A stretch of DNA of 64,000 bases. It comes from Eubacteriaceae bacterium. Its GTDB lineage: Bacteria > Bacillota > Clostridia > Eubacteriales > Alkalibacteraceae. Positions 1 to 64,000 of the stretch are shown one piece after another. Numbering within the stretch: the stretch's first letter is position 1; each line of letters starts with the position of its first letter. The stretch covers positions 14,358-78,357 of the forward strand of contig JBMNCR010000089.1 of NCBI GenBank assembly GCA_049366695.1, in the 5' to 3' direction. The position numbers and the translations under genes were made by a program. The notes beneath the pieces were generated by a model. That model was given only the letters and a program-made list of their open reading frames with translations. It was not told where the DNA came from and did no database searches.

Positions 1-1244
1 TTGAGAAAATGCCTATGGTAGGAGGAAGTACGATTTTATCTGCAGGTATTGTCTATGGAACTGGTTTTGAAATGCAACAGGAAGCTGGGGTTGAAGACAG
101 TGTAGATGAACTTGTAAAATACTGGAGCGATAGAGCAGAGGGGAATAACGATGAAGCTTTATTAAAAGTAATTGCTGAAAAATCAGGAGATACTATTGAT
201 TGGCTAGTAAAAGATATTGGAGTAGAATTCATAGGTCCTATGCCAGCTGGTACTAGCCCAGCATTAAGAGGTGTTATGTCAACAGAGGGTGGAAATGGAA
301 TTATTAGTCCTTTAAAAACTTATGCTGAAGGTAAAGGTGTTGAGTTTTTTATGGAAACATCAGCCAATGAATTAATTACTGATGATAGTGGTGAAGTTGT
401 GGGAACGATGGCAACTGATAAAGATAATAATAAAATTACATTTAATTCAAAAGCTGTTATTCTTGCAACTGGTGGATTCGATAGAAATCCAGAATTAATG
501 AGCCAATATGCTTCAGAAGTTGATGGTGAAGATACATTTGTTGGTATGGGTAATACTGGTGATGGTATCATCATGGCGCAAAAAGTAAATGCTGAAGTAG
601 TAGGAAATGGCAGTGTAATAGGGTTTAGGGCTGTTGAAGGTGAAAACAATCTAGAATCTGAGATTTGTGGGTTAATGTGGAGTCCATTATTGATGGTGAA
701 TAAAGAAGGAAAAAGATTTGTTAATGAGGCATTTGATTATCCTATCATTCATAAGGAACTCATAAAACAGACAGACAAAAGAGCTTTGCTAATATTTGAT
801 GGAAATACATATAATCCATTATTAGATGAAGCCATAGAAAAGGAAGAGGCTTATGTAGCTGATTCTCTTGAAGAATTAGCTGATATATCAGGTATAGATA
901 AAGAAGCATTTTTAACAACTGTAGAAGAATACAATCAAATGATAGATAACGGCGAAGATACTGCATATAATAAAGATCTTTCTCAACAAACAAAGATAGA
1001 AAAACCAAAATATTATGGTGTTAAAATTGTAGCTGCATCTATTGGGGTTATGACAGGTTTAAAAATTGATACAGATGCACATGTTATTGATAAAAATGGT
1101 GAAATAATACCAAACTTATATGCAGCTGGAGAAGTTGCTAATGGGGATTTCTATTATAAAGAATATCCTGCCAGTGGAACATCAATTCAAATGAGTTTAT
1201 CATTCGGTAGAATTGCAGGAACAAATGCAGCAGCTTCTAAATAA
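1..1244 (+). CDS. FAD-dependent reductase flavoprotein of the soluble fumarate reductase / flavocytochrome c (urocanate reductase-like) family; 5' end lies outside the window
   Basis: The frame of ORF 9..1244 stays open to the window edge. The C-terminal LYAAGEVANGDFY...SGTSIQMSLSFGRIAG segment is typical of this family. A hairpin terminator follows. Confidence 0.7.
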   Translation, partial: EKMPMVGGSTILSAGIVYGTGFEMQQEAGVEDSVDELVKYWSDRAEGNNDEALLKVIAEKSGDTIDWLVKDIGVEFIGPMPAGTSPALRGVMSTEGGNGIISPLKTYAEGKGVEFFMETSANELITDDSGEVVGTMATDKDNNKITFNSKAVILATGGFDRNPELMSQYASEVDGEDTFVGMGNTGDGIIMAQKVNAEVVGNGSVIGFRAVEGENNLESEICGLMWSPLLMVNKEGKRFVNEAFDYPIIHKELIKQTDKRALLIFDGNTYNPLLDEAIEKEEAYVADSLEELADISGIDKEAFLTTVEEYNQMIDNGEDTAYNKDLSQQTKIEKPKYYGVKIVAASIGVMTGLKIDTDAHVIDKNGEIIPNLYAAGEVANGDFYYKEYPASGTSIQMSLSFGRIAGTNAAASK

Positions 1245-1273
1245 TAATAGTTAATATACTTATTAATAAAGGA

Positions 1274-1307
1274 GGGGTTCCATATGAGTGGAGCCCCCCT
1301 GTTTTTT
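1274..1307 (+). terminator. Rho-independent terminator
   Basis: GGGGTTCCA / TGGAGCCCC stem with one G-U pair, followed by TGTTTTTT. Confidence 0.7.
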
Positions 1308-1498
1308 GGTAAGCATTTCCTAATTATGTCTTTGCTTTATCAATTATTTCATCTGAGAAACATTTGCAACATTATTTTTATTAATCTATGATGGAATGCG
1401 GAATATTCCTTTTAATAACAATATTATCTGTGTAATATAGTTATTAAAGTATAATCTATAACAATGCAAGTAGATGAATTATGGTAGGATACTGTGGA

Positions 1499-2767
1499 CT
1501 ATCTATTTGCCAAATACTTTCGCTTAAATTTTTTAATTTTTATCAAATTATTATCAGCGTATTTATAAATATCAATTAAAGATAAAGAGGTATCTGTTCC
1601 AGTAAAAAATCCGAAAGATAGTTTAAGGACACCTATTTTACTTTTGGTATATTGATTGTCTAAGTAAGAAGTTATATTTTTAGCTATTGTTTTGGCAGTT
1701 TCTTTGTCAGTATTAAATAAAATTGCAATAAACTCATCTCCTCCAATACGTGCTAAAATGTCTTCTTTTCTGAAAATATTTTTTAAGAGATTTCCACAGG
1801 ATTTAATCATTTGATCACCAGCATGATGGCCAAAGGTATCATTAATGTATTTTAATCCATCAATATCTAATGAAAAAATTGTGATAGGGAAACAATGATT
1901 GTTTTCAGATCGATGAATCACATCTTCAAAGTATGCTCGGTTATAGAGTCCAGTAACGGGATCATTAAAACTTAAGAATTTAAGTTTTTCCTCATAATTT
2001 TTTTGTTCTTGAATGTTGCGAGCAATTCCAATAATAATAGGTTTGTTATATTCATCTTTTGATAAAGTGAAATTTCCAGCAAACCAATGAAGTTTTTTTT
2101 CATTATCATAAACACGAAATTCAGATATCATATGCTCTTTATTTCCATTAAAAAGCTGATCAAATGTATTCTTTACACTTAGCAAATCGTCCTCTTGAAG
2201 AAAATCAAAATAGCTTTTTCCAATAAAAAAATTCATGTCTACACCATACAAATTTTTAACATTAGGAGAAAAATAGGTAATTATATATTCGGTATTAACG
2301 GTGAATAGTAAATCGTGGGCATTTTCTACAAAGTTTTTAAATTTGGCTTCACTTTCTCTTAAGGCTCTTTCAATTTGATACCGCTCTGTAATATCTGTAC
2401 AAAGGCATAAAGCAATGTTTTCTCCATTAATCGTGGTGACATCTGAAGAGAGAAAAACATTAATCAATGTACCGTCTTTACAACGATGTAATGTTTCTAT
2501 AGTAGTATTTAAATGATTGGATACATCAATGCTATTTTCTACATCTTTTTTTGAGAGCTTGGCATCCCAATCCCATATGTGAAGTTGTAAAACTTCATCT
2601 TTGGTATAGCCAAGCATTTTTGCAAATTGTGCATTTGCATCTATAGCACGATAGTTTTTGTTAATTACTACAAATCCAAATTTAGATTTTTCAAGGAATT
2701 GATGCAGAGTAGAGAAGTCTTTATTAATGTTTTTATTGGCAAAAAAAACATTGTAGTTTGTATCCAT
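1499..2767 (-). CDS. PAS-PAS-GGDEF diguanylate cyclase
   Basis: Two PAS-like segments (FVVINKNYRAIDANAQFAKMLGY and LLFTVNTEYIITYFSPNVKNLYG) and an intact RIGGDEFIAILF active-site motif. Confidence 0.85.
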   Translation of the reverse strand: MDTNYNVFFANKNINKDFSTLHQFLEKSKFGFVVINKNYRAIDANAQFAKMLGYTKDEVLQLHIWDWDAKLSKKDVENSIDVSNHLNTTIETLHRCKDGTLINVFLSSDVTTINGENIALCLCTDITERYQIERALRESEAKFKNFVENAHDLLFTVNTEYIITYFSPNVKNLYGVDMNFFIGKSYFDFLQEDDLLSVKNTFDQLFNGNKEHMISEFRVYDNEKKLHWFAGNFTLSKDEYNKPIIIGIARNIQEQKNYEEKLKFLSFNDPVTGLYNRAYFEDVIHRSENNHCFPITIFSLDIDGLKYINDTFGHHAGDQMIKSCGNLLKNIFRKEDILARIGGDEFIAILFNTDKETAKTIAKNITSYLDNQYTKSKIGVLKLSFGFFTGTDTSLSLIDIYKYADNNLIKIKKFKRKYLANR

Positions 2768-3050
2768 AATATTACCTCCAATATTGTCAAATATAAATTT
2801 TGAATGTTAATGTCCAATAGTATGAATATTGTATTGTATATTGATTTTATAACAAAATGCCGATTAATACAATATTTTGTAGTTTTATTATACTTAACAC
2901 ATAAGTTTTATTTAATATTAGTTTTTGTTAGTACAAAATTCTTAATTAATAGTTTTTAATGTAATAATATGACAAAAAGTATTAATAATATTAAAATACT
3001 CTATGTGATCTATATCAATAATTTTGAAGTCATAGATTCATAGATTTTTC

Positions 3051-3079
3051 TTGAAAATGTATAAGTGTTATGCTATAGT
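3051..3079 (+). promoter_or_regulatory. Sigma-A type promoter upstream of the glutamine synthetase gene
   Basis: TTGAAA (3051-3056), a 17-nt spacer, then TATAGT (3074-3079). Confidence 0.5.
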
Positions 3080-3103
3080 ACTACTATAGTTAATAGGGCA
3101 AGG

Positions 3104-3168
3104 GTGCCTGTACTAAAAGCTTTTTGAACGCTAGAGTTCTTGAGGTTGTTTTAGTGCACTTTTTTTTT
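3104..3168 (+). terminator. Leader hairpin plus T-run (possible attenuator) in the glnN 5' UTR
   Basis: GTGC..ACTAAAA (3104-3118) pairs with TTTTAGTGCAC (3149-3159), followed by nine T. It lies between the predicted promoter and the start codon at 3228. Confidence 0.4.
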
Positions 3169-3227
3169 AAATGAAAAAATAAATTATAATATTCGAGCAT
3201 TGCTCAATTAAAGGAGGAACAAATAAA

Positions 3228-5315
3228 ATGGGTAACGTATCACAAATATTTGGTACAAATGTGTTTAGTGAAGCAGTTATGAAAGAAAGGCTTCCTAAAG
3301 ATACTTTTAAGAAATTAAAAAGAACACTTGACTTAGGTGAGGAGTTAACACCTGATGTAGCCGAAGTTGTAGCAAGTACTATGAAAGACTGGGCGGTTGA
3401 AAAAGGTGCAACACACTACACTCACTGGTTCCAACCAATGACTGGTAAAACGGCTGAAAAACATGATTCTTTCATCGAGCCAACTGGCGACGGTAGAGTT
3501 ATTATGGAATTCTCAGGCAAACAATTGATTCAAGGTGAGCCAGATGCTTCTTCATTCCCTAATGGTGGATTGAGAGCAACATTTGAAGCAAGGGGTTATA
3601 CAGCATGGGATGCTACATCACCTGCATTTGTAAAAGAGGGTACTCTTTTCATCCCTACAGCTTTTTGTTCATACTCTGGTGAAGCATTAGACAAAAAAAC
3701 ACCTTTATTACGTTCTATGGAAGCAGTTTCGAAGCAGGCTGTTCGTATACTAAGACTATTTGGTGATGAAGAAACAAAAAAAGTTACTTCTACTGTTGGT
3801 CCTGAGCAAGAATACTTTATTGTAGATAAGAAGTTATATCAACAAAGAAAAGATCTTATCTTTACAGGAAAAACTTTATTTGGTGCATTACCTCCAAAAG
3901 GTCAAGAGTTGGATGATCACTATTTTGGTTCTATTAAAGACAGAGTATCAGATTTTATGAAAGAGGTAGATGAAGAGCTTTGGAAATTAGGTATCTCATC
4001 AAAAACTAAGCATAATGAAGTAGCACCAGCACAGCACGAAATGGCGCCTATCTTCACAACTACTAATATTGCAACAGATCATAACCAATTGGTTATGGAC
4101 ACATTAGTAAAAGTTGCAAACAGACATGAATTAGCTTGTTTATTGCATGAAAAACCATTTGCAGGTATTAATGGTTCAGGAAAGCATAATAACTGGTCAT
4201 TAGGTACAAACAAAATGAACTTACTTGAACCTGGCGTAACTCCTCATGAAAATGCACAGTTCTTAACATTCTTAGTTGCAACTATAGCTGGAGTTGCGAA
4301 ATATGCTCCGTTATTAAGATTATCTGCTGCATCTTCAGGAAATGATCACCGTTTGGGTGCAAATGAAGCTCCGCCTGCGATTATTTCCATTTTCTTGGGT
4401 GAACAATTGACTGACATTATTAACCAAATTAAAGATGGTGCTCTAACATCATCAACAGCGCAAACTTATATGGATCTTGGAGTTCAAACATTGCCGAAAT
4501 TTCCTAAAGATGTTACGGATCGAAATAGAACTTCACCATTTGCTTTTACTGGTAATAAGTTTGAGTTTAGAATGGTTGGTTCTACTATGTCAATTTCTGG
4601 ACCAAATATTGTATTAAATACAATTGTTGCAGATGTATTAAGTGATATTGCTGATGAACTTGAAAAAGCAGATGATTTTAAAGCTGTTTTAAGTGAAGTG
4701 ATTGAGAAATTAGTTAAAGAAAATTTTGATATTATTTTTGATGGTGATGGATACGATCCAAGTTGGGTTGTAGAAGCTGAAAAACGTGGTCTTCCAAACA
4801 TTAAGACAACAGTTGAAGCTATAGAAACTTTCAGTAAGCCTGAATACATTGAGGTGTTTGAAAAATTTGGTGTATTTACTAAAGGTGAAGTTCTTGCTCG
4901 TCAAGAAATCATGTTCGAAGAATATGCAAAAACTATTAACATTGAAGCATTGACAACTATTCAAATTGCGAAAAAAGAAATTCTTCCTGCTGCTTTAGAA
5001 TATGCTAGCAATGTTGCGGAATGTGTTGCTAGTATCAAATCAGTTGTTACAGATGCTGATGTATCTGCTCAAAGCGAGATTGTTACTACAGTTAACAGTT
5101 TATATGCTGAGGCAAGTAAAGCATTAGTAGCATTGGAAGTATGCTTAGAAAAAGCTCAAGGAATTGAAGAAATTGGAGAGCAAGCAAGAGCTTATAAATT
5201 TGAAGTTTTTGAAGCAATGGAAACATTGCGCGAACCATGTGATGCTCTAGAAGAAGTGGTTGCTGAAGATTTTTGGCCATTCCCAACATATGGTGATTTA
5301 TTATTTAGAGTTTAG
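3228..5315 (+). CDS. glnN: Glutamine synthetase, type III
   Basis: 695 aa. N-terminal [11 protein letters not shown] and [10 protein letters not shown] motifs and the length are characteristic of GSIII. Strong RBS AAAGGAGG. Confidence 0.9.
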
Positions 5316-5389
5316 TAAAACACTGTTAATAAATACCATAGTTATTTTATATACATAAAAAAAGTATAATAGAAAACTTAAATAAAATA

Positions 5390-5432
5390 AGAGTTTGAAG
5401 CTATTGTGTTATAGTATCTTCAAGCTCTTTTA
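5390..5432 (+). terminator. Rho-independent terminator
   Basis: AGAGTTTGAAG / CTTCAAGCTCT stem with one G-U pair, followed by TTTT. Confidence 0.65.
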
Positions 5433-5532
5433 ATATTAACAATAATAATGCTGTTTTTTCTACCTGTCATATTGATTGAAACATAATAAAGTAAAAGGAT
5501 TTTTATCTTAACTTCGAAATATTCACTTGTTT

Positions 5533-6396
5533 TTACAATGATCTGCGAAAATTTTTTCTTTGAGAATATTTCATTAATAAAATGCTTCCCAAAAGAAGAA
5601 CAGTGCCAATGATAATTGAATTAACTGAACTAAACAAAGCTACAGGTGTATCAATAAAGTTAATGAAACGTTGATCCTTTACAAATATTAAAACGCCTAC
5701 AAGTCCAAATGGGATTAGGAAAGGGATTAAAATTAGACCTCTTTTGATGCCGTTCCAACGTTCTTTTGAAGCTTTTTGCATAGTTAATAACAACCATGGA
5801 AAGAAGACAAATGCTATAAGTCCATACATTAGTATTATTCCAATATCTAGCGTTTCATTATAGAGGGATTCAAATGTAAAAGAACCTGTCTTAAGAACTT
5901 TATATAATTTCATAAAGAATAAGTAAATTATATATAATGCTGAACTATATCCGAAGAGATAACCAAATGATGTATTGCCGCCCGCTGCTTCAATAAAATT
6001 TTTCATAAATAGATCTAAATTCTTACCAATAACTTCTTCAACATTTCTATTATCAAGATGAGCATGTTCGAAGATTTCTAAAATCATTGTCATAATTTCC
6101 TTTTTTTGAGTTCGTTTCATATTACTCATGCCGATATATTCATTAGCGTGGATATATACATCTTTATAGCTTTCAGGTAAATTTTTAATTCTTTTTTCTA
6201 TTTTTTTCACTGCTATCCAATTAATATAAACTGCAAAGAGTGCTAGAAAAATTATAGTAGCAAATATAATGCCTAAAGGATTTCTGCTTTGTGGATTTAC
6301 ATTTATAAAAAAAATAATTTGTAATATGAGTAGTATTGTCAATCCAATTGACATAAAAATTTTGTTTTTACCTTTAAAGTTCATGTATTCTGCCAC
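5533..6396 (-). CDS. Polytopic membrane protein co-transcribed with a PadR regulator
   Basis: Several hydrophobic helices. The gene overlaps the 3' end of the PadR gene, a typical PadR-plus-membrane-partner arrangement. Confidence 0.6.
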   Translation of the reverse strand: MAEYMNFKGKNKIFMSIGLTILLILQIIFFINVNPQSRNPLGIIFATIIFLALFAVYINWIAVKKIEKRIKNLPESYKDVYIHANEYIGMSNMKRTQKKEIMTMILEIFEHAHLDNRNVEEVIGKNLDLFMKNFIEAAGGNTSFGYLFGYSSALYIIYLFFMKLYKVLKTGSFTFESLYNETLDIGIILMYGLIAFVFFPWLLLTMQKASKERWNGIKRGLILIPFLIPFGLVGVLIFVKDQRFINFIDTPVALFSSVNSIIIGTVLLLGSILLMKYSQRKNFRRSL

Positions 6397-6712
6397 CTTT
6401 CATTATATTATCAACAGTGCCTGAGACATCATCCCATATTCCTTTAAATGATTTGAGAAAATTTCTACCATTATTATTAATAGTAAAATATTTTCTTTTA
6501 GGTCCTAGAGGGGATGCTTTTGACTGGGAAGTAATAAACTCTTTTTTTTCTAGACGAATTAGAACGGGGTATACACTTCCTTCATTCAGTTCTGTAAAGC
6601 CATAATCATTTAAATCCGAAGTAAGTTTATAGCCGTAGGTTTCTTCTCTTGATATGATTTCAAGTACGCAACCTTCTAATAATCCTTTTAACAGTTGTGA
6701 TTTGATACTCAT
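6374..6712 (-). CDS. PadR family transcriptional regulator
   Basis: LLEGCVLEIISREETYGY...GSVYPVLIRLEKKEFI winged-helix signature. I prefer the ATG at 6712 (RBS GAGGTGA) over the track start at 6742. Confidence 0.85.
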   Translation of the reverse strand: MSIKSQLLKGLLEGCVLEIISREETYGYKLTSDLNDYGFTELNEGSVYPVLIRLEKKEFITSQSKASPLGPKRKYFTINNNGRNFLKSFKGIWDDVSGTVDNIMKGGRIHEL

Positions 6713-7170
6713 TGTTTCACCTCTACTACTATGTATTAACAACTAGTATACTTTGTGTATATATGCACTATTCTGTATTGTCAAGTAGATGGTGTAATAC
6801 TCATATTACAGATATATTTTGTTTTTTTTGTATATTTGCAAAACTTGTTTTTGTGAGTTTCTAAACATACTATGATTATTTAGGTCTTTAATACCCCTAT
6901 AACTTGAGATTTTATTATAACACGAACTGTTTTACCATTTTGATGAATTATCATATGATTTTTACAAGTTGATGAATTGTATAATCAGCAAGAAAAGAAA
7001 TGGGTAATATATTTTTCCGAGACTTTGTTTAAGAATAAAATCATATTTTCAAAAAAAGTTTTGGTTATGTACTTTGATATAAATAAATGACTCATAGTAT
7101 ATTTACTTAATTAGAAATAGTAAGTAATACCCTAAGAGCCATAATAGAACATCTTAAAACGAATAAGCAT

Positions 7171-7890
7171 TTATGAATCTACTTTGATTTGAGAAAGTCT
7201 CCATATACTGATCAATATGCTTACAATTGCTATAATTAAAAGAGGAAATATTATATCAAAACAAAATGAACTATTTAATAGTAATTTAAATCCCCATGTG
7301 GCAGGTAGTATTTTTCCTATGTTTTGGAGAGTTTCTGGTAGCATATTACTTGGAAACATTATTCCTGATAGCATAAGTGAAGGGAGAAATATAATTTGTG
7401 ATATCATTGTTAATTTAGAAGCACTTTTAAAAAAAAGACCTAAAAGTGTTCCAATAGTGAGACTGACAATAATAAAAAAAGCTAATGAAAGAAAATAAAA
7501 TATACGATTAGTTGGAACAGTTGCATCAAATGCAATCGGTGCAATAAAAAATATTGTTATACTCATAATGTAAAGGTGTATAAATGCTGAAATCATATTG
7601 TTTATAGCAGGTATATAGAGAGGTATACCACCTATATGGTACGCTTTTTTAAGTGTACTTCCATAATGTTCGGTCAAAGGTGTAGGAGAACCCAAAATAG
7701 CTCCCATTGTTACTCCGAAAACCGTCATTGATTCAATCAGCGTTTCCTTAGAAGCTGGGTTGATAGATATAAAAATTCCACCTATAAATCCAAAAAATAT
7801 CAGTGGTACTACATAATAAGTTAATAATATACCTTTGTTTCTCAAGTCTAGTTTCCATTGTAATAATACTCCATACAAAAATGCATTCAT
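7171..7890 (-). CDS. ABC-2 type transporter permease
   Basis: Six predicted TM helices. Its start overlaps the stop of the upstream ATPase gene. Confidence 0.75.
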   Translation of the reverse strand: MNAFLYGVLLQWKLDLRNKGILLTYYVVPLIFFGFIGGIFISINPASKETLIESMTVFGVTMGAILGSPTPLTEHYGSTLKKAYHIGGIPLYIPAINNMISAFIHLYIMSITIFFIAPIAFDATVPTNRIFYFLSLAFFIIVSLTIGTLLGLFFKSASKLTMISQIIFLPSLMLSGIMFPSNMLPETLQNIGKILPATWGFKLLLNSSFCFDIIFPLLIIAIVSILISIWRLSQIKVDS

Positions 7891-8756
7891 TAGTTACACT
7901 CCTTTGATATATCCATAAAACTTTGTTCTAAAGATGTATGTTCTATTCTTATATCAAGAACAATATTTTCTGATTTTTTTAGCAGAGCTAATAATTCAAG
8001 TAATGCTTCTCCAATATTTGAGGTTATAAATACGTGATAACCGCGTTCAATACCTTTATAACTTGAATTTTGCAAAGATAAAACTTTATATTCCTGTATT
8101 AGTTTTACATGTATTTTACTTTCAGTACTTATTTGGGTAGTTAGTTCTCTAGGAGTGCCCATAAATGCAATACTACCTTCTTTTAGTATTGCAATTCTAT
8201 CGCATAGACTTTCTACTTCTGCCATATCGTGGCTTGCTAAAATGATAGTCTTGCCTCTAGATTTTAAAGTATTAATAATTTCATGGAGGGTGTTTCTGCC
8301 CTCTACGTCTAGTCCTGCAGTTGGTTCATCGAGAAAAAGAATATCAGGATTATCAATCAATGCAATAGCAAGATGAAGTCGTCTTTTCTGACCAGTAGAC
8401 ATTTCTTTATATTTTTTATTTTTTAAATCTTTCAGTGCTAGACTATTAAAAAGGTCTACATCAAAATCTGCCTTTTTCCATTTAGCAAATAATTTGAAAG
8501 ATTCTAAAGCAGTAATGTTTATAGGCAAAGATGATAATTGTAGTTGTACCCCTATGCTTCCATTAACATTAATATTACCGCTATCATATTTACGTAATCC
8601 TTCAATACATTCTAATGTAGTAGTTTTCCCTGCACCATTTATTCCAAGTAATGCAAAGGTTTCACCTGTACTCACTTTGAACGAGATTTCCTTGATAACT
8701 GTATTATTACCATAGCTTTTAACTAAATTTTCAACTTTTATAGCTGTATTCATCAT
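7890..8756 (-). CDS. ABC transporter ATP-binding protein
   Basis: Walker A GINGAGKTT, signature MSTGQKRRL and Walker B ILFLDEPTAGLD. Confidence 0.9.
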   Translation of the reverse strand: MMNTAIKVENLVKSYGNNTVIKEISFKVSTGETFALLGINGAGKTTTLECIEGLRKYDSGNINVNGSIGVQLQLSSLPINITALESFKLFAKWKKADFDVDLFNSLALKDLKNKKYKEMSTGQKRRLHLAIALIDNPDILFLDEPTAGLDVEGRNTLHEIINTLKSRGKTIILASHDMAEVESLCDRIAILKEGSIAFMGTPRELTTQISTESKIHVKLIQEYKVLSLQNSSYKGIERGYHVFITSNIGEALLELLALLKKSENIVLDIRIEHTSLEQSFMDISKECN

Positions 8757-8955
8757 TTTCTCCTTGTGATTGTTTATTTTACATTGAAGTATTATATGCT
8801 AAAATAGTATTCTAAAGGCTTGTTAATAACAACAAATTTCTTTTTAATATTATATTATATTTTGCTGTTTGAAGAAATACAAAAATCTCCATATAATAAA
8901 GAATGCATCTTGGTTGTATGAAGAAGCATTCTTTGATATGAAGTTTTAGTAAAAA

Positions 8956-9570
8956 TTACTCACTTTCAAATGTATCGCCAAGTGTTAAGAGATTTCCAGT
9001 TAAGGCATTATAAAAATCTTCATCTGGATCAATTAACCAGCCATTATCTGATTTAATCAGATTTATTTTAACTGTATTTTCTACCATAGGAAGATCGTCA
9101 CTGCTAAATTTTTCTACAATCATATTATTCATAAGTTCATCCATTTCTTCTTCATTATACTCTTCTGTATCAGTACTAAATGAACTAGAAAGCGCTAATG
9201 TAAAAGATTCTTCTATAATTTCTGAAAATATGCTAGCAAAGTCAGGTGCACTTATTTTTGTTTCTACTATTGCATTATCTCCATTTATTTCAGATCCTAA
9301 TATTTCATATTCTAATTTATTGTATGCACTTTTAAAAACTTTATCAATAGCTTCATCTTCATTTGAAAATATTTCATCCATATCTTCTTCATTAAACATT
9401 TGGCTTGAATCATCTTGAGCTGTGTTAATATAATCATACAATTTTTCAGTGTTACCATTTTTCATTGCATCTAGAAAAGAACTTACTGCATTTTCTGGTT
9501 TTGCTGTTGAACATGCCGTAAGACTTAAAAGTAATAATAAAATTAATAAGATTAAAAAAGTTTTTTTCAT
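8956..9570 (-). CDS. Secreted lipoprotein of unknown function
   Basis: Signal peptide MKKTFLILLILLLLLSLTAC with a lipobox cysteine. Start moved to the ATG at 9570 behind GAGGGGG. Confidence 0.7.
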   Translation of the reverse strand: MKKTFLILLILLLLLSLTACSTAKPENAVSSFLDAMKNGNTEKLYDYINTAQDDSSQMFNEEDMDEIFSNEDEAIDKVFKSAYNKLEYEILGSEINGDNAIVETKISAPDFASIFSEIIEESFTLALSSSFSTDTEEYNEEEMDELMNNMIVEKFSSDDLPMVENTVKINLIKSDNGWLIDPDEDFYNALTGNLLTLGDTFESE

Positions 9571-9796
9571 GTGTATCCCCCTCAATAATAATGTATAAGT
9601 GTAATTCTATAAAAAATACAAATTACCTTTATTAGAATAAAAATATATTATATTAGTTTTATAAAGTAAAGCTAAGTATTTAAGAACATAAAGATGATTA
9701 TTGCAGATTTAAAGCGATATTTTTAAGTCAAAAGATATAAGCTCTTTATCAACAACTTTGAACTAGTTATAATTATAAAACTTTACATAACTATTT

Positions 9797-10165
9797 TTAC
9801 AAGATATGTTTTCCTATTATTTTATCTAATTTTCTTATATCCACACCTTTTTTTAGATTCAATTTAAAAGATCCTGCCTTTGTCCAAAATTGAAGTTCGG
9901 CATTCCAGTCTAATAACTTGCCGGCATTTTCACTAGAATACATTACAATAGATTTAAATGGTATAGTGTATACTTCTACTTTATTTCCTGTTATGCCTTG
10001 CTTATCAGCTATAATAATTCTTTTATTTGTAACTACCGCAACATCTCGAATTGTTTTATACGCTATTTCTACTTCTTCACCATCGATCAATATATCTGAT
10101 ATATTCGATGGAATACTCGTTTCAGAAATAAATGTCCATTGCATAATTGCCCCTAAATCAGCCAT
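9797..10165 (-). CDS. Bacterial PH (YokE-like) domain protein
   Basis: 122 aa. The pattern LIDGEEV...VVTNKRIII...IPFKSIVMYS is typical of bacterial PH domains. This is a recognition-level call only. Confidence 0.5.
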   Translation of the reverse strand: MADLGAIMQWTFISETSIPSNISDILIDGEEVEIAYKTIRDVAVVTNKRIIIADKQGITGNKVEVYTIPFKSIVMYSSENAGKLLDWNAELQFWTKAGSFKLNLKKGVDIRKLDKIIGKHIL

Positions 10166-10578
10166 TTTTCAGCTCTCCTTTATTTTTTGTATTTATATAA
10201 AATCAATGTTTGTATCACTTATTCGACATAGAAGTAGAAAATCCTTCTTTCTATAGAAATTAAAATCCTTTAATTAGGCTAAGGTAATATAATTATTGAT
10301 TCTTGTTTGATTATATTTCATTATTTTCTTTATGTTATAATAATACTAATTTATGGAGTAAACTGAGAAATTAAGATATTAATATAATAAAGGTTACTAC
10401 AAAGTTTTAATTCTCATTTTAAATTAGACTTATTTGCTGATTCAGCATATAATCTAAAAAAATATTTGACCTTTTATTGTTAATGAAAAAATTAATAATT
10501 ATAATGAATACGATCTATAATTAATCTGATAATAAGAATTGAATATCTCAATTTCTAATTGATAAAGAAGGTAATGTA

Positions 10579-11424
10579 TTGAAAGAAGCAATGTTCTATG
10601 AAAAACAAGATGATTATTGTCAATGCAATCTTTGTCCACATTACTGCAAACTTCACAATGGGCAAACTGGGCGTTGCAATGTAAGACAAGTAAAAGACAA
10701 CAAACTATATAGTTTAAACTATGGCAAACTTACTGCAGTGCAAATTGATCCTATTGAAAAAAAGCCTATTCGTGGCTGGATGAAAGGAAGTAAAGTTTTA
10801 TCAATAGGTAGCTATGGGTGTAATCTTCATTGTTCATTTTGTCAGAATTATGAGATTAGTCTAGAAAAACCAAAAACAATAGAGGTTTTGCCGGGAGAAA
10901 TAATAGACAAAGCTATTTATTACAAGGTTCCATCCATTGCATATACTTATAATGAACCAACTGTTTTCTATGAAATGATGTTTGATACTGCGAAGCTAGC
11001 ACTTGTTAATGGTATTAATAATGTTATAGTAACAAATGGATTTATTAATGATAAACCTTTATTAAAAATAATAGATTATATAGATGCTATGAATATTGAT
11101 ATAAAAACATATAGTGATAAAATCTATAAAAACCTTGGTGCTAATACAGTAAGAAATATATTAAATACAATAGATATTGTATCAAAAAGATGTCATGTAG
11201 AAGTTACTATTTTGATTGTACCTGGTATAAGTGATAGCATTAATGATATTGAATTATTATTAGAAAAATTAGCAAAAATAAATGACAATATAATATTACA
11301 TATTTCAAGATATTTTCCTCGATATCAACATTATGAACCAGCTACAGATATTGGTGTGATGATGGAAATACAAAGAAAAGCTTTAAAACACTTTAAGCAT
11401 GTATATTTAGGAAATGTGAGGTAA
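10579..11424 (+). CDS. AmmeMemoRadiSam system radical SAM enzyme
   Basis: GCNLHCSFCQNYE CxxxCxxC motif and an N-terminal Cys-rich CQCNLCPHYC...GRC segment. It lies directly upstream of an AMMECR1 fusion gene. Confidence 0.8.
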   Translation: MKEAMFYEKQDDYCQCNLCPHYCKLHNGQTGRCNVRQVKDNKLYSLNYGKLTAVQIDPIEKKPIRGWMKGSKVLSIGSYGCNLHCSFCQNYEISLEKPKTIEVLPGEIIDKAIYYKVPSIAYTYNEPTVFYEMMFDTAKLALVNGINNVIVTNGFINDKPLLKIIDYIDAMNIDIKTYSDKIYKNLGANTVRNILNTIDIVSKRCHVEVTILIVPGISDSINDIELLLEKLAKINDNIILHISRYFPRYQHYEPATDIGVMMEIQRKALKHFKHVYLGNVR

Positions 11425-11429
11425 TTATT

Positions 11430-12860
11430 ATGGCGGATTTATCTGTATTTTTTATGCCTCATCCACCTGTTATTATTCCTGAAATAGGTGGAGGGCAAGA
11501 AAATAGAGTGATAAAAACAATTCAAGGTATGCACAAATTAGGAAAGCTTGCAGGAAAAATCAAGCCCAAAACAATTATTTATGTTACACCCCATGGTAAT
11601 AATTTTAGCAATGGTACATGTATTCTTAATGAAAATGTATTAGATGGAAATTTCAGTGCTTATGGTCATCCAGATATTAAGTTAAGTAAAAAGGTAAATC
11701 AATTTCTATCAATGGAGATTTTTAATGCCTTTGAAAGAGCTGATAATATATCTGTTTTAATGGATAATAAATTAGCTAAAGAATATGGAGTACAAGTGTG
11801 TTTAGATAATGGCACTATGGTTCCCATGTATTATATTAATCAGTACTACAATGATTATGAAATGGTGCATATTGCTCCAGGTTTTACGTCATTAAGAGAG
11901 AATTATTATTTAGGTCAATTAATTCAAAGTGTTGCAAAAGAAATTGATGAATCGGTTTTATTAGTTTGTAGTGGAGATTTATCTCATGCTTTAATGGATG
12001 AAGGTCCATATGACTATCATCCTTCTGGAGATATTTTTGATAAAAAAATTCAGCAAGCTATTATTGATAGGGATCCTTTGTCATTAATTACAATGGATAA
12101 TGAAATAATTGAACAAGCAGGTCAATGCGGGTTAAGATCATTTTTAATTGGTTTTGGCTACGTTGATGGAGTAGGGTACGAATCAAAAGTAATAAGTTAT
12201 GAGGGACCATTTGGAGTTGGGTATTTAACTGGTTTTCTTAAGGAAAATATAAATAAAAAGAATCCTTCGTTGTTAAAAAAAATTGATGAATATGCTATAG
12301 ACATATATGAAAAGAAAAAATTACAAGAAGATGAATATATTAAATTAGCTCGAAAGAGCATAGAAACCTATGTAAAAACTTTCAAAAAACTAAATTTTGA
12401 AAAAGTTAAAGATGAATTTTCTGATGATTTTATAGAAGAAACTAAAGATGAAAAATCTGGTGTTTTTGTTTCAATTCATATTCAAGGAAATTTAAGGGGA
12501 TGTATCGGTACTATTTATCCCAGTCAAGATTCGTTAATTGAGGAAATTATTTATAATAGCATAAATGCTTGTAGTAACGATCCAAGATTTAATGCAGTGG
12601 AAGAATGGGAACTTCTTCAAATAGATATAAAAGTAGATGTGCTAGGAGAACCAGAATTCATACAATCTATAGAACAATTAGATATAGTTAAGTATGGTGT
12701 CATTGTTGAGAAAGGTTCTAAAAGCGGTCTTTTATTGCCAAATTTAGAAGGAATAAATTCTGTAGATGAGCAAATTGAAATCGCAATGAATAAAGCAAAT
12801 ATAAATAACAAAGAGGGTATGAAATTATATCGTTTTGAAGTAATAAGACATGAAAGGTGA
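11430..12860 (+). CDS. Fusion of a Memo/LigB-like (class III extradiol dioxygenase fold) domain and an AMMECR1 domain (AmmeMemoRadiSam proteins B plus A)
   Basis: N-terminus FFMPHPPVIIPEIGGG..VTPHG is LigB/Memo-like. The C-terminal GVFVSIHIQGNLRGCIGT...NDPRF is the AMMECR1 signature. Confidence 0.8.
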   Translation: MADLSVFFMPHPPVIIPEIGGGQENRVIKTIQGMHKLGKLAGKIKPKTIIYVTPHGNNFSNGTCILNENVLDGNFSAYGHPDIKLSKKVNQFLSMEIFNAFERADNISVLMDNKLAKEYGVQVCLDNGTMVPMYYINQYYNDYEMVHIAPGFTSLRENYYLGQLIQSVAKEIDESVLLVCSGDLSHALMDEGPYDYHPSGDIFDKKIQQAIIDRDPLSLITMDNEIIEQAGQCGLRSFLIGFGYVDGVGYESKVISYEGPFGVGYLTGFLKENINKKNPSLLKKIDEYAIDIYEKKKLQEDEYIKLARKSIETYVKTFKKLNFEKVKDEFSDDFIEETKDEKSGVFVSIHIQGNLRGCIGTIYPSQDSLIEEIIYNSINACSNDPRFNAVEEWELLQIDIKVDVLGEPEFIQSIEQLDIVKYGVIVEKGSKSGLLLPNLEGINSVDEQIEIAMNKANINNKEGMKLYRFEVIRHER

Positions 12861-12921
12861 TACTGATTTTAATGAAATTACATATTATGAATTAATTTAA
12901 TAATTTAAAATGAAAAAAAAC

Positions 12922-13065
12922 TTGCTATTAATTCAATAATTGTATATAATAATAAGAGTTGCATTTTTCAAATGAAAATATTTAACTTGTTTTAATTATT
13001 ATAGAGTTAAAAGTAATTATAATTAATAAAAAATATTTGCATTTTTGAAGAAAGTAATATATAAT
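12922..13065 (+). promoter_or_regulatory. Two tandem near-consensus sigma-A promoters ahead of the cold-shock gene
   Basis: TTGCTA-17-TATAAT (12922-12950) and TTGCAT-17-TATAAT (13037-13065). Both leave a long 5' UTR before the ATG at 13218. Confidence 0.5.
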
Positions 13066-13217
13066 ATAATAGCCTTAAATTATAAGTAAAATAATAATCA
13101 AATTAATAAATTAGAATTATCTTGCTCTTGAAATGCATTTATATATAATTTTAGTATTTTATTGATGAATTTACTTTACATATGATAAAAGGAAATAAAA
13201 TTCGGAGGTAAGATAAT

Positions 13218-13415
13218 ATGACTGGTACAGTTAAATGGTTTAATTCAGACAAAGGATTTGGTTTTATCACTACAGATGAAGGAAATGACGTTTTTGCTCA
13301 TTTTTCACAAATTCAAAAAGATGGTTTCAAATCTTTAGAAGAAGGCGAAAAAGTATCTTTTGATATCGTTCAAGGCGCTAAAGGTCCACAAGCTGAGAAC
13401 ATCGTAAGCTTATAA
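13218..13415 (+). CDS. Cold-shock protein, CspA family
   Basis: 65 aa with [15 protein letters not shown] (RNP1) and DVFAHFS (RNP2). Confidence 0.95.
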
Positions 13416-13431
13416 TAAAATTTGAATTATC

Positions 13432-13462
13432 AGACCTAAAGATCATATCTTTAGGTCTTTTT
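13432..13462 (+). terminator. Rho-independent terminator
   Basis: AGACCTAAAG / CTTTAGGTCT perfect stem followed by TTTTT. Confidence 0.8.
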
Positions 13463-13675
13463 AATGTTGTGAAACAAATAAGTAGTAGTATTCTTGTTGT
13501 CGTATTTATATGCCAGTATAAAGTGATATATTTTTGATAAAAAAAGTAAATTAGGATTATTTTGGCAGTTAACAATTTATCATACCATATCAAATACAAA
13601 ATTAACCATTGAATTTTTATTTAAAAGGTTTATAATTATGGTTTAGCATAAATTAGAAACAAAGGATGGTTAGTA

Positions 13676-14950
13676 ATGAGTTTTGATATTATATTTTCTT
13701 TAATAGTTTTCGTGGTAGTTCTGGCATTAATAATTAGTGAAAAAATCAATCGTACAGTTGCAGCAATTACAGGAGCTACATTAATTGTATTGTTTAAAAT
13801 ATTGACTCCTTCACAGGCAATTGATCTTATAGATTTTAATACTATAGGGGTATTAATTGGAATGATGATAATAGTAGCAATTGTAAAAGATACAGGTATA
13901 TTTGAATATTTAGCAATATATTCAGCAAAAAAAGTAAAAGGTGATCCATGGAAGATAATACTAATTTTCTGTATTATTACTGCAATTACTTCAGCATTAT
14001 TAGATAATGTAACAACGGTATTATTGATTGTACCTATGACTTTAGTAATTACAGATACTCTTGGTTTAGATCCGATACCATTTTTAATACCTGAAATAAT
14101 TGCTTCAAATATCGGTGGAACTGCTACTCTGATTGGAGATCCGCCAAATATTATGATAGGTAGTGCTGCTAATCTAAGTTTTGCTGATTTTGTATCTAAT
14201 CTACTACCAGTAGTCTTAATAATTTTCATAATTACATTTTTTATATTTAAAAAATTATATAATAATAAATTATACATAGAAGAATCAAAGATGGAAAAAA
14301 TCATGAAATTTGATGAAATAAAATCAATTAGTGATAAAAAGCTGCTTAATAAATCGATTTTTGTGATGTTTTTAGTAACTTTAGGATTCTTTTTTCATGA
14401 ACATCTAGGGTATCCTTCAGCTATCGTAGCACTTACTGGTGCAGCTATGTTATTGCTAATTAGTGGTAGTGATGTAGAAGAAGTTTTTAAAAATGTAGAA
14501 TGGCCTACAATCTTTTTCTTTACAGGGTTATTTATAATAGTGGGTTCTTTAGAAAAAGTAGGTATTATAAGTTTTATAGCAAAGAATATACTTGATTTTA
14601 CAGAAGGACATATTTTGATAACTGGAATTGTTATTTTATGGGGATCAGCAATACTATCTTCTTTTCTAGACAATATACCTTTTGTTGCAACTTTAATACC
14701 ATTAATTAATTCAATTGGACAACAAGGACACACTGATATTATGCCACTTTGGTGGGCTATTTCATTAGGAGCATGTCTTGGGGGGAATGGGACTTTAATA
14801 GGTGCATCTGCAAATGTTGTGGTTGCTGGTATAGTTGAAAGACATGGGTATAAATTATCCTTTAAGAAATACATGAAAACAGGTTTTCCAATGATGATAG
14901 TTTCTATCATAATATCAACAATATATCTAGTTATATTTTATTTAATATAA
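13676..14950 (+). CDS. ArsB/NhaD (citrate-transporter-like) superfamily anion permease
   Basis: 424 aa and highly hydrophobic. TLIGDPPNIMIG and GGNGTLIGASANVV repeats are typical of this permease superfamily. Confidence 0.75.
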   Translation: MSFDIIFSLIVFVVVLALIISEKINRTVAAITGATLIVLFKILTPSQAIDLIDFNTIGVLIGMMIIVAIVKDTGIFEYLAIYSAKKVKGDPWKIILIFCIITAITSALLDNVTTVLLIVPMTLVITDTLGLDPIPFLIPEIIASNIGGTATLIGDPPNIMIGSAANLSFADFVSNLLPVVLIIFIITFFIFKKLYNNKLYIEESKMEKIMKFDEIKSISDKKLLNKSIFVMFLVTLGFFFHEHLGYPSAIVALTGAAMLLLISGSDVEEVFKNVEWPTIFFFTGLFIIVGSLEKVGIISFIAKNILDFTEGHILITGIVILWGSAILSSFLDNIPFVATLIPLINSIGQQGHTDIMPLWWAISLGACLGGNGTLIGASANVVVAGIVERHGYKLSFKKYMKTGFPMMIVSIIISTIYLVIFYLI

Positions 14951-14965
14951 ATTGGAGGGAAGATT

Positions 14966-15418
14966 ATGAAATATAATACAGCGGAACAAGATAGAGCAGT
15001 AATTATTTTTCGACAAATGGGTGCAAAAGTAAAAACTATAAATGGTGTACAGTGTTATATTAGATTTTATTTAGATAATAAACTAGAATTATATTATGTT
15101 TATAATGTTACTAAGGATGGTGAATTATACTTACAAAGAATAAAACCATATCCCTTTGGAGCGGGAGTGTTTATGTCACATAATGATATAATTGAATTTA
15201 TTAGTAATGATATAAAAAAATTTAAAAATGCATCTAACAGCAAAGTTTTTGAAATATTTATAAAAAATAATAAGAAGATAAATGATTTGATTCAAAGCGT
15301 CGAAAGTTTATTTTTAGAAAATAATGTACCAAAGGAACAAATGGAAGTGCTATCAAAGATGCTAGAAGATGTTGATAATAAAATTGTTGAGTTGTTGGAA
15401 ACTACTCCAAAGATATAA
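14966..15418 (+). CDS. Hypothetical protein
   Basis: 150-aa ORF with an RBS (GGAGGGAAG), 15 nt after the permease gene. No motif recognised. Confidence 0.5.
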   Translation: MKYNTAEQDRAVIIFRQMGAKVKTINGVQCYIRFYLDNKLELYYVYNVTKDGELYLQRIKPYPFGAGVFMSHNDIIEFISNDIKKFKNASNSKVFEIFIKNNKKINDLIQSVESLFLENNVPKEQMEVLSKMLEDVDNKIVELLETTPKI

Positions 15419-15702
15419 AATAGAATAAAAATACATGCTCATTTTTTGTTAAGAAATTTATCTCTAATAAAAACTGATGTATTATTTAATCTCTAATGTA
15501 TATTTAATAATATATTAATTTTAATATAATTTAAAAATATTATAATTGGAAAAATTATATTAATGTATCAAAGAATAGTAATTAAAGTTTTACATGAAGT
15601 AAAAAACCTTGTAGTATAATAAGGTAAGTAACTATTAAAGTATTACTTTAATCCGTTAGTATCAAAATATAAATTTATTATTTGAATGGAGGTATTTATT
15701 AA

Positions 15703-16269
15703 ATGAAAAAGTCTACTATGATTGTCATTGGAATAATTGCGGTTATTTTAATATTAGTTATAGGCAGCTACAACGGTTTAGTTGATAAAGAAGAAAGTGT
15801 TAATACGGCTCTCAGTCAAATCGATAATCAATTACAAAGAAGGAATGATTTAATTCCGAATTTAGTTGAAACAGTAAAAAGGTATGCAGCACAAGAAGAA
15901 GAAATTTTCACTCAAGTTGCTGAAGCAAGGTCTAAATTAGCTGGTGCAGGTTCAGTTGTAGAGCAAGCAGAAGGAGATGCTGAATTAACAGGAGCTCTTA
16001 GCCGTTTGTTAGCTATTGCTGAGAATTATCCTGAACTAAAATCAAATGAAAATTTTATACAATTGCAAGATGAATTAGCTGGAACTGAAAATAGGATAGC
16101 TACTGCTAGAAAAGATTATAATGATATTGCCAAAAGTTATAATTCAAGGATTAGAAAATTTCCTACTAATATTTTTGCTAATATTTTTGGATTTGATAAA
16201 GTTGATTATTTTACAGCATCAGAAGAAGCAAAGGAGAATCCTGATGTAGGTGACTTATTTGATGAATAA
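15703..16269 (+). CDS. LemA family protein
   Basis: N-terminal TM helix, then YNGLV...QLQRRNDLIPNLVETVKRYA...YNSRIRKFPTNIFA, typical of LemA. Confidence 0.85.
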   Translation: MKKSTMIVIGIIAVILILVIGSYNGLVDKEESVNTALSQIDNQLQRRNDLIPNLVETVKRYAAQEEEIFTQVAEARSKLAGAGSVVEQAEGDAELTGALSRLLAIAENYPELKSNENFIQLQDELAGTENRIATARKDYNDIAKSYNSRIRKFPTNIFANIFGFDKVDYFTASEEAKENPDVGDLFDE

Positions 16270-17035
16270 ACTTAAAAAGAGAAGTGTCATATTTTTTGGG
16301 GTGATGCTTCTTTTAGTAGCATTATTTTCTACAGTAACTGCTGCTAGTGAATATCCTACACCAACCTCGGTATTTTATGTAAATGATTTTGCTAATGTCA
16401 TAGATATTGAAACTGAAAAAACAATTATAGCATCAGCTGGTAGGCTTGAAGAATTGACATCAGCTCAAGTTGTTGTAGTTACAATGAATGATATCAGCGA
16501 TGATAGTTTAGAAGAATATTCCCTTGAACTTTTTCGAGAATGGGGAATAGGTGATGAAGAAAAAAACAATGGTGTGTTAATATTTTTAGATCTAGGAGGA
16601 GGCCAATCTCGAATTGATGTTGGATATGGTTTGGAGGGCATACTTCCAGATGGCAAAACGGGAAGGTTCCAAGATACAGAAATGTTACCCTATTATAATG
16701 AAGGAAACTTCTCGCAAGGGATTTTAAATGGGTTTAATGCCATTGTAAATGAGGTATATAAGGAGTATGGATTAGAGGAAGAATATTTAGGAAATGGACC
16801 TGTTTTAGTTGAATCGACTGATGAGGCGTCTGATGAAGAATCCATACCGCCGATTTTTATTATTATTGGAATTGTGATTTTAATACCTCTTATAATTCTA
16901 GATTTTAAATTTACTGGTGGAATGATCACATATGCAATTATTAGGTCAATAGGTAGAGGTGGATCTGGCGGAGGATCAGGACGATCAGGCGGTGGAGGTA
17001 GCGCTGGCGGCGGCGGTAGCTCTAGGAGGTTTTAA
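16262..17035 (+). CDS. TPM-domain (YgcG-like) membrane protein with a Gly-rich tail
   Basis: Signal peptide, TPM core (VNDFANVI...AQVVVVTM...NGVLIFL...IDVGYGLEG), a TM helix and a GGSGGGSGRSGGGGSAGGGGS tail. The ATG at 16262 overlaps the LemA stop. Confidence 0.8.
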   Translation: MNKLKKRSVIFFGVMLLLVALFSTVTAASEYPTPTSVFYVNDFANVIDIETEKTIIASAGRLEELTSAQVVVVTMNDISDDSLEEYSLELFREWGIGDEEKNNGVLIFLDLGGGQSRIDVGYGLEGILPDGKTGRFQDTEMLPYYNEGNFSQGILNGFNAIVNEVYKEYGLEEEYLGNGPVLVESTDEASDEESIPPIFIIIGIVILIPLIILDFKFTGGMITYAIIRSIGRGGSGGGSGRSGGGGSAGGGGSSRRF

Positions 17036-17152
17036 GGGGTCATATATTTGACCCTTTATTTGCATATAATTTTTAATACTCGGAAATAGTTTAGTTTTAA
17101 ATAACTGTATATATTATCATATGATCATAGTTAATTTGAAGAAATATGTAAT

Positions 17153-18178
17153 TTAATTTATCTGCTTAATATCTTTGTTTTTCACAATGCAATTTCCCTT
17201 TATTGATTTACAAATTTTTTTTACTTTAGCTGCACATTCACCTATTTCTCTAGGTGAACTAAACTTATTATAAGTTATTTCTACCATCGCAATTGAAAGA
17301 GTAGTAGAAATGAATACATCTTTATCAATATCACAATATTTCTGTAAATATGTATTTTTATCTTCTTTAAATATCTGTAGTATTTTTTGGGCTAACTGAA
17401 GAGCGATTTTTTCTTCTGCGATTACAATATAATCATCACCTCCTACGTGACCAGTGAAAACATACTTGTTAGGATATTCGTTTGCTGATTTTTGTATACA
17501 TTGTGCTACTAAACAAATAAATTCATCACCTTTTATTGTTCCGTATTGATCGTTAAATAACTTAAATCTATCAATGTCTATATAGAGGAGTGTATGATTC
17601 TTCTCGTATTTAATTATATCAGCTAAAAGGTTGTGTATTGCCGTATTGCCAGGCAATTTCGTGAGAGGATTTGTGTTTTTTGCAAGCTCTATTTGCAAAT
17701 TAATAAATTTGTTTAAAAGATTATTAATAGATACAACACCATAGTAATTGCCGTTTTTTTCTATTACAATGCTATTGTATAATTTATCTGCTTTTCTCGA
17801 CATAGCTAAATTGGCTACGTCAATAATATCTGAGTAATAATTTGCAATAAGTGGATCATTATCCATTACTAAAGACACAGGTCGGTTCATAAATACTTCA
17901 TAACCATATTTTGACGAAATTATAGAATGAAAGTTATTCCTTGAGATTAATCCCTTAATATGATTATTTTCTACAACAGGTACACTATAAAGAGTAGTAT
18001 CGTCGCGAAATAGTGAATCAACTACTGAAGATTTTTCATCTGAAGAAACGGGTATATATTTAATTGCAATATCACCTATATGACAGGTTATATAGGCAAC
18101 ATTATGATTTTTATTGTCACGGTTAATTGTACTCTGTTTAATATTCGTAAATACTTCACCTATCCTTTCTTTAATTTT
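17153..18178 (-). CDS. CBS-pair plus degenerate GGDEF-domain protein (motif GGDDY); start codon unclear
   Basis: The track ORF starts at 17890, but the frame stays open to 18178 and encodes a first CBS motif (LYSVPVVENNHIKGLISRNNF). There is no ATG, GTG or TTG in that extension. Confidence 0.6.
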   Translation of the reverse strand, partial: KIKERIGEVFTNIKQSTINRDNKNHNVAYITCHIGDIAIKYIPVSSDEKSSVVDSLFRDDTTLYSVPVVENNHIKGLISRNNFHSIISSKYGYEVFMNRPVSLVMDNDPLIANYYSDIIDVANLAMSRKADKLYNSIVIEKNGNYYGVVSINNLLNKFINLQIELAKNTNPLTKLPGNTAIHNLLADIIKYEKNHTLLYIDIDRFKLFNDQYGTIKGDEFICLVAQCIQKSANEYPNKYVFTGHVGGDDYIVIAEEKIALQLAQKILQIFKEDKNTYLQKYCDIDKDVFISTTLSIAMVEITYNKFSSPREIGECAAKVKKICKSIKGNCIVKNKDIKQIN

Positions 18179-18656
18179 TTATTTAAGTACCAATTTAGAT
18201 GATGCTATTGAAGTAAAATTCATAACTAACTATTAATAAAATTTTTGCAATTCAAAATTGTATTATATATTTTATTTTAATTGTAACATGATTGTGTTAA
18301 ATATTCATTTAAGGTTGATTAATTTTATGTTAATATTTCAATGATTTTCACATTAGCTATGTTTCGTATTCAGTATAATATTTATTTTATAAATTATTAA
18401 AATAAAGTCATAGGATTCCTAAATAAAACGCTGTAATGCATATATAATTGCATATGTTTAGTTTAAATATTATTGAAATAAAATTTATTATTAAAGTTTT
18501 TTTAATAGTATTATTTAAATTCTATATAAATAAAATAAATTAACTAACACTAATGAGAGAACTTTAAGAGATTTAAATAGTTATAAATTTGACAATAAAT
18601 ACTAAGAGGTATACCATTAATTATAATAATCGATAAATAATTGGAGGCGAAATTTA

Positions 18657-20000
18657 ATGAAAAAAGTGGATTTATTAGTAATTGGTGGAAGTGCAGGTGG
18701 TATACTAAGTGCGAATACGGCAAGAAAAGTTTATAAAGACAAAAGCATAATGGTTATTCGTGATCAAAAAACAGTAATGGTTCCTTGTGGAATCCCGTAC
18801 ATATATGGGACATTATTTGAAACATCAAAGAATGTAATCCCTGATAAAGCTGTAACAGGAAATCAAGTAGACCTTCTAATTGATAGGGTGGAAACAATCA
18901 ATAAAGAAGAAAAATTTGTAAAAAGTGAAAAAAATGAAAAAATATATTATGAAAAATTAATTATTGCCACTGGATCACTTCCAGTTGTTCCACCAGTTCC
19001 TGGGAAAGATTTAGAAAATGTTTTTTCAGTATACAAAGATGAAGAGTATTTGGGTAATTTATTAGAAAAAATGAAAGATTTCAAAGATGTCGTTGTAATT
19101 GGTGGAGGATTTATTGGAGTAGAATTTTCTGAACAAATCAAGAAAAGTGGTAAAAATGTAACTTTACTTCAAAGAGGGGATAAATGCTTAAGAAGAAATT
19201 TTGACCCTGAACTTAGTGATGAAGCAGAGAGTTTATTAGAAGAAAATGGAGTAGTTGTAAAAACAAATTGTAAGATTAAGGAATTCATTGGCAACGTAAA
19301 AGTTGAAGGTGTAGTAATGCAAGATGGTGAAACAATAAAAACTGATGCCATAATACTTGGAGCGGGAGTAAGACCCAATTCTAAACTTGCTAGAGAAGCA
19401 GGACTAGAAGTAAAAGAAAATAACGCTATAATGGTTAATGAATATATGACAACTTCTGATCCAAGTATATTTGCAGTTGGCGATTGTGCTGAAAAGGTAT
19501 GTTTCTTTACTAGAAATAATGTTCCTATTTTATTAGCATCAACAGCTGCATTAGAAGCAAAAATTGCAGGATATAATGCTTTTAAAAATAAACTAACACG
19601 AACTAATAAAGGGACAATAAGCGCATTTTCTACAAAAATATATGGAAGGTCTTTTGCGTCTGCAGGTTTAACAGAAAAGCAAGCATTAGAGAATAATTTT
19701 GATATAGTAATTGGAAAATTTTCTGTAATGGATAAACATCCTGGTTGTCTTCCAAATGTAAGTAAAATTAATATTAAACTAATCTTTTCAAGTTATTCAG
19801 GTGTAATTATGGGAGGACAAATCTCAGGAGGAGACTCTATTGGTGAAATGATAAATGTTGTAAGCATTGCCATCCAACAAGGAATGACTGCTGCAGATTT
19901 AAATACATTCCAAGTAGCTACTCATCCCCTACTTACTGCTTCTCCAATTGCATATCCAATTAATGTGGCTGCAATGGATGCTGTTAGAAAGATGGAATAG
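18657..20000 (+). CDS. FAD-dependent pyridine nucleotide-disulfide oxidoreductase (NADH oxidase / CoA-disulfide reductase-like)
   Basis: VIGGSAGG and VVIGGGFIGVEF dinucleotide folds. The single redox-Cys context MVPCGIPYIYG resembles the Nox/CoADR family. Confidence 0.8.
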   Translation: MKKVDLLVIGGSAGGILSANTARKVYKDKSIMVIRDQKTVMVPCGIPYIYGTLFETSKNVIPDKAVTGNQVDLLIDRVETINKEEKFVKSEKNEKIYYEKLIIATGSLPVVPPVPGKDLENVFSVYKDEEYLGNLLEKMKDFKDVVVIGGGFIGVEFSEQIKKSGKNVTLLQRGDKCLRRNFDPELSDEAESLLEENGVVVKTNCKIKEFIGNVKVEGVVMQDGETIKTDAIILGAGVRPNSKLAREAGLEVKENNAIMVNEYMTTSDPSIFAVGDCAEKVCFFTRNNVPILLASTAALEAKIAGYNAFKNKLTRTNKGTISAFSTKIYGRSFASAGLTEKQALENNFDIVIGKFSVMDKHPGCLPNVSKINIKLIFSSYSGVIMGGQISGGDSIGEMINVVSIAIQQGMTAADLNTFQVATHPLLTASPIAYPINVAAMDAVRKME

Positions 20001-20377
20001 TTATCTTTACAATGGATTAGAAAACTATTTAAATTAACGCCTGTAAAAGACAATAACAATGTTTTTCTAGAGACAGAGTAAAATCTGTTTCTATTTTTAT
20101 AAAAAATATTGCACCATCTATAAATATATGAATAAATTTTTGAAAGATAAAAAAAGTTTGAATCTTTGCATTTAAGTCTTCGTTATTGTTCACGCGTATG
20201 GTGAATTATGCTTTGTTTCTTCGTTTCAGACACACCTTGAAGTTAAAGTTTTCTAAAAATCGGAGTTTTTTAAATTATGTAGTATCGTAAAGTTTGTAAA
20301 TATATCATTGAATACAATCATTTTTCTCGACGATTATATTATGTGTCAAAATTATATAAAAAAAGACATTTTTTAAT

Positions 20378-20392
20378 TGATATTAATTATCA
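20378..20392 (+). promoter_or_regulatory. Fur box (7-1-7) overlapping the feoAB promoter
   Basis: TGATATTAATTATCA differs from the Bacillus 7-1-7 consensus TGATAATNATTATCA at one position. A TATAAT -10 lies at 20400-20405. Confidence 0.6.
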
Positions 20393-20435
20393 GTTAGTAT
20401 ATAATATCACTAACAGATATTTTAGGAGGACAAAT

Positions 20436-20690
20436 ATGATAAATAGTGAAATGATTAAAAAAGATATATATACTACTGTATATGATTTATCCCCTGGAAA
20501 AAGTGGGGAAATTGTAGATATTGAGGCTGATGATACTTTAAAGCAGAGATTATTAAATATGGGGTTGACTCCTGGAACAACAATACATTTTGTAAGAACA
20601 GCGCCTTTAGGTGATCCGATAAATGTAAAGGTAAGAGGGTTTAATTTAGGAATAAGAAAAGAAACTGCTAAAAGAATTATCATTAAATAA
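20436..20690 (+). CDS. feoA: Ferrous iron transport protein A
   Basis: SH3-like FeoA pattern (LSPGKSGEIVDI...RLLNMGLTPGTTI). Start placed at the ATG at 20436 behind AGGAGG rather than the track start at 20343. Confidence 0.9.
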   Translation: MINSEMIKKDIYTTVYDLSPGKSGEIVDIEADDTLKQRLLNMGLTPGTTIHFVRTAPLGDPINVKVRGFNLGIRKETAKRIIIK

Positions 20691-20705
20691 AAGGGGGTGT
20701 GAACA

Positions 20706-22718
20706 ATGACTAATTCATATGCATTGGCTGGTAATCCAAACTGCGGTAAAACAACAATATTTAATGAATTAACAGGGACTAGACAATACGTAGGTAATTG
20801 GACAGGAGTTACTGTGGAAAAAAGAGAAGGACAAATAAAGCATTCTGATATATATGTAGTTGATTTACCTGGTATTTATTCGCTTTCTTCTGGTACTATT
20901 GACGAAATCATAGCTAGAGATTATATTGTAAAATCTAAACCTGATGCTTTGTTAGATATTGTTGATGCATCTAATTTAGAAAGAAATCTATACTTAACTC
21001 TTCAACTACTTGAATTAGATATTCCAGTGGTAATTATTCTAAATATGATGGATGAAATAGAAAAAAGAGGAATTAAAATAGATGTAAAAAAATTGCAGGA
21101 TTTACTAGGAGTTAAATGCATTGCGACTTCAGTAAAAAATAGAAAAGTATTGAAAGAAATCACACAGTTGGATATGAAGAATTATAAAAAGAGAGATAAT
21201 TTTTATTATCTACCTAATAGTATTAAACAAGGCATTGATGATTTAGTGGAGATTATTATTAATGAAAAAAATAGTCAAGAGATAAATAGTTATGAATGGG
21301 TTGCACTTAAGTTGCTTGAAAATGATGTGAATACAGTGGAGAGTTTTATTAATAAAAATGATGAAATAAACAATAAAGCTAGGGAAATTAGAACTAACCT
21401 AGAAGAGGAATTCAATAAGGATATTGCTACTGTTGTAACATTAGCGAGATATGATTTTATTAATAAACTTATTAATGAGGTAGTGGATTATAATGACAAG
21501 GACATCAATGATAAGACGATATCAGATAAGATTGATTCTGTTCTTACTCATAAGATCCTTGGATTACCTATATTTTTTAGTATAATGTGGATGATATATT
21601 ATATTACTATTACTACAGTAGGAGATAGGACAATAAGCATTATGGAATGGCTTATTGGTGATGTTATTACTAATGCAATGATAGGTTTATTAGATTTTTT
21701 AAAGGTATCCACGTGGGTATATTCCCTTGTAATTGATGGGATTATCGGAGGTGTTGGTGCTGTACTAGTATTTGTACCACAAATTATGTTGCTTTTTTTC
21801 TTCATAGCTTTTCTTGAAGATAGTGGGTATATGACTAGAATTGCATTTGTAATGGATAAATTACTTAAAAGATTTGGATTGTCTGGTAAATCGTTTATTC
21901 CAATGATGGTTGGTTCGGGATGCTCCGTTCCAGGAATTATGGCTACGAGAACTTTGGAAAACGAAAGAGAAAGGAAACTTACAGTATTACTTACTCCATT
22001 TATATCTTGTGGTGCTAAAATGCCTGTGTATGTGATGTTTGCTTCAGCGTTCTTTGTTGAAAATGGACATTGGGTAGTATTTTCTCTTTATGCTTTAGGA
22101 ATAGTAGTTGCAATGCTATCAGGAATTATTTTATCGAAAACAAAGTATAAAGGGGAAACATCGGATTTTATAATGGAGATGCCTCCTTATAGAATTCCTA
22201 CTTTGAAAAGTTTGATTCTTAGAATGTGGGATAGAGGAAAAGAATTTATTAAAAAAGCAGGAACCATAATTTTTGCTGCTTCTGTATTACTCTGGTTTAT
22301 GCAATCATTTAATTTACAATTACAAATGGTTGAAGATGCTAAAGAAAGTATTCTGGCAGGCGTAGGTTCAATAGTAGCACCTATTTTTAAACCTTTAGGT
22401 TTTGGTGATTGGATTTCATCGGTAGCTTTTTTAACTGGTTTTGCAGCCAAAGAAGTATTAATAAGCACTTTAAGCGTATTACAAGGAGTTGAAGAGGGAG
22501 CGGGATTATTGACATCTATAAAAAGTTTGTATACTCCAATATCTGCTTATTCTTTTATGGTATTTATACTGTTATCATCACCCTGTGTAGCGGCGATAAG
22601 TGCTATGAAACAAGAATTGAATTCTTGGAAAGAAACTGGGTTTTCAATTGTATATCAAACAGGATTGGCTTGGGTAGTATCAATGCTAGTATTTCAGATT
22701 GGTAGTAGAATAATTTAA
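20706..22718 (+). CDS. feoB: Ferrous iron transport protein B
   Basis: G-domain GNPNCGKTT and DLPG motifs followed by a polytopic membrane domain; 670 aa. Confidence 0.95.
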   Translation: MTNSYALAGNPNCGKTTIFNELTGTRQYVGNWTGVTVEKREGQIKHSDIYVVDLPGIYSLSSGTIDEIIARDYIVKSKPDALLDIVDASNLERNLYLTLQLLELDIPVVIILNMMDEIEKRGIKIDVKKLQDLLGVKCIATSVKNRKVLKEITQLDMKNYKKRDNFYYLPNSIKQGIDDLVEIIINEKNSQEINSYEWVALKLLENDVNTVESFINKNDEINNKAREIRTNLEEEFNKDIATVVTLARYDFINKLINEVVDYNDKDINDKTISDKIDSVLTHKILGLPIFFSIMWMIYYITITTVGDRTISIMEWLIGDVITNAMIGLLDFLKVSTWVYSLVIDGIIGGVGAVLVFVPQIMLLFFFIAFLEDSGYMTRIAFVMDKLLKRFGLSGKSFIPMMVGSGCSVPGIMATRTLENERERKLTVLLTPFISCGAKMPVYVMFASAFFVENGHWVVFSLYALGIVVAMLSGIILSKTKYKGETSDFIMEMPPYRIPTLKSLILRMWDRGKEFIKKAGTIIFAASVLLWFMQSFNLQLQMVEDAKESILAGVGSIVAPIFKPLGFGDWISSVAFLTGFAAKEVLISTLSVLQGVEEGAGLLTSIKSLYTPISAYSFMVFILLSSPCVAAISAMKQELNSWKETGFSIVYQTGLAWVVSMLVFQIGSRII

Positions 22719-22732
22719 AAGAAGGTGAGTTA

Positions 22733-22870
22733 ATGGGAAATATAATCGTACTATTACCCATAATTATTTTTACAGTTTATGTAATATATAAAAATGTTAA
22801 ATCTACTAAAGAAGGAAAATGTAGTAATTGTGATGGATGCAAATCATCATGTGGAGACATAAAAAAATAA
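22733..22870 (+). CDS. FeoB-associated Cys-rich small membrane protein (absent from the ORF track)
   Basis: 45 aa: one TM helix, then CSNCDGCKSSCG. RBS GAAGGTGAG. It lies immediately after feoB and before a terminator. Confidence 0.7.
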   Translation: MGNIIVLLPIIIFTVYVIYKNVKSTKEGKCSNCDGCKSSCGDIKK

Positions 22871-22878
22871 AAATAAAT

Positions 22879-22915
22879 AATACTACCTCTTATATTCGGA
22901 GGTAGTATTATTTTA
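22879..22915. terminator. Bidirectional hairpin terminator
   Basis: AATACTACCTC / GAGGTAGTATT stem flanked by A-run and T-run, between convergent genes. Confidence 0.75.
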
Positions 22916-23170
22916 TGTAATTATATAGTTAATTCTTTTAAATAAATTTTTTGTTTTATATACTTTGTTCAAAAGTTCTTTGCCCAATTCTATTGCTTCA
23001 TCTTCAGATAAATTCAAACGTACGTCTCGTGATTCTAATAAATCAAAAGGAGAGTTTTTAATAAACTTTTTAAATGTGTAGCCACCAAAAATTTTTTTTT
23101 GTATCTGAACTTCAAATTCATTATTTGACAAAGTTATTGATTCATCTTTTTTATTTAGTATCATAAGCAT
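22913..23170 (-). CDS. Hypothetical small protein
   Basis: 85-aa ORF. No motif recognised. Confidence 0.4.
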   Translation of the reverse strand: MLMILNKKDESITLSNNEFEVQIQKKIFGGYTFKKFIKNSPFDLLESRDVRLNLSEDEAIELGKELLNKVYKTKNLFKRINYIIT

Positions 23171-23295
23171 TTACCTTCCTATCGAACTTTTTATCTAATA
23201 ATTTGTATGTTATTATATATATACCTTATTATACTTAAATAAACCTTAATTTGAATATTTTTTTTAATATTTTAATAAAAATTGGAGAAGAAATA

Positions 23296-25125
23296 ATGAT
23301 AGATAGCAATAAATTGAAAAGCTTACCTGATAAACCGGGCATTTATTTAATGAAAGACATTGATGGAAATATTATCTATGTAGGAAAAGCTATTAATTTG
23401 AAAAATAGAGTTAGACAATATTTTCGTGATTCTGAAAAAAGTACAATAAAAGTTGCAATAATGGTTGATAATATAGAAGATTTTGAAATAATAACAACTG
23501 ACACTGAAATGGAAGCTCTTATTTTAGAGTGTAACTTGATAAAGAAATATATGCCAAGATTTAATGTTATGTTAAAGGACGATAAAAGTTACCCATTTAT
23601 TAAAGTTACTATAAATGAAAAATATCCCAGAGTAATAATGACCAGAAAGATAAAAAAAGATGGTGCTAAATATTATGGCCCATTTACAAATGTATTGTCT
23701 GTTAAACAGACAATAGAACTTATCAATAAACTTTATCCAATAAAAATGTGTAATAGAAAATTTAATAATAAGAAAAAAGAAAGACCTTGTTTAAACTATC
23801 ATATCAATCAATGTTTAGGTGTATGTCAAGGGAATGTTCCTTTAGAAGAATATCAAGTATTTGTAAATGAGATTATTAATATATTAAATGGAAAATACGA
23901 AAATGTGCTTGAAAAATTAAAAATTGAGATGCAAGATGCATCAAAATATTTAGATTTTGAGAAAGCTGCAAAAATAAGAGATCAGATAAATGGTATCATC
24001 CATATAACAGAAAAACAAAAGATTATCACAAATTCCTTTGAAGATCAAGATGTTATAGGATTTAATATAGATGAGTCCATAATTTGCATACAAGTTTTTT
24101 TTATTAGAAAAGGAAAACTGCTTGGAAGAGAACACTTTATTTTTGAAGAAGTTCATGATGAAAAAGATGTATTAAATCAATTTGTGAAACAATTTTATAA
24201 TAATGCTTCATTTATACCAAAAGAGATATTATTACAAAGCGATATTGATGATTTATTCATTATTCAAGATTGGTTAAGTGATAAAAAAGGACGTAAAGTA
24301 ACTATTAGAATTCCGAAAAAGGGAAATAAAAAGAAACTGATAAATATGGTAGAAGATAATGCTAAAGTAACATTAAATGAACATAAAATCAAGATAGATA
24401 AAAATAAGAAAAAAATGGATGAGATTTATCAGTGGTTTAAAGAAAATATTGGTATAAAAGAATTTCCTTATAGAATAGAAGCTTTCGATATATCTAATAT
24501 AAAGGGAACTGATAATGTTGGAAGCATGGTGGTCTTTGAAAATATAAAAGCTAATAAGAAAGCCTATAGAAGATATAAAATAAAGAATATTACAGGACAA
24601 AATGATTATGGTAGCATGCAAGAGATAGTTTTCAGGAGAATTGAGAGAGGTTTAAAAGAATTAAAAGCAGGAGAGAAGGGTAGTTTCTTACCCCTTCCCA
24701 ACATTATTTTATTAGATGGTGGACTTGGACATGTTAACTCAATAAAAGAAATATTGAAGCTTTATCCACAGATTAATATTCCAATTTGTGGTCTAGTTAA
24801 AGATGAACATCATCGATTAAGAGAAATAATTTATGAAGGAGAGAACATAAAAATTCCACCTTCTACACAGATATATTATTTCTTAAATAATATATCTGAG
24901 GAAGTTCATAGATTTGCAATTGAATATCATAGGAAAGTTAGAAAAGATAATTTGATTCAATCAGAATTAAATAATATTGAAGGGGTTGGTGACGTTAAAA
25001 GAAATTTATTGCTAAAATACTTCAGAAATATTGATAATATAAAAAAAGCAACTGTTGAAGAGCTTTTGCAAGTAGAGGGTATAAATGATAAAATAGCTAA
25101 AAATATATGTGATTATTTTAGATAA
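23296..25125 (+). CDS. uvrC: Excinuclease ABC subunit C
   Basis: GIY-YIG motif (PGIYLMKD..IIYVGKAINLKNRVRQYF), a UVR domain and a C-terminal HhH region. ATG at 23296 behind GGAGAAG. Confidence 0.95.
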   Translation: MIDSNKLKSLPDKPGIYLMKDIDGNIIYVGKAINLKNRVRQYFRDSEKSTIKVAIMVDNIEDFEIITTDTEMEALILECNLIKKYMPRFNVMLKDDKSYPFIKVTINEKYPRVIMTRKIKKDGAKYYGPFTNVLSVKQTIELINKLYPIKMCNRKFNNKKKERPCLNYHINQCLGVCQGNVPLEEYQVFVNEIINILNGKYENVLEKLKIEMQDASKYLDFEKAAKIRDQINGIIHITEKQKIITNSFEDQDVIGFNIDESIICIQVFFIRKGKLLGREHFIFEEVHDEKDVLNQFVKQFYNNASFIPKEILLQSDIDDLFIIQDWLSDKKGRKVTIRIPKKGNKKKLINMVEDNAKVTLNEHKIKIDKNKKKMDEIYQWFKENIGIKEFPYRIEAFDISNIKGTDNVGSMVVFENIKANKKAYRRYKIKNITGQNDYGSMQEIVFRRIERGLKELKAGEKGSFLPLPNIILLDGGLGHVNSIKEILKLYPQINIPICGLVKDEHHRLREIIYEGENIKIPPSTQIYYFLNNISEEVHRFAIEYHRKVRKDNLIQSELNNIEGVGDVKRNLLLKYFRNIDNIKKATVEELLQVEGINDKIAKNICDYFR

Positions 25126-25159
25126 TAGGGGCTATTTAAATTACATATGGAGGCTAAAA

Positions 25160-25960
25160 ATGAAATATAAACTATTGGCAGTAGATATTGATGGAACATT
25201 ACTTAATAGTAAGGGGAAACTTACTAAAGAAACAAAAAAAATAATTATTAAGGCAATACAAAATAATGTTGTATTTGTTATAAGTACTGGAAGACCTATA
25301 CAAGGTGTAGAAAGTTTAATTGATGAAATAGGGTTTGATTTACCTTTCATTACATATAATGGGGCCATGGTAGTTAAAGGAAAAAGTCGAGAAGTTTTAT
25401 ATGAAAAGAATTTGTCTAGACAGGATGCGCAGGAAGTGTATAATTATGGTGAAAAATATAATACAACTATGATTATTTGGGCAAAGAATAAATTATATGT
25501 AAATGTGATAAATGAAAAATCTAGAGAATATAGTAAATTAGCTTCAACAGATTTAATAAAAATTAATAGACTTAAAGAGATAGAAGATGATATTACTAAA
25601 ATCTTATGGTATGATGATCATTCAATATTAGAGAACTATCAAAATGAATTAAAAGTTTTATTAAATAATAATATAAAAAATCATTTCTCGAGACCTTATT
25701 TTTTGGAATTTGTAGATTCTAATGCTACTAAGGCTATTGCTATTGAGAAATTATGTGATTATTTTTCAATTAGTATCAATGAAACGATAGCCATAGGGGA
25801 TGGATATAATGATTTATCTATGATAAAAGTAGCTGGTTTAGGAGTTGCAATGGAAAATGCTCCACAAGAAATAAAAGACGCTGCAAAATATATAACAACA
25901 TCATGTGATAAAGAAGGAGTAGCAAATGTAATAAAGAAATTTATTTTGGAGGATATGTAA
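25160..25960 (+). CDS. Cof-type HAD-IIB family hydrolase
   Basis: LLAVDIDGTLL motif I, ISTGRP motif II and GDGYNDLSM motif IV. Start moved to the ATG at 25160 behind GGAGG. Confidence 0.85.
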   Translation: MKYKLLAVDIDGTLLNSKGKLTKETKKIIIKAIQNNVVFVISTGRPIQGVESLIDEIGFDLPFITYNGAMVVKGKSREVLYEKNLSRQDAQEVYNYGEKYNTTMIIWAKNKLYVNVINEKSREYSKLASTDLIKINRLKEIEDDITKILWYDDHSILENYQNELKVLLNNNIKNHFSRPYFLEFVDSNATKAIAIEKLCDYFSISINETIAIGDGYNDLSMIKVAGLGVAMENAPQEIKDAAKYITTSCDKEGVANVIKKFILEDM

Positions 25961-26875
25961 ATGCAAATTAGTATTAAAGAATTTTGTACAGATTTAAATC
26001 TAGAAATACTGCATGATGGTGATGAAGAGCATATTAGTATTACAAATAGTAATATTAATAGACCAGGATTACAACTTTATGGTTTTTACGAACATTTTGA
26101 TTATGATAGAGTTCAAATAATTGGTAAAGTGGAATATAGTTATCTCGATCATCTTTCATTGGAAGATAAACATAAAAAAATAGATAAGTTTTTCACATAT
26201 TCTTTTCCTTGTTTAATTATTGCTTGGGGATTAGAAGTAGATGAATATATGTTGGAATTGGCAAAAAAACATAAAAAAATATTATTGAGAACCAAAAGAC
26301 AAACTTCTAAAATCATATATAAAACTATGAACTATTTAGATGAATACTTAGCACCTATTATATCAATTCATGGAGTTTTGGTAGAAGTTTTTGGTGTTGG
26401 GGTATTGATAACCGGAACTAGCGGAGTGGGAAAAAGTGAAACTGCTCTTGAATTAGTAAAAAGAGGGCATCGCTTAATATCTGATGATGTTGTAGAAATT
26501 AAAAGGATAAGCGATATTCATTTGATTGGTACAGCTCCAGAACTATTAAAACAATATATGGAAATAAGGGGTATAGGCATAATAGATGTAAGGACCCTTT
26601 ATGGAATAGGAGCTGTTAAAGAATCCGTGGAGCTAGATATGTGTATTAATCTAAAGAAATGGGTACCTGGAGAGTATTATGATAGACTCGGTCTAGAAAA
26701 TGAGTATATAGATATTTTAGAATTAAAAATTCCTAAAGTTAATATTCCAGTGTCTTCTGGAAGAAATCTAGCTATTATTATTGAAACAGCAGCAAAAAAT
26801 AATAGACAAAAAGTGATGGGTATCAATTCTGCAAAAGAATTTTGTGACAAAATTTATAAAGCGACAAATAATTAA
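25961..26875 (+). CDS. hprK: HPr kinase/phosphorylase
   Basis: Walker A GTSGVGKSETALELV, LISDDVVEI and the EIRGIGIIDV signature. Confidence 0.95.
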   Translation: MQISIKEFCTDLNLEILHDGDEEHISITNSNINRPGLQLYGFYEHFDYDRVQIIGKVEYSYLDHLSLEDKHKKIDKFFTYSFPCLIIAWGLEVDEYMLELAKKHKKILLRTKRQTSKIIYKTMNYLDEYLAPIISIHGVLVEVFGVGVLITGTSGVGKSETALELVKRGHRLISDDVVEIKRISDIHLIGTAPELLKQYMEIRGIGIIDVRTLYGIGAVKESVELDMCINLKKWVPGEYYDRLGLENEYIDILELKIPKVNIPVSSGRNLAIIIETAAKNNRQKVMGINSAKEFCDKIYKATNN

Positions 26876-26881
26876 ATTGGA

Positions 26882-27646
26882 GTGAGTATATTGGAAATAG
26901 TATTAGATACACATATTCATACTATTGCGTGCAATCATGCATATAGTACTATTAAGGAAATTGTAGATGAAGCAAAAAAAAAGGATTTAGAACTTGTGTG
27001 TATAACAGAACATGGGCCAAAAATGCCAGGAGGTCCACATAAGTATTTTTTTGCTAATATTAAAGTAATACCTCCGGAAATAGAAGGGGTAAAAGTATTA
27101 AAGGGAATAGAGTCAAATATACTTAGTGTTGACGGTGATATTGATTTGCCAAGTGAGTATGAAGACCGAATGGAAATAATACTAGCAGGTTTGCATAGTA
27201 TGTGTTTAAGTCCTGGTTCAAAAAAAGAAAATACGAGGGCAGTAATAAATACTATGAAGAAAGAAATTGTAGATATTATCGTTCATCTTGGAAATCCTGT
27301 ATATGAACTTGACTACGATGAAATAATAAAAGCTGCTATAGACACTAAAACTTTTATTGAAATAAATAATAGTTCTTTCGTGCACACTCGAAAAGGAAGT
27401 CATCCAAACTGTTTAAAAATTGCACAAAAATGTATGAAATTAAATGTGCCAGTTACATTAGGTAGTGATGCTCATTTTGCTTCTGATATAGGTGTATATA
27501 CAGAGGCATTAAAAATGCTTAAGAGTATAGATTTTCCTCAAGAATTAATAATTAATACTAAAGTCGATACGTTATTAAACTATTTAAAAGGCAAAGGCAG
27601 AAAAATCTTATTAGATCCAAGAAAAAATATAAAAGGAGAAGAATAA
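26882..27646 (+). CDS. PHP-domain phosphatase (YcdX-like)
   Basis: LDTHIHT, TEHGP and GSDAHF metal-ligand motifs of the PHP family. Confidence 0.75.
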   Translation: MSILEIVLDTHIHTIACNHAYSTIKEIVDEAKKKDLELVCITEHGPKMPGGPHKYFFANIKVIPPEIEGVKVLKGIESNILSVDGDIDLPSEYEDRMEIILAGLHSMCLSPGSKKENTRAVINTMKKEIVDIIVHLGNPVYELDYDEIIKAAIDTKTFIEINNSSFVHTRKGSHPNCLKIAQKCMKLNVPVTLGSDAHFASDIGVYTEALKMLKSIDFPQELIINTKVDTLLNYLKGKGRKILLDPRKNIKGEE

Positions 27647-27647
27647 A

Positions 27648-28172
27648 ATGAATAAAAACCCAAAAGTTACTATTAAATTGGAAAATGGAGAATTTATAGA
27701 GTTAGAGTTGTATCCTGATATTGCTCCTAATACTGTAAATAATTTTATTTCGTTAGCAAACAAGAAATTTTATGATGGTTTGGTATTTCATAGAATAATC
27801 AAAAGCTTTATGATTCAGGGAGGGTGTCCTAATGGGTCTGGTTCTGGAGGTCCAGGATATTCAATCAAAGGAGAATTTAGCCAAAACGGTTTTAAAAATG
27901 ATTTAAAACATTTAAAAGGAGTCATATCTATGGCAAGAACTATGGATCCAGATACAGCAGGGTCACAGTTCTTTATTATGCATGAAAATTCTCCTCATTT
28001 GGATGGACAATATGCGGCATTTGGTAAAGTGATACAAGGTATCGATGTAATAGATAAGATTGCTGAGTGTAAGACTAACTTTAATGACAAACCCAAAGAT
28101 GATATAATAATTGAAGAAGTAATTGTAGATACATTTGGGGTAGATTACCCTGAACCTAAAAAGATTAGCTAA
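27648..28172 (+). CDS. Cyclophilin-type peptidyl-prolyl cis-trans isomerase
   Basis: FHRIIKSFMIQGGCP and GSQFFI motifs. Confidence 0.9.
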   Translation: MNKNPKVTIKLENGEFIELELYPDIAPNTVNNFISLANKKFYDGLVFHRIIKSFMIQGGCPNGSGSGGPGYSIKGEFSQNGFKNDLKHLKGVISMARTMDPDTAGSQFFIMHENSPHLDGQYAAFGKVIQGIDVIDKIAECKTNFNDKPKDDIIIEEVIVDTFGVDYPEPKKIS

Positions 28173-28199
28173 ATTAGATTAATAATTAGGGGGATGTAT

Positions 28200-29072
28200 A
28201 TGAGTAGTATTAAAATAATAACTGATAGTGCAAGTGATTTACCAAAAGACATTATAGAAGAATATGACATAGATGTATTGCCTTTGTTAGTAATTGAGGG
28301 AGAGAAGGAATACAGAGATTATGAAACTCTTATGCCACAAGAACTTTTTAAAAAAATGAAAGAAGGAGTTTCCTTCACTACATCACAAGTAGCAACTAGT
28401 GATTATTATAGGAAATTTGAAAAATATATTATAGACGGTAGAGAGTGCATTTACATTGCGTTTTCATCCAATTTATCCGGTTGTTATCAGGGTTCATTAC
28501 TTGCACTAGAACAATTAAAAGAAAAATATTCTGATGATAAGGTGAAGATACATGTATATGATACTAAATGTGCTTCGCTAGGTTTTGGATTAGTGGTATT
28601 AAAAGCTGCAAAAATGGCTAAGGAAGAGAAAGAGTTAAAAGAAATATTAAAGGCTGTTGAGTTTTACTCGAAAAACATGGAACATATCTTTACAGTATTT
28701 GATCTGGATTATTTACATAGAGGGGGAAGGCTTAAAAAAAGTGCAGCAGTTATTGGAAATCTTCTAAATTTATATCCTATTTTAAATGTGGAAGATGGAA
28801 ATTTACATGTAATAGAAACCGTAAGAGGTAGAAAGAAACATTATAAGAAAATAATTAATTTTATTGAGAATAGAGGAATTGATCTAGAAAACCAAACAAT
28901 AGGTATTGTTTATGGAGATGATGCTGAAATTGTAGTAGAAATTAAAAATTTTTTTAAAGAGAAGTATAATACTGAAAACTTTATTACAAGAGAAGTTGGA
29001 TCTGTTATAGGAGCACATACAGGTCCTGAAATGTACTCAATATTTTTTTTAAAGGCTAAAGATCCATTTTAG
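28200..29072 (+). CDS. DegV family fatty-acid-binding protein
   Basis: IKIITDSASDLP N-terminus and DegV-typical length. The second ATG (28200) has the better RBS spacing. Confidence 0.85.
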   Translation: MSSIKIITDSASDLPKDIIEEYDIDVLPLLVIEGEKEYRDYETLMPQELFKKMKEGVSFTTSQVATSDYYRKFEKYIIDGRECIYIAFSSNLSGCYQGSLLALEQLKEKYSDDKVKIHVYDTKCASLGFGLVVLKAAKMAKEEKELKEILKAVEFYSKNMEHIFTVFDLDYLHRGGRLKKSAAVIGNLLNLYPILNVEDGNLHVIETVRGRKKHYKKIINFIENRGIDLENQTIGIVYGDDAEIVVEIKNFFKEKYNTENFITREVGSVIGAHTGPEMYSIFFLKAKDPF

Positions 29073-29155
29073 AAGAAGAAAAAGGAATGAATTTAGGTTT
29101 CAAGATGATATCATTATTAGCATATGATCATATATTAAGCTTATTAATCAAATAT

Positions 29156-29185
29156 AAAAAATTCTAGGTTATCCTAGAATTTTTT
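29156..29185. terminator. Bidirectional hairpin terminator
   Basis: AAAAATTCTAGG ttat CCTAGAATTTTT between the convergent degV and pgi genes. Confidence 0.8.
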
Positions 29186-29331
29186 ATTGAGAATGAAAGC
29201 TAACTTCACTAGTCTTTTCTACTGAAATTTTCACGAAAATATCCAGATAGATTTTTTTATTAGCAATCCAGTATGCCAACAAAAGCAACATAGTCACTTT
29301 TTTATTTTAAACTATTAATATTAAATAAGTA

Positions 29332-30675
29332 TTATTTTGGTCTCTTTAGAAGATTATTACTTATCTCTTCAAAACCTGGTTTCCCTAATAAACCAAACAT
29401 ATTTTTCTTATAGGATTCTACCCCTGGTTGGTTAAAAGGGTTTACTCCTAATAAATAACCACTTAATGCGCAGGACATTTCAAAAAAGTAAATTAATTTA
29501 CCAATAGAATAAGCACTAATACTGGGAAGATTAATAATTAAATTAGGAACATCTCCATCTATATGTGCATATAAAGTACCTAAAAGAGCTTGTTTATTTA
29601 CGTAATTCATTCCTTTCCCTTTAAGATAATTTAACCCATCTAAGTCATATTCATCATAAGGTATTGTTAAGTCTATATCCATGTTTTCAACATTTATTAT
29701 GGTTTCAAAAATATTTCGTTTACCTTCTTGAATAATTTGACCTAATGAATGTAAGTCGGTTGAAAAATTAACTGAAGCAGGGAAAATACCTTTTCCATCT
29801 TTTCCGTCACTCTCTCCAAATAATTGTTTCCACCATTCGGATAAATAATTCAATGATGGTTCGTAGTTTACAAGTATTTCAATATCTTTTGCCTTATTAT
29901 ATAATATATTTCTTACAGCAGCATATTGATAACAAGGGTTTTTGCTAATATCTTTTGAAGCATATTCTTTACAACCATCTTTGGCACCTAATATAAACTC
30001 GTCAATATTAATACCCGATACGGCAATAGGTAATAAACCGACTGGAGTGTGTACTGAATATCTTCCGCCGACATTATTTGGGATGACAAAACTAGTATAA
30101 CCTTGTTCATCAGCCATTTTTTTGAGAGCTCCTTTATTAGCATCGGTTGTTACGTATATTCTCTCAGCTGCTTTTTCTTTTCCATATTTTTTTTCAACAA
30201 TTTCTTTAAAAAATCTGAAAGCTATTGCAGGCTCAGTAGTTGTGCCAGATTTAGAAATGATATTAATACTTAATTCCTTATCTTTAGTAATATCTATCAG
30301 ATGTTTTAAATAAGTAGAACTGATATTTTGTCCTGCAAAATATATTTTAGGATATTGTCTACTTTTATTGTCTAATTCATTATAAAAAGTATGAGTAAGG
30401 GAGCTTATTACAGACTTAGAGCCAAGATAGGACCCTCCTATTCCTATAACTATAAGTATGTCAGAATCTTCTTGAATCTTTAGAGCAGCTTTCTTTACTT
30501 GTTCTAATAAAGTATTATTAATGCTATTTGGATAGTCTATCCAACCAGTATATTCATTTCCTATTCCTTTTCTATTATTTAATGTATCGTGGATAGAAAA
30601 AAGTTGTGGATATAGATTTGTAATTTCTTGTTCTTTAATAAAAGAATTTGAATAATCAAATAAAATTGACATCAA
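29332..30675 (-). CDS. pgi: Glucose-6-phosphate isomerase
   Basis: IGIGGSYLGS and ISKSGTTTEP motifs; 447 aa, the Firmicute-type PGI length. Confidence 0.95.
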   Translation of the reverse strand: MMSILFDYSNSFIKEQEITNLYPQLFSIHDTLNNRKGIGNEYTGWIDYPNSINNTLLEQVKKAALKIQEDSDILIVIGIGGSYLGSKSVISSLTHTFYNELDNKSRQYPKIYFAGQNISSTYLKHLIDITKDKELSINIISKSGTTTEPAIAFRFFKEIVEKKYGKEKAAERIYVTTDANKGALKKMADEQGYTSFVIPNNVGGRYSVHTPVGLLPIAVSGINIDEFILGAKDGCKEYASKDISKNPCYQYAAVRNILYNKAKDIEILVNYEPSLNYLSEWWKQLFGESDGKDGKGIFPASVNFSTDLHSLGQIIQEGKRNIFETIINVENMDIDLTIPYDEYDLDGLNYLKGKGMNYVNKQALLGTLYAHIDGDVPNLIINLPSISAYSIGKLIYFFEMSCALSGYLLGVNPFNQPGVESYKKNMFGLLGKPGFEEISNNLLKRPK

Positions 30676-30804
30676 TTTCCTCCTTTGCTACTATTATTTA
30701 TTTATAATACCCTTATTATAACAAAATAATAGTATTATTAAAGTATAATCTCTTTATATAAGAATCATAATATGATAATATTACACTATGCAAGGAGGGT
30801 AAAT

Positions 30805-31641
30805 ATGAATTATAATATTGTAGTAGGAAGTAGCTGTGATTTTGATGAGAATTATGGTCAAGAAATAAATTATTCAAAAGTACCATTTACTATAACTATT
30901 GATGATGAAAACCTAGTTGACGATGAAACACTTACTGGAAAAACATTAGTTGCTAAGATGAAGGATTCTATAAATGCTATAAAAACAGCGTGTCCCTCTC
31001 CAAATGATTTTTTGCAAAAATATAAAGAAGCAGAGAATATTTTTGTAGTAACTATTTCTTCAAAATTAAGTGGTACATATAATAGTGCAGTAACTGCTAA
31101 GAATATGTATCTAGAACAATTTGAAGATAAAGTTATTCATGTTTTTGATTCTTTAAGTGCTGCTATAGGGGAAACAATGATAGTTATTAAAATAAAGGAA
31201 TTAATTGATGATAATAATTCAGTTAAAGAAATTGTGGAACATGTAGATAATTATATAAATGAATTAAAGACTATTTTCGTATTAGAAAATCTAGATAATC
31301 TTATAAAGAATGGAAGAATGAATAGACTAAAAGGAAAATTTGCTCAGTTTCTTCATATAAAACCAATATTATCTGATGATGGTAGTGGTGAAATAAAGAT
31401 GTTAGATAAATCTAGAGGGACAAAAAGTGCGCTAAAAAAACTTGTTGACAATATTGAGATTCAAGGAGTAGTACACGAAAACAAAAAAATTGGTATTGTG
31501 CACTGCAATGCCCCTGAAAAAGCAAAATACGTAAAAAAATTGATAGAAGAAAGATATGTTTTTAAAGAAATTATTATTGCTGAAGCAAATGGGCTAAGCG
31601 CAGTATATGCTGATGATGGTGGGATAATTGTAGCTTATTAA
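30805..31641 (+). CDS. DegV family protein (second paralog)
   Basis: DegV-like layout. ATG at 30805 behind AAGGAGGG. Confidence 0.8.
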   Translation: MNYNIVVGSSCDFDENYGQEINYSKVPFTITIDDENLVDDETLTGKTLVAKMKDSINAIKTACPSPNDFLQKYKEAENIFVVTISSKLSGTYNSAVTAKNMYLEQFEDKVIHVFDSLSAAIGETMIVIKIKELIDDNNSVKEIVEHVDNYINELKTIFVLENLDNLIKNGRMNRLKGKFAQFLHIKPILSDDGSGEIKMLDKSRGTKSALKKLVDNIEIQGVVHENKKIGIVHCNAPEKAKYVKKLIEERYVFKEIIIAEANGLSAVYADDGGIIVAY

Positions 31642-31696
31642 TACAAATATAATTGTTTTAGTTATAAAGAAACATTAAAAATTATAAGTAAAATTG

Positions 31697-31724
31697 AAAC
31701 TTCTAGAATACTAGAAGTTTTTTA
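31697..31724 (+). terminator. Rho-independent terminator
   Basis: AAACTTCTAG aata CTAGAAGTTT followed by TTTT. Confidence 0.8.
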
Positions 31725-31836
31725 GTGAAAAGGAATATAACTTATAGGATTACTTTTTAATGTTCTTCTAATATAATTTAAAGAGTAAGTTAATTTATTT
31801 AAAATACAATTAAATAAATTAAAAGTCTTTGGAGGC

Positions 31837-32511
31837 ATGGTTATGAAAATTACTTTAGAGCAAGTTGAAGCTCTACGAAAAAAAATCTATTGTGATTATC
31901 AAACAGCAGAAAAAGCACTGAGAAAATCAAAAGGGAAAATCGATGATGCTGTCTTATATTTGAAAAAGAAAAAGAATAGTAGATCAAAGAAAGCTTTTAT
32001 AGAAATTGAACTGATATTGAACAAAATTTTGAGCTATAATTTAATAGTTTATAAAAATGAAAAAATATTGTTTAATTTTCCTATATTTTTAATCGTATTA
32101 GTGATTTGGGTTTTGAATATACCATTCCCAGCTTTATTTGTAATATTGATTTCTGTAATTTTATGTGATTATAACTTTGAGATAATCAATAAGCTAGAAG
32201 ACGATACTTTTAGTTTTAAAAAGTATATGAAACGAAAAGATAATAACTATTATAAGAAATCAAATAGTGATGAAGAACAAAAAAATTATGAAGAAGAAAT
32301 TAATGATAATAAAGAGAACTCTATATACAATGAAAAAAATAATTCTAGTATAAATATTAATAGGAATTTTGGAGAAACACAAATTAAGAATGAAGATAGG
32401 TTTGTTGATGAAGATTCAAAAAATATTATGGAGCAAGAATTATTTACTGATAGTAAAAAAATTAAATATGACGACGATGATGATGGTTTTAATGAAATTA
32501 TAATCGAATAA
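31837..32511 (+). CDS. Membrane protein with an N-terminal EF-Ts/UBA-like domain and a low-complexity acidic tail
   Basis: ITLEQVEALRKKIYCDYQTAEKALRKSKGKIDDAVLYL resembles the EF-Ts N-terminal (UBA) fold. Two TM helices and an Asn/Glu/Asp-rich C-terminus follow. Confidence 0.55.
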   Translation: MVMKITLEQVEALRKKIYCDYQTAEKALRKSKGKIDDAVLYLKKKKNSRSKKAFIEIELILNKILSYNLIVYKNEKILFNFPIFLIVLVIWVLNIPFPALFVILISVILCDYNFEIINKLEDDTFSFKKYMKRKDNNYYKKSNSDEEQKNYEEEINDNKENSIYNEKNNSSININRNFGETQIKNEDRFVDEDSKNIMEQELFTDSKKIKYDDDDDGFNEIIIE

Positions 32512-32528
32512 TTTTAGGAGGTTTTTCT

Positions 32529-33209
32529 ATGTCAAGAATACTTGTTGTTGAAGATGAATCAAAAATAGCTAGGTTTCTTCAATTGGAATTAGAGCATGAA
32601 GGCTATCTTGTAGATTTATCATATGATGGAAGAGATGGATACGAAAAAGGAAAGTCAATAGATTATGATATTATAATACTTGATATTATGATCCCTTTAT
32701 TAAGTGGTATGGAAGTATGTAGACGGTTGAGACAAGAGGGGATACATACTCCAATAATTATGTTAACAGCTAAAGATGATATCTCTGACAAGGTTATGGG
32801 ATTAGATATTGGGGCTGATGATTATATGACAAAACCTTTTGCAATAGAAGAATTATTAGCTAGAATTAGAGTAAGTTTGAAAAGGAAAAAAGAAAAGTTG
32901 TCAGATGCAAATATATTAACAATTGGAAAACTAGTTTTAGATAAAGATCAATATATAGTAATTTATGATGGACAGCAAATAGAGTTGACAAAAAAAGAAT
33001 TTGAACTATTGGAATATCTAATGGAAAACAAAAATATTGTACTTACAAGAGATAAAATTATTGAAAAAGTATGGGGATATGATTATATGGGAGAAACAAA
33101 TATTACGGATGTATACATTCGTTACTTAAGAAGTAAGATAGATCAAAAATTTGAAGTTGATTTAATTAAAACTATTAGAGGGGTCGGATATCAAATAAAA
33201 GATGAATAA
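32529..33209 (+). CDS. OmpR-family response regulator
   Basis: Receiver domain (ILVVEDE, IILDIMIP, LTAKDD) plus a winged helix ending IRGVGYQIK. Confidence 0.95.
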   Translation: MSRILVVEDESKIARFLQLELEHEGYLVDLSYDGRDGYEKGKSIDYDIIILDIMIPLLSGMEVCRRLRQEGIHTPIIMLTAKDDISDKVMGLDIGADDYMTKPFAIEELLARIRVSLKRKKEKLSDANILTIGKLVLDKDQYIVIYDGQQIELTKKEFELLEYLMENKNIVLTRDKIIEKVWGYDYMGETNITDVYIRYLRSKIDQKFEVDLIKTIRGVGYQIKDE

Positions 33210-34674
33210 GATTATTAAAAGTCTAGTAGAAAGCATCAGAGCAGCATCTATGAAAATAATAAATTTTTTTAATTTACCTTTCGCATTAGTTAGTAATATT
33301 AGTACAATACTTAAATTCTCTATAAAAACGAAAATTAGTTTTAACTATATAGTACTCTACTCATGGTCATTTATTATTTCGTTAGTTATTGTATTATTAG
33401 GTTATTTTTATTACAATTCATATCAGATATCAAATAATAGTTTTAGTTATTTTGAAGAAATTCAAGATATGATAAGTAATATTGAGAGAAGTGATCAATT
33501 CAAAAATGAAGTAAAAGAATTTGCAATTGATAAAGAAGTAGAGATATCAATTTTAAGTAGTTCAAAAGAAATCATTGTAGTTACTAGTGATAGTTATGCT
33601 ATTTCTAGTTATAATGATATAAAAGAATCTAATAAATTCTTTAGTGAATTTCCAGAATTTAGTTTAATTAAGTATAAAATTTTTCCAAAAACATACACTT
33701 TCTCAAATTATGATATAACTTTTTTTTATGATATTTCTGAATATATAATTAATATAATACTTATTGGTTCATTGATGATAATAGCATATTTTTTGGGATT
33801 GATGATTATTTGGATATTCGGAAGTATGAAAATAAGGAGAGTACTAAAACCAATAACTGAAATAACAAAATCTGCTCAAAATATAAAAGCAGAAAATCTT
33901 GATATTAGAATTGATGTTGGAGAAGCAAAATATGAGTTGAAAGATTTAGCTTTAACAATTAATGATATGATTGATAGAATTGAAGATAGTTACGTTAAAC
34001 AACAGAGGTTTGTATCAGATGTTTCTCATGAACTAAGAACACCGATTTCCGTCATAAATGGTTATGCAAATATGTTGGATAGATGGGGAAAAGAAAACCC
34101 AAAAGTATTACAAGAATCAATCGATGCTCTTAAAAATGAAGCTAGTAATATGGGAGATTTAGTGGAAAAATTATTATTTTTAGCGCGACATGATAAAGAA
34201 ACTTTAAAATATGAAATGGCTGATATAAATCTTAGTGAAATAGTTGAAGAAACCATAAAAGAAACAGAAATGATAGATGATAGTCATGTAATAAAAAGGA
34301 AAATAGAAGAATCCCTATTTGTTTTTGGAGATTATAATAGAATAAAACAAGTAATTAGAATATTTATGGATAATGCTCTAAAGTATACTCCAGAATTATC
34401 AAGCATATTTGTTAATTCATATAAAGAAAAAGACATGGCAATTATTGAAATTAGAGATTCAGGTATAGGTATATCAAAAGAGGATTTAGGTAACATATTT
34501 GATAGATTTTATAGAGCGGACGAATCTAGAACTAAAAAAACGGGAGGACATGGGTTAGGACTTAGTATTGCAAAAATAATAATACTACATCATGGTGGTA
34601 AGATAAAGGTTAGAAGTAAGTTTGGTTATGGTACTGAATTTAAGATTTATTTTCCGTCAAATAATGCACTATAA
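33202..34674 (+). CDS. Sensor histidine kinase
   Basis: Two TM helices, a HAMP-like linker, H-box FVSDVSHELRTPIS, N-box and G-box GGHGLGLSIAK. It overlaps the response-regulator gene by 8 nt. Confidence 0.95.
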   Translation: MNKIIKSLVESIRAASMKIINFFNLPFALVSNISTILKFSIKTKISFNYIVLYSWSFIISLVIVLLGYFYYNSYQISNNSFSYFEEIQDMISNIERSDQFKNEVKEFAIDKEVEISILSSSKEIIVVTSDSYAISSYNDIKESNKFFSEFPEFSLIKYKIFPKTYTFSNYDITFFYDISEYIINIILIGSLMIIAYFLGLMIIWIFGSMKIRRVLKPITEITKSAQNIKAENLDIRIDVGEAKYELKDLALTINDMIDRIEDSYVKQQRFVSDVSHELRTPISVINGYANMLDRWGKENPKVLQESIDALKNEASNMGDLVEKLLFLARHDKETLKYEMADINLSEIVEETIKETEMIDDSHVIKRKIEESLFVFGDYNRIKQVIRIFMDNALKYTPELSSIFVNSYKEKDMAIIEIRDSGIGISKEDLGNIFDRFYRADESRTKKTGGHGLGLSIAKIIILHHGGKIKVRSKFGYGTEFKIYFPSNNAL

Positions 34675-34710
34675 GAGATTGATATATAATTTCTTATAGT
34701 GTATTTATTT
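34667..34710 (+). terminator. Rho-independent terminator
   Basis: CACTATAAGA / TCTTATAGTG stem overlapping the kinase stop codon, followed by a T-rich tract. Confidence 0.6.
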
Positions 34711-34724
34711 TAAATTTATATATG

Positions 34725-35390
34725 TTATGAAAATTTTGATAAATCGATATTTTGACATATTTCTAATGCTTTGTTTATTTTATCATTATAAATACTTTTA
34801 TCAATTCCTATATTAATTACCCAGTATCTTGTAATAAAAATTATAGATTCTTCAAAAGTAAAATCCACTTCATTGTTTAGTACACTTCTAAACATACTAT
34901 TAGCTACTGCATAGGCTGTTATCCCATAGATTTTAGCGTATTTTTTTTCTAGATTTATATTATATTTTTTGAATATTGAGTAAAATTGATTTTCTATTAT
35001 TTGTGAAAAACTATTAAACTTAGTAGTAATAGATAAATCAAAAGTATTTAATGTTTCCATAAAAAGCTTATTGTATATTTTGCTGGTTGAAACACATTTA
35101 TATGCGAGAATTACGTGTATAAAGTGATTTAGTAACATATCATCCTTAAAAGGAATAATCTCTTCCGATAAATCTACTACGGAAGATAACATGTCAGCGT
35201 AAATAGTGTAAGCAATCTCATCCTTATTATTGAAATAATAATAGATAAGAGGATTGTTTATTTTAGCTACTGTAGCAATGTCTCTTACAGTAATATCATT
35301 CCAATTTTTATTAAATATTATTTGTTTACATGATTCAATAATACTCTTTTTTGTTTGAATACTTTTTTTATATGCCATATTAATCACCAA
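34725..35390 (-). CDS. TetR family transcriptional regulator
   Basis: N-terminal HTH ITVRDIATVAKINNPLIYYYF; about 220 aa and all-helical. Confidence 0.8.
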   Translation of the reverse strand: MVINMAYKKSIQTKKSIIESCKQIIFNKNWNDITVRDIATVAKINNPLIYYYFNNKDEIAYTIYADMLSSVVDLSEEIIPFKDDMLLNHFIHVILAYKCVSTSKIYNKLFMETLNTFDLSITTKFNSFSQIIENQFYSIFKKYNINLEKKYAKIYGITAYAVANSMFRSVLNNEVDFTFEESIIFITRYWVINIGIDKSIYNDKINKALEICQNIDLSKFS

Positions 35391-35430
35391 AAACAGTATA
35401 ACATAATTATCAAAATAACTCTAAGAAAAT

Positions 35431-35459
35431 TTGAAGTTTATAATTATTTTATTTAATGT
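35431..35459 (+). promoter_or_regulatory. Candidate promoter of the structured RNA
   Basis: TTGAAG, a 17-nt spacer, then TAATGT, ending about 6-8 nt before the structured region. Confidence 0.4.
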
Positions 35460-35460
35460 G

Positions 35461-35640
35461 AACACCTTAAACAAGGTAATGGTGTATATCCGAACTCCTT
35501 AGACCCCTTGGTGATGCGTTTTTGTATTTTACGCAGTAGCGGGATTATGGCATGCATTCGACCTTCCTAGGATGATAACAAAGCAAAATACAAAAACGTA
35601 TAGCATGAGGCAGATTGGGATATGCATCATTACCTTTATC
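35461..35640 (+). ncRNA. Structured non-coding RNA candidate with 6S RNA-like architecture (closing stem, large central bubble, inner stem)
   Basis: A 19-bp outer helix (35473-35491 with 35617-35636) and a nested 16-18-bp helix (about 35514-35531 with about 35583-35600). All three non-Watson-Crick pairs inside the helices are G-U on the + strand only. GC is higher than in the flanks, and the element is not upstream of any + strand gene. Confidence 0.45.
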
Positions 35641-35781
35641 AATAGACGGTTAAAAAAAATTCGCATTATCATGAATCGCCTATTTTTAGGTAATTGTCTA
35701 TGTTTAATAATTTTCTAGGTATTTTTTTGGCACAAATTTAAATTTGAGTTTTTCAAAAATCATAGGTTAATATTTGTAATA

Positions 35782-36843
35782 TTAGTCATTTTCGTTGATT
35801 TTATTTTTATAAATATTTTGAATCTCACGAGAACTATACTCTAATACCATGCTTTTTACAAGATCTAAATGATCCAATATTATACCTAATCCATTAATAG
35901 TCGAATATTCAGGGTTTTCAACTTTTTGTGCTGTAATGCCTAATTCTGATTTTAGAAGCTTATCAATATTTTTTAACTTGCACCCTCCGCCAACTAAAGT
36001 AATACCATTTGTTAAAATGTCTGAGGCGCTTTCTGGAGGACAGTTTTCAATTACTCTTTTAATATTATTAATTATTTTATATACTGTCACTTTAATAGCT
36101 TCATATATTTCAACATTACTAATTTTAATTGAGACAGGTAACCCACTAGCAAGATCCTGACCAACAACTTTTTTAGATTTTTCTCCATCGATTAATACGT
36201 CAGCTAGTTCTATTTTTAAACTTTCAGCAGTTAATTCACCAATTTCTACATTATAATTTTTTTTAATGTATTGTATTATGTCTAAATCTATATCATATCC
36301 ACCTATTTTTATAGATTCTTCTGCTAAAATTCCGCCTAATGCTATAGCGGCTACATTTGTAGTACCTCCTCCTATATCTACAATAAATGAAATATTTGGG
36401 CTATTTATATTTTCACCTGTACTTATCGCATCTGCGATAACATCTTTAACTAAAACAACTTTTTTTGCTCCGGATTCGTTGATGACTTCTTCAATTCCTC
36501 TTGTTTCTACTTGAGTTATATTATTTGGGACTCCAACTAAAACATTAGATTTAGTAAAGATTTTTGAAAATTTTTTACCTTCTTTTGTTTTTTCAATAAT
36601 CATTTTTAACATTTTTATTGCAATATCAAATTTATCAATACTACCAAATTTCAAAGGTCTAATTATTTTTATATTAGTAGGAGTTTTGCCTGTCATTTTT
36701 TGTGCTTCATTGCCAACAGTTAAAATTTTTTTTGAATTTATATCAATTGCTACCACAGATGGTTGCTCAAATATTATGCCGTTTCCTTTAGTAAATATTA
36801 ATGTGTTAGATGTACCAAAATCTATAGCAATAAGTTTAGCCAT
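35782..36843 (-). CDS. MreB/Mbl-like actin-family protein
   Basis: IAIDFGTSNT phosphate-1, VDIGGGTTNVA phosphate-2 and LVGGGCKL adenosine motifs. Confidence 0.85.
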   Translation of the reverse strand: MAKLIAIDFGTSNTLIFTKGNGIIFEQPSVVAIDINSKKILTVGNEAQKMTGKTPTNIKIIRPLKFGSIDKFDIAIKMLKMIIEKTKEGKKFSKIFTKSNVLVGVPNNITQVETRGIEEVINESGAKKVVLVKDVIADAISTGENINSPNISFIVDIGGGTTNVAAIALGGILAEESIKIGGYDIDLDIIQYIKKNYNVEIGELTAESLKIELADVLIDGEKSKKVVGQDLASGLPVSIKISNVEIYEAIKVTVYKIINNIKRVIENCPPESASDILTNGITLVGGGCKLKNIDKLLKSELGITAQKVENPEYSTINGLGIILDHLDLVKSMVLEYSSREIQNIYKNKINEND

Positions 36844-37019
36844 TTTCGTGTCTCCCTTTCAAAATATTTGTATTTATTTTTCCATATTTTTATTAACTTA
36901 TTTGAAATAATTATATATTCTAAGTAAAATCTTTAAAAAAAATTTATCCAATGATATAATTGTTCAATAATTAGCAGAATTTTTTATATTTTATAAGTTT
37001 AGAAAAAGTGGTGATATCT

Positions 37020-37403
37020 ATGATTTATGGAAATGGAATCGATATAATTGAAATCGATAGAATAGAAAAGATAGTAAAAAGACATCCGAATTTTTTGAAG
37101 AAATACTTTAACGAAAAAGAAATAGAATATTTTAATAGAAAAAAAAATATATATGAATCAGTTGCGGGGTATTTTGCTGGTAAGGAAGCAATTTCAAAAT
37201 CTATAGGTGAGGGTATAAGAGATTATAATTTAAAAGATATTGAAATTTTAAAAGATGATCTTAACAAACCTTATGTAAAACTTCATAATAATGCTAAAAC
37301 AATTGCTGAAAAAAAAGATATTAAAGAAATATTCCTCTCAATATCCCATTGTAAAGTCTATGCTGTTGCAAATGCTGTTGCTACAGTTAATATTAAAGGG
37401 TGA
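37020..37403 (+). CDS. acpS: Holo-[acyl-carrier-protein] synthase
   Basis: MIYGNGIDIIEIDRI N-terminus and ISHCKVYAVA C-terminal motif; about 127 aa. Confidence 0.9.
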   Translation: MIYGNGIDIIEIDRIEKIVKRHPNFLKKYFNEKEIEYFNRKKNIYESVAGYFAGKEAISKSIGEGIRDYNLKDIEILKDDLNKPYVKLHNNAKTIAEKKDIKEIFLSISHCKVYAVANAVATVNIKG

Positions 37404-37407
37404 TATT

Positions 37408-38916
37408 ATGAATGTAGTTACAAGTGAAGAAATGAAATATCTAGATGCAGTTACTATAGAAACTACTAAAATTTCTGCAATTCAATTAATGGAAAGGGCA
37501 GGAAAAAAGATATATGAAAGCATCTTAAGTGAAAAGAAGCCAAATGTATTATCTGATAAATTTGTTATTGTGGCTGGTACAGGAAATAATGGTGGAGATG
37601 GCTTAGTAGTAGCGCAATATTTACATAATAATAAATTCAATGTAGAAATTGTTATAATTGGAGATGAAACAAAATTTACTAATGAAACAAAATATAATAG
37701 AGATATGATAATTAATATGGGAATGAAAATTAATTATTTAGGTGAAAATTTTACTATAAAACAGTTTGATAAACTTATTAATGAGGCATCAATAATCATA
37801 GATGGTATTTTTGGTATAGGTTTAAATAGAAATATTAAAAATTTATATTTTGAATCAATAAATGTTATCAATAGTAGTAATAGTTATGTATGTAGTATCG
37901 ATATTCCATCAGGGATTAGAGGAGATAATGGAAATATTGCAGGAGTGTGTGTTAAATCAGATTACACTGTAGTTATCCAAAATCTTAAAATAGGTAATAT
38001 TTTGAATGATGCCCAAGATTATCATGGGAAATATGAGATAGTGGATATTGGTATAAAAGATGATATTGTTATACAAAACAAACATTTACTAGAAGAGAAA
38101 AATATAATTAATATGTTCAAGAAAAGAAGAAAGAATACTCATAAATATCATTATGGAAGTGTATTAGTAATGGGTGGAAGTGAAGGAATGACGGGAGCGC
38201 CTTTGATGAGTGCTTATTCTGCTTTGAGAACTGGATCAGGGTTATCAACTATAGGTATAAATGAAAAATACATAAATCAAATATATAATGTTTATCCTGA
38301 ATTAATGGTGAAATCATATAATCATATAAATAATTTAACGGAAATAATAAAAAAGAAACATGCTATTGCATTTGGTCCGGGTTTAGGTCGTAAAGATTAT
38401 AATCATAATATATTAGAATACTTGATAGAAACAGAAATACCTTTAGTAATTGATGCAGATGGAATTTATTATTTAAAGTATCTTATGAATGAAATAAGAA
38501 ACAGAGAGAAAATAATAATCACTCCTCACTATGGAGAATTGGCAATGTTGCTTGAGGTAAATATTAACTATATAAAGGATGATCCCATTAAATATACTAG
38601 TCAATTATCCAAAGAATATGGTATTACTGTTGTTTTAAAGGGTAACTGTACAATGATTTCACATAAAGACGAGATATTTTTTAATACTTTAGGTAATCCG
38701 GGAATGGCTACTGCTGGTAGTGGAGATGTTTTGACAGGAATAATTACTAGTTTGATAGGGCAAGGATTTGAAATTAAAAAAGCTTGTGTGGGGGGAGTGT
38801 ATCTACACTCATTGGCAGGAAATATTGCAGCAGCAAAAAAAGGAGAATATTCCATGATAGCTACTGATATAATAGAATGCTTACCATATGCTTTTAAACA
38901 ATTAAATATTGGCTAA
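37408..38916 (+). CDS. nnr: Bifunctional NAD(P)H-hydrate epimerase / ADP-dependent dehydratase
   Basis: YjeF_N motif AGTGNNGGDG and the C-terminal carbohydrate-kinase motif AGSGDVLTG. The true start is the ATG at 37408, not the track start at 37291 inside acpS. Confidence 0.9.
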   Translation: MNVVTSEEMKYLDAVTIETTKISAIQLMERAGKKIYESILSEKKPNVLSDKFVIVAGTGNNGGDGLVVAQYLHNNKFNVEIVIIGDETKFTNETKYNRDMIINMGMKINYLGENFTIKQFDKLINEASIIIDGIFGIGLNRNIKNLYFESINVINSSNSYVCSIDIPSGIRGDNGNIAGVCVKSDYTVVIQNLKIGNILNDAQDYHGKYEIVDIGIKDDIVIQNKHLLEEKNIINMFKKRRKNTHKYHYGSVLVMGGSEGMTGAPLMSAYSALRTGSGLSTIGINEKYINQIYNVYPELMVKSYNHINNLTEIIKKKHAIAFGPGLGRKDYNHNILEYLIETEIPLVIDADGIYYLKYLMNEIRNREKIIITPHYGELAMLLEVNINYIKDDPIKYTSQLSKEYGITVVLKGNCTMISHKDEIFFNTLGNPGMATAGSGDVLTGIITSLIGQGFEIKKACVGGVYLHSLAGNIAAAKKGEYSMIATDIIECLPYAFKQLNIG

Positions 38917-38934
38917 GGAAAAAGGCGACAATGC

Positions 38935-38962
38935 AACAAGGATATTATTCCTTGTTTTTTTT
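38935..38962 (+). terminator. Rho-independent terminator
   Basis: AACAAGGA tattat TCCTTGTT followed by TTTTTT. Confidence 0.8.
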
Positions 38963-39180
38963 ATTGATTTGGAAATTTTCAGTTTGATATACTTAATGAA
39001 TGTTAGTGAAGTTTCCATTTGGTCATCCTGAGCGAAACGTAGTGAAGTCGAAGGATCTGTGGCTTAAAATGCAAGATATTTACTATTTGTTAAAATATCG
39101 CTAATATGACATAAAGCTAACTCTGTATTGGAAGTAATTTAAAAATCAAAGCATAAATTTGGTCTTTCTTCTTAATAAAC

Positions 39181-40734
39181 TCATAATTTTTCATCAGAAT
39201 ATACATAAGTATTTGAATTTAAAAGTTTTAACGAAATATATAGATGCAGCATTTCATCAGCATTTTTAAAATCGGTTTTACTAATTTCTTTTATACGTTC
39301 TAATCTGTATACAATCGTTGCACGATGAATATATAGGTCTTTAGCTGTTTGAAGCGCATTCATATTGTTTTTTAAGTACATTTGTAGTGTTTGAACGTAT
39401 TCTGTATTGTTTTCCCGATCATAATCATAAAGACGTGATAAAATCGGTGAGTACAAGTATTTGGCGGGAAGTTCTTCAGTGATTTTATTGAGCATATATA
39501 TTAGAACATAATCACAGAATTGGTGTGCTCGCATAGTCGGATTATGTTTGGTTCCAAGTGTAAGTGCGATTCCTGCCTGACAAAAATATTCTTTAAGATT
39601 GCTCAGCCCCTTTGAATAATCACTGTATCCAACTCTAAAATTACCTTCTCTGACGAAATGATTAAAATTTGTAAAATATTCATCTTTAGTTTTTTTAATG
39701 CGACTTAGATTTATAATGACAATTATATTATCATCATTTGTAAAAGCAAAAGTATGTTTGAAGTCATGCATTATTTTATTACAAAAGTAGGTTAAAGTCG
39801 CATTGTAGATATCCTGACTACTGGGTAGAATATGAGCAATACAATAAACGTTCTTTTGACTCCATCCCATTCTTTTTAACTCGTTATTAAATTTAATTTG
39901 GCTATATGCATTTCCAATGATTATATTTTGAAGTAGTGAAATAAATTGAATATTTTCGATTTGATTTAAGGCTATTAGATATTCTGGATCTTCAATCAAG
40001 CATTGTGTTAAATAATCTAAAAGACTCATATCGCTTTCTGTGAACTCATGCACATTCTCAAATACGACAATTCTATATATGAATTCTTCATTAAGAAAAA
40101 TATTCTTGCAAAGGGTTCTAAAGGGAAGAATATTTTCTGGATAAATAAATACATTTCTTTCATCCTTTATTTTTTGATATGCTTTGTCGTTTTTAAATGA
40201 ATTTACTTGATTTATATGAAGCCTTCCAAACTCATCTGTTCCCGTTTCTTCGGTTTTGTTAAATGATGATGTGAGAGACGTACGTGCAACAATATAATAG
40301 TCGGAATTCATAATAGATAAACCGTTTCCAAAGATGTGCTCTGTAATGTCTAATATATGTTGTAATGGTTGATGCTGGCGAATGCTTTGTTGAAGATTTA
40401 AATACCATGATTCATAAGAATCATAAATATTATGGATCATATTACTTAAATTAAAGATATCTTGCGAATCGTCAATAACCAACAAATTCAAATGATCATT
40501 AAAATAGTGTTTTGAAGGGGTAGAAATACATATCAATGCAGAACCTTCCATGAACATAATACTTGATGGTAGCTTTTCAGCAGTGGATATATATAATGTG
40601 TGTGAATTCAAGACAGTCTCATCTGAATAAAATACAGGACGCGGTAAGTTCAATGAACATCCTGATATTCCGATGTTAGAGTTTTTTGCAGCGCTTCCAA
40701 GTCTTTCTTTGATGATTGATAGAGATAAATGCAT
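39181..40734 (-). CDS. PucR family transcriptional regulator (paralog 1)
   Basis: C-terminal PucR-type HTH (NALQTAKDLYIHRATIVYRLERI). 517 aa, transcribed divergently from the corrinoid/methyltransferase genes. Confidence 0.85.
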   Translation of the reverse strand: MHLSLSIIKERLGSAAKNSNIGISGCSLNLPRPVFYSDETVLNSHTLYISTAEKLPSSIMFMEGSALICISTPSKHYFNDHLNLLVIDDSQDIFNLSNMIHNIYDSYESWYLNLQQSIRQHQPLQHILDITEHIFGNGLSIMNSDYYIVARTSLTSSFNKTEETGTDEFGRLHINQVNSFKNDKAYQKIKDERNVFIYPENILPFRTLCKNIFLNEEFIYRIVVFENVHEFTESDMSLLDYLTQCLIEDPEYLIALNQIENIQFISLLQNIIIGNAYSQIKFNNELKRMGWSQKNVYCIAHILPSSQDIYNATLTYFCNKIMHDFKHTFAFTNDDNIIVIINLSRIKKTKDEYFTNFNHFVREGNFRVGYSDYSKGLSNLKEYFCQAGIALTLGTKHNPTMRAHQFCDYVLIYMLNKITEELPAKYLYSPILSRLYDYDRENNTEYVQTLQMYLKNNMNALQTAKDLYIHRATIVYRLERIKEISKTDFKNADEMLHLYISLKLLNSNTYVYSDEKL

Positions 40735-40888
40735 TGTTTAGAACCCCCCCTTATACAAAGTGTATATATTAAAGATGAAAAAGTCAATAATTATGTATAA
40801 TTTACAATTATGTAAATTCATCATAAAATAATAATTGTAAAGCAATTGTGTTTCAAGTAAAAAGAATTAAATATAAGGAGGATAGATT

Positions 40889-41383
40889 ATGGATTTAATG
40901 TCTTTAAAGCAAGCAGTTGGGGATCTTGAAGAAGAAAAAGTGATGCAAGTACTTCAGGAATTTGTAGATTCCAATCCAACAGAAGATGAAGCACAAAAAG
41001 CAGTAGCAGCCTGCCAGGAAGGTATGGCAATGGTAGGAGATTTATATGAAAAGGGAAAATATTTTGTTGGAGATTTAATATTTGCTGGAGAGTTGTTAAC
41101 AGAAGCCATCGATTTAGGAATTGATCAGCCGGTCAATGCTTTTGTGGAAAAAGTGAAAGAAGTAAAACCGAATATTGTAGGGATGAGCGGAGTATTAACA
41201 TTAGCATTAGAAGGCATGAAGGATACGGTTGACGGTTTGAAAGAGGCAGGACTGAGGGATAGCGTTAAGGTTATTATCGGTGGCAATCCAGTAACAAAAG
41301 AAGCATGTGAACATATTGGAGCAGATAACTTTACAACAAATGCTGCAGAAGGTGTAAAAATAACACAAGGGTGGGTGAAGTAA
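40889..41383 (+). CDS. Corrinoid (B12-binding) protein with an in-frame internal deletion of the DxHxxG loop
   Basis: The N-terminal cap helix bundle (GMAMVGDLYEKGKYFVGDLIFAGELLTEAIDL) joins directly to DLGIDQPVNAFVEKVKEVKPNIVGMSG...VIIGGNPVT. The usual GxVxGDxHDIGKN..GFxV block is absent. The protein is 164 aa, against my recollection of about 210 aa for this family. Confidence 0.75.
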   Translation: MDLMSLKQAVGDLEEEKVMQVLQEFVDSNPTEDEAQKAVAACQEGMAMVGDLYEKGKYFVGDLIFAGELLTEAIDLGIDQPVNAFVEKVKEVKPNIVGMSGVLTLALEGMKDTVDGLKEAGLRDSVKVIIGGNPVTKEACEHIGADNFTTNAAEGVKITQGWVK

Positions 41384-42538
41384 ATGAATGATGTAATGAA
41401 AAAATTACAAGAAAAAAGAGAAAGAGTTGCTAAAACAATTCTCAGGGAAGAAGTAGATAAAGTACCTTTTTTATTAATAGCAGGGGAGTATCAAGCGTCT
41501 TATGTCGGTGTTGATGTAAAAGATGTAAATACGTATGAACAAGCTATGGAAATAAATATAAAATTTTATGAAGATATACAATACGATGTTTTAGCATATT
41601 GTTATATTCCCCATAATGTTTTTACGTCAAATTTTATTAGAATACTCGGTGGGGGAGCCCATGTTGTAGTTGATGGGATTAAACAAATCAATCCGGCAGC
41701 TGTTACCATTTTACAACCAGAAGAATATCCCGAATTGATAAAAGATCCCCTTAATTATCTTTTAGAAACCGTTTATCCCAGAAGATTTTCGACATTAAAA
41801 ATTGAAGATCCAGAGGAAAAAATTGAAAAAATAAAAGAGTTTATGGGGTTAATGAGTGGTCTTAATGAATATAGTGATTTGTATGAAAAGAATGGGATTC
41901 CATTGATAATGGGAGCTATATCTTATTATAATCCTATCGATTTAATAATGGATGTTTTGAGAGATTTTACGGGAGTGAGTCGAGATATTAGAAGATGCCC
42001 TGAACTAATAAGAGATGCCGGGCTTGCTATGGTTGAAGCATATAAATTAATGTCTGTAATGTCACCACCTAGGGATTACCAGACAGTTATTGTTCCTATG
42101 CATTTACCTTCTTTTATAAAACCAAAGGATTTTGAAAAGATTTACTGGCCTTCTTATAAAGCGATAACTGAAGCTTTGATTGAACAAGGGCATAATATAA
42201 TGTTTTTCTTTGAAAAAAACTATTCACATTTATATGATTATTTACAAGAACTACCACAAAAGGGGGTATTAGGTGTTTTTGAAGAAGACGATATTAGGGT
42301 TGTAAAGAAAAAACTAGGTAATACCATGGCAGTTGCAGGAGGATTATCATCTAATCTAATGCAATATGGAACGAAAGAAGAATGCATTAATCATGTTAAA
42401 GGGTTAATTGATGATCTAGGTCCAGGTGGTGGATATTTTATTACCAATGATGTACCTTTGATATCCCCTAATGATGCACGACCTGAAAATTTAAAAGCTG
42501 TTGCTGATTGTATTAACGATTATGGATATAACAAGTAG
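41384..42538 (+). CDS. Uroporphyrinogen decarboxylase (URO-D/MtaA) family methyltransferase
   Basis: 384 aa, starting 1 nt after the corrinoid gene stop. The C-terminal GPGGGYFITNDVPLISPNDARPENLKAV is typical of URO-D-family corrinoid methyltransferases. Confidence 0.7.
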   Translation: MNDVMKKLQEKRERVAKTILREEVDKVPFLLIAGEYQASYVGVDVKDVNTYEQAMEINIKFYEDIQYDVLAYCYIPHNVFTSNFIRILGGGAHVVVDGIKQINPAAVTILQPEEYPELIKDPLNYLLETVYPRRFSTLKIEDPEEKIEKIKEFMGLMSGLNEYSDLYEKNGIPLIMGAISYYNPIDLIMDVLRDFTGVSRDIRRCPELIRDAGLAMVEAYKLMSVMSPPRDYQTVIVPMHLPSFIKPKDFEKIYWPSYKAITEALIEQGHNIMFFFEKNYSHLYDYLQELPQKGVLGVFEEDDIRVVKKKLGNTMAVAGGLSSNLMQYGTKEECINHVKGLIDDLGPGGGYFITNDVPLISPNDARPENLKAVADCINDYGYNK

Positions 42539-42551
42539 AGAGGTGAGAAAA

Positions 42552-42950
42552 ATGAGTGAAAAAGTTTCAAATAGAGAAGTACTTGAGAGATTTGCTAGAG
42601 AAATAATGCACATGGAAACTAAGGAACAAATAGATGGTTTCATAAATTCCTTTGTGTATGGAATTTTATGCATGGTTTAGATAATGGATATTCAGATAAT
42701 GAAAATATTTTGAGGGAGATGATATTTGTCGGAGGGCTGTTGACGCAAGCTATTGGTGTATGAAATATATCATTGGTGATGGAGCATCAAATAAAGTATG
42801 TACTATCGTATTGGGTATTGTAAATGGAGATATTGGTAGAGAAAAATATATTGCCTGAGGATCGTGTTTCTTGCACCGGTCATTAAAGAACAGAAGAAAT
42901 GGATTTGTATTGATGTGTTATTCATTATATAAAGTAAAATAAATATTTAA
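42552..42950 (+). pseudogene. Decayed corrinoid-protein gene (multiple frame breaks, His-loop lesion, 3' truncation)
   Basis: Fragments in different frames match the corrinoid family: KYFEGD / MIFVGGLLTQAIGV (compare GKYFVGDLIFAGELLTEAIDL) and VLGIVNGDIGREKYIA (compare VxGTVxGDxHDIGKNxV). The His is missing. Stops at 42678, 42760 and 42856. Confidence 0.65.
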
Positions 42951-42965
42951 AGGTGGTATTATAAT

Positions 42966-43472
42966 ATGAAAATTGAAACAAAGATTAACTTGTACAGTAC
43001 TCTGTTTTTTGCCATTATTTTTGGCGTAGTCTTCACAGCCGTAGGGGGGCTGATGACAACAGGGGTTATTGATTAGCCTAATTTTCTTGCTACGGTTCTG
43101 GTAGGACTTGTAGTAGGTTTAGTGGTAGGATTGATTATTCCAATCGGAAAATGGGGTGCCGCATTAGCAGGTAAGGCTGCAAAGCCTGGTACTTTCTTAT
43201 TTAATCTAATTATGTACGCATTTATACTGGTGGTAATGTTGATATTTATGAGTCCTGCATTAACGGTGTTTATTGGTAGTGTCCTACACGGTGCACCTGT
43301 GATAGCCGTTTTACCAAGTTCGTACTCTCTATTTATTCCCTTCTTCCTTATCGGTATTGTTCTTATTATGATTGTTGGCGGACCTATTATGAAGCTAGCT
43401 TTAAAATGCGCAGGTGTACCTAAGGCGGTCAAAGCTAATGCGATTGACGAGAATAGTCAAGAAAAAAAATAA
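42966..43472 (+). pseudogene. Small four-TM membrane protein interrupted by one in-frame TAG (43074-43076)
   Basis: The ATG at 42966 (RBS AAAGGTGG) and the track ORF 43122..43472 are in the same frame, separated only by the TAG. Hydrophobic helices continue across the stop. Confidence 0.6.
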
Positions 43473-43904
43473 CCTAGATTCGAGTAAAATTTATTACAAC
43501 TAATAAGAAAATGGGTAATCGCTAAATAGCTGATTTTGTCTTCACAGATTGAAAATGAAGAGAACTCGCAAGATTCCGGACTTTGGAAATGTTCCATAAT
43601 CTTGATGGGTTGTCTTTTATTCTTTCAGTTTTTATTTTTAAGTACAATAAATAAAGGTATATATAGAATTTTGCCAATATATTGTAAACAATAAAACAAA
43701 AATAATATTTTACTACAATGTTTTAATATATTAGTTTATATGAACTAAAAATAATTTCATTATGCTTCTGAATGTATAGAAAGAAAGAAGTAGATATTGT
43801 TTCTGACATCGATATAGACTATGAAATATTTAAGAAAACTTATTCGTTAATAATACCTAAAAAATCAAATTTATCTATACTTTTGTAACGATGACAATAG
43901 AAAG

Positions 43905-43924
43905 TGATAATTATATAATTATCA
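43905..43924. promoter_or_regulatory. 20-bp perfect palindrome TGATAATTATATAATTATCA (copy upstream of the pseudogene)
   Basis: Exact self-complementary sequence, identical to the copy at 48351-48370. Confidence 0.5.
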
Positions 43925-43979
43925 CTGAATTACTTGTTAAACAGTAATCAATCTTATTCAAAAATGTAAGAAAGTAATA

Positions 43980-44634
43980 ATGAAAAAATATTCACATTTA
44001 TTTAGTGCATATCGTATTAAGAATGTGACTTTTAGAAGCCGTATTTTTTGACTCCTACAGGGATGACTTACCCAAATGAATATACGGGAGAACCTGACTT
44101 TAAAACGGTTCTATTCTATGAAAAGAAAGCTCGTGGTGGAGCAGCGAGCGTAACACTTGGGGAAACGGCAATTAATGATGTTGATTGTGTACGTAGACCG
44201 AATGTAGACCGCATTAGACCTGATTTTGCTAGAATGATTTTACCAAAGAAAAGCTGGGTAAAAGTTACAGATGCCATCAAACGTCATGGAGCGGTACCTT
44301 CCATTCAATTATCTCACGCAAGTATGTTTGGTGAGCTAATTTTTATTAATGAGAATCAACCAATTGGTCCTGTTGATTTAGTAAAAAAAATGGAACAGTC
44401 GTTAGAGGTAGGAATGAGGATGATATGAAACGTATCGCCAATGATTTTTCTGAAACTGTTTGGTGTGCAAAAGATGCACGATTTCAAGAGGTAATACTTC
44501 ACTGTGGAAATGGTTGGTTGATTGGACAATTCTTATCACCACATTGCAATACTCGTACAGACAAATAAGGCGGACCTATTGAAAATAGAGCGAAATTTCC
44601 ACTTATGGTAATTGACGCGGTAAGTCAAAAAGTA
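43980..44634 (+). pseudogene. 5' fragment of a paralog of the OYE/Fe-S flavoenzyme gene, disrupted
   Basis: Nucleotide-level similarity to 48412-49068 is visible by eye. A premature TGA at 44049-44051 follows MKKYSHLFSAYRIKNVTFRSRIF, and further frameshifts and stops occur (for example TAA at about 44566). Confidence 0.85.
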
Positions 44635-44642
44635 ACTCATTA

Positions 44643-45011
44643 GGGACATGCATCATCGGAACAGTAGCAGGAGATCTGCATGACATTGGGAAAAACCTAG
44701 TATCCATGATGATTGAAAGTGCTGGATTTGATATGGTAGATCTAGGTGTAGACGTGCCCAAAGAAAAATTTGTGGAAGCCATAAAAGCAAATGACAATGT
44801 AAAGCTAGTAGCCTGTTCTGCACTGCTAACTACCACCATGCCTTCATTAAAAGAAACCGTAGAAGAAATCAAAGCCAGTGGATTAGAGGGATTTAAGGTA
44901 ATCGTAGGTGGAGCACCCATAACAGAAGAGTATGCTAATGAGATTGGTGCCGATGCTTATGTGCCAGATGCAGGTAGTGCCGGAGCAAAGGCCAAAGAAC
45001 TAATTTCGTAG
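44643..45011 (+). pseudogene. 3' two-thirds of a corrinoid-protein gene fused to the flavoenzyme fragment
   Basis: Encodes LGTCIIGTVAGDLHDIGKNLVSMMIESAGFDMVDLGVDVP...VIVGGAPITEEYANEIGADAY with an intact DxHxxG, but has no N-terminal cap domain or start context. Confidence 0.8.
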
Positions 45012-45034
45012 AATTTGGAGTTTTTTGATTGGAT

Positions 45035-45125
45035 TATACTGCTGATGATTTTATTAGGTTTCATTGTGAAGCACGCTATGAAATGCCCAGGTGTACACAA
45101 CGAAGAAAGTTAAGAAAAATAAAAA
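45035..45125 (+). pseudogene. C-terminal remnant of a paralog of the 42966-43472 membrane protein
   Basis: Translates to ..LLGFIVKHAMKCPGV.., matching ..GGPIMKLALKCAGVP.. at the end of the 43122..43472 ORF. Confidence 0.45.
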
Positions 45126-45175
45126 AATAGCCAAATAATTTTTAAACTAATTATTCAGAGGATAACTATATGACA

Positions 45176-45208
45176 AAAAAGCGATACCAACTATAGGTAT
45201 CGCTTTTT
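45176..45208. terminator. Bidirectional hairpin terminator
   Basis: AAAAAGCGATACC ... GGTATCGCTTTTT. Confidence 0.8.
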
Positions 45209-45281
45209 GCCACTTAATATTATTGAACAGATAATGGTCTAACTAAGCTCTAATAAGAAACTATAAGCCTCAAAGACTCAA

Positions 45282-46613
45282 TCATTTGAAATTAGGATGA
45301 GGAATTGTTTCCACATCAAAATTCTCGTTTCTGTCTTCTCGGATATATGGAAATAGAAGAACTTTTGCCTTTATCTTCAATTGCCTTGTTCCAGGGTTTC
45401 CCCATAGGACTTCAACTATTTTTCCTTCAACAGCATAATCTTGATCTATGGTACACACGGAAAGCATTTCCCTGGTTTTAGAAGAGAGCATGCGTCCAGA
45501 GGAGGCACCTACCATCTTATCCCCATCATAAACTGCATCTATGTGCATCCCGCCATTATTACGTACATAATCATAGTCACTTACTAAATCCAAAATATCG
45601 CAACTGTTTCCAGCTTCAAATGCTGTAGCAATAACCTTTAACACATCATTTTTGTCCCAGATGAGATGAACCATAGTATTATGGTGTCCTTCCAATTCTG
45701 CTTTGAGGGCTTCTTTTCCAATAAAATCATGGTCAAATTTAATTAATTTCTCCCAGCCTAAATCAATGGGACTTCTGTAAATCAAATCAGATTTTCTATC
45801 AATACTTCCGCTGAGAACTGGCTTTTCATCAAAGGGTGTTGCAAAGTGTTCGGCGACTTGGGGGATGCTTCCTTCTGCATGGCAGTTGACGTAACCAAGT
45901 CGACCAAGCTCTTGAATGCCATATTCTTTACCAACTTCAAGAAGTTTATTATAAATGACTTCTGCATCCTCTATCTTGCCGTGGACTTCATACCCCAAAG
46001 TACCTGCCATTCCAGTTCTTAAGATGAATACATCTTTTCCTGCAATTTGAGCATCTTTGGTATACATGAATTTTATATCATGTAAATCTTTCTGTGTAGC
46101 AGCCTCAACAATTTCCAAAGAGCGGGGTCCACACATCTGATAAAAGACGCGTTTTTCTTTTGTACTTTCGCTAGTAAAATTATATTTATTTCCGACCATT
46201 TTATTCAGTAGTGCGGGATCAGGGAGGCACATAGAGATAAACTCATCCTCCGAGCGTCTTACTATAATTCCGTCCAATACAAGCTTTCCCTTATCGTTGC
46301 AGATTATAGTATGACGGGCTTTCCCCATAGGGAATTTTCTGAAGGTATTGACACTAACCTCCTCCATCATATCAAGATACTCTAAACCTTTTATATCGTA
46401 GAACATGAACGGATTTAAACCGGCATGCAAATAGCTGGTGTCGTGCCAACTGATTTCTTCATTGACCCATGTATTGTATGCAAAGGGAACAAGTGGCCAT
46501 TGCCCATTATTCATCGGTAACCATTTCCCTTCCGGGCAAACATATACTGTGTTTTTAGGGATGGTATTTGGTATATACGGTGACATCACAAGTTTTTTTG
46601 ATTCATTTTCCAT
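45282..46613 (-). CDS. GcvT-family, tetrahydrofolate-dependent aminomethyl/methyl-transferase, long LigM/DesA-like form (paralog 1)
   Basis: About 443 aa from the ATG at 46613 (RBS AAAGGAG). Motifs RTGMAGTLGYEVHG and IKFDHDFIGKEALKA. The layout resembles the long O-demethylase-type members rather than the roughly 360-aa GcvT. Confidence 0.7.
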   Translation of the reverse strand: MENESKKLVMSPYIPNTIPKNTVYVCPEGKWLPMNNGQWPLVPFAYNTWVNEEISWHDTSYLHAGLNPFMFYDIKGLEYLDMMEEVSVNTFRKFPMGKARHTIICNDKGKLVLDGIIVRRSEDEFISMCLPDPALLNKMVGNKYNFTSESTKEKRVFYQMCGPRSLEIVEAATQKDLHDIKFMYTKDAQIAGKDVFILRTGMAGTLGYEVHGKIEDAEVIYNKLLEVGKEYGIQELGRLGYVNCHAEGSIPQVAEHFATPFDEKPVLSGSIDRKSDLIYRSPIDLGWEKLIKFDHDFIGKEALKAELEGHHNTMVHLIWDKNDVLKVIATAFEAGNSCDILDLVSDYDYVRNNGGMHIDAVYDGDKMVGASSGRMLSSKTREMLSVCTIDQDYAVEGKIVEVLWGNPGTRQLKIKAKVLLFPYIREDRNENFDVETIPHPNFK

Positions 46614-46788
46614 TAGTACAACTCCTTTTAATTTATTAAACAAAACCGGTTTTGTTATTATATATAAGTATAATTCATACCTTCGCTGAAATATATGAAA
46701 TTTAGAACGAAAAAACACCATTGAATTGTGAAAAAATCCAAATCTGTGGTGTTTTTTATATTAAGGAAAAAAACAATCAAATACTATT

Positions 46789-47994
46789 TCAACATTTCTT
46801 ATCAATAAACCGTAATAACTTGAATGAAAACTGCAAATTAAAACAGACTTGTTCATCTGTCAAAAAGATGGAACATAACTCCTCAATTTTATGAATACGA
46901 TAATACAAGGTGTTTTTATGCATATACATATGATCAGCTGTTCTCTGGATATTACGCCCAAATTCAAGATATTTTTCTAGGGTATCTGCCAAACAAGCCT
47001 CATTTTCTTTATCATATTTTTTTAAAATATCGATTACTGGATCATAAAAATCTCGAGGGTTGCATTCTTTTCCGGCGATTTCAAAAAAATGATAGAGAAC
47101 AATATTATCATAGAAGCATAGTGATGAATCGTTATTAAGCTTCTTATTAATCCTTATAGCACTTTTCGCCTGTCTATAGGCATCATCTAGGTATGTAATA
47201 TCATTGAAAACACGACTAACACCAATTTGAATGGAGATTCCCAAAAAGAATTTGTTAATTACCGATATAACAAACTCATGATTTATGCTATTATCGAATA
47301 ATAACAAAATCCCATCGTCATAAATTATACTATAACTAGAATGCAGAGATATATCTAATGATTCTATTATATAATATATAGATAGTCCGGGGCTTCGTGA
47401 TGTATATTCAATTAATATCAGTCGCATTTGATCATAAAAATTGGCCTTAAGACTTGCGATTCGCTCACGCATTTCCGTTTTCGTTACATTATTTTCTATT
47501 AAATCTTTAAATAGACTATAATAAGGGGTCTTTTGCATAGCAGCGGTTCTATCTATATAAAGCATTTCGTATAGCACAGCTTTACATAGAATAACTAATA
47601 GTTCTAGAGTATCATCATGTGTTGGATTATTTTCCACTAATGTCACAATACCTATAACACTGTTTTTATCTCGAATTCGACAACCCAAAAAACGTTTCGG
47701 GAAGAAATCAAACTTCCCGATAACCGGTTTGTCACTGTTAAATATTTGTGTGTAAACACCAGCATTTTCAACCTCTACTAAATCATTGAAAGTCATATGT
47801 CCATCAGGAAATAGTTGATTCCATGTTTCCTGATCTTCAGTCCTAGAATAACTTTTTGCCAAAATCTTTCGGCTTAAATCATAAACAAATATTGGATTAT
47901 TCAAAACCTCGGAAGCAATATTAATAATATGCTGTAAACCGCCTCGTTCAACAAGTGCATTAAGAATTATTGATTTTTTTTCTGAGAACTCCAT
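46789..47994 (-). CDS. PucR/CdaR family transcriptional regulator (paralog 2, short form)
   Basis: C-terminal HTH NIQRTADHMYMHKNTLYYRIHKI; 401 aa. Confidence 0.85.
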   Translation of the reverse strand: MEFSEKKSIILNALVERGGLQHIINIASEVLNNPIFVYDLSRKILAKSYSRTEDQETWNQLFPDGHMTFNDLVEVENAGVYTQIFNSDKPVIGKFDFFPKRFLGCRIRDKNSVIGIVTLVENNPTHDDTLELLVILCKAVLYEMLYIDRTAAMQKTPYYSLFKDLIENNVTKTEMRERIASLKANFYDQMRLILIEYTSRSPGLSIYYIIESLDISLHSSYSIIYDDGILLLFDNSINHEFVISVINKFFLGISIQIGVSRVFNDITYLDDAYRQAKSAIRINKKLNNDSSLCFYDNIVLYHFFEIAGKECNPRDFYDPVIDILKKYDKENEACLADTLEKYLEFGRNIQRTADHMYMHKNTLYYRIHKIEELCSIFLTDEQVCFNLQFSFKLLRFIDKKC

Positions 47995-48333
47995 TTTGCA
48001 TTCTACCTCACTGAATTAATTATAACTTTTGCATTAAAGTATCTAATTACAAAAGTATTGTTGTTTAAAGTTAATCCTATTATATACATTTAATACTGTA
48101 TTCCACAAATAATTCTGATATAATCGTGTCAATGTATTTAGGATAAAATAAAATACTTGTTCTAGATTATCAATTAGGTACCACTGAAAGGTGGTTTGTG
48201 TAACGACTTAATCTTTCCACTGAAGTTTTTTTATCTAAAAGTATTTTCTATGTTTTTGATATTTGTGTAGATTATTGTATATGTGTAGTTCGTCTATAAT
48301 GACTAAAAAGGAAGACTTGTATAGACTCTTTTG

Positions 48334-49068
48334 ACGATGACAATAAAGAGTGATAATTATATAATTATCAAAGAATTTCAAATATCTAATTTAATAATGG
48401 AGGAAAGTACAATGAAAAAATATCCACATTTATTTAGCCCATACCGTATTAAAAACGTAACTTTTAGAAATCGTATTTTCGCGACACCTACTGGAATGAC
48501 TTACCCAGATGAATATACGGGGGAACCAGACTTTAAAACAGTTTTATTTTATGAAAAAAAAGCTCGCGGTGGAGCAGCAAGCGTAACTCTTGGCGAAACG
48601 AAAATTAATGATGTTGATTGTGTACGCAGACCTAATGTAGACCGCATAAGACCTGATTTTGCTAGAATGATTTTACCAAAAAAAAGCTGGGTAAAAGTTA
48701 CAGATGCAATTAAACGTCATGGTGCGGTACCTTCCATTCAATTATCCCATGGAGGGATGTTTAGTGAGCCAGTTTTTATTAATGGGAATCAACCAATAGG
48801 TCCCGTTGATATGGTAAAAGAAAATGGAACAGTCGTTAGAGGTATGAACGAGGACGATATGAAGCGTATCGCTAATGATTTTGCTGAAGCTGCCTGGTGC
48901 GCGCAAGATGCAGGATTCCAAGAGGTAATGCTACACTGTGGACATGGCTGGTTGATTGGACAATTCTTATCACCACATTGGAATACTCGTACAGACGAAT
49001 ATGGCGGGCCAATTGAAAATAGAGCGAAATTTCCACTTATGGTAATTAATGCGGTACGTGAAAAAGTA
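48334..49068 (+). repeat. Segmental duplication, copy B (intact)
   Basis: Collinear with 43888-44634. Confidence 0.85.
48351..48370. promoter_or_regulatory. 20-bp perfect palindrome TGATAATTATATAATTATCA, candidate operator 42 nt upstream of the flavoenzyme start
   Basis: Exact palindrome lying between the divergent PucR paralog 2 and the flavoenzyme gene. It is conserved without change in the decayed duplicate at 43905-43924. Confidence 0.5.
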
Positions 49069-50370
49069 GGAGAAAACTTTATTATTGAAATCCGTATAAG
49101 TGGTGATGAACATCAGGAAAATGGATGGCCAATTGAAGATGTTATTAAATTTGCACATATGGTAGAAGGAAAAGTAGATTTAATTCATATATCTGCCGGA
49201 GACTACCACAATTCTGATCAATACTGTTTTTCAACTGTATTTATGCCCCATAACTGTAATGTTCATGTTGCAGAAGCACTGAAAAAAGGTGGTGTAAAAA
49301 CACCACTCGTAACCGTAGGTTCTATTAACGATCCTGAGGAAATGGAACGATTGATTGCAGAAGGAATTACAGATTTCGTAGCGATTGGCAGAGGTATCTT
49401 AGCAGATTCGGATCTTCCGAAAAAAATTCAATTAGGAAAAGAGGATGATATTCGTCCATGTGTACGTTGCTGTAATTGTATGGGTGGATTATATGATGGA
49501 TATTATCAATGTGATGTCAACCCGGTTGCTGGACAGGAAGCATATTTATTAAGAACACTAGACGTTGAAGAAAGCAAACGTGTATTAGTTGTAGGTGGAG
49601 GACCTGGTGGAATGGTGGCTGCTTTAACAGCTGCAAGTAGAGGACACAAAGTAACTCTGGTTGAGAAAAATGATAAACTAGGCGGAACACTACAATTCTC
49701 AGATATTGATTCTCATAAACAGGATTTAAGAAATTATAAAGATTACTTGATTCATCAGGTAGAAAAACATGGCGTTGATATTCGACTTAATACAGAAGCA
49801 AATATTGCACTGCTGGAGGAACTACAACCACAATCTATTATTGTTGCAACAGGTGCCCAGCCAAGAGTATTAAAGACAAAAGGGGCTGAAAAAGCATGTC
49901 ATGCAATAGATGCATATTACTCTCCTGAAAAAATAGGAAATAAAGTAGTTATGATCGGTGGAGGTTTAATTGGTTGTGAAGTAGCGTTACATTTAGCAGA
50001 ATTAGGTAAAGATGTGACTGTGATAGAAATAATCGATGAATTAGCAAAAGACGCAAATATCATTCATAAAGCATCATTAGTTGAAACTATGGAAATGATG
50101 AAAGATCTGGTACATGGAGTAACTAAAGCACAAGCAAAAGAAATTACGTATGCTGGTGTTACATATGTTGATCAAGATGGAAACGAACAATTCTTAGAAG
50201 CAGATACTGTATTATATGCAATCGGTATGTTACCAAATGACGATATTGTTGAACAGTTACGTGCTTGGGATGGATGGGAAACTTTCGTTCCTATCGGAGA
50301 TTGTACAGGAGCAAGTATTATTCGTAAAGCAATTCATGACGGGTATCACGCTGCAATAGATATTGTTTAA
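48412..50370 (+). CDS. OYE-like FMN / 4Fe-4S / FAD-NAD(P) flavoenzyme (2,4-dienoyl-CoA reductase, 2-enoate reductase, TMADH/DgcA/StcD architecture)
   Basis: LHCGHGWLIGQFLSP OYE motif, Cys cluster CVRCCNCMGG...C, VVGGGPGGMVAA and VMIGGGLIGCEVA dinucleotide folds. ATG at 48412 behind GGAGGAAAG. Confidence 0.85.
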   Translation: MKKYPHLFSPYRIKNVTFRNRIFATPTGMTYPDEYTGEPDFKTVLFYEKKARGGAASVTLGETKINDVDCVRRPNVDRIRPDFARMILPKKSWVKVTDAIKRHGAVPSIQLSHGGMFSEPVFINGNQPIGPVDMVKENGTVVRGMNEDDMKRIANDFAEAAWCAQDAGFQEVMLHCGHGWLIGQFLSPHWNTRTDEYGGPIENRAKFPLMVINAVREKVGENFIIEIRISGDEHQENGWPIEDVIKFAHMVEGKVDLIHISAGDYHNSDQYCFSTVFMPHNCNVHVAEALKKGGVKTPLVTVGSINDPEEMERLIAEGITDFVAIGRGILADSDLPKKIQLGKEDDIRPCVRCCNCMGGLYDGYYQCDVNPVAGQEAYLLRTLDVEESKRVLVVGGGPGGMVAALTAASRGHKVTLVEKNDKLGGTLQFSDIDSHKQDLRNYKDYLIHQVEKHGVDIRLNTEANIALLEELQPQSIIVATGAQPRVLKTKGAEKACHAIDAYYSPEKIGNKVVMIGGGLIGCEVALHLAELGKDVTVIEIIDELAKDANIIHKASLVETMEMMKDLVHGVTKAQAKEITYAGVTYVDQDGNEQFLEADTVLYAIGMLPNDDIVEQLRAWDGWETFVPIGDCTGASIIRKAIHDGYHAAIDIV

Positions 50371-50396
50371 TATACTAATCTTACAAATCATAGTAC

Positions 50397-50431
50397 AAAA
50401 AAGCGATTTACTTTTCGAGATCGCTTTTTTG
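50397..50431. terminator. Bidirectional hairpin terminator
   Basis: AAAAAAGCGAT ... ATCGCTTTTTT. Confidence 0.8.
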
Positions 50432-50464
50432 TTATTTTGTATTAGAATGTGTTTTCTTGCAAAT

Positions 50465-51997
50465 TTATTCAGCAATGACAGTTTCATTGTTGATCAGTTT
50501 ATGTAATGTTATGTTCATTAAAATAATCATAGATTGACTCAAAGAATCAGATAATAAGTCTACTTCTATTTCTTCACCTATTTTCTGCACTCGGTATTTT
50601 AAGCTATTCCGATGCAGACATAATAGATTAGAAGCTTTATGTAGACTTCTTTCGTTCGTCAAATATATATATACGCTGTATAAGAAATCTCGTTCAGTTG
50701 CATTGCCTTTTTCCCATAAGAGTAGGAAAGGTTGATAAATAAAAATATCATTCAACTCACTTGAATGGATAACATCTAATAATATTGGAAATGCATTATC
50801 ATTAAAAGCTGATATTCTCTTTTCTGAATACTGCATGACAATCTTGGCTTGTTTGTATGCGAGATTCAATAAAGTAACATCGTTAAATGGATTCGATATC
50901 CCTACTTTCAAATCTAGATTCTGAAAGAGTTTTTTATCTTCTGAGTCGTTTTGTTTGTTTTGTTTGTCAGATTTTAAGATGATGATCCGATTTTTATAAT
51001 AAAAAATCATGGCTTTATCAAACTCAAGCTGTAACGATGAAATATATTTTCTAAATATTTCTCCGGTAAGTATCAGATCAGAGTTTAAATCACACATGTA
51101 AAGTCGGAAGTATTCCCTTTTTAGCCAAGGATACTGACTCAAAAAATAGTTAAGATGACGTTGCTGATAGTCTTGCAAATTAATAAGCTGTACAAGAATT
51201 TGAGGCGCGATTTCTACGTTGCTTTGATCCCTTGTTTGTAACAGTAAAGAGTTATTAATAAGGTTAGCAATATGTAGCAGCCAGGAAATTTCTTCTGAGT
51301 CAAACCCACCAGTAAATGAAACAGAACTAATATTACCAATAAATTTTCTCTTACTATAGATAGGTAAAATAATATGATCCATACCATCTCTTTTAAAAAC
51401 AAAAAATGATTCTCTATTCTGAATCGTTTGGTTAATATTTTGCATTTCCTCATGTGAATAAATACGCAAATCAATGGCGCCATTTTCAAGAACATTTCTC
51501 CATACTAAGCTTTCCGAAACGTCGGTTCCAACATCAATGAATTCAACCAACTGATAAGAAGTGTCAAATAAAGCAATTGAGTTTTTGATTCGAATGGACT
51601 TTATTTTTAACAAAGCATTTATTGATTTGGACTCAAAAACTATCTGCCTAATTGATTCATTATTCGAATTAAACGCTTGAAGCCATTCTAGGACTTTGAT
51701 ATAGACTGATTCTTTTGTAATTTCTTCCATGAGGATTATTGCTTGCTGGTTTAATCGTTTAATCTCCTTTGACTCTAGCGAACCAATAATAATAAATGAA
51801 TAGTTCAAGGAATTAGTAAAATGGTTGAGATGGTCCTGCATTGTACAAACAATCAAAGTATCTGTTTTTGGCTTAAAGCCGTTTTCTTGAAACAAGGTTA
51901 CTGATGTAAGAGACAGTTGAACTTTGGTTTCAGTTTCAATTATATGCAAGTTCATTCCATTGAATATATCTATCATAAGGTGTAGATTAAAATTCAT
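50465..51997 (-). CDS. PucR family transcriptional regulator (paralog 3)
   Basis: C-terminal HTH SLHKASNLLCLHRNSLKYRVQKI. I prefer the ATG at 51997 (MNFNLHLMIDIF.., RBS AAAGGA), by analogy with paralogs 1 and 4. Confidence 0.8.
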   Translation of the reverse strand: MNFNLHLMIDIFNGMNLHIIETETKVQLSLTSVTLFQENGFKPKTDTLIVCTMQDHLNHFTNSLNYSFIIIGSLESKEIKRLNQQAIILMEEITKESVYIKVLEWLQAFNSNNESIRQIVFESKSINALLKIKSIRIKNSIALFDTSYQLVEFIDVGTDVSESLVWRNVLENGAIDLRIYSHEEMQNINQTIQNRESFFVFKRDGMDHIILPIYSKRKFIGNISSVSFTGGFDSEEISWLLHIANLINNSLLLQTRDQSNVEIAPQILVQLINLQDYQQRHLNYFLSQYPWLKREYFRLYMCDLNSDLILTGEIFRKYISSLQLEFDKAMIFYYKNRIIILKSDKQNKQNDSEDKKLFQNLDLKVGISNPFNDVTLLNLAYKQAKIVMQYSEKRISAFNDNAFPILLDVIHSSELNDIFIYQPFLLLWEKGNATERDFLYSVYIYLTNERSLHKASNLLCLHRNSLKYRVQKIGEEIEVDLLSDSLSQSMIILMNITLHKLINNETVIAE

Positions 51998-52144
51998 AAC
52001 GATCATCCTTTGTTCGAAAGTGAGAAAAAGAACTAAATTTTTCTCCAGTTTTACCAATGCTATTTTTTTTGCTGGCAAGTATACTAATATTATAATCATA
52101 TATATAATTTATTAAAAGTCATATTTAATGAAAGGAAGATTTTT

Positions 52145-53467
52145 ATGTCGAATCAAAATGAAAGAGATGTTATCGGTTACATGCATCAAACCCCAGATGT
52201 TCACTCTTATGCTAATGTATTTGGTAGTCTAAAACCTTGGGAAATTGACCCTTGGCAGGAGGCATCCATGTCATGGAAGGAATCCTCTTACATTCATACA
52301 GGAATTTCAAACTTTGGTGTTCGTTTTAAAGGGTCAGATGCTTTAGAGTTTCTGAGATATGCATCAACCAATAAAGTCGATAATTGGAAAATCAATCGTG
52401 GTAAACACTTGGTTTTTTGTGATGAAAATGGTTTGATTGCTACCCATGCATTAGTTAACCGCTTTGATGAAGATGAGTTTATTATGTACGCCGCAAATCC
52501 TCTTCAAATCTTTAAATTATTGAAACAAAAAGAATATAATATGGAAATGACAATGCCTGACTTCTTTATTTACCAGATGTCAGGTCCGCTGTCCCTTACA
52601 ATTATTGAAAAAGCCCTTGGTCAAGACTTGCATGATGTAAAGTTTTTAGAAAACAGAAAAGTGTACTTTCCACAGTTAGGCATTGAGGTTGAAGTTCAAC
52701 GTATTGGAATGTCAGGCACTTTAGCTTACGAAGTGAAAGGAGAGGGCAAGAGCGGTCCGGATGTTTATGATGCTCTCTATGAAGCCGGAAAACCTATGGG
52801 ATTAAAACGTCTTGGTTGGAGAACCTATATGCTCAATCACACAGAAGGAGGTTACCCTCAAGGAAATGGCAGTTTCGCTTACTCTGTTGATTATGATCCT
52901 GAATTAACCCCTTATGGTGGTGAGGCTTTGAATATGGGTAGTGTGGATCCAAAAGATTTACGTGCAAGAATGCGTACACCTTTTGAAGTTGATTGGGCTT
53001 GGATGGTTGATTTTAATAAAGGTGACTTCGTTGGGAAAGAAGCGTTAGAAAAAGAACGTGATAATCAAAAACGTAGGATTGTCACACTAAAATGGAATGT
53101 AGATGATATTGTAGATATTTATCGCTCACTTTATGAAAAGGATGAAGAAGCATATAAATACATGGAATATCCAATAGGCTATTTACAGCCAAGTGGTGGA
53201 AATGCTGACCTCGTATTAGATAAAGAGGGCAATCTTATCGGCATATCAAGTATTGTTGCTTATTCTAATTATTATCGTGAAACTATTTCGCAGTGTATTA
53301 TGGATATTGACAAGATTGAAGAAGGCAAAGAAGTTATCGTTCAATGGGGAGATTACGGACACCGTATCAAAAACGTCAGAGCAGAAATAGTTCGATACCC
53401 TTATTCAACATTAATAGAGAACAAAGACTACGATTTAAGTACTGTGCCAAAAGGAACAGAAGTGTAA
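52145..53467 (+). CDS. GcvT-family, tetrahydrofolate-dependent aminomethyl/methyl-transferase, long LigM/DesA-like form (paralog 2)
   Basis: 440 aa. Motifs RIGMSGTLAYEVKG and DFNKGDFVGKEALEK, plus the C-terminal segment KRRIVTLKWNVDDIVDIYRSLY..EEAYKYMEYP, characteristic of the long O-demethylase-like subgroup. Confidence 0.7.
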   Translation: MSNQNERDVIGYMHQTPDVHSYANVFGSLKPWEIDPWQEASMSWKESSYIHTGISNFGVRFKGSDALEFLRYASTNKVDNWKINRGKHLVFCDENGLIATHALVNRFDEDEFIMYAANPLQIFKLLKQKEYNMEMTMPDFFIYQMSGPLSLTIIEKALGQDLHDVKFLENRKVYFPQLGIEVEVQRIGMSGTLAYEVKGEGKSGPDVYDALYEAGKPMGLKRLGWRTYMLNHTEGGYPQGNGSFAYSVDYDPELTPYGGEALNMGSVDPKDLRARMRTPFEVDWAWMVDFNKGDFVGKEALEKERDNQKRRIVTLKWNVDDIVDIYRSLYEKDEEAYKYMEYPIGYLQPSGGNADLVLDKEGNLIGISSIVAYSNYYRETISQCIMDIDKIEEGKEVIVQWGDYGHRIKNVRAEIVRYPYSTLIENKDYDLSTVPKGTEV

Positions 53468-53600
53468 GGTGTTGAGAGCTCTATTCGAGGGATCTAATAC
53501 CTGTGAGATTGCAATTACCATTAATTATAATAGAAATAAGGTAGCTAAAGCAGATTGTATCTATATGGTAGAATTACATAAAGCAACAAAGACTATGTAT

Positions 53601-53630
53601 AAGGGAGTCTAAACTCCCTTGTTTTTTTTT
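53601..53630 (+). terminator. Rho-independent terminator
   Basis: AAGGGAGT ctaa ACTCCCTT followed by GTTTTTTTTT. Confidence 0.85.
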
Positions 53631-53644
53631 AAAGATAAAGAAAA

Positions 53645-53846
53645 CCCCCGGTTCTACCGGGGGATAAAAAGCTTTAGCTATGAGTGTGTTTTTTTACCTA
53701 TTTTTGATAAAATTATTTTGGTTCGCCAACCAAAAATAACAAAATCAAAATAAGGATCCGAAATGGATAAAAATAGTTTATCACATACAACATGAAATTG
53801 TAAATATCATATAGTATTTGCCACCCAGCTCAGTGGTGTAAGATAA
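53645..53846 (+). mobile_element. IS200/IS605-family remnant: end hairpin plus a truncated tnpA start
   Basis: CCCCCGG ttcta CCGGGGG hairpin, then MDKNSLSHTT*NCKYHIVFA. The conserved TnpA opening, as I recall it, is SLSHTKWNCKYHIVFAP. The Trp codon is now TGA and the frame is lost after about 25 codons. Confidence 0.6.
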
Positions 53847-53906
53847 ATGGTGTAAACTTCTGAAATGATATAAAATAAAAAAATCATTTAGGAGGATTAT
53901 ACCATT

Positions 53907-54350
53907 ATGACGTTAATAGACAAAAGAGAAGTAAGAAAATTGATGAAGGAAGGTAAGTAAAAAGATATGACAGTTATTCAAAGGTATATAGTGCACGTAA
54001 TTCGTAATTCAACGAGATATTTATCTTATAAAGATAGAAAAGTCTTTGTATCTGATTTAAAGCCCGTATATACAGCTATTGATGAAACCCAAACATTAGA
54101 AGCTCTATCAAATCTTGAAGAAAAATAGGGAGAAAAATATTATATTGCTATAAAACTTTGGAAAGATCATTGGAATGAAATAGCCACTATGTTTAAATAT
54201 CCTTAAGATATAAGAAGACTAATATATACAACAAATGCAATTGAAAGCTTTAATAGGCAGCTAAGGAAAGTAACTAAGTCAAAGAGCGTTTTTCCAACAG
54301 ATGAATCACTTTAAAAAATGTTATATTTAGCTTCATTAGTTAAGATTTGA
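53907..54350 (+). mobile_element. IS256-family (Mutator-like) transposase pseudogene, internally deleted, with three nonsense codons
   Basis: VIQRYIVHVIRNS..KDRKVFVSDLKPVYTA...EEK*GEKY...[52 protein letters not shown] matches the conserved C-terminal third of IS256 transposases. Confidence 0.75.
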
Positions 54351-54862
54351 TTTGTTTTGGGCTTGGATTTATCATAATAGCATGGAACTCCATGAACCAC
54401 CAGCATGTACTGGATTTTATCTTTCTATTTTGCATTACATAACTGATATAAAAACTCATCTTTTAATAATTTAATTTAATTTTCAATGACTTCTGGGCAG
54501 TAATAGTTGAGAATTTCATAATTCTTCTATAATCTCCGGTATATAGAATTACACCCTTAATTGGAATTGTTTTTACAAGGGTAAGAGTATTGTGCGCGCT
54601 GATGCGAATCATATTTCATCTGCACAGCGGAAGAACACAATCGTAGACTATTTGCGACACCCAGAGTTTTTGGATATAAAATCAGTAGGCAGATTAATTA
54701 AAATAGTAAACGAAGTAATAATTATCATTTATCCGTAATTTTTATTGTGATATGACTATATTTGTGATAAATTTAATATAAAGACTGTGTAATAACAAGG
54801 TGTAAATTTTAGATATGTTTGTTATAGACCATACAAACTGTAGGAGTGGAGGAAATTAATCT

Positions 54863-56482
54863 ATGAAACTTAATGCAGATATCATATATGACAATCTCAG
54901 CCAATCCGTTATGATGGAGAGCTATGGTCACAAAAAAAAGGAACTCACACTTAAAAGACCTGAGTTCTATAATGGTTTAAGCCGCGAATTCAAATCCAAT
55001 CATATTTATATATCACTTGTTGACCGGCTCCATTTAGATCCAGTTTTTGGAGATGATGTTGTGGTTATCAGTGTTGGAGGCAATCCACCCATAACATATT
55101 TGGTTGATAAATGTGTTTGCTTCTCAATATTAGATAATACCGATTTATTGACTATTTTTAATTTAGTGCAGCAGATATTTGATAAATATGATGATTGGGA
55201 TACCGGGTTACAGAATATTATAGACACTACTGGAAGCATTAAGGAAATTGTTGAGCTTAGTTTTACTATATTTGGAAACCCGATTATTGTACTAGATCCT
55301 AACTTTAGATATCTAGCATATAGCAGCATTATTGATACTCAAGATGAACTAGCAAATTATCGTCCTGATAAAAATGGCACCATGCTTCTGAATTCGTTTA
55401 GTAAATTTGACAATAGCTATGGGACGAAAATATTTGCGAGGGAGCCATTATTACTGTCTTCACAGGAAGTAAAATATTTCATTATCAACCTCTTTGAAAA
55501 GAATGACTACGCCGGTAGTTTGACAATTCCATTTATTATCCAAAATCAACGACAGAGTGATATTGCACTGGCCCAATATTTGGCAAAAGTTATTGAAAAT
55601 TCACTGAAAAAAAATTCCACGATATTAAGCTCTAATGCGAATATTCTAAAGAGAATCCTTCAGGATCTACTAAATTGCTTTCCCATAGATTCAACCAAGA
55701 TGCACTATTTAAAGGATGATAGATTTACTGGGAAGTATATCTGCATTAAAATGTTTCTTGGATATCGTTCAAATAAGGTACCAGTTGAGTACATATGTAA
55801 TCATATAGAAAGTTACTTTTCTGGTTGTGTAGCTTTTGAATATGAATCAGTAATTGTAACATTTATTAATCTTGAAAAGATTTTTTGCGACGAAAAGATA
55901 CTAATAGACAAGATGAAAAAATTACTGCAGACAATGAATTTAAAAGCCGGTGCTAGTCATTCTTTTACTGATCTGTCAATGGCTCGACTTTATTACCGGC
56001 AAGCATGTATTGCTTTTGAAATGGGATCCTCAATCAACCTTGATCATATCTTTTACAAATTTGACGATTACGTTTTGATGTATATGATGTCACATTGTAT
56101 GGGTGAATTTCCTATAGATATTTTATTAACAAATGGCGTTTGTAAGCTTATAGAACATGATTTGACGTCGGACACTAATTATTTAAATACGCTGCGTACC
56201 TACTTGAATAACAATATGAATATAACCAAAACTGCAAAGGATCTCTATGTACATCGTAGTACCTTTTTGGAACGATTAAAACGCATCAAAAGATTATTAC
56301 AAATTGATTTAGAAGATCCCGACCAGAGGCTTCGTCTTCTAGTCGCACTTAAAATCATTGAGACTAATGAAAAAGTCAAAACTAAAATAAACAATATTGA
56401 ATTGATTGATCAAAATGGTTTTAATTCGGAAGATTCAAAAAAGTTACTAGAATTAGAAAGCATTTATAAAGAAAATCCTTAG
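54863..56482 (+). CDS. PucR family transcriptional regulator (paralog 4)
   Basis: N-terminus parallels paralog 1 (MKLNADIIYDNL versus MHLSLSIIKERL). C-terminal HTH ITKTAKDLYVHRSTFLERLKRI. Confidence 0.85.
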   Translation: MKLNADIIYDNLSQSVMMESYGHKKKELTLKRPEFYNGLSREFKSNHIYISLVDRLHLDPVFGDDVVVISVGGNPPITYLVDKCVCFSILDNTDLLTIFNLVQQIFDKYDDWDTGLQNIIDTTGSIKEIVELSFTIFGNPIIVLDPNFRYLAYSSIIDTQDELANYRPDKNGTMLLNSFSKFDNSYGTKIFAREPLLLSSQEVKYFIINLFEKNDYAGSLTIPFIIQNQRQSDIALAQYLAKVIENSLKKNSTILSSNANILKRILQDLLNCFPIDSTKMHYLKDDRFTGKYICIKMFLGYRSNKVPVEYICNHIESYFSGCVAFEYESVIVTFINLEKIFCDEKILIDKMKKLLQTMNLKAGASHSFTDLSMARLYYRQACIAFEMGSSINLDHIFYKFDDYVLMYMMSHCMGEFPIDILLTNGVCKLIEHDLTSDTNYLNTLRTYLNNNMNITKTAKDLYVHRSTFLERLKRIKRLLQIDLEDPDQRLRLLVALKIIETNEKVKTKINNIELIDQNGFNSEDSKKLLELESIYKENP

Positions 56483-56526
56483 TAACAAGTTGATAATCCG
56501 CAAGAATTAACTTAATACTAAAGATT

Positions 56527-56573
56527 AACAGCCTCCTTTTTACAGATGATTTACCTGTAAAAAGGAGGCTGTT
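56527..56573 (+). terminator. Long perfect hairpin (19-bp stem) after PucR paralog 4
   Basis: AACAGCCTCCTTTTTACAG atgatttac CTGTAAAAAGGAGGCTGTT with a weak T tract downstream. Confidence 0.6.
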
Positions 56574-57105
56574 ATTGTTATTCAATTTATTCGGGTTCCA
56601 ATATGGAAATGCTTATTTTTATAATTTATAGGCTATGAATTTAATTCCAAGCTGATATGAACTCCAGGAAGTGGTGTTTTATAAATTAGTGTAGGATTAC
56701 ATCAAGTTACATTAAACATCTTTCTTTCATACCCAATAGCTACAAAATGTAGGTGTCAAGTCAAAATAATCGGTATAACTTGAAGGATTTACAATATTTA
56801 AGATGAGATGTAGTATAAATTTAAACTAAGCAAACTACAATTGCCGTCAACAATAGTAGATTTGCTTTGTAAATTTTTATTTTAAAGGAGGGATAAAAGA
56901 CAATATTGGAACATGGATTTCTGTAGACATCGGTTCTGTGTCCTTGAAAATCATCCACAAGTATAGACCCCATGGGAAAACTCATGTCCCACAAGTAACT
57001 TATGGCATTACCCTAGAGCAATATCCACAAGGATGTTGCAGCAGCATACATGGCTGGGCTGGAGGGTAAACAAGCAGTAAAAATTTTTTATGGAGGTGTT
57101 TAATT

Positions 57106-57921
57106 ATGATTTGTAATCGATTTGAAAATAAGGTCGTATTAGTCGTTGGCGCGGGTGCCGGTATGGGCGAAGCAACTGCATTGCAATTTCTCAAAGAGGG
57201 TGCAAAAGTTATAGCTCTTGACATGTACAAGGATCGACTGGATCGACTTGAGGGGCAGGCTAATGGATTGAATGGTAGTCTTGAGATGTACCTTGGCGAC
57301 ATCACAGATGTCAAAACGGTGGAAGGCGTAGTCGACGTCATCACAAGGAAATATGGCACACTGGATTGTCTTGCTCATGTGGCAGGAGTTATGGATTTTA
57401 TGCTTACACCTGACATTTTGACTGATGAGATGTGGGATCGTGTCATGGATATCAACGTCAAGAGTGTATGGCGCATGGTCAAAACGGCTATGCCCCTTCT
57501 GAAAAACCATGAGGGTGATGCTGGGAGTGTTGCTATTGTTTCTTCACTCGGTGGATATGTGGGATCCTCATCTGGTACTGCATATATTGTTTCTAAGCAC
57601 GCTGTGGAGGGACTCATGAAGAATCTCGCTTTCTCTTATAGAGAGAATAATGTCCGTATAAACTGCGTAGCACCAGGTGCAATTGCTTCCGAAATTGTTG
57701 GTACTTCCGCACGTATGTTCCCCGAGTTAGAATATGATGCAGGATTATGCCCTGAAGGTATGGAAATCTATTTAGAAAATGGTATTGGACTAGTAAGACC
57801 AGATGATGCCTATGGAGAATCACAGGATATCGCTGATGCCATAACTTTCCTGTGCTCCCAGCAGGCCAAATTCATCAATGGGTCAAGTCTCATTGTTGAC
57901 GGTGGTTGGTACAGTGCATAA
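57106..57921 (+). CDS. Short-chain dehydrogenase/reductase (SDR)
   Basis: VVGAGAGMGEA cofactor motif, YIVSKHA catalytic YxxxK and NCVAPGAI. Clearly higher GC than the backbone. Confidence 0.9.
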   Translation: MICNRFENKVVLVVGAGAGMGEATALQFLKEGAKVIALDMYKDRLDRLEGQANGLNGSLEMYLGDITDVKTVEGVVDVITRKYGTLDCLAHVAGVMDFMLTPDILTDEMWDRVMDINVKSVWRMVKTAMPLLKNHEGDAGSVAIVSSLGGYVGSSSGTAYIVSKHAVEGLMKNLAFSYRENNVRINCVAPGAIASEIVGTSARMFPELEYDAGLCPEGMEIYLENGIGLVRPDDAYGESQDIADAITFLCSQQAKFINGSSLIVDGGWYSA

Positions 57922-57989
57922 ACACCAGGATCAAACGGCATTATGTGTAAAATTGACATTATCAACTATTTTAGAAAAGGAGAAGGAAA

Positions 57990-59228
57990 ATGAATAAAAA
58001 AATAGATAAACGACTTCCAAGAGAAACCGGCAAAGACGTGATGCCCGAGCATGCGGCGATTAAAACTCCATGGGAAAAGCTGGTTTCATATCATGATGCG
58101 GCACACTACGCAAATCGTTACAATGCAGTAATCAGCGCCGCCATGTTGCAAGCATTACGAATTCTCGTACCCGACTATGTAGAAAGAGTTAAGGCTATGT
58201 GCAAAAATGCCTATGACAGAGTAAAAACACCATTTCTTACCCCTTACGGCGAAATGATGAAAGACGATCTCAATACCCATCCGTTTTTCAGGGGTAACTT
58301 CGTCGGTGCCCAAGTCGGCGACTTCGGCGACGAGTGCCTGCTTATGTGCGGTCGTGTCAATGACTTCGGCACTTACCGTGTGGAAAAGGAACTGGATACC
58401 TGTCCCTGGGATATCTTAGGATCTGAGATGGGTCGCGCCACCACCCAGTCGCTTTTAGGTAGCGCCGATGGACTAGCAACCTGGCTGCCATCTGGACCCA
58501 AACTTGATTATCATATGGTTGAAGCAAAGTGCTGTGGTGATCTTCACTGCCGAGTCGTGGCTGAAAGTCGCGATAAATTCCCAATGCCGCCCCATGAGCA
58601 GTGGGAATGTTATGGACCTATTGCCACAGACGATCAGATCAAATTCACGCCCGAAGAGGATTGTATGAAGGAACCCATGGTATTTCAAGAGGATTGCAAC
58701 TATAAATATGTTAACGGCACGTGTATGGAGAGTGATTCCAAGAGCCTATATCCAATGACTTATCAGTCGAATGGGACGTGCTATATCACACCGACAATCA
58801 ATGACTTAATCAATGATGGCACGGTTGACGAAAAATTTGCTGATCATGTGATTAAATGCGTATGCGAAGCTGCGGGCAAGGCTGCCTTTGGCGAGTTCTA
58901 TTCGAAGGAAGGCCTACGTAGCTGGCTCGGTGTTCCCCGGGACATCGACGACGGACGCGTCATGGGCGCCCATATTGAGATGTATCTGCAAAGCATGATA
59001 GCCGACTACACAGTCGAAGCATTCAATGCTGACGAGGTTATTTATGTAATTGACCGCACCAATCTGTCCTTCGCAGGCCCGAGATATATAGACGCATTGA
59101 TATCCACATGGTACGGCATGACTAAAACCCTTGTCAATGCTCAGTGGGCGCTGTGGGAAGAAGCTGGAGAAACCTCTGAGGATCAACTCCGTATCAAGAT
59201 TGCCAAGAAAGTTGACAAGTTATGTTGA
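57990..59228 (+). CDS. Cysteine-rich protein of unknown function (412 aa)
   Basis: Good RBS (AAAGGAGAAGG). Sits between the SDR and GcvT genes with 68-nt and 36-nt gaps. Cys motifs: TCPWD, KCCGDLHCRVV, WECYG, CNYKYVNGTC and KCVCEAAG. It bears only a loose resemblance to ATC-hydrolase-like proteins (xCPxxx...GDxxCxxxx). Confidence 0.7.
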   Translation: MNKKIDKRLPRETGKDVMPEHAAIKTPWEKLVSYHDAAHYANRYNAVISAAMLQALRILVPDYVERVKAMCKNAYDRVKTPFLTPYGEMMKDDLNTHPFFRGNFVGAQVGDFGDECLLMCGRVNDFGTYRVEKELDTCPWDILGSEMGRATTQSLLGSADGLATWLPSGPKLDYHMVEAKCCGDLHCRVVAESRDKFPMPPHEQWECYGPIATDDQIKFTPEEDCMKEPMVFQEDCNYKYVNGTCMESDSKSLYPMTYQSNGTCYITPTINDLINDGTVDEKFADHVIKCVCEAAGKAAFGEFYSKEGLRSWLGVPRDIDDGRVMGAHIEMYLQSMIADYTVEAFNADEVIYVIDRTNLSFAGPRYIDALISTWYGMTKTLVNAQWALWEEAGETSEDQLRIKIAKKVDKLC

Positions 59229-59264
59229 CGATTATATTTCATATAAGAAAGGAGCATACCGTTT

Positions 59265-60281
59265 ATGTATAAAAATGTATACAAATACGATGAAATGAAG
59301 CGTACCGAGCATATGGCTGTCCGAGAAACGGTGGGTTGGTACTTATGGACACATCAGCTTTTGGAGGTCAAAGGAGAAGATGCCACAGCTTTTCTGGATA
59401 GGATGTTTGCAAACCCCATCGCCAACCTAAAAATCGGCGGCGCAAGATATACAACCATGCTAAATGAGAAAGCGGAAATCATTGACGATGTAGTGGTATT
59501 CCGAATGGAAGAGCAGAGATTCTGGATTTCAACCCTATTCCTGACCAATCTAACTGATTGGATTTCCAATCATAAAAACGGTTATAAGGTAAAATCCTCC
59601 GATATTACTGAACAGTACCATATGTTCGCTGTGCAGGGGCCTAGAGCAAAAGATCTTATCAACGCAATGGTGGAGAACAACGTGGACGATCAGCGTTTCT
59701 TTACAATTAGGGACAATAAAATTGATGGTATATGTGTCAAAATTAACCGAGGCGGTTTCACCGGCGAGAAATTCGGCTATGAGATATATGTTGCACTGGA
59801 AGATCTGCCCGCCATGGAGACCAAGCTGAAAGTCTGCGGCGAATCTTTCGGCGCCATCGAAGTAACGGATATACAAATCATGGCCTGGACACTGCCCACG
59901 GAAGCCGGCTTCTATTACATGCGTGACCTGATGTACACCAACCCGTTTGAGGTGGGTCTAGATCGCGGTATTAGCTGGGATAAGGATTTTATCGGAAAAG
60001 AGGCACTGCTGAAGATCAAAGATGAAGGTCCATCCCGCGAGATGGTCGGATTTACTATAGACGAGGACGACGTACATATCAACGCCAAGGATTTGGGCGG
60101 TCCCGGTACAGCTGTCATGCTGAACGGCGAAGAGATCGGTCGTGTGTCTAAATTTAATTATAGCTTTGTACTGGAGAAGAATATTGGCTATATCCTTGCC
60201 AAGAAGGGTGCAGTGAAGCCGGGCGATCATGTTGCCATCAAGTCTTATGATGCCGTCATTACGGACAAGGTTTTCATCTAA
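59265..60281 (+). CDS. GcvT-family aminomethyltransferase-like protein, short form (paralog 3)
   Basis: 338 aa with HMAVRETVGWYLW.., AVQGPRA, NRGGFTGEKFGYEIY and WDKDFIGKEALL, the classical GcvT fold motifs. Confidence 0.8.
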   Translation: MYKNVYKYDEMKRTEHMAVRETVGWYLWTHQLLEVKGEDATAFLDRMFANPIANLKIGGARYTTMLNEKAEIIDDVVVFRMEEQRFWISTLFLTNLTDWISNHKNGYKVKSSDITEQYHMFAVQGPRAKDLINAMVENNVDDQRFFTIRDNKIDGICVKINRGGFTGEKFGYEIYVALEDLPAMETKLKVCGESFGAIEVTDIQIMAWTLPTEAGFYYMRDLMYTNPFEVGLDRGISWDKDFIGKEALLKIKDEGPSREMVGFTIDEDDVHINAKDLGGPGTAVMLNGEEIGRVSKFNYSFVLEKNIGYILAKKGAVKPGDHVAIKSYDAVITDKVFI

Positions 60282-60414
60282 GCGCCATTGAGCTGAGTAA
60301 AACGGGGGGCTGTGTCCATGGCGAAATGTTATAGTGTGATACAGCCCTTTCATTATCAACAATATTTGCCATATGCGCCAAGAATATTAAAGTAGTTTGT
60401 CTGGAGGTATTGTG

Positions 60415-60540
60415 ATGAACAAGAAAATTACAGTTATTACCTGCGGTAACAGCAGGTTGGGAATGGCGTCGGCTCTGTGCCTTGGCTCGGAAACGCGTGG
60501 AGTATGTTTCGACACTTGGCAAGTAAAGTGTCGATATTGA
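60415..60540 (+). pseudogene. Truncated, degenerate SDR gene start
   Basis: MNKKITVITCGNSRLGMASALCLGSE.. mimics the SDR TGxxxGxG opening with the glycines replaced, and stops after 41 codons. Confidence 0.5.
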
Positions 60541-60642
60541 AATGATACAAGGTGATTTAGTGAATAGACGATTTGATGAATTAGTGACCAAATTTTTACA
60601 TTATTAAAGGCACTATATAAAATATTGAAATAAGGAGTAAAT

Positions 60643-61923
60643 ATGATGAATGAAAAAATACTAGCATCAAATAAGATGAGGAGTAACACAATATTTTTCA
60701 TGTTAGGTTTGGGTATGCTGCTTGCAATGATTCCTTATTTAGGACCTGCAGTAGTTCTCCCAACATTAATGGTTGATCTTTCTATACCAAGTACTGCACT
60801 TGGATACGTCATTTCAATTTATTTGATAGTTAGTGGAATATGTATGTTTATAGGTAGCTATATACAAGAGAAGATTGGTTATCTCAATACTTATCATTTA
60901 GGAAATATCTCAATAACACTCGGTATCCTTGTTTCCGCAATTGCCCCTAACTTCCTTGTTTTTATGATAGGACGTGGGCTTTCTGGCTTTGGTTTTGGTC
61001 TTCTTTCAGCCGCCGGTGGTCCGATTCGAGCCATTTGGTTCAAAGATAAAAAATATGCACTGGCAAACAGCTTCAATCAAATTATGTCATGTGTTGGCAT
61101 TAGTCTTGCATTCGTCCTTATGACTAGCCTGTTGGCCATAACTGGATCATGGCGTAATGTTATGATGATCTATGCCAGCGGTTCTATAGTATATACAGTA
61201 GCATGTTTTTTCGTTATGAAGTATCCCGTAGGTGTCAAAGAAGCTCTCGAGCAGAAGAGAGAGGGAATTAAGTCTGGACAGATTGCAAAGCAAGAAAACA
61301 ATCTCATGCGTCCTTTCAAGTTCAAGGACTACTGGCTCATTTTAATTCACAACATTGTATATATTGCAGCCAATACCGCACTCCTCACCTATATGGTCGT
61401 ATACTTCAATCAAGAAGCAGGTATTTCTGTATCTGCTGCAGCATTGATCACAAGTCTGTTAACTATCTGTCAGATCATTGGCGCGTTGGTGGGAGGCTTT
61501 CTTGTCGCCCAGACTGGACGTAGGAAGATTTGGGTTATTATTTTTAGTGTTACCTACTCCTTGGCATCAATTACCATGATTTTAGCAGGCGGGAATTATT
61601 TTATAGTTATTAGCATGGCTGTAATTATCGGTATTTGTGCCTTTGCAAGAATTCCGGGCATCAGTATGTATTATGTTGAGTTGACTGATACATATGACCC
61701 ATCTCTGGTTGGACCTGCGGTTGCTATGGTAAACGGCATTCCAATGCTCGCTAATATTATTATCAGCGGACTTATTGGTGCTATGGTATTCAGTCCATTG
61801 GGATACGGTAAAACTCTTATTATCGTCTATGCAATGTGTTTAGCTAGTACTATCCCGCTATTTTGGCTAAAGAACATCGGACCTCGCGCTAAAAATGAAA
61901 TTCGTAACACTGAAAACGTTTAA
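60643..61923 (+). CDS. MFS transporter
   Basis: 426 aa with about 12 hydrophobic helices and a GRGLSGFGFG loop motif. Confidence 0.85.
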   Translation: MMNEKILASNKMRSNTIFFMLGLGMLLAMIPYLGPAVVLPTLMVDLSIPSTALGYVISIYLIVSGICMFIGSYIQEKIGYLNTYHLGNISITLGILVSAIAPNFLVFMIGRGLSGFGFGLLSAAGGPIRAIWFKDKKYALANSFNQIMSCVGISLAFVLMTSLLAITGSWRNVMMIYASGSIVYTVACFFVMKYPVGVKEALEQKREGIKSGQIAKQENNLMRPFKFKDYWLILIHNIVYIAANTALLTYMVVYFNQEAGISVSAAALITSLLTICQIIGALVGGFLVAQTGRRKIWVIIFSVTYSLASITMILAGGNYFIVISMAVIIGICAFARIPGISMYYVELTDTYDPSLVGPAVAMVNGIPMLANIIISGLIGAMVFSPLGYGKTLIIVYAMCLASTIPLFWLKNIGPRAKNEIRNTENV

Positions 61924-62202
61924 TTCATAATTGCTTATTGATTTATTGTCTTCTATGCATAATAAAAGAACTCTAAGCTTAAGCGTACTGAATCAGCAAT
62001 AACTGACATAAATAGAAATTATCTAATCGGAGTATAATAAGACTACAATTTTGAGTATAAACACATTATTAAGCAAAGGTTGATTGTACAAAGTATTATA
62101 ATAATTTTTTAATTATCTATTAGACATGTATTTTAAATTCTTACGTTATTGAAGAATACATTTTGCTTTAATATAAAATACTAAATTTTAGGAGGTAACA
62201 AC

Positions 62203-62424
62203 ATGGCAATAACACGTAAAAGTAAGATCAAAGAAATTGTTGCAAATACTGATGCACTGGCAATTGTAAACAAATATTTACCGGGAATAGACCCAACTGA
62301 ACCAAAATTAAAACCAACAATGGGGATGTCCCTAAAAGCATTATGCGCATTCCCTCAGACAGGTATCAGTAAGGACAAAGCAAAGGAATTGTTTGAGGAG
62401 CTGGAAGAGGCAAACATCGAGTAG
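62203..62424 (+). CDS. Small hypothetical protein (73 aa)
   Basis: Strong RBS (TAGGAGGT) and a hairpin downstream at about 62470-62505. No motif recognised. Confidence 0.5.
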   Translation: MAITRKSKIKEIVANTDALAIVNKYLPGIDPTEPKLKPTMGMSLKALCAFPQTGISKDKAKELFEELEEANIE

Positions 62425-62599
62425 TTCATATATGAATGAGACGCTCTAATAGTATACATAATTCTCTTTTCCATGGCATTGGACTGCCGTGGAAGAGAGT
62501 TAACTTTATTAGCAATCGTTGATAAGTATAATTCACTCCTTTACAGATGTATATGAAATTCAGTATGAAAAGACCGTTTATTTGTAAAAAAGTCCAAAC

Positions 62600-62800
62600 T
62601 TATGGCATTTGTTTAATAAAAGGATAGGTCCAACACATAAGACTAAAATTATGATATTTTTTGTTGTTAGGTGAATTCAAATACAGTAGTTACTTCCTTG
62701 CGAATATGCCCATAGCCTTTTTTAGTATTTCGATTTCCTCTGCAAGTTTTGCGTTTTTCTTTAACAAATATTTTTATTCTGCTGATGTTATAATTGTGTC
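62600..62800 (-). mobile_element. IS3-family remnant (end of orfA including the A-AAA-AAG slippery site, start of orfB)
   Basis: The minus strand translates to YLLKKNAKLAEEIEILKKAMGIFARK*, the conserved leucine-zipper tail of IS3 OrfA. The heptamer AAAAAAG lies within CTAAAAAAGGCT. Upstream and downstream are broken by stops. Confidence 0.55.
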
Positions 62801-62870
62801 TTTATCCTTCGCTTATCTATATTTTAAAGTGTTCGGCTTTTCGTGTCTACAATAGTATACTAACACCAGG

Positions 62871-63039
62871 CCTAAAATAACTTTTTGCCAGAATCTTTTG
62901 GCTTAAATCATAAACTATATTGGATTATCCAAAACTTGGGAAGCAATATTAATAATATGCTGTAAACCGCCTCGTTCAACGAGTGCATTAAGAATGATTG
63001 ATTTTTTTTCTGAGAACTCCATATTGAAATTTACCTCGC
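62871..63039 (-). repeat. Duplicate of the 5' end (start codon plus about 48 codons and about 15 nt of leader) of PucR paralog 2
   Basis: Aligns by eye with 47842-48011 with few mismatches and a 1-nt deletion. The start codon complement is at 63020-63022. It abuts the IS3 remnant. Confidence 0.8.
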
Positions 63040-63058
63040 TTTTTTAATGGTGCTAAAA

Positions 63059-64000
63059 TTACAGATAGTTGCATATCAAACATGAAAACCACAGCTGCAT
63101 TCGGTACTTTTCACTTAATTGACGGACATCCATCTCTATAATAGCAGTGATTTTTTCCAGTCTGTAAGTAAGGGTATTGCGGTGCATAAAAAGTTCTTTT
63201 CCCGTTTGAGCGGTATTACAGCCGTTATATAGATAGATTCTCAGGCAATGGACGAAGTCTGTATCGTATGTGTTGTCATGATTGCGAAGGCGTAAAATAT
63301 TCGCATGACACATGCTTTTTAGACTTGTAGAATTACTCATTAGGCTGATTATATGTGGGAAATAATAATCAGCAAAATCCCATAGGATATTTTCTGATTT
63401 GGCTGTTTCTCCCTCATAAAATGCTGCTTTGCTTTGGATATAATAATATTTTAAATCACTGAAACGGTTGAAAAAATTGCTGCATCCACAATGTAGTCCA
63501 AGCTTAGATAAAAGCTCTACTAATTTTTTTTCGTACTTATCATTATAGTTCCCTTTTAATTGTCTTCTTATGACGATAATGGAATTTTCATATAAAAATA
63601 TAATAACATCTTCCTGCATCCTTTTTATGCGGTATAGGCAAAAATCTGCTTGACTATCACTAAGTTCCTTTCCACTAGGGTAAGCCATGGTATAAACACG
63701 AAAATTGTCATGACTACTCCAACCACGTTCATTCAGGTGGTAGCTGATAATTTTCTCATCTACGGGGAATCCTTTAAGGAGTTTTTCTAAATAGTAGGTT
63801 ACGACTTCATTTGAACCTTTAAATTCTATGCTGGAGGATATTGCTAGCTCCATCACATCTTTTATCAGCTGCAGAAGGGATATTTGACCTTGGGTAAAGG
63901 GAGTATTTATGCTGGTCGTTGCAATAAAAGCAAAAAGCTTACCATCAAGGTACAAATTTACCATTAAGTCAGAATACTTCGTGTAGGGAGAGCCATAGGG
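63059..64000 (-). CDS. PucR family transcriptional regulator (paralog 5); 5' end lies outside the window
   Basis: C-terminal HTH NTAQTGKELFMHRNTLTYRLEKI. The frame remains open beyond the ATG at 63964 to the window edge. Confidence 0.8.
   Translation of the reverse strand, partial: PYGSPYTKYSDLMVNLYLDGKLFAFIATTSINTPFTQGQISLLQLIKDVMELAISSSIEFKGSNEVVTYYLEKLLKGFPVDEKIISYHLNERGWSSHDNFRVYTMAYPSGKELSDSQADFCLYRIKRMQEDVIIFLYENSIIVIRRQLKGNYNDKYEKKLVELLSKLGLHCGCSNFFNRFSDLKYYYIQSKAAFYEGETAKSENILWDFADYYFPHIISLMSNSTSLKSMCHANILRLRNHDNTYDTDFVHCLRIYLYNGCNTAQTGKELFMHRNTLTYRLEKITAIIEMDVRQLSEKYRMQLWFSCLICNYL

Follow-up and report, generated by a model that had tools for sequence, protein, structure and literature searches.

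LigM and DesA of Sphingobium sp. SYK-6 are tetrahydrofolate (THF)-dependent O-demethylases of vanillate/3-O-methylgallate and syringate, respectively, and have SesA, BrdA, and DmdA as relatives. They act as single subunits and use cofactor-free C1 transfer from the ether oxygen to THF. The corrinoid-dependent O-demethylase/methyltransferase systems of acetogens, described in Acetobacterium dehalogenans (Odm), Desulfitobacterium hafniense, and Moorella (Mtv), consist of MT I, a corrinoid protein, MT II, and an activating enzyme. The one-component PucR/CdaR family includes PucR (purine catabolism in B. subtilis), CdaR (sugar diacids in E. coli), AdeR, and PmfR, and its members classically control the use of small compounds that are nitrogenous or acidic. 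Known OYE-Fe-S-FAD reductases of clostridial and gut species are 2-enoate reductase, BaiCD/BaiH, BilR, 2,4-dienoyl-CoA reductase (DCR), and 2-naphthoyl-CoA reductase.

The window analyzed here is a stretch of 64,000 nucleotides from a metagenome-derived genome of Eubacteriaceae with ~28% GC. Housekeeping genes occupy its positions 1–39 kb, and the remaining 39–64 kb form an island of 30–48% GC, vs. 28.3% in the core. A custom HTH HMM run on all six-frame ORFs of the window identified exactly five ORFs with PucR HTH (R1–R5), all past 39 kb, and none within 1–39 kb. With slightly better than even confidence, we propose that the island has gathered four or more C1-removal cassettes that are independent of each other and substrate-specific, each having its own PucR/CdaR regulator and supplying the folate pool with C1 units. 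In this proposal, the identities of the enzymes, their synteny, and the decay are shown by homology and locus comparison; the regulatory mechanism and the substrates, presumably methoxylated aromatics, are inferred.

All five regulators exceed the gathering score of HTH_30, the Pfam model for the PucR C-terminal HTH, at 30.1–79.4 bits, and the HTH strings quoted in the original prediction are present verbatim. R1 (517 aa; 39181..40734, - strand; 65.7 bits) is divergent from a corrinoid/URO-D operon. R2, a short form (401 aa; 46789..47994, -; HTH_30 67.2 bits, GGDEF_2 23.5 bits), lies upstream of and co-directional with LigM-like gene #1 and is divergent from the OYE gene, R3 (510 aa; 50465..51997, -; 30.1 bits) is divergent from LigM-like gene #2, and R4 (539 aa; 54863..56482, +; 79.4 bits) precedes a GC-rich operon. 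Only the C-terminal 313 residues of R5 (63059..64000, -; 54.3 bits) are covered, the frame being open to the window end and the gene extending past it, as had been noticed. The R3 start at 51997 is backed by a Tissierellia ortholog beginning with MKFNLH, which makes a longer ORF to 52099 unneeded. Profile searches place the regulators in the PucR family, as predicted, and also recovered the neighbors that had been named: corrinoid and URO-D-like proteins, two long GCV_T proteins, an OYE/Fe-S/FAD flavoenzyme, and an SDR/unannotated/GCV_T+GCV_T_C/MFS operon with 44–52% GC; the GcvT-like proteins have the folate-binding fold.

R1–R5 resemble PucR, CdaR, AdeR, and PmfR in having the C-terminal HTH_30, a weak central GGDEF_2-like domain and a variable N-terminal sensor region, and in adjoining the catabolic genes that they would control. 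They differ in meeting no equivalog model (20–75 bits vs. cut-offs of 600–800), in having C1-transfer cassettes instead of purine, diacid, or alanine genes as neighbors, and in the grouping of five lineages in 25 kb. Their pairwise identity of 20–29% indicates old, distinct lineages and not local duplicates. For R1, R2, and R3, the closest relative is in each case a PucR that accompanies a cassette of matching type in another genome. For R1, this PucR is transcribed divergently from the Pterin_bind-corrinoid-URO-D-CobW operon of locus L094 (52% identity over 505 aa, vs. 20–27% to all remaining PucRs compared). The closest match of R2, at 72.5% identity, precedes the LigM-like #1 ortholog in L094, and R2 is also 42% identical to an A. 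wieringae PucR sited between OYE and LigM-like genes; R3 has 50% identity over 502 aa to a Tissierellia PucR divergent from the LigM-like #2 ortholog (80% identical). This fits one regulator per module, which the original prediction had suggested for the whole region. The claim holds less well for R4, which does precede its operon but was not inherited together with it (31–33% vs. 44–52% GC) and is followed by a terminator-like hairpin with a 20-bp stem (56527–56573). R4 is 39% identical to an L096 PucR whose gene is transcribed divergently from a V4R-like/GcvT/3xSDR operon, and only 27% identical, thus not orthologous, to the PucRs of L088 and L089, which carry the closest copies of its operon. 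For R5, the partner is not in the window. R5 is the closest window paralog (25–34%) of most long PucRs that other anaerobes encode divergently from a LigM-like gene, and its predicted target past the window end is a further gene of this kind.

Sequence comparison identifies both long GcvT-like proteins as THF-dependent aryl-ether C1 transferases of the LigM/DesA type, complete in length. LigM-like #1 (443 aa; 45282..46613, -; start corrected to 46613, as called by NCBI) matches NCBIfam DesA at 9.8e-53 and LigM at 6.7e-46 across its full length, and DmdA at 1e-12; it matches LigM in the PDB (5x1i) at 1.8e-32 with the catalytic Tyr aligned, and is 63–65% identical to Acetobacterium proteins. LigM-like #2 (440 aa; 52145..53467, +), which is monocistronic and followed by a terminator-like hairpin (53599–53622), is only 30% identical to #1. 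It matches NCBIfam LigM at 3.7e-43, DesA at 3.2e-42, and PDB LigM at 1.9e-32, and its Tyr228, invariant across 16 homologs, aligns with the catalytic Tyr. The window proteins share with LigM and DesA the fold, the length class of ~440–470 aa, full-length alignment, and the catalytic Tyr. However, they are ~25–30% identical to LigM (PDB alignment) and ~40–44% identical to unnamed Sphingobium homologs, proteins of their type occur in strict anaerobes and acetogens instead of aerobic lignin degraders, they have PucR regulators and no adjacent metF/ligH, and an OYE/Fe-S reductase accompanies one of the subfamilies.

Both proteins fall far short of the equivalog cut-offs for DesA/LigM (179 vs. 800 bits; 148–157 vs. 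580 bits); the substrate, and even methyl vs. methylene transfer, is extrapolated. Methoxylated (or methylenedioxy) aromatics are much likelier substrates than the betaines, N-methyl amino acids, and DMSP named in the original prediction, because the DesA (1e-53) and LigM (1e-46) matches are far above that to DmdA (1e-12). It is unlikely that the LigM-like proteins are SesA/BrdA-type demethylenases, which would open the methylenedioxy rings of sesamin-type lignans, berberine-type alkaloids, or piperonylate and form 5,10-methylene-THF, and not O-demethylases forming 5-methyl-THF: DesA and LigM are the best curated models matched, and the methyl-transfer Tyr of LigM is conserved. Demethylenation would agree with the abundance of lignans in gut and termite habitats and with the 44–50% identity of LigM-like #2 to proteins of Arthrobacter, Paenarthrobacter, Rhodococcus, and Streptomyces, which we take to be the genera where SesA/BrdA-type demethylenases were found. 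The GcvT-like family of the LigM-like proteins also includes SesA and BrdA, and automatic annotation labels BrdA proteins as vanillate/3-O-methylgallate O-demethylase (PMC5547118). SesA and BrdA were compared with the window proteins by description, not by sequence.

The OYE/4Fe-4S/FAD flavoenzyme (48412..50370, +; start corrected to 48412) belongs to the ene-reductase class (Oxidored_FMN 190.7 bits, Pyr_redox_2 114.8 bits) and is encoded by a monocistronic gene with a terminator-like hairpin behind it (50395–50432). It has the three-domain architecture of the clostridial and gut reductases and their Cys cluster motif (read as CVRCCNC...C), and is BaiCD/BilR-like (1e-116 and 1e-107), but falls under every equivalog cut-off. 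Matches in the PDB are 2-naphthoyl-CoA reductase (4e-73), DCR (7e-62), and TMADH (6e-46), and the A. wieringae cassette enzyme is 65% identical. In the literature searched, no description was found of an OYE gene that is genomically coupled with LigM-like and PucR genes. The promoter scan of the region scored highest (11/12) at a sigma-70-like ATGACA-17-TATAAT match (48337..48370, +), which is overlapped by the perfect 20-bp palindrome TGATAATTATATAATTATCA, a candidate operator ahead of the OYE gene. This palindrome occurs exactly twice in the window (before OYE and in a pseudogene copy, 43905–43924), vs. 0.06 expected, and was not found in the other loci compared.

An OYE/Fe-S/ADP architecture is likewise present in TMADH and histamine dehydrogenase, both of which the flavoenzyme matches (6e-46), and it could by this likeness be a formaldehyde-releasing amine dehydrogenase (TMADH/StcD/DgcA-like), the GcvT-fold proteins only capturing the C1 unit on THF, with non-aromatic methyl donors such as glycine betaine, sarcosine/dimethylglycine, N-methyl amino acids, DMSP, or TMAO as substrates. 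GcvT-fold domains act so in DMGO, SoxA, and Tdm (weak matches, 1e-14 to 1e-37), the short GcvT protein of module 4 matches SoxA, DmdA, and Tdm as well as GcvT, and nitrogenous or acidic compounds are the classical domain of PucR/CdaR. We regard this reading as distinctly unlikely, since the long proteins align end-to-end with DesA/LigM (1e-42 to 1e-53) vs. 1e-11 to 1e-14 for DmdA and retain the methyl-transfer Tyr, the flavoenzyme is nearer to C=C reductases than to TMADH, and the OYE partner is missing beside most LigM-like genes.

The linkage of PucR with long GcvT genes in related genomes, which the original prediction had set as a test, recurs in Tissierellia, Dehalobacter, Acetobacterium, Lachnospiraceae, and Coriobacteriia. 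A PucR ORF lies ≤300 bp upstream of a LigM-like gene in 12 of 29 anaerobe-type loci, vs. 0 of 51 loci of aerobic Actinobacteria/Proteobacteria, and Dehalobacter has two PucR/LigM-like pairs back-to-back. Many other LigM-like genes of anaerobes have a LysR neighbor or no adjacent regulator. The PucR, LigM-like, and OYE trio was found in A. wieringae, in a contig with T4SS genes, and in a second Acetobacterium contig, where the LigM-like to OYE gap is 11 bp and acetyl-CoA synthase (ACS) is nearby.

The operon of module 4 (44–52% GC) belongs to an acquired cassette that is widespread and uncharacterized. It encodes a short-chain dehydrogenase/reductase (SDR; 57106..57921, +; adh_short_C2 163.8 bits), a conserved unannotated 412-aa protein (57990..59228, +), a short GcvT-family THF-binding protein of 338 aa (59265..60281, +; GCV_T 143.5 and GCV_T_C 34.3 bits, under the GcvT equivalog/subfamily cut-offs) starting 36 bp 3' of the previous gene, and an MFS transporter (60643..61923, +; MFS_1 111.6 bits). 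The SDR and the transporter are 72% and 69% identical to those of the L088 cassette. The four-gene cassette recurs in conserved form in Eubacteriaceae, Qiania, and Treponema, where its regulator is a PucR or AraC protein, and the pairing of the 412-aa protein with short GcvT, also present in L088, L089, L090, and L096, is constant. In one locus, L096, a module 4 relative adjoins Fhs-FchA-FolD-FocA, which supports the prediction that C1 units are fed into the folate pool.

The 412-aa protein has no sequence matches in Pfam, NCBIfam, or PDB, and its 588 homologs (55–87% identity) are all labeled "hypothetical." Its AF2 model (pLDDT 82, pTM 0.85) gave weak Foldseek matches to Bet3, H-NOX, and MopR/DmpR sensor domains (E 2e-3 to 3e-2, TM 0.4–0.5), and a tandem V4R/Bet3/H-NOX-like small-molecule-binding fold is predicted. 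Each half of the modeled structure resembles the phenol-binding V4R domain of MopR/DmpR, and the invariant residues (C138, W140, D141, E178, H186, and C187) include conserved Cys, Glu, and His that recall the MopR zinc site. Unlike MopR and DmpR, the protein is a stand-alone tandem of two domains with no sequence-level match to V4R sensors and no AAA+ or DNA-binding output, and it has an obligate GcvT-family partner.

Module 1 is of the classical anaerobic methyltransferase type, an intact relative of which occurs with an R1-like PucR in L094, but here it is decayed and looks defunct from its sequence. Its corrinoid protein (40889..41383, +; B12-binding_2 and B12-binding domains) is probably non-functional, as alignment with four intact homologs (208–220 aa) revealed an in-frame deletion of ~47 residues removing the cobalamin-binding GDxHDIGKN loop. 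The adjacent URO-D-fold protein (41384..42538, +; MtaA/MtbA-like superfamily; Pfam URO-D 60.9 bits), with weak NCBIfam matches to MtaA/methylcobalamin:CoM methyltransferase, is a candidate substrate:corrinoid methyltransferase. The gene for a small polytopic membrane protein (42966..43472, +; tblastn 53–60% identity, full length, to homologs of 150 aa in L001, 160 aa in L092, and 172 aa in L094) has an in-frame TAG (43074–43076) in place of a conserved Trp; elsewhere such genes follow LigM-like genes or lie within corrinoid operons. A second corrinoid gene is a 3' fragment (44619..45011, +; residues ~84–209 only; Pfam B12-binding 62.7 bits) that matches corrinoid A of L094 in its C-terminal portion at 76% identity. 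No functional corrinoid protein, Pterin_bind methyltransferase, MT II, or activase for module 1 was found in the window. The window modules would share with the acetogen corrinoid systems the ecological role of converting methyl ethers to methyl-THF in anaerobes; unlike those systems, modules 2–4 have no corrinoid protein, and the window's own lacks the DxHxxG loop.

The island also contains an IS256/mutator-type transposase remnant (53970..54338, +; 58.5% tblastn identity to residues 260–382 of an L092 Transposase_mut protein) and partial duplicates of ~90% identity. One is an OYE pseudogene (43843..44634, +; repeat families D1, D2, and D4), a ~90% copy of 48289–49068 spanning the promoter region and the 5' third of the gene, with broken frames. 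The other is a remnant of a second LigM#1/PucR2 cassette (62522..63048, -; repeat families D3, D5, and D6; tblastn), in which 62522–62574 resembles 46664–46716, and 62867–63048 is a 90% DNA copy of 47838–48020 (PucR2 5' end and upstream region). The sixth PucR fragment noticed earlier is thus real; it encodes residues 1–51 of R2 (94% and 87% identity) and contains a frame break. At least seven gene fragments or lesions were counted across 25 kb (the deleted corrinoid loop, the TAG in the membrane protein gene, the OYE 5' copy, two corrinoid fragments, the transposase remnant, and the PucR2 5' copy), some of which could be assembly errors of the MAG. The predicted modular array must be revised accordingly: the island is an accessory mosaic, grown by accretion of cassettes that are independent and in part decayed, rather than an array of designed layout.

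Such decay, together with the heterogeneous GC, the T4SS and primase genes that adjoin related cassettes in other loci, and the different origins of R4 and its operon, would also suit decaying mobile-element cargo, with clustering of no regulatory meaning and PucRs that are orphans or have distant targets. This is very unlikely, as the regulator stays beside the enzyme in different families and phyla and the regulator lineages match, which is unexpected for orphans, and the R2, R3, and R4 modules have intact ORFs and plausible promoters and terminators.

In the proposed scheme of independently regulated cassettes, each PucR would sense its own substrate via the divergent N-terminal region and turn on the adjacent mono- or oligocistronic unit. 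R2 with LigM-like #1 and the OYE/Fe-S ene-reductase, and R3 with LigM-like #2, form cassettes whose LigM-like proteins, single-subunit enzymes independent of O2 and corrinoids, would move a C1 group straight onto THF, either the methyl from an aryl methyl ether or the methylene from a methylenedioxy ring; the ene-reductase probably saturates a phenylpropenoid side chain, e.g., of ferulate or sinapate. In the R4 cassette, the operon of which derives from a GC-richer donor, the V4R-like protein would bind a probably phenolic substrate that is imported by MFS and modified by SDR, and its GcvT partner would carry THF and take up the C1 unit. R1, the corrinoid protein, and the URO-D methyltransferase represent the decayed classical cassette. 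From the folate pool, methyl-THF may feed the Wood-Ljungdahl pathway, or the C1 units may be oxidized to formate. The recurring PucR-enzyme pairs in acetogens and gut anaerobes point to an undescribed, vitamin B12-independent demethylation of plant aromatics.

The first 39 kb of the window (1–39 kb) have a GC content of 28.3% and carry housekeeping genes, including those for type III glutamine synthetase, FeoB, UvrC, HPr kinase, PGI, MreB and an NAD(P)HX repair enzyme. Beyond 39.2 kb and through to its end, the window has 30–48% GC, against the 28.3% of the core genome. Gene by gene across 39181–64000, regulator genes are lower in GC (PucR paralogs R1–R4 about 30–32%, R5 36%) than the enzyme genes adjoining them (32–48%, or 37–48% with the URO-D-like gene excepted). 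The borders of this mosaic island are without tRNA genes according to ARAGORN, and no THF, cobalamin or other riboswitch reached the Rfam gathering threshold. The housekeeping part also contains a radical SAM gene followed by a LigB-like/AMMECR1 fusion (10579–12860, +), an AmmeMemoRadiSam-type pair unrelated to the island.

Five PucR-type regulators had been proposed, and all five ORFs (R1, 39181–40734, −; R2, 46789–47994, −; R3, 50465–51997, −; R4, 54863–56482, +; R5, 63059 to beyond 64000, −) lie beyond 39.2 kb and have the C-terminal HTH_30 domain (PF13556; 30.1–79.4 bits, cut-off 27). The HTH strings quoted in the original prediction proved correct on checking the sequence, R5 does continue past the window end, and the suspected sixth fragment is genuine: 62867–63048 is a 90% DNA copy of 47838–48020, coding for R2 residues 1–51 with a frame break. 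A search of every frame of the window with an HMM of these five HTH regions detected no further PucR HTH. In Pfam searches, GGDEF_2 (PF17853) scored 17–23.5 bits in R1, R2 and R3, under the cut-off of 24.5, and was absent in R4 and R5; the N-terminal PucR domain was not detected in any of the five. None reaches an NCBIfam equivalog (CdaR, AdeR, PmfR, Rv1453), the best scores being 20–75 bits against cut-offs of 600–800. Pairwise identity among R1–R5 is 20–29%, which rules out recent local duplication as their source; judged by their sequences, they are old lineages with no local amplification.

Two long GcvT-like proteins are encoded beside these regulators, LigM#1 next to R2 (443 aa, 45282–46613, −) and LigM#2 next to R3 (440 aa, 52145–53467, +). 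The folate-binding fold expected of them was borne out by profile searches, which found the GCV_T domain within full-length DesA/LigM homology. Both match the curated NCBIfam models of DesA and LigM end to end (1e-42 to 1e-53), over positions 25–424 of 453 and 29–419 of 461, respectively, a span that takes in both the GCV_T folate-binding domain and the C-terminal part specific to LigM. They also align with LigM crystal-structure sequences (2e-32; residues 34–438 of PDB 5x1i covered), and match DmdA, GcvT, SoxA and Tdm only via the common folate-binding domain (1e-9 to 1e-20). Tyr247 of LigM, the catalytic tyrosine (PMC9296663), is numbered 250 in the tagged 5x1i chain ("SRAY") and aligns with a tyrosine in both proteins, found in "RLGY" in LigM#1 and as Y228 of "WRTY" in LigM#2, where it is invariant in 16 homologs. 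Scores of 145–179 bits are far under the equivalog cut-offs (DesA 800, LigM 580); the two are therefore family members and no orthologs, and substrate cannot be transferred to them. LigM#1 and LigM#2 are only 30% identical, and each stands for a separate, uncharacterised subfamily within the LigM/DesA/SesA/BrdA group of THF-dependent aryl-ether C1 transferases. Characterised members of this group are all from aerobes (PMC5547118). A role in glycine cleavage is ruled out by scores and context: GcvT model cut-offs were missed by the long proteins (37–70 bits) and by a 338-aa GcvT-family protein encoded further downstream (158.5 and 127 bits, cut-offs 300 and 236), and neither gcvH nor gcvP is present within the window.

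The 652-aa protein encoded at 48412–50370 (+), divergent from R2, is an OYE/Fe-S/FAD flavoenzyme (Oxidored_FMN 190.7 bits and Pyr_redox_2 114.8 bits in Pfam) having the Cys cluster motif C-V-R-C-C-N-C...C. Its nearest relatives are C=C reductases (BaiCD/BilR models 1e-107 to 1e-116, 2-naphthoyl-CoA reductase 4e-73, DCR 7e-62), trimethylamine dehydrogenase being less near (6e-46), and by NCBIfam scores it is no ortholog of BaiCD or BilR (389 against 825 and 359 against 750 bits). The best promoter match of the island region lies 5' of this gene, and its −10 element is overlapped by a perfect 20-bp palindrome, TGATAATTATATAATTATCA (48351–48370). A second exact copy (43905–43924) is located in an OYE pseudogene copy that is otherwise 79–90% identical. 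The palindrome was found in 0 of 97 other loci searched, and therefore has no claim to be a conserved PucR operator and remains a candidate; the intergenic regions of Acetobacterium wieringae hold nothing resembling it. Terminator-like hairpins end the OYE, LigM#2 and R4 genes.

Linkage between PucR regulators and these enzymes is conserved. In a census of 80 GTDB loci, comprising 29 of anaerobe type (Firmicutes, Coriobacteriia and others) and 51 from aerobic actinobacteria or proteobacteria, the anticipated pairing of PucR with long GcvT-like genes did recur: a PucR ORF lies at most 300 bp upstream of the LigM-like gene in 12 of the 29 anaerobe-type loci and at most 2.5 kb upstream in 2 more, and adjacent to it in 0 of the 51 aerobic loci. 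Synteny and co-inheritance are established, as are the enzyme families. In a Tissierellia MAG, a LigM#2 ortholog (80% identity) and a 509-aa PucR sharing 50% identity with R3 are divergently arranged, and Dehalobacter sp. DCM has two back-to-back PucR/LigM-like pairs. An 85% relative of LigM#1 has upstream a PucR 72.5% identical to R2, and the same contig (L094) has a complete Pterin_bind–corrinoid–URO-D–CobW operon with a divergent PucR that shares 52% identity with R1. In A. wieringae the OYE enzyme (65% identical), a 402-aa PucR (42% to R2) and LigM#1 (63%) occur together, followed by a second PucR/LigM-like pair. Another Acetobacterium contig, with acetyl-CoA synthase 6 kb off, has the row LigM-like, PucR, PucR, LigM-like, OYE, the last LigM-like gene and OYE being 11 bp apart; on a further contig, T4SS genes adjoin a group made up of OYE, PucR and two LigM-like genes. 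The linkage is not universal, since the LigM-like gene of Blautia liquoris is accompanied by a LysR regulator. Short co-directional PucRs in the census resemble R2, and long divergent ones are most like R5, from which the partner of R5 beyond the window end is predicted to be a further LigM-like gene. About 27 kb of the 91.5-kb contig lie outside the window, and looking up the window's proteins by exact sequence matched no record. An Acetobacterium contig (L099) also encodes, at 1–1314, a sigma-54 activator whose sensor domain is a genuine V4R by Pfam, an aromatic-sensor-type regulator that adjoins acetyl-CoA synthase about 9 kb from the LigM-like/PucR/OYE cluster in the same neighbourhood.

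The fourth module is of a different composition. Its SDR, 412-aa protein and 338-aa GcvT genes form a block (57.0–60.4 kb) of 44–52% GC with sharp borders, and R4 directly upstream has 31–33%. A very strong hairpin (56527–56573; 20-bp stem, 8 G-C pairs) begins 45 bp past the R4 stop codon, and is separated from the SDR operon by 530 bp of non-coding DNA, inside which the GC step falls at about 56.95 kb. R4 shares only 27% identity with the PucRs found beside the nearest copies of this operon, and R4 and operon were therefore joined secondarily in the window genome.

The 412-aa protein has no sequence match in Pfam (V4R included), NCBIfam or PDB, and its 588 homologs (55–87% identity) are all annotated as hypothetical. 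The 338-aa GcvT-family gene follows within about 40 bp downstream in every context examined, and the pair is kept at 55–87% identity in Eubacteriaceae, Lachnospiraceae, Treponema and Anaerolineales (window 57990–60281; loci L088, L089, L090 and L096), in the company of SDR genes and an MFS transporter. The Treponema locus (L090) has two such pairs in tandem. The regulator is a PucR in a Eubacteriaceae-like contig, in Qiania dongpingensis and in L096, and an AraC protein in Treponema. In L096 a relative of R4 (39% identity) stands between the operon and Fhs-FchA-FolD-FocA, a position that gives direct contextual evidence for entry of the C1 unit into the THF pool and for its capacity to be oxidised to formate. 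An AlphaFold model of the 412-aa protein built from 33 sequences (pLDDT 82, pTM 0.85) gave only weak Foldseek matches (best E 1.7e-3 to 3e-2, target TM 0.4–0.5), all of them to proteins of the Bet3/H-NOX/V4R fold, among which are the sensor domains of MopR and DmpR that bind phenol. Invariant Cys, His and Glu residues hint at a metal site. We infer that this V4R-like/GcvT pair is a candidate two-protein THF-dependent demethylase, and it may be a new enzyme type.

The island had been described as a modular array, and modules 2 (R2, LigM#1, OYE), 3 (R3, LigM#2) and 4 are indeed intact; module 1 (R1 with corrinoid and URO-D-like genes) is decayed. Its 164-aa corrinoid protein is without about 47 residues, including the DxHxxG cobalamin-binding loop present in 4 of 4 homologs. 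Only one URO-D-like gene is present, and tblastn with the Pterin_bind and CobW proteins of L094 found no Pterin_bind methyltransferase or activase in the window. Fragments of the OYE gene (a 90% copy including the promoter), of two corrinoid genes, of a transposase and of R2 are scattered over the island. An unannotated family of small polytopic membrane proteins (150–172 aa; window 42966–43472, +; L001 11396–11848; L092, A. wieringae, 9367–9849; L094 17081–17599) is encoded directly downstream of LigM-like genes and also within a corrinoid methyltransferase operon, and may take part in substrate uptake. In the window copy an in-frame TAG stands at 43074, where all homologs have TGG for a conserved Trp; read-through as pyrrolysine or selenocysteine was rejected on this account, as the simplest reading. 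Such cassettes decay in other genomes too, as seen from a 90-aa ORF upstream of a LigM-like gene in A. wieringae (L092 7474–7746), an internally deleted LigM-like remnant with the N-terminal ~65 residues fused to the C-terminal "NENFDTETIPHP" tail. Close relatives of the LigM#1/OYE cassette (L098 1–2752) and of the V4R-like/GcvT one (L088 1230–2669 and 13471–14559) adjoin genes for a T4SS coupling protein, Toprim and AEP-primase, which suggests carriage on conjugative elements. Because of these lesions, fragments and conjugation/primase neighbours elsewhere, the island is best understood as mobile cargo that has accumulated at a single hot spot.

Regarding substrates, induction and PucR–DNA binding, we infer the following scheme. 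Each PucR would use its divergent N-terminal part as the sensor of one aromatic ether and would activate, or de-repress, the adjoining unit. LigM-type enzymes would need neither corrinoid nor oxygen to pass the methyl (or methylene) group on to THF, and the side chains of phenylpropenoids would be saturated by the OYE-type ene-reductase. Methyl-THF would then feed acetogenesis or undergo oxidation. It is conceivable, if on balance rather doubtful, that strict anaerobes own two corrinoid-independent routes from plant-aromatic C1 groups to THF, one through a single-subunit LigM-type enzyme, sometimes in an operon with an OYE/Fe-S ene-reductase, the other through the tandem V4R-like and short GcvT-like pair, each under a dedicated co-evolving PucR sensor. 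Putative hosts would be Acetobacterium and other acetogens, Lachnospiraceae and Coriobacteriia of the gut, Treponema of termite guts, and Dehalobacter.

On the standard view, anaerobic O-demethylation of lignin-derived and dietary methoxylated aromatics is performed by multi-component, corrinoid-dependent methyltransferases. The parts described here are of known kinds; the combination and the host range are new. In the open-access literature we found no paper that connects O-demethylases with PucR regulators, places LigM-type enzymes in acetogens or other anaerobes, or describes the present systems in anaerobic hosts, an absence that is no proof; one metagenomic study reports DesA-like genes, in MAGs of actinobacteria and proteobacteria from thermophilic habitats rather than in anaerobes. 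If the two-route reading is true, the textbook dependence of anaerobic O-demethylation on corrinoid methyltransferase systems would be revised. The orthologous cassette of A. wieringae, which is cultivable, makes the question directly testable, and the matched PucR regulators would provide ready-made substrate-specific sensors, a handle on substrate discovery. Should the LigM-type proteins and the V4R-like/GcvT pair be active, they would be simpler, B12-independent demethylases of anaerobes, placing methyl or methylene groups straight onto THF. Hundreds of homologs occur in acetogens and in gut and termite-gut bacteria, and the possible consequences extend to enzyme choice in oxygen-free lignin valorisation, to how dietary phenolics, lignans and drugs are converted in the gut, and to the flow of lignin and polyphenol carbon into acetogenesis.

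Follow-up and report, generated by a model that had tools for sequence, protein, structure and literature searches.

A block of foreign composition in a 64,000-nucleotide stretch of a Eubacteriaceae contig (hereafter the window) carries a conserved enzyme set that most likely, judging from sequence, removes a one-carbon (C1) unit from a small molecule and transfers it to folate. The preferred reading, to which we give an even chance of being right, is a catabolic cassette, acquired horizontally and induced by its substrate, with a core consisting of a PucR-type regulator, an SDR oxidoreductase, a 412-residue protein of an undescribed family (X412), and a short GcvT-family enzyme (GcvT338). Within it, X412 and the short GcvT form an obligate pair.

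Results

Organization of the block

The ORF coordinates of the initial annotation were right (Table 1), and the gaps that it gave between the three core genes, 68 and 36 nt, are exact. Its family calls also held, as SDR, GCV_T plus GCV_T_C, and MFS_1 domains were all found, while the 412- and 73-residue proteins match no family. Each of the five genes from the SDR to the 73-aa gene has an upstream Shine-Dalgarno sequence. A terminator scan of the plus strand from 57.1 to 62.4 kb returned no terminator-like site, and transcription of the unit probably ends at the hairpin located 40 nt past the 73-aa gene. The hairpin behind the regulator gene was scored by the scan on the minus strand.

Table 1. 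Features of the block and its edges (positions in the window)
Feature	Position	Strand	Basis
IS256-family (Transposase_mut) transposase remnant, two fragments (53961-54125, 54207-54311)	53961..54311	+	Pfam PF00872
PucR/CdaR-type regulator, 539 aa	54863..56482	+	HTH_30 79 bits
Terminator-like hairpin, 25-nt arms, 3' of regulator gene	56521..56579	+	Inverted repeat, 92% complementary
Start-less open frame, 69 codons	56860..57066	+	Frame listing, left GC boundary
SDR oxidoreductase, 271 aa, 'type A'	57106..57921	+	adh_short 152 bits, adh_short_C2 164 bits
X412, 412 aa	57990..59228	+	Undescribed family; no Pfam/NCBIfam match
Short GcvT-family folate enzyme (GcvT338), 338 aa	59265..60281	+	GCV_T 143.5 bits, GCV_T_C 34 bits
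Truncated second SDR start, 41 codons then stop, pseudogene remnant	60415..60540	+	blastx
MFS transporter, 426 aa	60643..61923	+	MFS_1 112 bits
73-aa protein of recurrent small family	62203..62424	+	Homologues in other loci; no Pfam family
Terminator-like hairpin past 73-aa gene	62464..62499	+	15-pair stem (7 G-C), then T-rich tail
Duplicated N-terminal fragment of PucR gene 46789-47994	62918..63043	-	94% identity, 35 aa

The central elements of the earlier description are confirmed, whereas the debris said to bracket them is confirmed only in part. Upstream of the regulator gene, two fragments of an IS256-family transposase match profile positions 248-298 and 328-361 of PF00872 with 31 and 29 bits, respectively; neither the frame listing nor Pfam revealed the IS200 remnant placed at 53.6 kb or the IS3 remnant placed at 62.6-62.8 kb. 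To the right of the latter position, the edge holds a different piece of debris, the duplicated PucR fragment. The dead SDR start shares 63% identity over 27 residues with the N-termini of 312-aa (L018) and 323-aa (L028) SDRs, which belong to the same cassette in other genomes. The start-less frame, across which G+C rises from 0.28 to 0.43, does exist, but shows no homology, either in Pfam or among the proteins of related loci; it could be debris that came with the donor DNA, or else a 5' leader.

Conservation of the module

The module is found in about 150 species genomes and in over 459 metagenome contigs, most of them from gut Clostridia. In 75 of 77 informative loci, GcvT is the next gene 3' of X412, in the same orientation and after a median gap of about 23 nt, which strongly bears out the SDR-unknown-GcvT synteny proposed from the window. 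Of 170 loci, 152 carry GcvT, 147 an SDR, and 118 PucR, and any other family is found in at most about 15. The pairwise-identity matrices of X412 and GcvT correlate with r = 0.90, the mean pairwise identities being 0.63 for X412, 0.64 for GcvT, and 0.32 for the regulator, and in a Treponema contig X412 and GcvT have been duplicated together. No GcvT adjoins the distant relatives of X412 (33-35% identity). The synteny of the module is conserved and its members co-evolve; judged by gene order, the module is a four-gene unit of regulator, SDR, X412, and GcvT, and we infer that X412 and GcvT interact physically.

The regulator, a conserved fourth member that lay outside the block as initially delimited, has a low, host-like GC of 0.32 in the window. 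Among 64 loci with enough upstream sequence, 57 have a PucR homologue, mostly divergent, within 1.7 kb upstream of X412. Regulators of different loci share a mutual identity of only about 32%, and the one in the window probably controls the cassette by sensing its inducer.

The translated SDR contains a glycine-rich VVGAGAGMG motif and a YIVSK (YxxxK) motif, falls under every NCBIfam equivalog cut-off, and has orthologues of 69-72% identity in L001, L004, and L093. Since the subtype and position of the SDR vary among loci, and about 14% of the loci have none, its role may be peripheral. The MFS protein is nearest to the anion:cation-symporter type; its best NCBIfam match is TIGR00893 (D-galactonate transporter subfamily) with 90 bits where the cut-off is 395, and a homologue in L001 is 68% identical in protein and 72% in DNA. 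Because it is present in only about five loci, the importer is accessory, and its place in the initially proposed logic of the cassette is not a core one. Nor is the 73-aa protein an orphan, as had been suggested: homologues occupy the equivalent position in L093 (55% identity) and L001 (68%), others of about 25-30% identity lie beyond the regulator in at least 12 further loci, and in L061 (762-1769) a 335-aa SDR carries the family as a C-terminal fusion. We classify it as an accessory member of the module.

X412 and its V4R-like segment

Homologues of X412 form 588 clusters, every one annotated 'hypothetical', and have only 146 representatives among 1.84 billion proteins. A search with 49 members gave no Pfam or NCBIfam match even at E ≤ 10, X412 has no PDB sequence match at E ≤ 10, and a literature search found no paper and no biochemical data. 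The AF2 model is confident (pLDDT 87.7); Foldseek found no whole-fold PDB counterpart to it, only weak matches to Bet3, H-NOX, and the sensor domains of MopR/DmpR with E-values of 2e-3 to 3e-2. The V4R HMM of Pfam gives no match to X412. However, hhalign against the XylR A-domain profile gives a probability of 76% (P = 2e-5) and places residues 139-197, including the motif GCGDxxC(R)IV, on the V4R domain. Model and profile comparison weakly suggest that this segment is a V4R-like Cys/Glu metal hairpin (C138, E178, C181/C182, H186, C187).

C138, E178, and C187 are invariant in members down to 26% identity. Cys148 is found in 204 of 208 sequences, and the only four with Gly148, that of the window included, have all gained Cys181, a pattern suggestive of a ligand swap; a further sequence with Cys181 retains Cys148. 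X412 would be expected to bind a metal, and the equivalent Cys/Glu residues of MopR bind zinc beside the phenol pocket. The nearest known domains are V4R and the aromatic-sensing A domains of XylR-DmpR-MopR (PF02830, PF06505), with the related H-NOX and Bet3 folds; the Cys-containing hairpin is shared with the V4R domain of the XylR-family profile, although the likeness spans only about 55 of the 412 residues. Unlike XylR, DmpR, and MopR, X412 includes a second domain that matches nothing and lacks any AAA+ or DNA-binding output, and unlike the V4R sensors it is encoded as the operon partner of an enzyme. V4R domains are known as sensors and not as catalysts, which weighs against a catalytic X412.

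GcvT338 and the link to folate

GcvT338 shares its fold and its domains with the glycine cleavage T-protein. Its best PDB match is the Thermotoga maritima T-protein 1WOO (E = 1.7e-38), to which it aligns from residue 35, with the IIDDVVV stretch (containing the catalytic-Asp motif 'IIDD') and the folate motif 'TGE' kept. Nevertheless, it scores only 158 and 127 bits against T-protein model cut-offs of 300 (GcvT subfamily, its best NCBIfam match) and 236, lacks the first ~20 T-protein residues, and has a family-specific 'YxWTHQ' in place of 'FDVSHMG'. By HMM score it is nearer to GcvT, SoxA, and DMGDH than to LigM or DesA.

The module is also linked to folate genes, although FolD, FchA, or Fhs adjoin it at only six loci. 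Among these, the operon continues into Fhs, FchA, and FolD in L023 and L035, Fhs and FchA follow downstream on the same strand in L004, and in L078 and L081 the module has FolD and FchA at its flanks. Together with the synteny, these genes support the initially proposed logic of oxidoreductase, unknown component, and folate-dependent C1 acceptor. Because such genes occur at several loci and GcvT338 retains the catalytic Asp motif, the product is likely to be 5,10-methylene-THF, and the evidence favours a C1 unit at the formaldehyde oxidation level. The class of substrate initially suggested, a methylated or aminomethyl compound, is a candidate one.

Discussion

Proposed mechanism and alternatives

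In the mechanism that we propose, X412 would take the substrate through its small-molecule-binding domain, with the V4R-like Cys/Glu (probably zinc) site, and would free from it a C1 unit at the formaldehyde oxidation level. GcvT338 would trap this unit on tetrahydrofolate as 5,10-methylene-THF, from which it could enter the folate branch (FolD, FchA, Fhs, or the Wood-Ljungdahl pathway). The SDR would carry out an alcohol/ketone step, either readying the substrate for C1 release or handling the product, and the sub-clade of the window would add the anion-symporter-type MFS protein and the 73-aa accessory protein. A comparable combination of a C1-releasing module with a GcvT-fold THF module is found in dimethylglycine oxidase/dehydrogenase, the alpha subunit of heterotetrameric sarcosine oxidase, and the TMAO demethylase Tdm (DUF1989 plus GcvT domain; PDB 9Q5A), whose GcvT-like domain acts as a formaldehyde/iminium trap. 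The GcvT domains of all these are among the PDB matches of GcvT338, and Tdm, at about 790 aa, is close in size to X412 and GcvT338 combined (412 + 338 aa). In the cassette, however, the releasing module would be a separate polypeptide, which has neither an FAD/DAO domain nor DUF1989, and no sequence or fold match to these enzymes.

Stand-alone GcvT-family demethylases also exist. DmdA (DMSP demethylase), LigM/DesA (aryl O-demethylases), and SesA, reportedly a sesamin methylene transferase, likewise remove methyl or methylene groups from small molecules in a THF-dependent manner, with a catabolic role feeding C1 metabolism as proposed here. GcvT338 might similarly be the sole group-transferring enzyme, leaving X412 as a non-catalytic ligand-binder that carries or solubilises the substrate, serves as a sensor, or is an allosteric partner for a hydrophobic compound. 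This would agree with the likeness of X412 in fold and profile to sensor and ligand-binding domains only (MopR/DmpR/XylR V4R, H-NOX, Bet3), and two LigM-like genes neighbour the cassette in the same window. We nonetheless consider it unlikely. X412 is as conserved as the enzyme beside it, far above the true regulator, has many invariant charged and polar residues, and would be a superfluous sensor beside the dedicated PucR or AraC regulator. Moreover, DmdA, LigM/DesA, and SesA act without a partner, whereas GcvT338 is invariably paired with X412, is shorter than LigM/SesA-type enzymes, and scores far under the respective models (116 of 410, 64 of 580, and 74 of 800 bits).

The catabolic direction is itself inferred from context. 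GcvT-type reactions are reversible, and methylene-THF could instead be used to hydroxymethylate or methylate a small molecule (cf. PanB, ThyA), with the SDR reducing the product; in Alkalibacter rhizosphaerae, a divergent gene of the PanB family, a family of THF-dependent hydroxymethyltransferases, does follow the cassette. This biosynthetic role is improbable given the catabolic surroundings, 39-64 kb of the window being an array of PucR-regulated methyl-group/C1 cassettes, and given a cassette that is compact, mobile, and inducible, has an importer in some loci, and shows no recurrent NRPS/PKS or tailoring genes among the 170 loci.

A similarly small chance attaches to the view that the cassette is a decaying passenger that no longer works as a unit in this genome. 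It may indeed not be fully functional here, because it is rearranged, with the SDR gene upstream relative to L001, L093, and L094, and because of the dead SDR start; the flanking debris (IS256 remnant, PucR fragment, start-less frame) and the different GC of the adjoining regulator point the same way. Yet the five ORFs are intact with good ribosome-binding sites, X412 and GcvT338, free of frameshifts, share 87% and 85% identity with their nearest relatives, and the order SDR-X412-GcvT-MFS is shared with L004.

Less probable still is a lipoate-independent analogue of glycine cleavage, in which X412 would replace the P and H proteins and deliver an aminomethyl group to the T-like protein. The close match of GcvT338 to true T-proteins, with its retained Asp motif, and the conserved cysteines of X412 would suit such a scheme, and GcvT338 presumably does make 5,10-methylene-THF from a partner-delivered C1 unit, as the T-protein does. 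However, that partner is unrelated to the H, P, and L proteins, none of which is encoded nearby; gcvH, gcvP, and lpd are not recurrent in the loci, X412 has no PLP or lipoyl signatures, its conserved C-terminal Cys, a conceivable swinging thiol, occurs in just 62% of the GcvT-linked members, and GcvT338 is without the N-terminal segment of T-proteins.

Foreign composition and origin

The sharp G+C rise first noted from three hand-counted 60-nt lines, whose values are exact (0.233, 0.433, and 0.567), is plain in a windowed analysis. G+C reaches 0.42 over 56.95-62.45 kb and 0.46 over the core trio of genes, while the backbone has 0.28; 1-kb windows at 57-62 kb give 0.43, 0.48, 0.45, 0.40, and 0.40, compared with 0.283 ± 0.030 and a maximum of 0.352 in the 39 windows of 1-39 kb. 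Third-position GC is 0.39 for the SDR, 0.50 for X412, 0.53 for GcvT, 0.36 for the MFS gene, and 0.37 for the 73-aa ORF, and since 21 backbone genes average 0.175 ± 0.021, the genes of the block stand 8.6-16 SD above the backbone.

A difference of this size sets the window apart from the loci compared: the core-minus-flank G+C of X412-GcvT averages +0.009 (range -0.07 to +0.10) in 60 other genomes/loci and is about +0.17 in the window. The nearest relatives, with 85% and 74% nucleotide identity, reside in hosts of 0.45-0.53 GC, and mobile contexts are seen in L086, where a split feoB contains the cassette and a serine recombinase, and in L001, where TraG and primase genes flank it. These comparisons support horizontal acquisition from a higher-GC donor. 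An assembly chimera is scarcely credible as the source of the GC jump, for although the window matches a contig of a metagenome-assembled genome (Eubacteriaceae, 91.5 kb; P0001, P0328 100% identical), lower-GC sequence lies on both sides of the block, the right flank duplicates part of another gene of the window at 94% identity, and the boundaries are intergenic, with host-like regulatory hairpins.

Of the initial interpretation, horizontal origin and operon logic are upheld, whereas the importer as a core component, the orphan status of the small protein, and two of the IS remnants are not. We regard the cassette as a genuine, uncharacterised variant of GcvT-coupled C1-release systems, with C1 release as its putative activity: a conserved yet unstudied enzyme set, carried as a foreign block in a very AT-rich anaerobe.

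Composition and layout of the block

The block at approximately 57–62.4 kb differs sharply in composition from the AT-rich backbone of the window. The G+C content per 1-kb window is 0.283 ± 0.030 over the first 39 kb, with a maximum of 0.352, compared to 0.43, 0.48, 0.45, 0.40, and 0.40 in the five windows spanning 57–62 kb. At third codon positions (GC3), the values are 0.39 for the SDR, 0.50 for the 412-aa protein (X412), 0.53 for the short 338-aa GcvT-family protein (GcvT338), 0.36 for the MFS gene, and 0.37 for the 73-aa ORF, against 0.175 ± 0.021 in 21 backbone genes. The block genes thus lie 8.6–16 SD above the backbone, so that the deviation claimed in the initial annotation is significant by both sliding G+C and GC3; the three 60-nt hand counts on which it relied were exact on recount.

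The ORF boundaries and the 68- and 36-nt gaps separating SDR, X412, and GcvT338 were likewise as originally described. Every gene of the block is preceded by a Shine-Dalgarno sequence, and a terminator scan of the plus strand from 57.1 to 62.4 kb found no terminator-like site. The initial annotation also had the block bracketed by gene debris and insertion sequences. Here, the IS256 remnant, the dead SDR start, and the start-less frame could be retained, whereas the supposed IS200 and IS3 remnants have neither supporting frames nor a Pfam match. At the right edge, the duplicated PucR N-terminal fragment comes directly after a PucR ORF of 301 aa whose alignment to the full-length PucR regulators in the window is confined to their C-terminal part (approximately residues 219–515), which suggests recombination among the many PucR paralogues present. 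There are no direct repeats within 53–64 kb, and hence none flanking the block that could define island ends, and no integrase marks its borders in the window. Neither tRNAs nor other Rfam families were matched in the window, and a search of 56.4–62.7 kb for a riboswitch that could name the ligand gave nothing at E ≤ 1.

Features of the window discussed in the text
Feature	Position	Strand	Remarks
Corrinoid cassette	39181-42538		corrinoid protein at 40889-41383
Flavoprotein gene copy	44036-44565		frameshifted
B12-binding domain fragment	44616-45008		pseudogene debris
LigM/DesA-like gene (479 aa) and PucR regulator	45282-47994		PucR gene at 46789-47994
OYE/pyridine-nucleotide-disulphide flavoprotein	48331-50370
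LigM/DesA-like gene (440 aa) and PucR regulator	50465-53467
IS256 remnant	53961-54311		confirmed; 2.7 kb upstream of block; sole mobility trace in window
PucR/CdaR-type regulator	54863-56482		immediately upstream of block
Hairpin	56521-56579		3' of upstream regulator gene
Start-less frame	near 56.9 kb		open frame real; no homology matches
SDR	57106-57921
X412	57990-59228	+
X412 residue 148	58431-58433		Gly148
X412 residue 181	58530-58532		Cys181
GcvT338	59265-60281	+
Truncated SDR start	60415-60540		confirmed
MFS gene	60643-61923
Hairpin	62464-62499		3' of 73-aa gene
PucR N-terminal copy	62918-63043	-	35 residues, 94% identical to PucR gene 46789-47994; right edge of block
Partial PucR ORF (301 aa)	63059-63964	-

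Horizontal acquisition

Across 60 other genomes, the G+C content of the X412-GcvT core (0.38–0.61) exceeds that of its flanks by a mean of 0.009 (range −0.07 to +0.10). The core therefore tracks its host, and high GC is not intrinsic to these genes. In the window, the excess is approximately +0.17, beyond the range of all 60 genomes, and the nearest relatives reside in hosts with flanks of 0.45–0.53 GC, in support of the earlier proposal that the genes came from a higher-GC donor. Of these, L001 is 85% identical at the nucleotide level over X412-GcvT and has host flanks of 0.53 GC, while L004 is 74% identical over SDR-X412-GcvT with flanks of 0.45 GC. The remaining parts of the block differ in composition, the regulator being host-like (0.32) and the MFS and 73-aa genes intermediate (0.39), and the block is therefore a mosaic. 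The wider 39–64 kb region, with its PucR-regulated C1 cassettes and pseudogene debris, is mildly raised in G+C (0.33).

Direct signs of mobility come from copies in other genomes and not from the window borders. TraG and primase genes border the cassette in L001. In another locus, L086 (ENA ERZ21862665 ctg8805c, 3845-13277), PucR-SDR-X412-GcvT and a 536-aa large serine recombinase lie inside a feoB gene that is split into an N-terminal FeoB_N/FeoB_Cyto half and a C-terminal FeoB_C/Gate half; judging from this arrangement, it is an integrative element of approximately 7.3 kb carrying the cassette as cargo. A tblastn search of X412 against sequenced plasmids and phages gave no match.

Distribution and synteny of the module

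A scan of 185,579 species genomes for X412 returned 151 relatives, from which 80 loci were kept, and a metagenome scan added at least 459, many of them from human gut and fermenter samples. Cultured carriers are Alkalibacter rhizosphaerae (CP071444), Qiania dongpingensis (CP060634), and Blautia schinkii DSM 10518. Three initial loci shared the gene order regulator, X412, GcvT338, SDR(s). In 75 of 77 informative loci, the gene after X412 on the same strand is of the GcvT338 type, with L022 and L051 as exceptions and the order reversed in L056, and the gap between the two has a median of approximately 23 nt. The suggested synteny of SDR, unknown protein, and GcvT is indeed conserved: among 170 loci, many of them on short contigs, 152 have GcvT, 147 an SDR, and 118 a PucR regulator, and no other family occurs in more than about 15. 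When ORFs within ±8 kb of these 170 loci were clustered for substrate clues, only the 73-aa protein, lineage-specific housekeeping genes, and, in a few loci, folate enzymes emerged. X412 and GcvT338 co-evolve, their pairwise-identity matrices being correlated with r = 0.90 and their mean identities nearly equal (0.63 and 0.64, compared to 0.32 for the regulator).

Two arrangements depart from this pattern. In a Treponema sp. MAG from a termite-gut-type sample (L084, 8001-15082), an AraC-type regulator replaces PucR, and two tandem X412-GcvT pairs, 62%/71% and 47%/57% identical to the window proteins, have an SDR between them and an MFS gene after them. Distant X412 relatives of 33–35% identity (L090 and L091, one of them on a high-GC contig) have no GcvT after them, so the fold family may also act independently of GcvT. 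Judged by eye, the translated neighbors in these two loci resemble NTF2/SnoaL-like and xylose-isomerase-like TIM-barrel proteins. On the JGI contig closest to the window in GcvT (L094, 87% identity), a glycyl-radical enzyme and a radical-SAM activase at 3346-6419 are convergent to the cassette, perhaps by coincidence.

X412 is a family without annotation

X412 belongs to a compact, conserved family that lacks annotation, a solved structure, and a described relative. A word-indexed protein search returned 588 clusters, all of approximately 410–415 aa and 55–100% identical; those with a source name are all called "hypothetical protein", and one, from a Eubacteriaceae MAG, is 100% identical. An exact look-up of the window X412 in the contig index gave no match. 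When 1.84 billion representatives were searched exhaustively with a profile, 146 sequences were retrieved, mostly fragments and all from the X412 family itself. Pfam and NCBIfam gave no family at default thresholds, 49 members gave nothing consistent against Pfam at E ≤ 10, and the profile matched no PDB sequence at E ≤ 10.

The AlphaFold2 model, which is confident (pLDDT 87.7, pTM 0.88), has two α+β halves. Foldseek found nothing in the PDB at E ≤ 1e-3; weak matches to Bet3, H-NOX, and the aromatic-sensor domains of MopR and DmpR have E values of 2e-3 to 3e-2 and a query-normalized TM-score of approximately 0.25, corresponding to about one domain. For MopR (5KBH) and DmpR (6IY8), E is approximately 0.03, with target-normalized TM-scores of 0.47 and, for the 468-aa DmpR chain, approximately 0.2. 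None of the 49 members matched the V4R domain HMM (PF02830), even at E ≤ 10. We further compared the X412 superfamily profile with one built from 29 homologues of the A domain of XylR (plasmid pWW0), whose V4R domain spans residues 141–188. Using hhalign, residues 139–197 of X412, including the hairpin GCGDxxC(R)IV, aligned to this domain with a probability of only 76% (P = 2.2e-5, 54 columns; 60% against XylR alone), with C148 and C187 opposite the conserved Cys149 and Cys183 of XylR. Sequence and model thus point to a weak and partial V4R resemblance of the putative C1-releasing module.

Residue conservation agrees with this resemblance. C138, E178, C187, and approximately 20 other residues of X412 are invariant in relatives down to 26% identity, with C148 and H186 almost so. 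Of 208 distinct sequences, 204 have Cys at position 148. Gly148 occurs only in the window protein and its three closest database relatives (P0002–P0004), and all four have gained a Cys at position 181, where Gly is otherwise nearly universal; one further sequence has Cys181 while keeping Cys148. The A. rhizosphaerae copy carries the same two residues as the window. The paired changes, an indirect pointer to a putative zinc site formed by the conserved Cys/Glu residues, suggest that a metal (or redox) ligand may have been relocated, although they represent a single evolutionary event.

Two other ideas about X412 were rejected. The Cys of the C-terminal DKFC could have served as a swinging thiol in the manner of the H-protein lipoyl arm, but a terminal Cys is found in only 62% of the GcvT-linked members. 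For an internal duplication, hhalign of the N- against the C-terminal half gave a probability of 0.2%, with no detectable sequence repeat.

GcvT338 resembles, but is not, a canonical T-protein

GcvT338 is a member of the GcvT fold family, scoring 143.5 bits against GCV_T (PF01571; cut-off 25.6) and 34.3 bits against GCV_T_C (PF08669; cut-off 25.9). It misses both canonical T-protein models, TIGR00528 (127 bits, cut-off 235.85) and PRK00389 (158 bits, cut-off 300), and reaches none of the NCBIfam equivalogs DmdA (116/410 bits), LigM (64/580), DesA (74/800), or Tdm (105/1100). Its sub-family comprises 770 clusters at E ≤ 1e-40, comparable in size to X412's, and the best 120 listed are all 316–355 aa long.

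The closest solved relative is the Thermotoga maritima T-protein (1WOO, 364 aa). In T-proteins, the catalytic role of the Asp in the G-x-I-D-D-x-x-V motif is established. This motif is kept in GcvT338 (AEIIDDVVVF opposite GGIIDDLVVY), as is the folate motif (FTGEK opposite YTGED), and across 73 family members both motifs are at least 95% conserved. In contrast, the N-terminal segment of GcvT338 is incomplete, the alignment beginning at residue 35 of 1WOO, and in place of the T-protein sequence FDVSHMG the protein has YLWTHQ, a sequence conserved in this sub-family.

Accessory and regulatory genes

The SDR is a classical member of its class by PF00106 (adh_short, 152 bits), the Gly-rich NAD(P) motif VVGAGAGMG, and the catalytic YxxxK motif (YIVSK); no NCBIfam equivalog cut-off is reached. 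The type of SDR differs between loci. The commonest is approximately 302 aa long, has a conserved N-terminal extension, and is placed directly up- or downstream; a type of approximately 252 aa is found in some loci, and a 271–275-aa type is shared by the window, L001, L004, L086, L093, and L094. The MFS protein scores 112 bits for MFS_1 and 90 bits for TIGR00893, below the cut-off of 395, and its sequence appears closest to anion:cation-symporter types. MFS genes are found in approximately five loci.

The 73-aa protein matches no Pfam or NCBIfam family. It had been regarded as an orphan, yet L001 and L093 encode homologues at the equivalent position, and at least 12 other loci have one beyond the regulator. 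In a further locus (L061, 762-1769), this family forms the C-terminal domain of a 335-aa SDR, a fusion that would tie the protein functionally to the dehydrogenase step. The regulator is of the PucR/CdaR type, with HTH_30 (PF13556, 79 bits) at residues 440–498.

Linkage to folate C1 metabolism

Several loci join the module to folate enzymes, with the Fhs, FchA, and FolD assignments confirmed by Pfam. L023 and L035 have a one-strand operon of X412, GcvT, SDR, SDR, Fhs, FchA, and FolD; L004, the closest locus with the gene order of the window, has Fhs and FchA on the same strand approximately 1.9 kb downstream of the MFS gene; FolD and FchA lie beside the regulator in L078 and L081, and Fhs is present in L056. 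FolD acts on methylene-THF. This linkage and the retained T-protein Asp motif favor 5,10-methylene-THF over 5-methyl-THF as the probable product.

In A. rhizosphaerae (L093, CP071444), the cassette has the layout PucR | X412, GcvT, SDR, 74-aa protein, and a PanB-family gene comes after it on the same strand (12350-13240). PanB (3-methyl-2-oxobutanoate hydroxymethyltransferase) represents another THF-dependent hydroxymethyl-transfer family. As a clue to pantoate or ketopantoate as substrate it was set aside, since the gene, seen in one locus only, is a paralogue that has diverged (84 bits where the cut-offs are 207–272, only its C-terminal half matching); we keep it as a lead.

Neighboring C1 cassettes in the window

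Two LigM/DesA-like GcvT-family genes (479 and 440 aa) each lie beside a PucR-type regulator, the latter matching the vanillate/3-O-methylgallate and syringate O-demethylase NCBIfam models with 148 and 145 bits, below cut-off. By sequence, both look like candidate THF-dependent aryl O-demethylases in a very AT-rich anaerobe. Elsewhere, a PucR regulator is divergent from a corrinoid-binding protein (B12-binding_2 and B12-binding, 164 aa) and a URO-D-family methyltransferase (384 aa), by its gene content a classical corrinoid methyltransferase cassette, and together with the others it would make 39–64 kb an array of C1-harvesting cassettes. The debris includes the frameshifted copy, which covers residues 50–223 of the flavoprotein with 82–90% aa identity, and the lone B12-binding fragment, which is 38% identical to the corrinoid protein.

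Discussion

The module of regulator, SDR, X412, and GcvT338 is real, widespread, mobile, and uncharacterized; a literature search on this gene set (GcvT, PucR, SDR, V4R, acetogen/Blautia context) found no publication. Glycine cleavage (P/H with T), the dimethylglycine and sarcosine oxidases, and TMAO demethylase all resemble it in coupling a C1-releasing module to a GcvT-fold THF module, but it falls outside each of them, as it does outside the stand-alone transferases DmdA, LigM, DesA, and SesA.

The module is best read as a self-contained catabolic unit under inducible control. X412 would bind a small substrate and release a C1 unit at the formaldehyde level, its GcvT-like partner, presumably in physical complex with it, would capture this unit on THF, and the SDR would contribute the accompanying alcohol/ketone step. 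Most loci have no transporter, which suggests that the substrate perhaps crosses the membrane unaided, and the anion-type MFS in the clade of the window suggests that it may carry a carboxylate. More tentatively, X412 could be the founding member of an enzyme family in which a V4R-type ligand-binding fold with a Cys/Glu-bound metal has turned catalytic. Such an enzyme would, without O2, flavin, or corrinoid, cleave a formaldehyde-level C1 group (for example methylenedioxy, hydroxymethyl, or N/S-linked) from a small molecule of dietary or plant origin and channel it to a dedicated GcvT-like subunit.

Other readings fare less well. GcvT338 could carry out the reaction alone, with X412 as a carrier or sensor of the ligand, as the sensor-domain matches might evoke; set beside the many invariant residues of X412, this seems rather unlikely. 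Somewhat less probable still are a module running in the biosynthetic direction, which the PanB-like neighbor would favor and the neighboring C1-harvesting cassettes speak against, and a cassette decaying in the window genome, where debris surrounds the block and intact, Shine-Dalgarno-preceded genes fill it. A lipoate-free analogue of glycine cleavage is very improbable; the T-protein motifs are shared, but no gcvH, gcvP, or lpd cluster recurs among 170 loci. That the GC jump merely reflects an assembly chimera is scarcely credible.

Two anaerobic routes for C1 units are known, corrinoid methyltransferase systems and stand-alone GcvT-family demethylases; if the catalytic reading of X412 is true, the module would constitute a third anaerobic route into folate and the Wood-Ljungdahl pathway. 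The nearly fixed T-protein-like partner makes X412 a well-defined target for enzyme discovery, and substrate screening is directly feasible because predictions exist for the partner, the cofactor (probably THF), and the product (probably methylene-THF). If the model is right, the set of couplings between the GcvT fold and C1-releasing chemistry would be wider. The module is widespread in human and animal gut Lachnospiraceae, with many Blautia in human gut metagenomes among its carriers, and may account for gut transformations of dietary or xenobiotic compounds that are so far unassigned. If the model holds, gut and sediment anaerobes would have, in a compact, mobile unit of four genes, a hitherto unrecognized means of harvesting C1 units for folate metabolism and acetogenesis.

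Follow-up and report, generated by a model that had tools for sequence, protein, structure and literature searches.

A conserved protein family with predicted tandem V4R/Bet3-like modules is linked to a T-protein-like GcvT homologue and may serve a two-component C1 transferase

The window, that is, the whole 64,000-nt stretch of an Eubacteriaceae genome analyzed in this study, carries a small cassette of co-directional genes around an unnamed 412-aa protein (hereafter the target; 57990–59228, + strand), which is encoded by an ATG-to-stop ORF preceded by a strong Shine–Dalgarno sequence. The first gene of the cassette encodes a classical SDR oxidoreductase (57106–57921, +; PF13561/PF00106, E~1e-45), whose translation contains a GAGAGMG glycine motif, a Y-x3-K motif and an Asp ending β2 (ALD); a preference for NAD is presumed by comparison with SDRs in general. 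The target gene is followed after 36 bp by the gene of a 338-aa T-protein-like GcvT-family folate-binding protein (59265–60281, +; PF01571, E=9e-42, and PF08669), then by that of an MFS transporter (60643–61923, +; PF07690, E=5e-32), a probable substrate importer, and by a 73-aa small ORF (62203–62424, +). A terminator-like hairpin with a 15-bp stem including 7 GC pairs (62464–62499, +), identified by a consensus scan only, closes the cassette. Upstream, a PucR-family transcriptional regulator (54863–56482, +; PF13556 HTH_30, E=1.6e-22) is separated from the cassette by a bidirectional hairpin at 56527–56573. The original prediction had placed the 412-aa ORF between an SDR and a GcvT gene, and both assignments are backed by Pfam; every cysteine motif that it quoted is likewise present in the sequence (TCPWD, KCCGDLHCRVV, WECYGP, EEDCMKEP, EDCNYKYVNGTCMESD, NGTCYI, and KCVCEAAG). 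The absence of a transmembrane helix also held, as no 19-residue hydrophobic segment exceeded a Kyte–Doolittle mean of 1.42, the maximum found.

Several of these neighbors recur around the target gene in other genomes. A PucR-like gene was located within 5 kb of the target in 40/46 related loci that had room for it, being divergent from the cassette in most of them and co-directional in the window. Same-strand SDR genes occurred within 2.5 kb of at least 50 of 67 related copies, on either side of the target–GcvT pair, and MFS genes were also found in six related cassettes (L001, L002, L004, L006, L089, and L091). Homologues of the 73-aa ORF, 70–110 aa in length (most 71–74 aa) and on the strand of the target, were present in 28 of the 93 sequences compared, which comprise 92 loci and the window. 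The ORF is a possible fifth cassette member, and it had no match in Pfam and NCBIfam scans. When the 333 unlabeled neighboring ORFs were clustered, only the 73-aa ORF recurred, and no other recurrent enzyme pointed to a substrate; nor did a ferredoxin, a flavoprotein or another redox partner recur in the cassettes. Elsewhere, the window encodes a corrinoid protein, an MtaA-like methyltransferase and two GcvT proteins resembling LigM/DesA; its PucR-type regulators number six in total. When the entire window was scanned against Rfam, neither a riboswitch nor any other RNA was detected. No P-, H- or L-protein genes lie near the GcvT partner.

The target had originally been described as an orphan, a description that does not stand. 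At E≤1e-3, 588 homologues were retrieved, and the best 120 of them are full-length (~410–450 aa) with 55–100% identity, the nearest non-identical one among these sharing 87% identity. When 1.84 billion representatives were scanned exhaustively, 115 clusters of the family were found at the 50% identity level. None of the homologues carries a family name. The target itself matched 0 Pfam families at E≤0.1 and no NCBIfam model, 23 diverse relatives gave nothing relevant in either database up to E=10, a single-sequence PDB search with the target returned one chance match only, and a literature search found no published account of the family or its operon. The family is distributed in Bacillota, Coriobacteriia, Spirochaetota, and Anaerolineales, in gut and sediment anaerobes, the hosts being strict anaerobes; cultured carriers are Alkalibacter rhizosphaerae, A. 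mobilis, Blautia schinkii DSM 10518, Qiania dongpingensis, Paratissierella segnis, and Fusibacter paucivorans. The target therefore belongs to a widespread, conserved and hitherto unnamed family.

The GcvT partner resembles, but scores far below, the housekeeping T-protein. Its best PDB match was the Thermotoga maritima T-protein (E=1.7e-38), its residues D74–D75 align with the catalytic Asp pair D95–D96 of that protein and are at least 97% conserved in 55 partners, and it is shorter than the T-protein by about 20 N-terminal residues. It fell below all NCBIfam equivalog cut-offs (TIGR00528, 127 bits vs. 235.85; NF001567, 158.5 vs. 300), indicating that it is not the housekeeping GcvT.

Linkage of the target to this partner is very strong. 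A GcvT homologue lies directly downstream in 76 of the 79 target copies with room downstream, at a distance of 18–93 bp in 75 copies and of 296 bp in one, and in reverse look-ups from GcvT homologues the target family was found upstream in 3/3 cases. Hundreds of anaerobes from gut, rumen, poultry and termites carry the pair, including Blautia and other Lachnospiraceae, Eubacteriaceae, Coriobacteriia and Treponema, often with several copies in one genome, and the pairing persists across regulators of the PucR, AraC, and LysR types. Among four remote homologues (23–30% identity), two, both at 26–27% identity, were paired with GcvT; of the distant homologues, P0211 had no adjoining GcvT on its short contig and P0138 had a different gene next downstream. 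The pairwise-distance matrices of target and GcvT correlated with r = 0.94, compared with 0.63 for target and SDR, a co-divergence that can simply reflect shared inheritance of neighboring genes. The original prediction had suggested examining co-occurrence and co-evolution with GcvT; co-occurrence and co-divergence are both observed. No natural target–GcvT fusion was seen among the homologue matches; P0196 (671 aa) turned out to be an unrelated repeat protein and not a fusion.

The AlphaFold (AF2) model of the whole target (pLDDT 89.6, pTM 0.89) comprises two tandem α/β modules. Module D1 (residues ~20–197; 58047–58580, +), delimited by model secondary structure and profile comparisons, is V4R/XylR-N-like and is modeled as four helices, a β-hairpin, a helix and another β-hairpin. 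A mostly coil linker (residues ~198–255; 58581–58754, +; pLDDT 74–89) holds C207, C225, C236, and C245, and leads to module D2 (residues ~256–412; 58755–59225, +), which the D2-only model (pLDDT 90.3) and Foldseek depict as Bet3/V4R-like with a flexible tail ending in C412. With the whole model, the only natural Foldseek matches were Bet3, H-NOX, MopR, DmpR, and PoxR (E 3e-3 to 5e-2, TMt ~0.5), accompanied by a few de novo designed proteins, while D2 alone matched TRAPPC3/Bet3 (E=9e-5, TMq 0.62) and DmpR and MopR (TMq 0.54). Profile comparisons led to the same class: the best PDB match of the target-family profile was the PoxR sensor domain, at its metal motif (E=0.04 and 0.09), and hhalign aligned D1 with the XylR A-domain over 94 columns of the XylR Pfam V4R region (E=1.8e-4, probability 48%), the XylR segment used having been confirmed as XylR_N plus V4R. 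On these models, the target is placed in the V4R/XylR-N/Bet3/H-NOX fold superfamily with two modules, its similarity to V4R being remote (Foldseek E 1e-2 to 1e-4, hhalign 48%, Pfam nil). None of 23 diverse members matched the V4R Pfam models at E≤10, and the scans of the target and 23 relatives to E=10 speak against HMM-level membership of either PF14196 or V4R. The loose ATC-hydrolase-like pattern that had been suggested was a roughly correct lead with regard to the V4R-class fold and to the GCGDxHC segment, which aligns with the PoxR/XylR metal motif, but not with regard to the PF14196 family itself. Comparison of D1 with D2 by hhalign detected no internal sequence repeat, so that it is the fold that argues for a tandem duplication. 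In one related locus (L091), the target homologue is split in two; the break sits inside the last D1 strand, which disfavors a natural domain split and makes a frameshift more likely.

V4R and Bet3 are considered to be homologous domains that bind hydrophobic ligands, and V4R-type domains are known mostly as sensors or scaffolds, not as enzymes (PMC2253512). The target could accordingly lack catalytic activity and act as a free-standing double V4R sensor that regulates the GcvT enzyme or the transcription factor of the cassette, responding to the substrate as ligand or to thiol redox state. Its closest relatives at the sequence level are phenol and xylene sensor domains, and in a paper that refers repeatedly to the V4R domain, the redox-sensitive DNA binding of Methanosarcina MsvR is reported to be modulated by cysteine residues (PMC3729527). 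However, the gene lies within the operon, mostly some 20–60 bp from GcvT, its linkage follows GcvT while the regulator varies, and no DNA-binding or output domain was found in the target by Pfam. PucR regulators, moreover, possess sensor regions of their own. A sensor is thus considered unlikely.

Somewhat less unlikely, yet still improbable on balance, is a free-standing enzyme of the hydrolase or lyase type, as has been claimed for the ATC-hydrolase family, acting for example by ring opening or C–heteroatom cleavage, whose product would be used by GcvT without a complex being formed. Such a role would fit the high conservation of the family, the many invariant charged or polar residues spread over both modules (R66, D111, D114, R130, E132, K133, E134, E192, D321, and R323), and an operon limited to SDR, target, GcvT and transporter, in which each protein might perform one step. 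In contrast, no member of the family matches PF14196 or another enzyme family, and the extreme adjacency to GcvT, together with a correlation well above that with SDR, suits a pair of subunits better.

The target contains 15 cysteines (3.6% of its residues, compared with 0.5–1.9% in five neighboring proteins), but the label cysteine-rich is only partly upheld, since C138, C148/C181, and C187 are the sole cysteines conserved family-wide, together with E178. Members of the close clade all keep C71, C138, C187, and C290, and nearly all keep C120 and C412; C290, in a D2 helix, is conserved in this clade only, whereas C207, C225, C236, C245, and C264 are poorly conserved in the family. In a set of 23 diverse sequences, C138, E178, and C187 are invariant and C148 is at least 90% conserved. 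Position 148 is Gly in the target and Cys in 58 of 61 relatives; the sequences with G148 number 3/61 and each carries C181, a position occupied by Gly in the rest, which, judged from the alignment, is a compensatory swap.

These residues outline a putative Zn-type metal site (C138, position 148, E178, C181/C182, H186, and C187; 58401–58550, +) based on conservation and alignment with PoxR. In the family alignment, C148 and C187 are matched to PoxR C151 and C185, which correspond to the MopR zinc ligands C155 and C189, and the Cys3–Glu site formed with the equivalent cysteines of MopR binds zinc and is considered structural (PMC9556785). The canonical XylR/MopR-type site reads C-x22-E-x2-C-x7-C; the target family does not keep its Glu and middle Cys (PoxR E174 and C177), the target having M176 and A179 there, and E178, C138, C182, and H186 are conserved alternatives. 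Because two canonical zinc-ligand positions are not kept, the metal site is a model: by analogy with MopR, PoxR and DmpR, D1 most likely retains a modified Cys3–Glu site that would hold zinc in a structural role.

An Fe-S partner, as also proposed originally, would instead use the Cys3–Glu set to hold a [4Fe-4S] or [2Fe-2S] cluster for redox or Lewis-acid chemistry. Three invariant cysteines and a Glu could ligate a cluster and leave one iron open, and the strictly anaerobic hosts and the cysteine content would agree with it. However, neither a CxxCxxC-type motif nor any other recognized Fe-S cluster spacing was found in the target sequence, and most of its cysteines are not conserved, so the idea gained no positive support; in addition, the aligned MopR site binds zinc, and the cassettes lack a recurring electron-transfer protein of the ferredoxin or flavoprotein kind. 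An Fe-S or redox-active cysteine protein is thus regarded as very unlikely.

The C-terminal cysteine raises one further alternative, an H-protein-analogous C1 carrier in which a thiol such as that of C412 would bear an S–CH2–X adduct into the partner. In favor of it, true T-proteins are the closest match of the partner, whose catalytic Asp is conserved and whose N-terminus is truncated, and Cys412 is present in 60/61 close relatives within a tail of low model confidence that is presumably flexible. Nevertheless, a distant clade is still paired with GcvT while lacking the C-terminal Cys, and no carrier-loading gene occurs in the cassettes. The target also shows no H-protein similarity, with no Pfam match including PF01597 and a V4R/Bet3-like fold instead of a lipoyl barrel. 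Such a carrier is likewise judged very unlikely.

Given a conserved family, V4R/Bet3-like modules and a near-constant GcvT gene downstream, the pair is probably one hitherto undescribed C1-stripping enzyme. The target is tentatively proposed to handle the substrate as one subunit of a two-component C1 transferase that depends on THF but on neither cobalamin nor O2, a reading that is plausible and held at slightly less than even confidence. The target would bind a small-molecule substrate, would probably cleave its bond to a C1 group or help to do so, and would hand the C1 unit, presumably through a physical complex, to the T-protein-like partner, which would load it onto tetrahydrofolate. The NAD-type SDR might oxidize, or re-reduce, a hydroxyl on the same substrate, whose import may proceed via the MFS protein, with the cassette possibly controlled by the PucR-type regulator. 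The cassette would then be one of several demethylation modules supplying folate C1 units in this Eubacteriaceae genome. The substrates considered are methoxylated or methylenedioxy aromatics, O-methyl-inositols, N-methyl amino alcohols, tropane-type esters, thiazolidine-type formaldehyde adducts, and hydroxymethyl-ketones, the last via retro-aldol cleavage.

With regard to the original prediction, its interpretation is partly supported: the GcvT association was upheld, while the orphan status and the Fe-S role were not. No well-characterized family with an unrelated role emerged, a subset of cysteines is conserved in homologues, and the association with GcvT recurs elsewhere; the hypothesis of a substrate-recognizing partner in a two-component C1-transfer enzyme is better founded now.

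A more doubtful possibility goes further, namely that the pair represents a new anaerobic, cofactor-light class of C1-removing enzymes, a "T-protein without an H-protein." A small molecule from plants or the host would be bound by the tandem-V4R subunit and, following activation by the SDR, the subunit would release a C1 unit at the formaldehyde or methyl level or present it straight to tetrahydrofolate. Candidate C1 sources would be an S/N/O–CH2–X group, a methylenedioxy or O-methyl group, or a hydroxymethyl-ketone. If true, this would provide gut acetogens and fermenters with a cobalamin-independent C1 harvest and would be the first catalytic role of the V4R/Bet3 fold.

GcvT-fold, THF-dependent demethylases (LigM, DesA, DmdA, Tdm, and the sarcosine and dimethylglycine enzymes) are the cobalamin-independent route of microbes to harvest C1 units. 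To our knowledge, each of the described enzymes either works by itself or is fused to a module with flavin or zinc. The minimal T-protein-like enzyme of this cassette is accompanied, in 76 of 79 copies, by a protein whose predicted fold is known from sensors and not from enzymes. Should the two form an enzyme together, its two-component architecture would be new; it would probably also expose an unrecognized dietary or host substrate whose C1 feeds gut acetogenesis or folate metabolism, and would give a function to a family lacking a Pfam or NCBIfam model.

Compared with known systems, the target shares the α/β fold class of the XylR/DmpR/MopR/PoxR A-domains (PF06505 and PF02830), and the E-x3-C-G-D-x-H-C-R motif and helix Cys of D1 align with the PoxR/XylR metal motif. 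These σ54 aromatic sensors are small-molecule-binding modules, as the target modules are predicted to be, and have a Cys3–Glu zinc site (PMC9556785), of which D1 may keep a variant. In contrast to them, the target has no Pfam-level match, two shifted ligand positions and an extra invariant C138; its module appears duplicated in tandem without an AAA+ or DNA-binding output, and its gene lies inside a catabolic operon by an enzyme gene, not beside a controlled promoter. Bet3/TRAPPC3 and stand-alone prokaryotic V4R proteins provide the best structural match of D2, but sequence identity is only 10–14% and the target has no link to vesicle tethering. Bet3 has a channel with an acylated Cys; in the target family, the D2-helix cysteine C290 is kept in the close clade only. 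The ATC hydrolase family (PF14196) has a similar C...GDxxC pattern and possibly belongs to the Pfam clan of V4R; however, 0/23 diverse target-family members match PF14196 at E≤10, and the target family is about twice as long, with two modules.

For the partner, the glycine cleavage T-protein is the best match, with the catalytic Asp conserved, and a T-protein depends on another protein to present the C1 unit to it. The pair differs from the T-protein/H-protein system in that the partner is far under the GcvT equivalog cut-offs and the target lacks a lipoyl domain. LigM, DesA, and DmdA resemble the proposed activity in transferring C1 from small molecules to THF by a GcvT fold independently of cobalamin; they need no partner, however, and LigM and DesA are larger (453–461 NCBIfam model positions) than the minimal 338-aa partner. 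In TMAO demethylase (Tdm), a Zn-containing catalytic core is joined to a GcvT-type THF domain via a formaldehyde tunnel (PMC13619132). Tdm is a single polypeptide, while target and GcvT are separate genes with an SDR in the module, and since the target has no Pfam or NCBIfam match and resembles only the Bet3/H-NOX/V4R class in Foldseek, it is not linked to the Tdm catalytic core. Nevertheless, the GcvT partner matches the Tdm THF domain (E=3e-15), and the arrangement in Tdm, a non-redox Zn/Cys module releasing C1 and a GcvT-type folate module capturing it at the formaldehyde level (PMC13619132), is what the target and its partner may together reproduce.

The open reading frame at 57990–59228 (+) encodes, from an ATG start with a strong ribosome-binding site (AAAGGAGAAGG), a 412 aa protein (X) with a classical SDR gene (57106–57921, +) upstream and a GcvT-family gene (59265–60281, +; PF01571 E = 9e-42 plus PF08669) 36 bases 3′ of it. 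All seven Cys motifs quoted in the original prediction were present in the translation and a sequence scan found no TM-like hydrophobic segment, so its description of the ORF, motifs and SDR/GcvT flanks was correct. X contains 15 Cys (3.6%) vs. 0.5–1.9% in five neighboring proteins.

A search of 5.8 billion proteins retrieved 588 homologues of X, the best 120 of which are all ~410–450 aa long with 55–100% identity, are each unnamed or ‘hypothetical’ and carry no Pfam domain. Homologue P0001, from ‘MAG: Eubacteriaceae bacterium’, is identical to X, and the closest non-identical one shares 87% identity. HMMER, run exhaustively against 1.84 billion representatives, placed the family in 115 clusters (50% identity level), and full-length relatives reached down to 23–35% identity; X had therefore been wrongly labeled an ‘orphan.’ With a threshold as loose as E ≤ 10, neither X nor the 23 diverse relatives scanned matched a Pfam or NCBIfam model, so that membership in an existing Pfam family, including PF14196, to which a loose resemblance had been noted, was rejected.

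The AlphaFold2 model of X, built from 61 homologues, was confident (pLDDT 89.6, pTM 0.89) and showed two similar α/β modules, D1 (residues ~20–197) and D2 (~256–412), each of four helices, a β-hairpin, a helix and a second β-hairpin, joined by a coil linker of ~60 residues. Foldseek, a check suggested at the outset, found no strong PDB match for the whole model, while its natural-protein matches, TRAPP Bet3, H-NOX, and the MopR/DmpR/PoxR aromatic-sensor domains, share one fold class. A D2-only model (pLDDT 90.3) matched Bet3/TRAPPC3 at E = 9e-5 (TMq 0.62); TMq was 0.54 for its matches to DmpR and MopR. The PoxR phenol-sensor domain was the top PDB match of a diverse X-family profile (E = 0.04; D1 alone, 0.09), the alignment falling on the PoxR E-C-V-G-C-G-H-P-H-C-R motif and the preceding helix Cys. 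Profile comparison of D1 with the A-domain of XylR from plasmid pWW0, a segment verified as XylR_N + V4R, gave E = 1.8e-4 and a probability of 48% over 94 columns including the XylR V4R region. Judged from these profiles and models, X is a predicted tandem of two V4R/Bet3-like modules and a remote, unrecognized branch of the superfamily; that it is a ligand-binding-type double module is well supported. A non-catalytic ligand or redox sensor would accord with the sensor domains among these matches; set beside the inheritance of X with a folate enzyme described below, it is quite unlikely. D1 and D2 showed no mutual sequence similarity detectable by profile alignment. At locus L091 (4732–5968), the X homologue is interrupted at the equivalent of residues ~189–198 and reads as a pair of overlapping ORFs (200 and 215 aa); a natural split between the domains is disfavored, as the break falls inside the last D1 strand, and a frameshift or assembly error is probably the cause.

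In the close clade, four cysteines never vary (C71, C138, C187, and C290) and two almost never do (C120 and C412); linker C207, C225, C236, C245, and C264, as well as C292, vary. Family-wide, conservation extends only to C138, C148, E178, and C187, and G183, H186, and R188 are almost unchanged. Position 148 is Gly in the window protein; the three of 61 sequences with G148, this one included, all have C181, where the others have Gly, and this compensatory swap argues that the two residues belong to one functional site. In the alignment, C148 and C187 fall on PoxR C151 and C185, which the C-x22-E-x2-C-x7-C spacing, also shown by XylR, equates with the MopR zinc ligands C155 and C189. In MopR, this zinc is regarded as structural and is ~10 Å away from the pocket that binds phenol (PMC9556785). 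Because two canonical ligand positions are unconserved in the X family (M176 and A179 in the window protein) and E178, C138, C182, and H186 could substitute, a modified, putative Cys3-Glu/His zinc site is the most economical reading of the alignment, and a structural role for this putative site is probable. The Fe-S suggestion of the original prediction was not strengthened, since no Fe-S-type motif of canonical spacing was found in the sequence; an Fe-S or redox protein, Cys-rich as X is, is very improbable. Of 61 close relatives, 60 terminate in a Cys (...KIDKFC-COOH; Cys412, 59223–59225), on which a thiol C1 carrier might hold its C1 unit; Cys412 lies in a low-confidence model tail, occurs only in the main clade and is missing from the distant GcvT-linked clade, and such a carrier is very improbable.

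The partner GcvT homologue (338 aa) is closest to true T-proteins (T. maritima 1woo, E = 1.7e-38), followed among PDB matches by dimethylglycine dehydrogenase, DmdA, sarcosine oxidase, and TMAO demethylase. It is without ~20 N-terminal residues of T-protein and scores far below the GcvT equivalog cut-offs. Its Asp pair, aligned with T. maritima D95–D96, is conserved to 97% or more across 55 partners, and we take the Asp of this pair to be the T-protein catalytic residue next to folate N10. The SDR motifs read from the translation (GAGAGMG, an Asp after β2, and Y-x3-K) presumably mark an NAD-preferring dehydrogenase by general SDR rules; its closest solved relatives, assorted alcohol and terpenol dehydrogenases, are uninformative on substrate.

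Co-occurrence and co-evolution of X with GcvT-family genes, which had been proposed as a check, were assayed on 87 X copies, from 80 loci on one-genome-per-species contigs plus individual homologue look-ups. A GcvT homologue was immediately downstream on the same strand in 76 of the 79 copies with room downstream, with gaps of 18–93 bp in 75 and 296 bp in one. The pairing is kept in homologues P0150 and P0148, only 26–27% identical to X, and outlasts changes of regulator (PucR at most loci, AraC in Treponema, LysR at locus L087); two distant homologues on short contigs, P0138 and P0211, had no adjacent GcvT. The partner family is similar in size (782 homologues at E ≤ 1e-30), and all three GcvT relatives looked up in reverse (62–78% identity, long contigs) had an X homologue directly upstream. 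Across 40 loci with complete triplets, half ordered SDR-X-GcvT and half X-GcvT-SDR, pairwise distances correlated at r = 0.94 for X-GcvT, 0.63 for X-SDR, and 0.60 for GcvT-SDR, and mean divergences of X and GcvT were almost equal (0.41 and 0.39). It is well supported by these results that X and a minimal, T-protein-like folate enzyme are passed on and evolve together as one unit. X could instead be an enzyme in its own right that catalyzes the step ahead of GcvT, which would also suit a shared cassette; with the two diverging so closely, this is unlikely.

It is also well supported that the pair belongs to a cassette that is short, inducible and shared with a transporter and an NAD-dependent dehydrogenase, and that its carriers are anaerobes living on material from plants or hosts. 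In the related loci, SDRs, MFS transporters and regulators recurred, and no further recurrent enzyme was found. A 73 aa ORF (62203–62424, +) downstream of the MFS gene, followed by a terminator-like hairpin (62464–62499, +), may be a fifth component: its homologues (70–110 aa as called, most 71–74) were detected in 28 of the 93 sequences compared, which were the window and 92 loci. They share the X strand in every case and usually lie ~2.7–2.9 kb upstream of X, and the family has no Pfam or NCBIfam match. Several genomes hold two to four X copies, as on different contigs of Lachnotalea, Lachnospiraceae, and Merdimonas MAGs, and this expansion suggests a range of related substrates. Tandem pairs occur in a Treponema sp. 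MAG (L002, 8001–13633; X-GcvT-SDR-X-GcvT-MFS). The variant cassette X-GcvT-α/β-hydrolase-SDR of L086 (229–4421), with a 26%-identity homologue, hints that some members act on ester-containing substrates. In the cultured isolate Alkalibacter rhizosphaerae (L090, CP071444, 2894–9240), PucR(−), X (78% identical), GcvT, SDR, and a 74 aa ORF are followed, at this one locus only, by a divergent ketopantoate-hydroxymethyltransferase-like gene (PF02548 E = 3e-33) that falls well short of the panB equivalog cut-off; such aldolase-type enzymes depend on CH2-THF.

In the window, 39181–53467 is a demethylation island with genes for a corrinoid (B12-binding) protein (40889–41383), an MtaA/URO-D-like methyltransferase (41384–42538), two LigM/DesA-like GcvT-family proteins (45282–46721, −; 52145–53467), and an OYE/pyridine-nucleotide-disulphide flavoenzyme (48331–50370). 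PucR-type regulators, six in the whole window, are interspersed in it, and the presence of LigM-type THF-dependent aryl demethylases in a genome of the Eubacteriaceae is noteworthy on its own. Short ORFs at 44048–44428, 44706–45011, and 53967–54128 resemble, by eye, fragments of an OYE-type N-terminus, a B12-binding domain, and a transposase-like piece, suggesting decayed genes or rearrangement in otherwise ORF-poor gaps. GC3 is 0.50 for X, 0.53 for GcvT, and 0.39 for SDR vs. 0.21–0.36 in neighboring genes (window GC, 0.31); these values mark the cassette, X and GcvT above all, as foreign in composition and suggest that its core was gained by recent horizontal transfer.

From the ligand-binding module, the GcvT unit, the cassette and the anaerobic hosts, we infer a two-component, cobalamin- and oxygen-independent C1 transferase, a tentative model whose chances fall slightly short of even. 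X would supply substrate recognition and probably the bond-breaking site, and the GcvT homologue would supply tetrahydrofolate. The likeness of the GcvT homologue to T-proteins, together with its conserved Asp, tilts the model toward formaldehyde-level (methylene) transfer; a methyl transfer such as LigM or DmdA performs is somewhat less likely. The SDR may activate the substrate, e.g., by converting an alcohol to a ketone next to the C1-bearing group, or alternatively process the product. The earlier idea of a C1-transfer partnership thus gains strength from GcvT linkage and co-divergence, while still an inference, and is a good, directly testable lead.

Neither the fold class nor the concept of joining a GcvT module to one that releases C1 is new. 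The X family appears new, as do its arrangement of two V4R modules in tandem and its almost obligate association with a minimal enzyme of T-protein type; literature searches found no published description of the family or operon. In glycine cleavage, T-protein needs a second protein that presents the C1 unit, and this dependence is one precedent for the X-GcvT model. The closest mechanistic precedent is TMAO demethylase, which joins a C1-releasing module to a GcvT-type THF module: its Zn-containing catalytic core makes formaldehyde that passes through a tunnel to the GcvT-type THF domain (PMC13619132).
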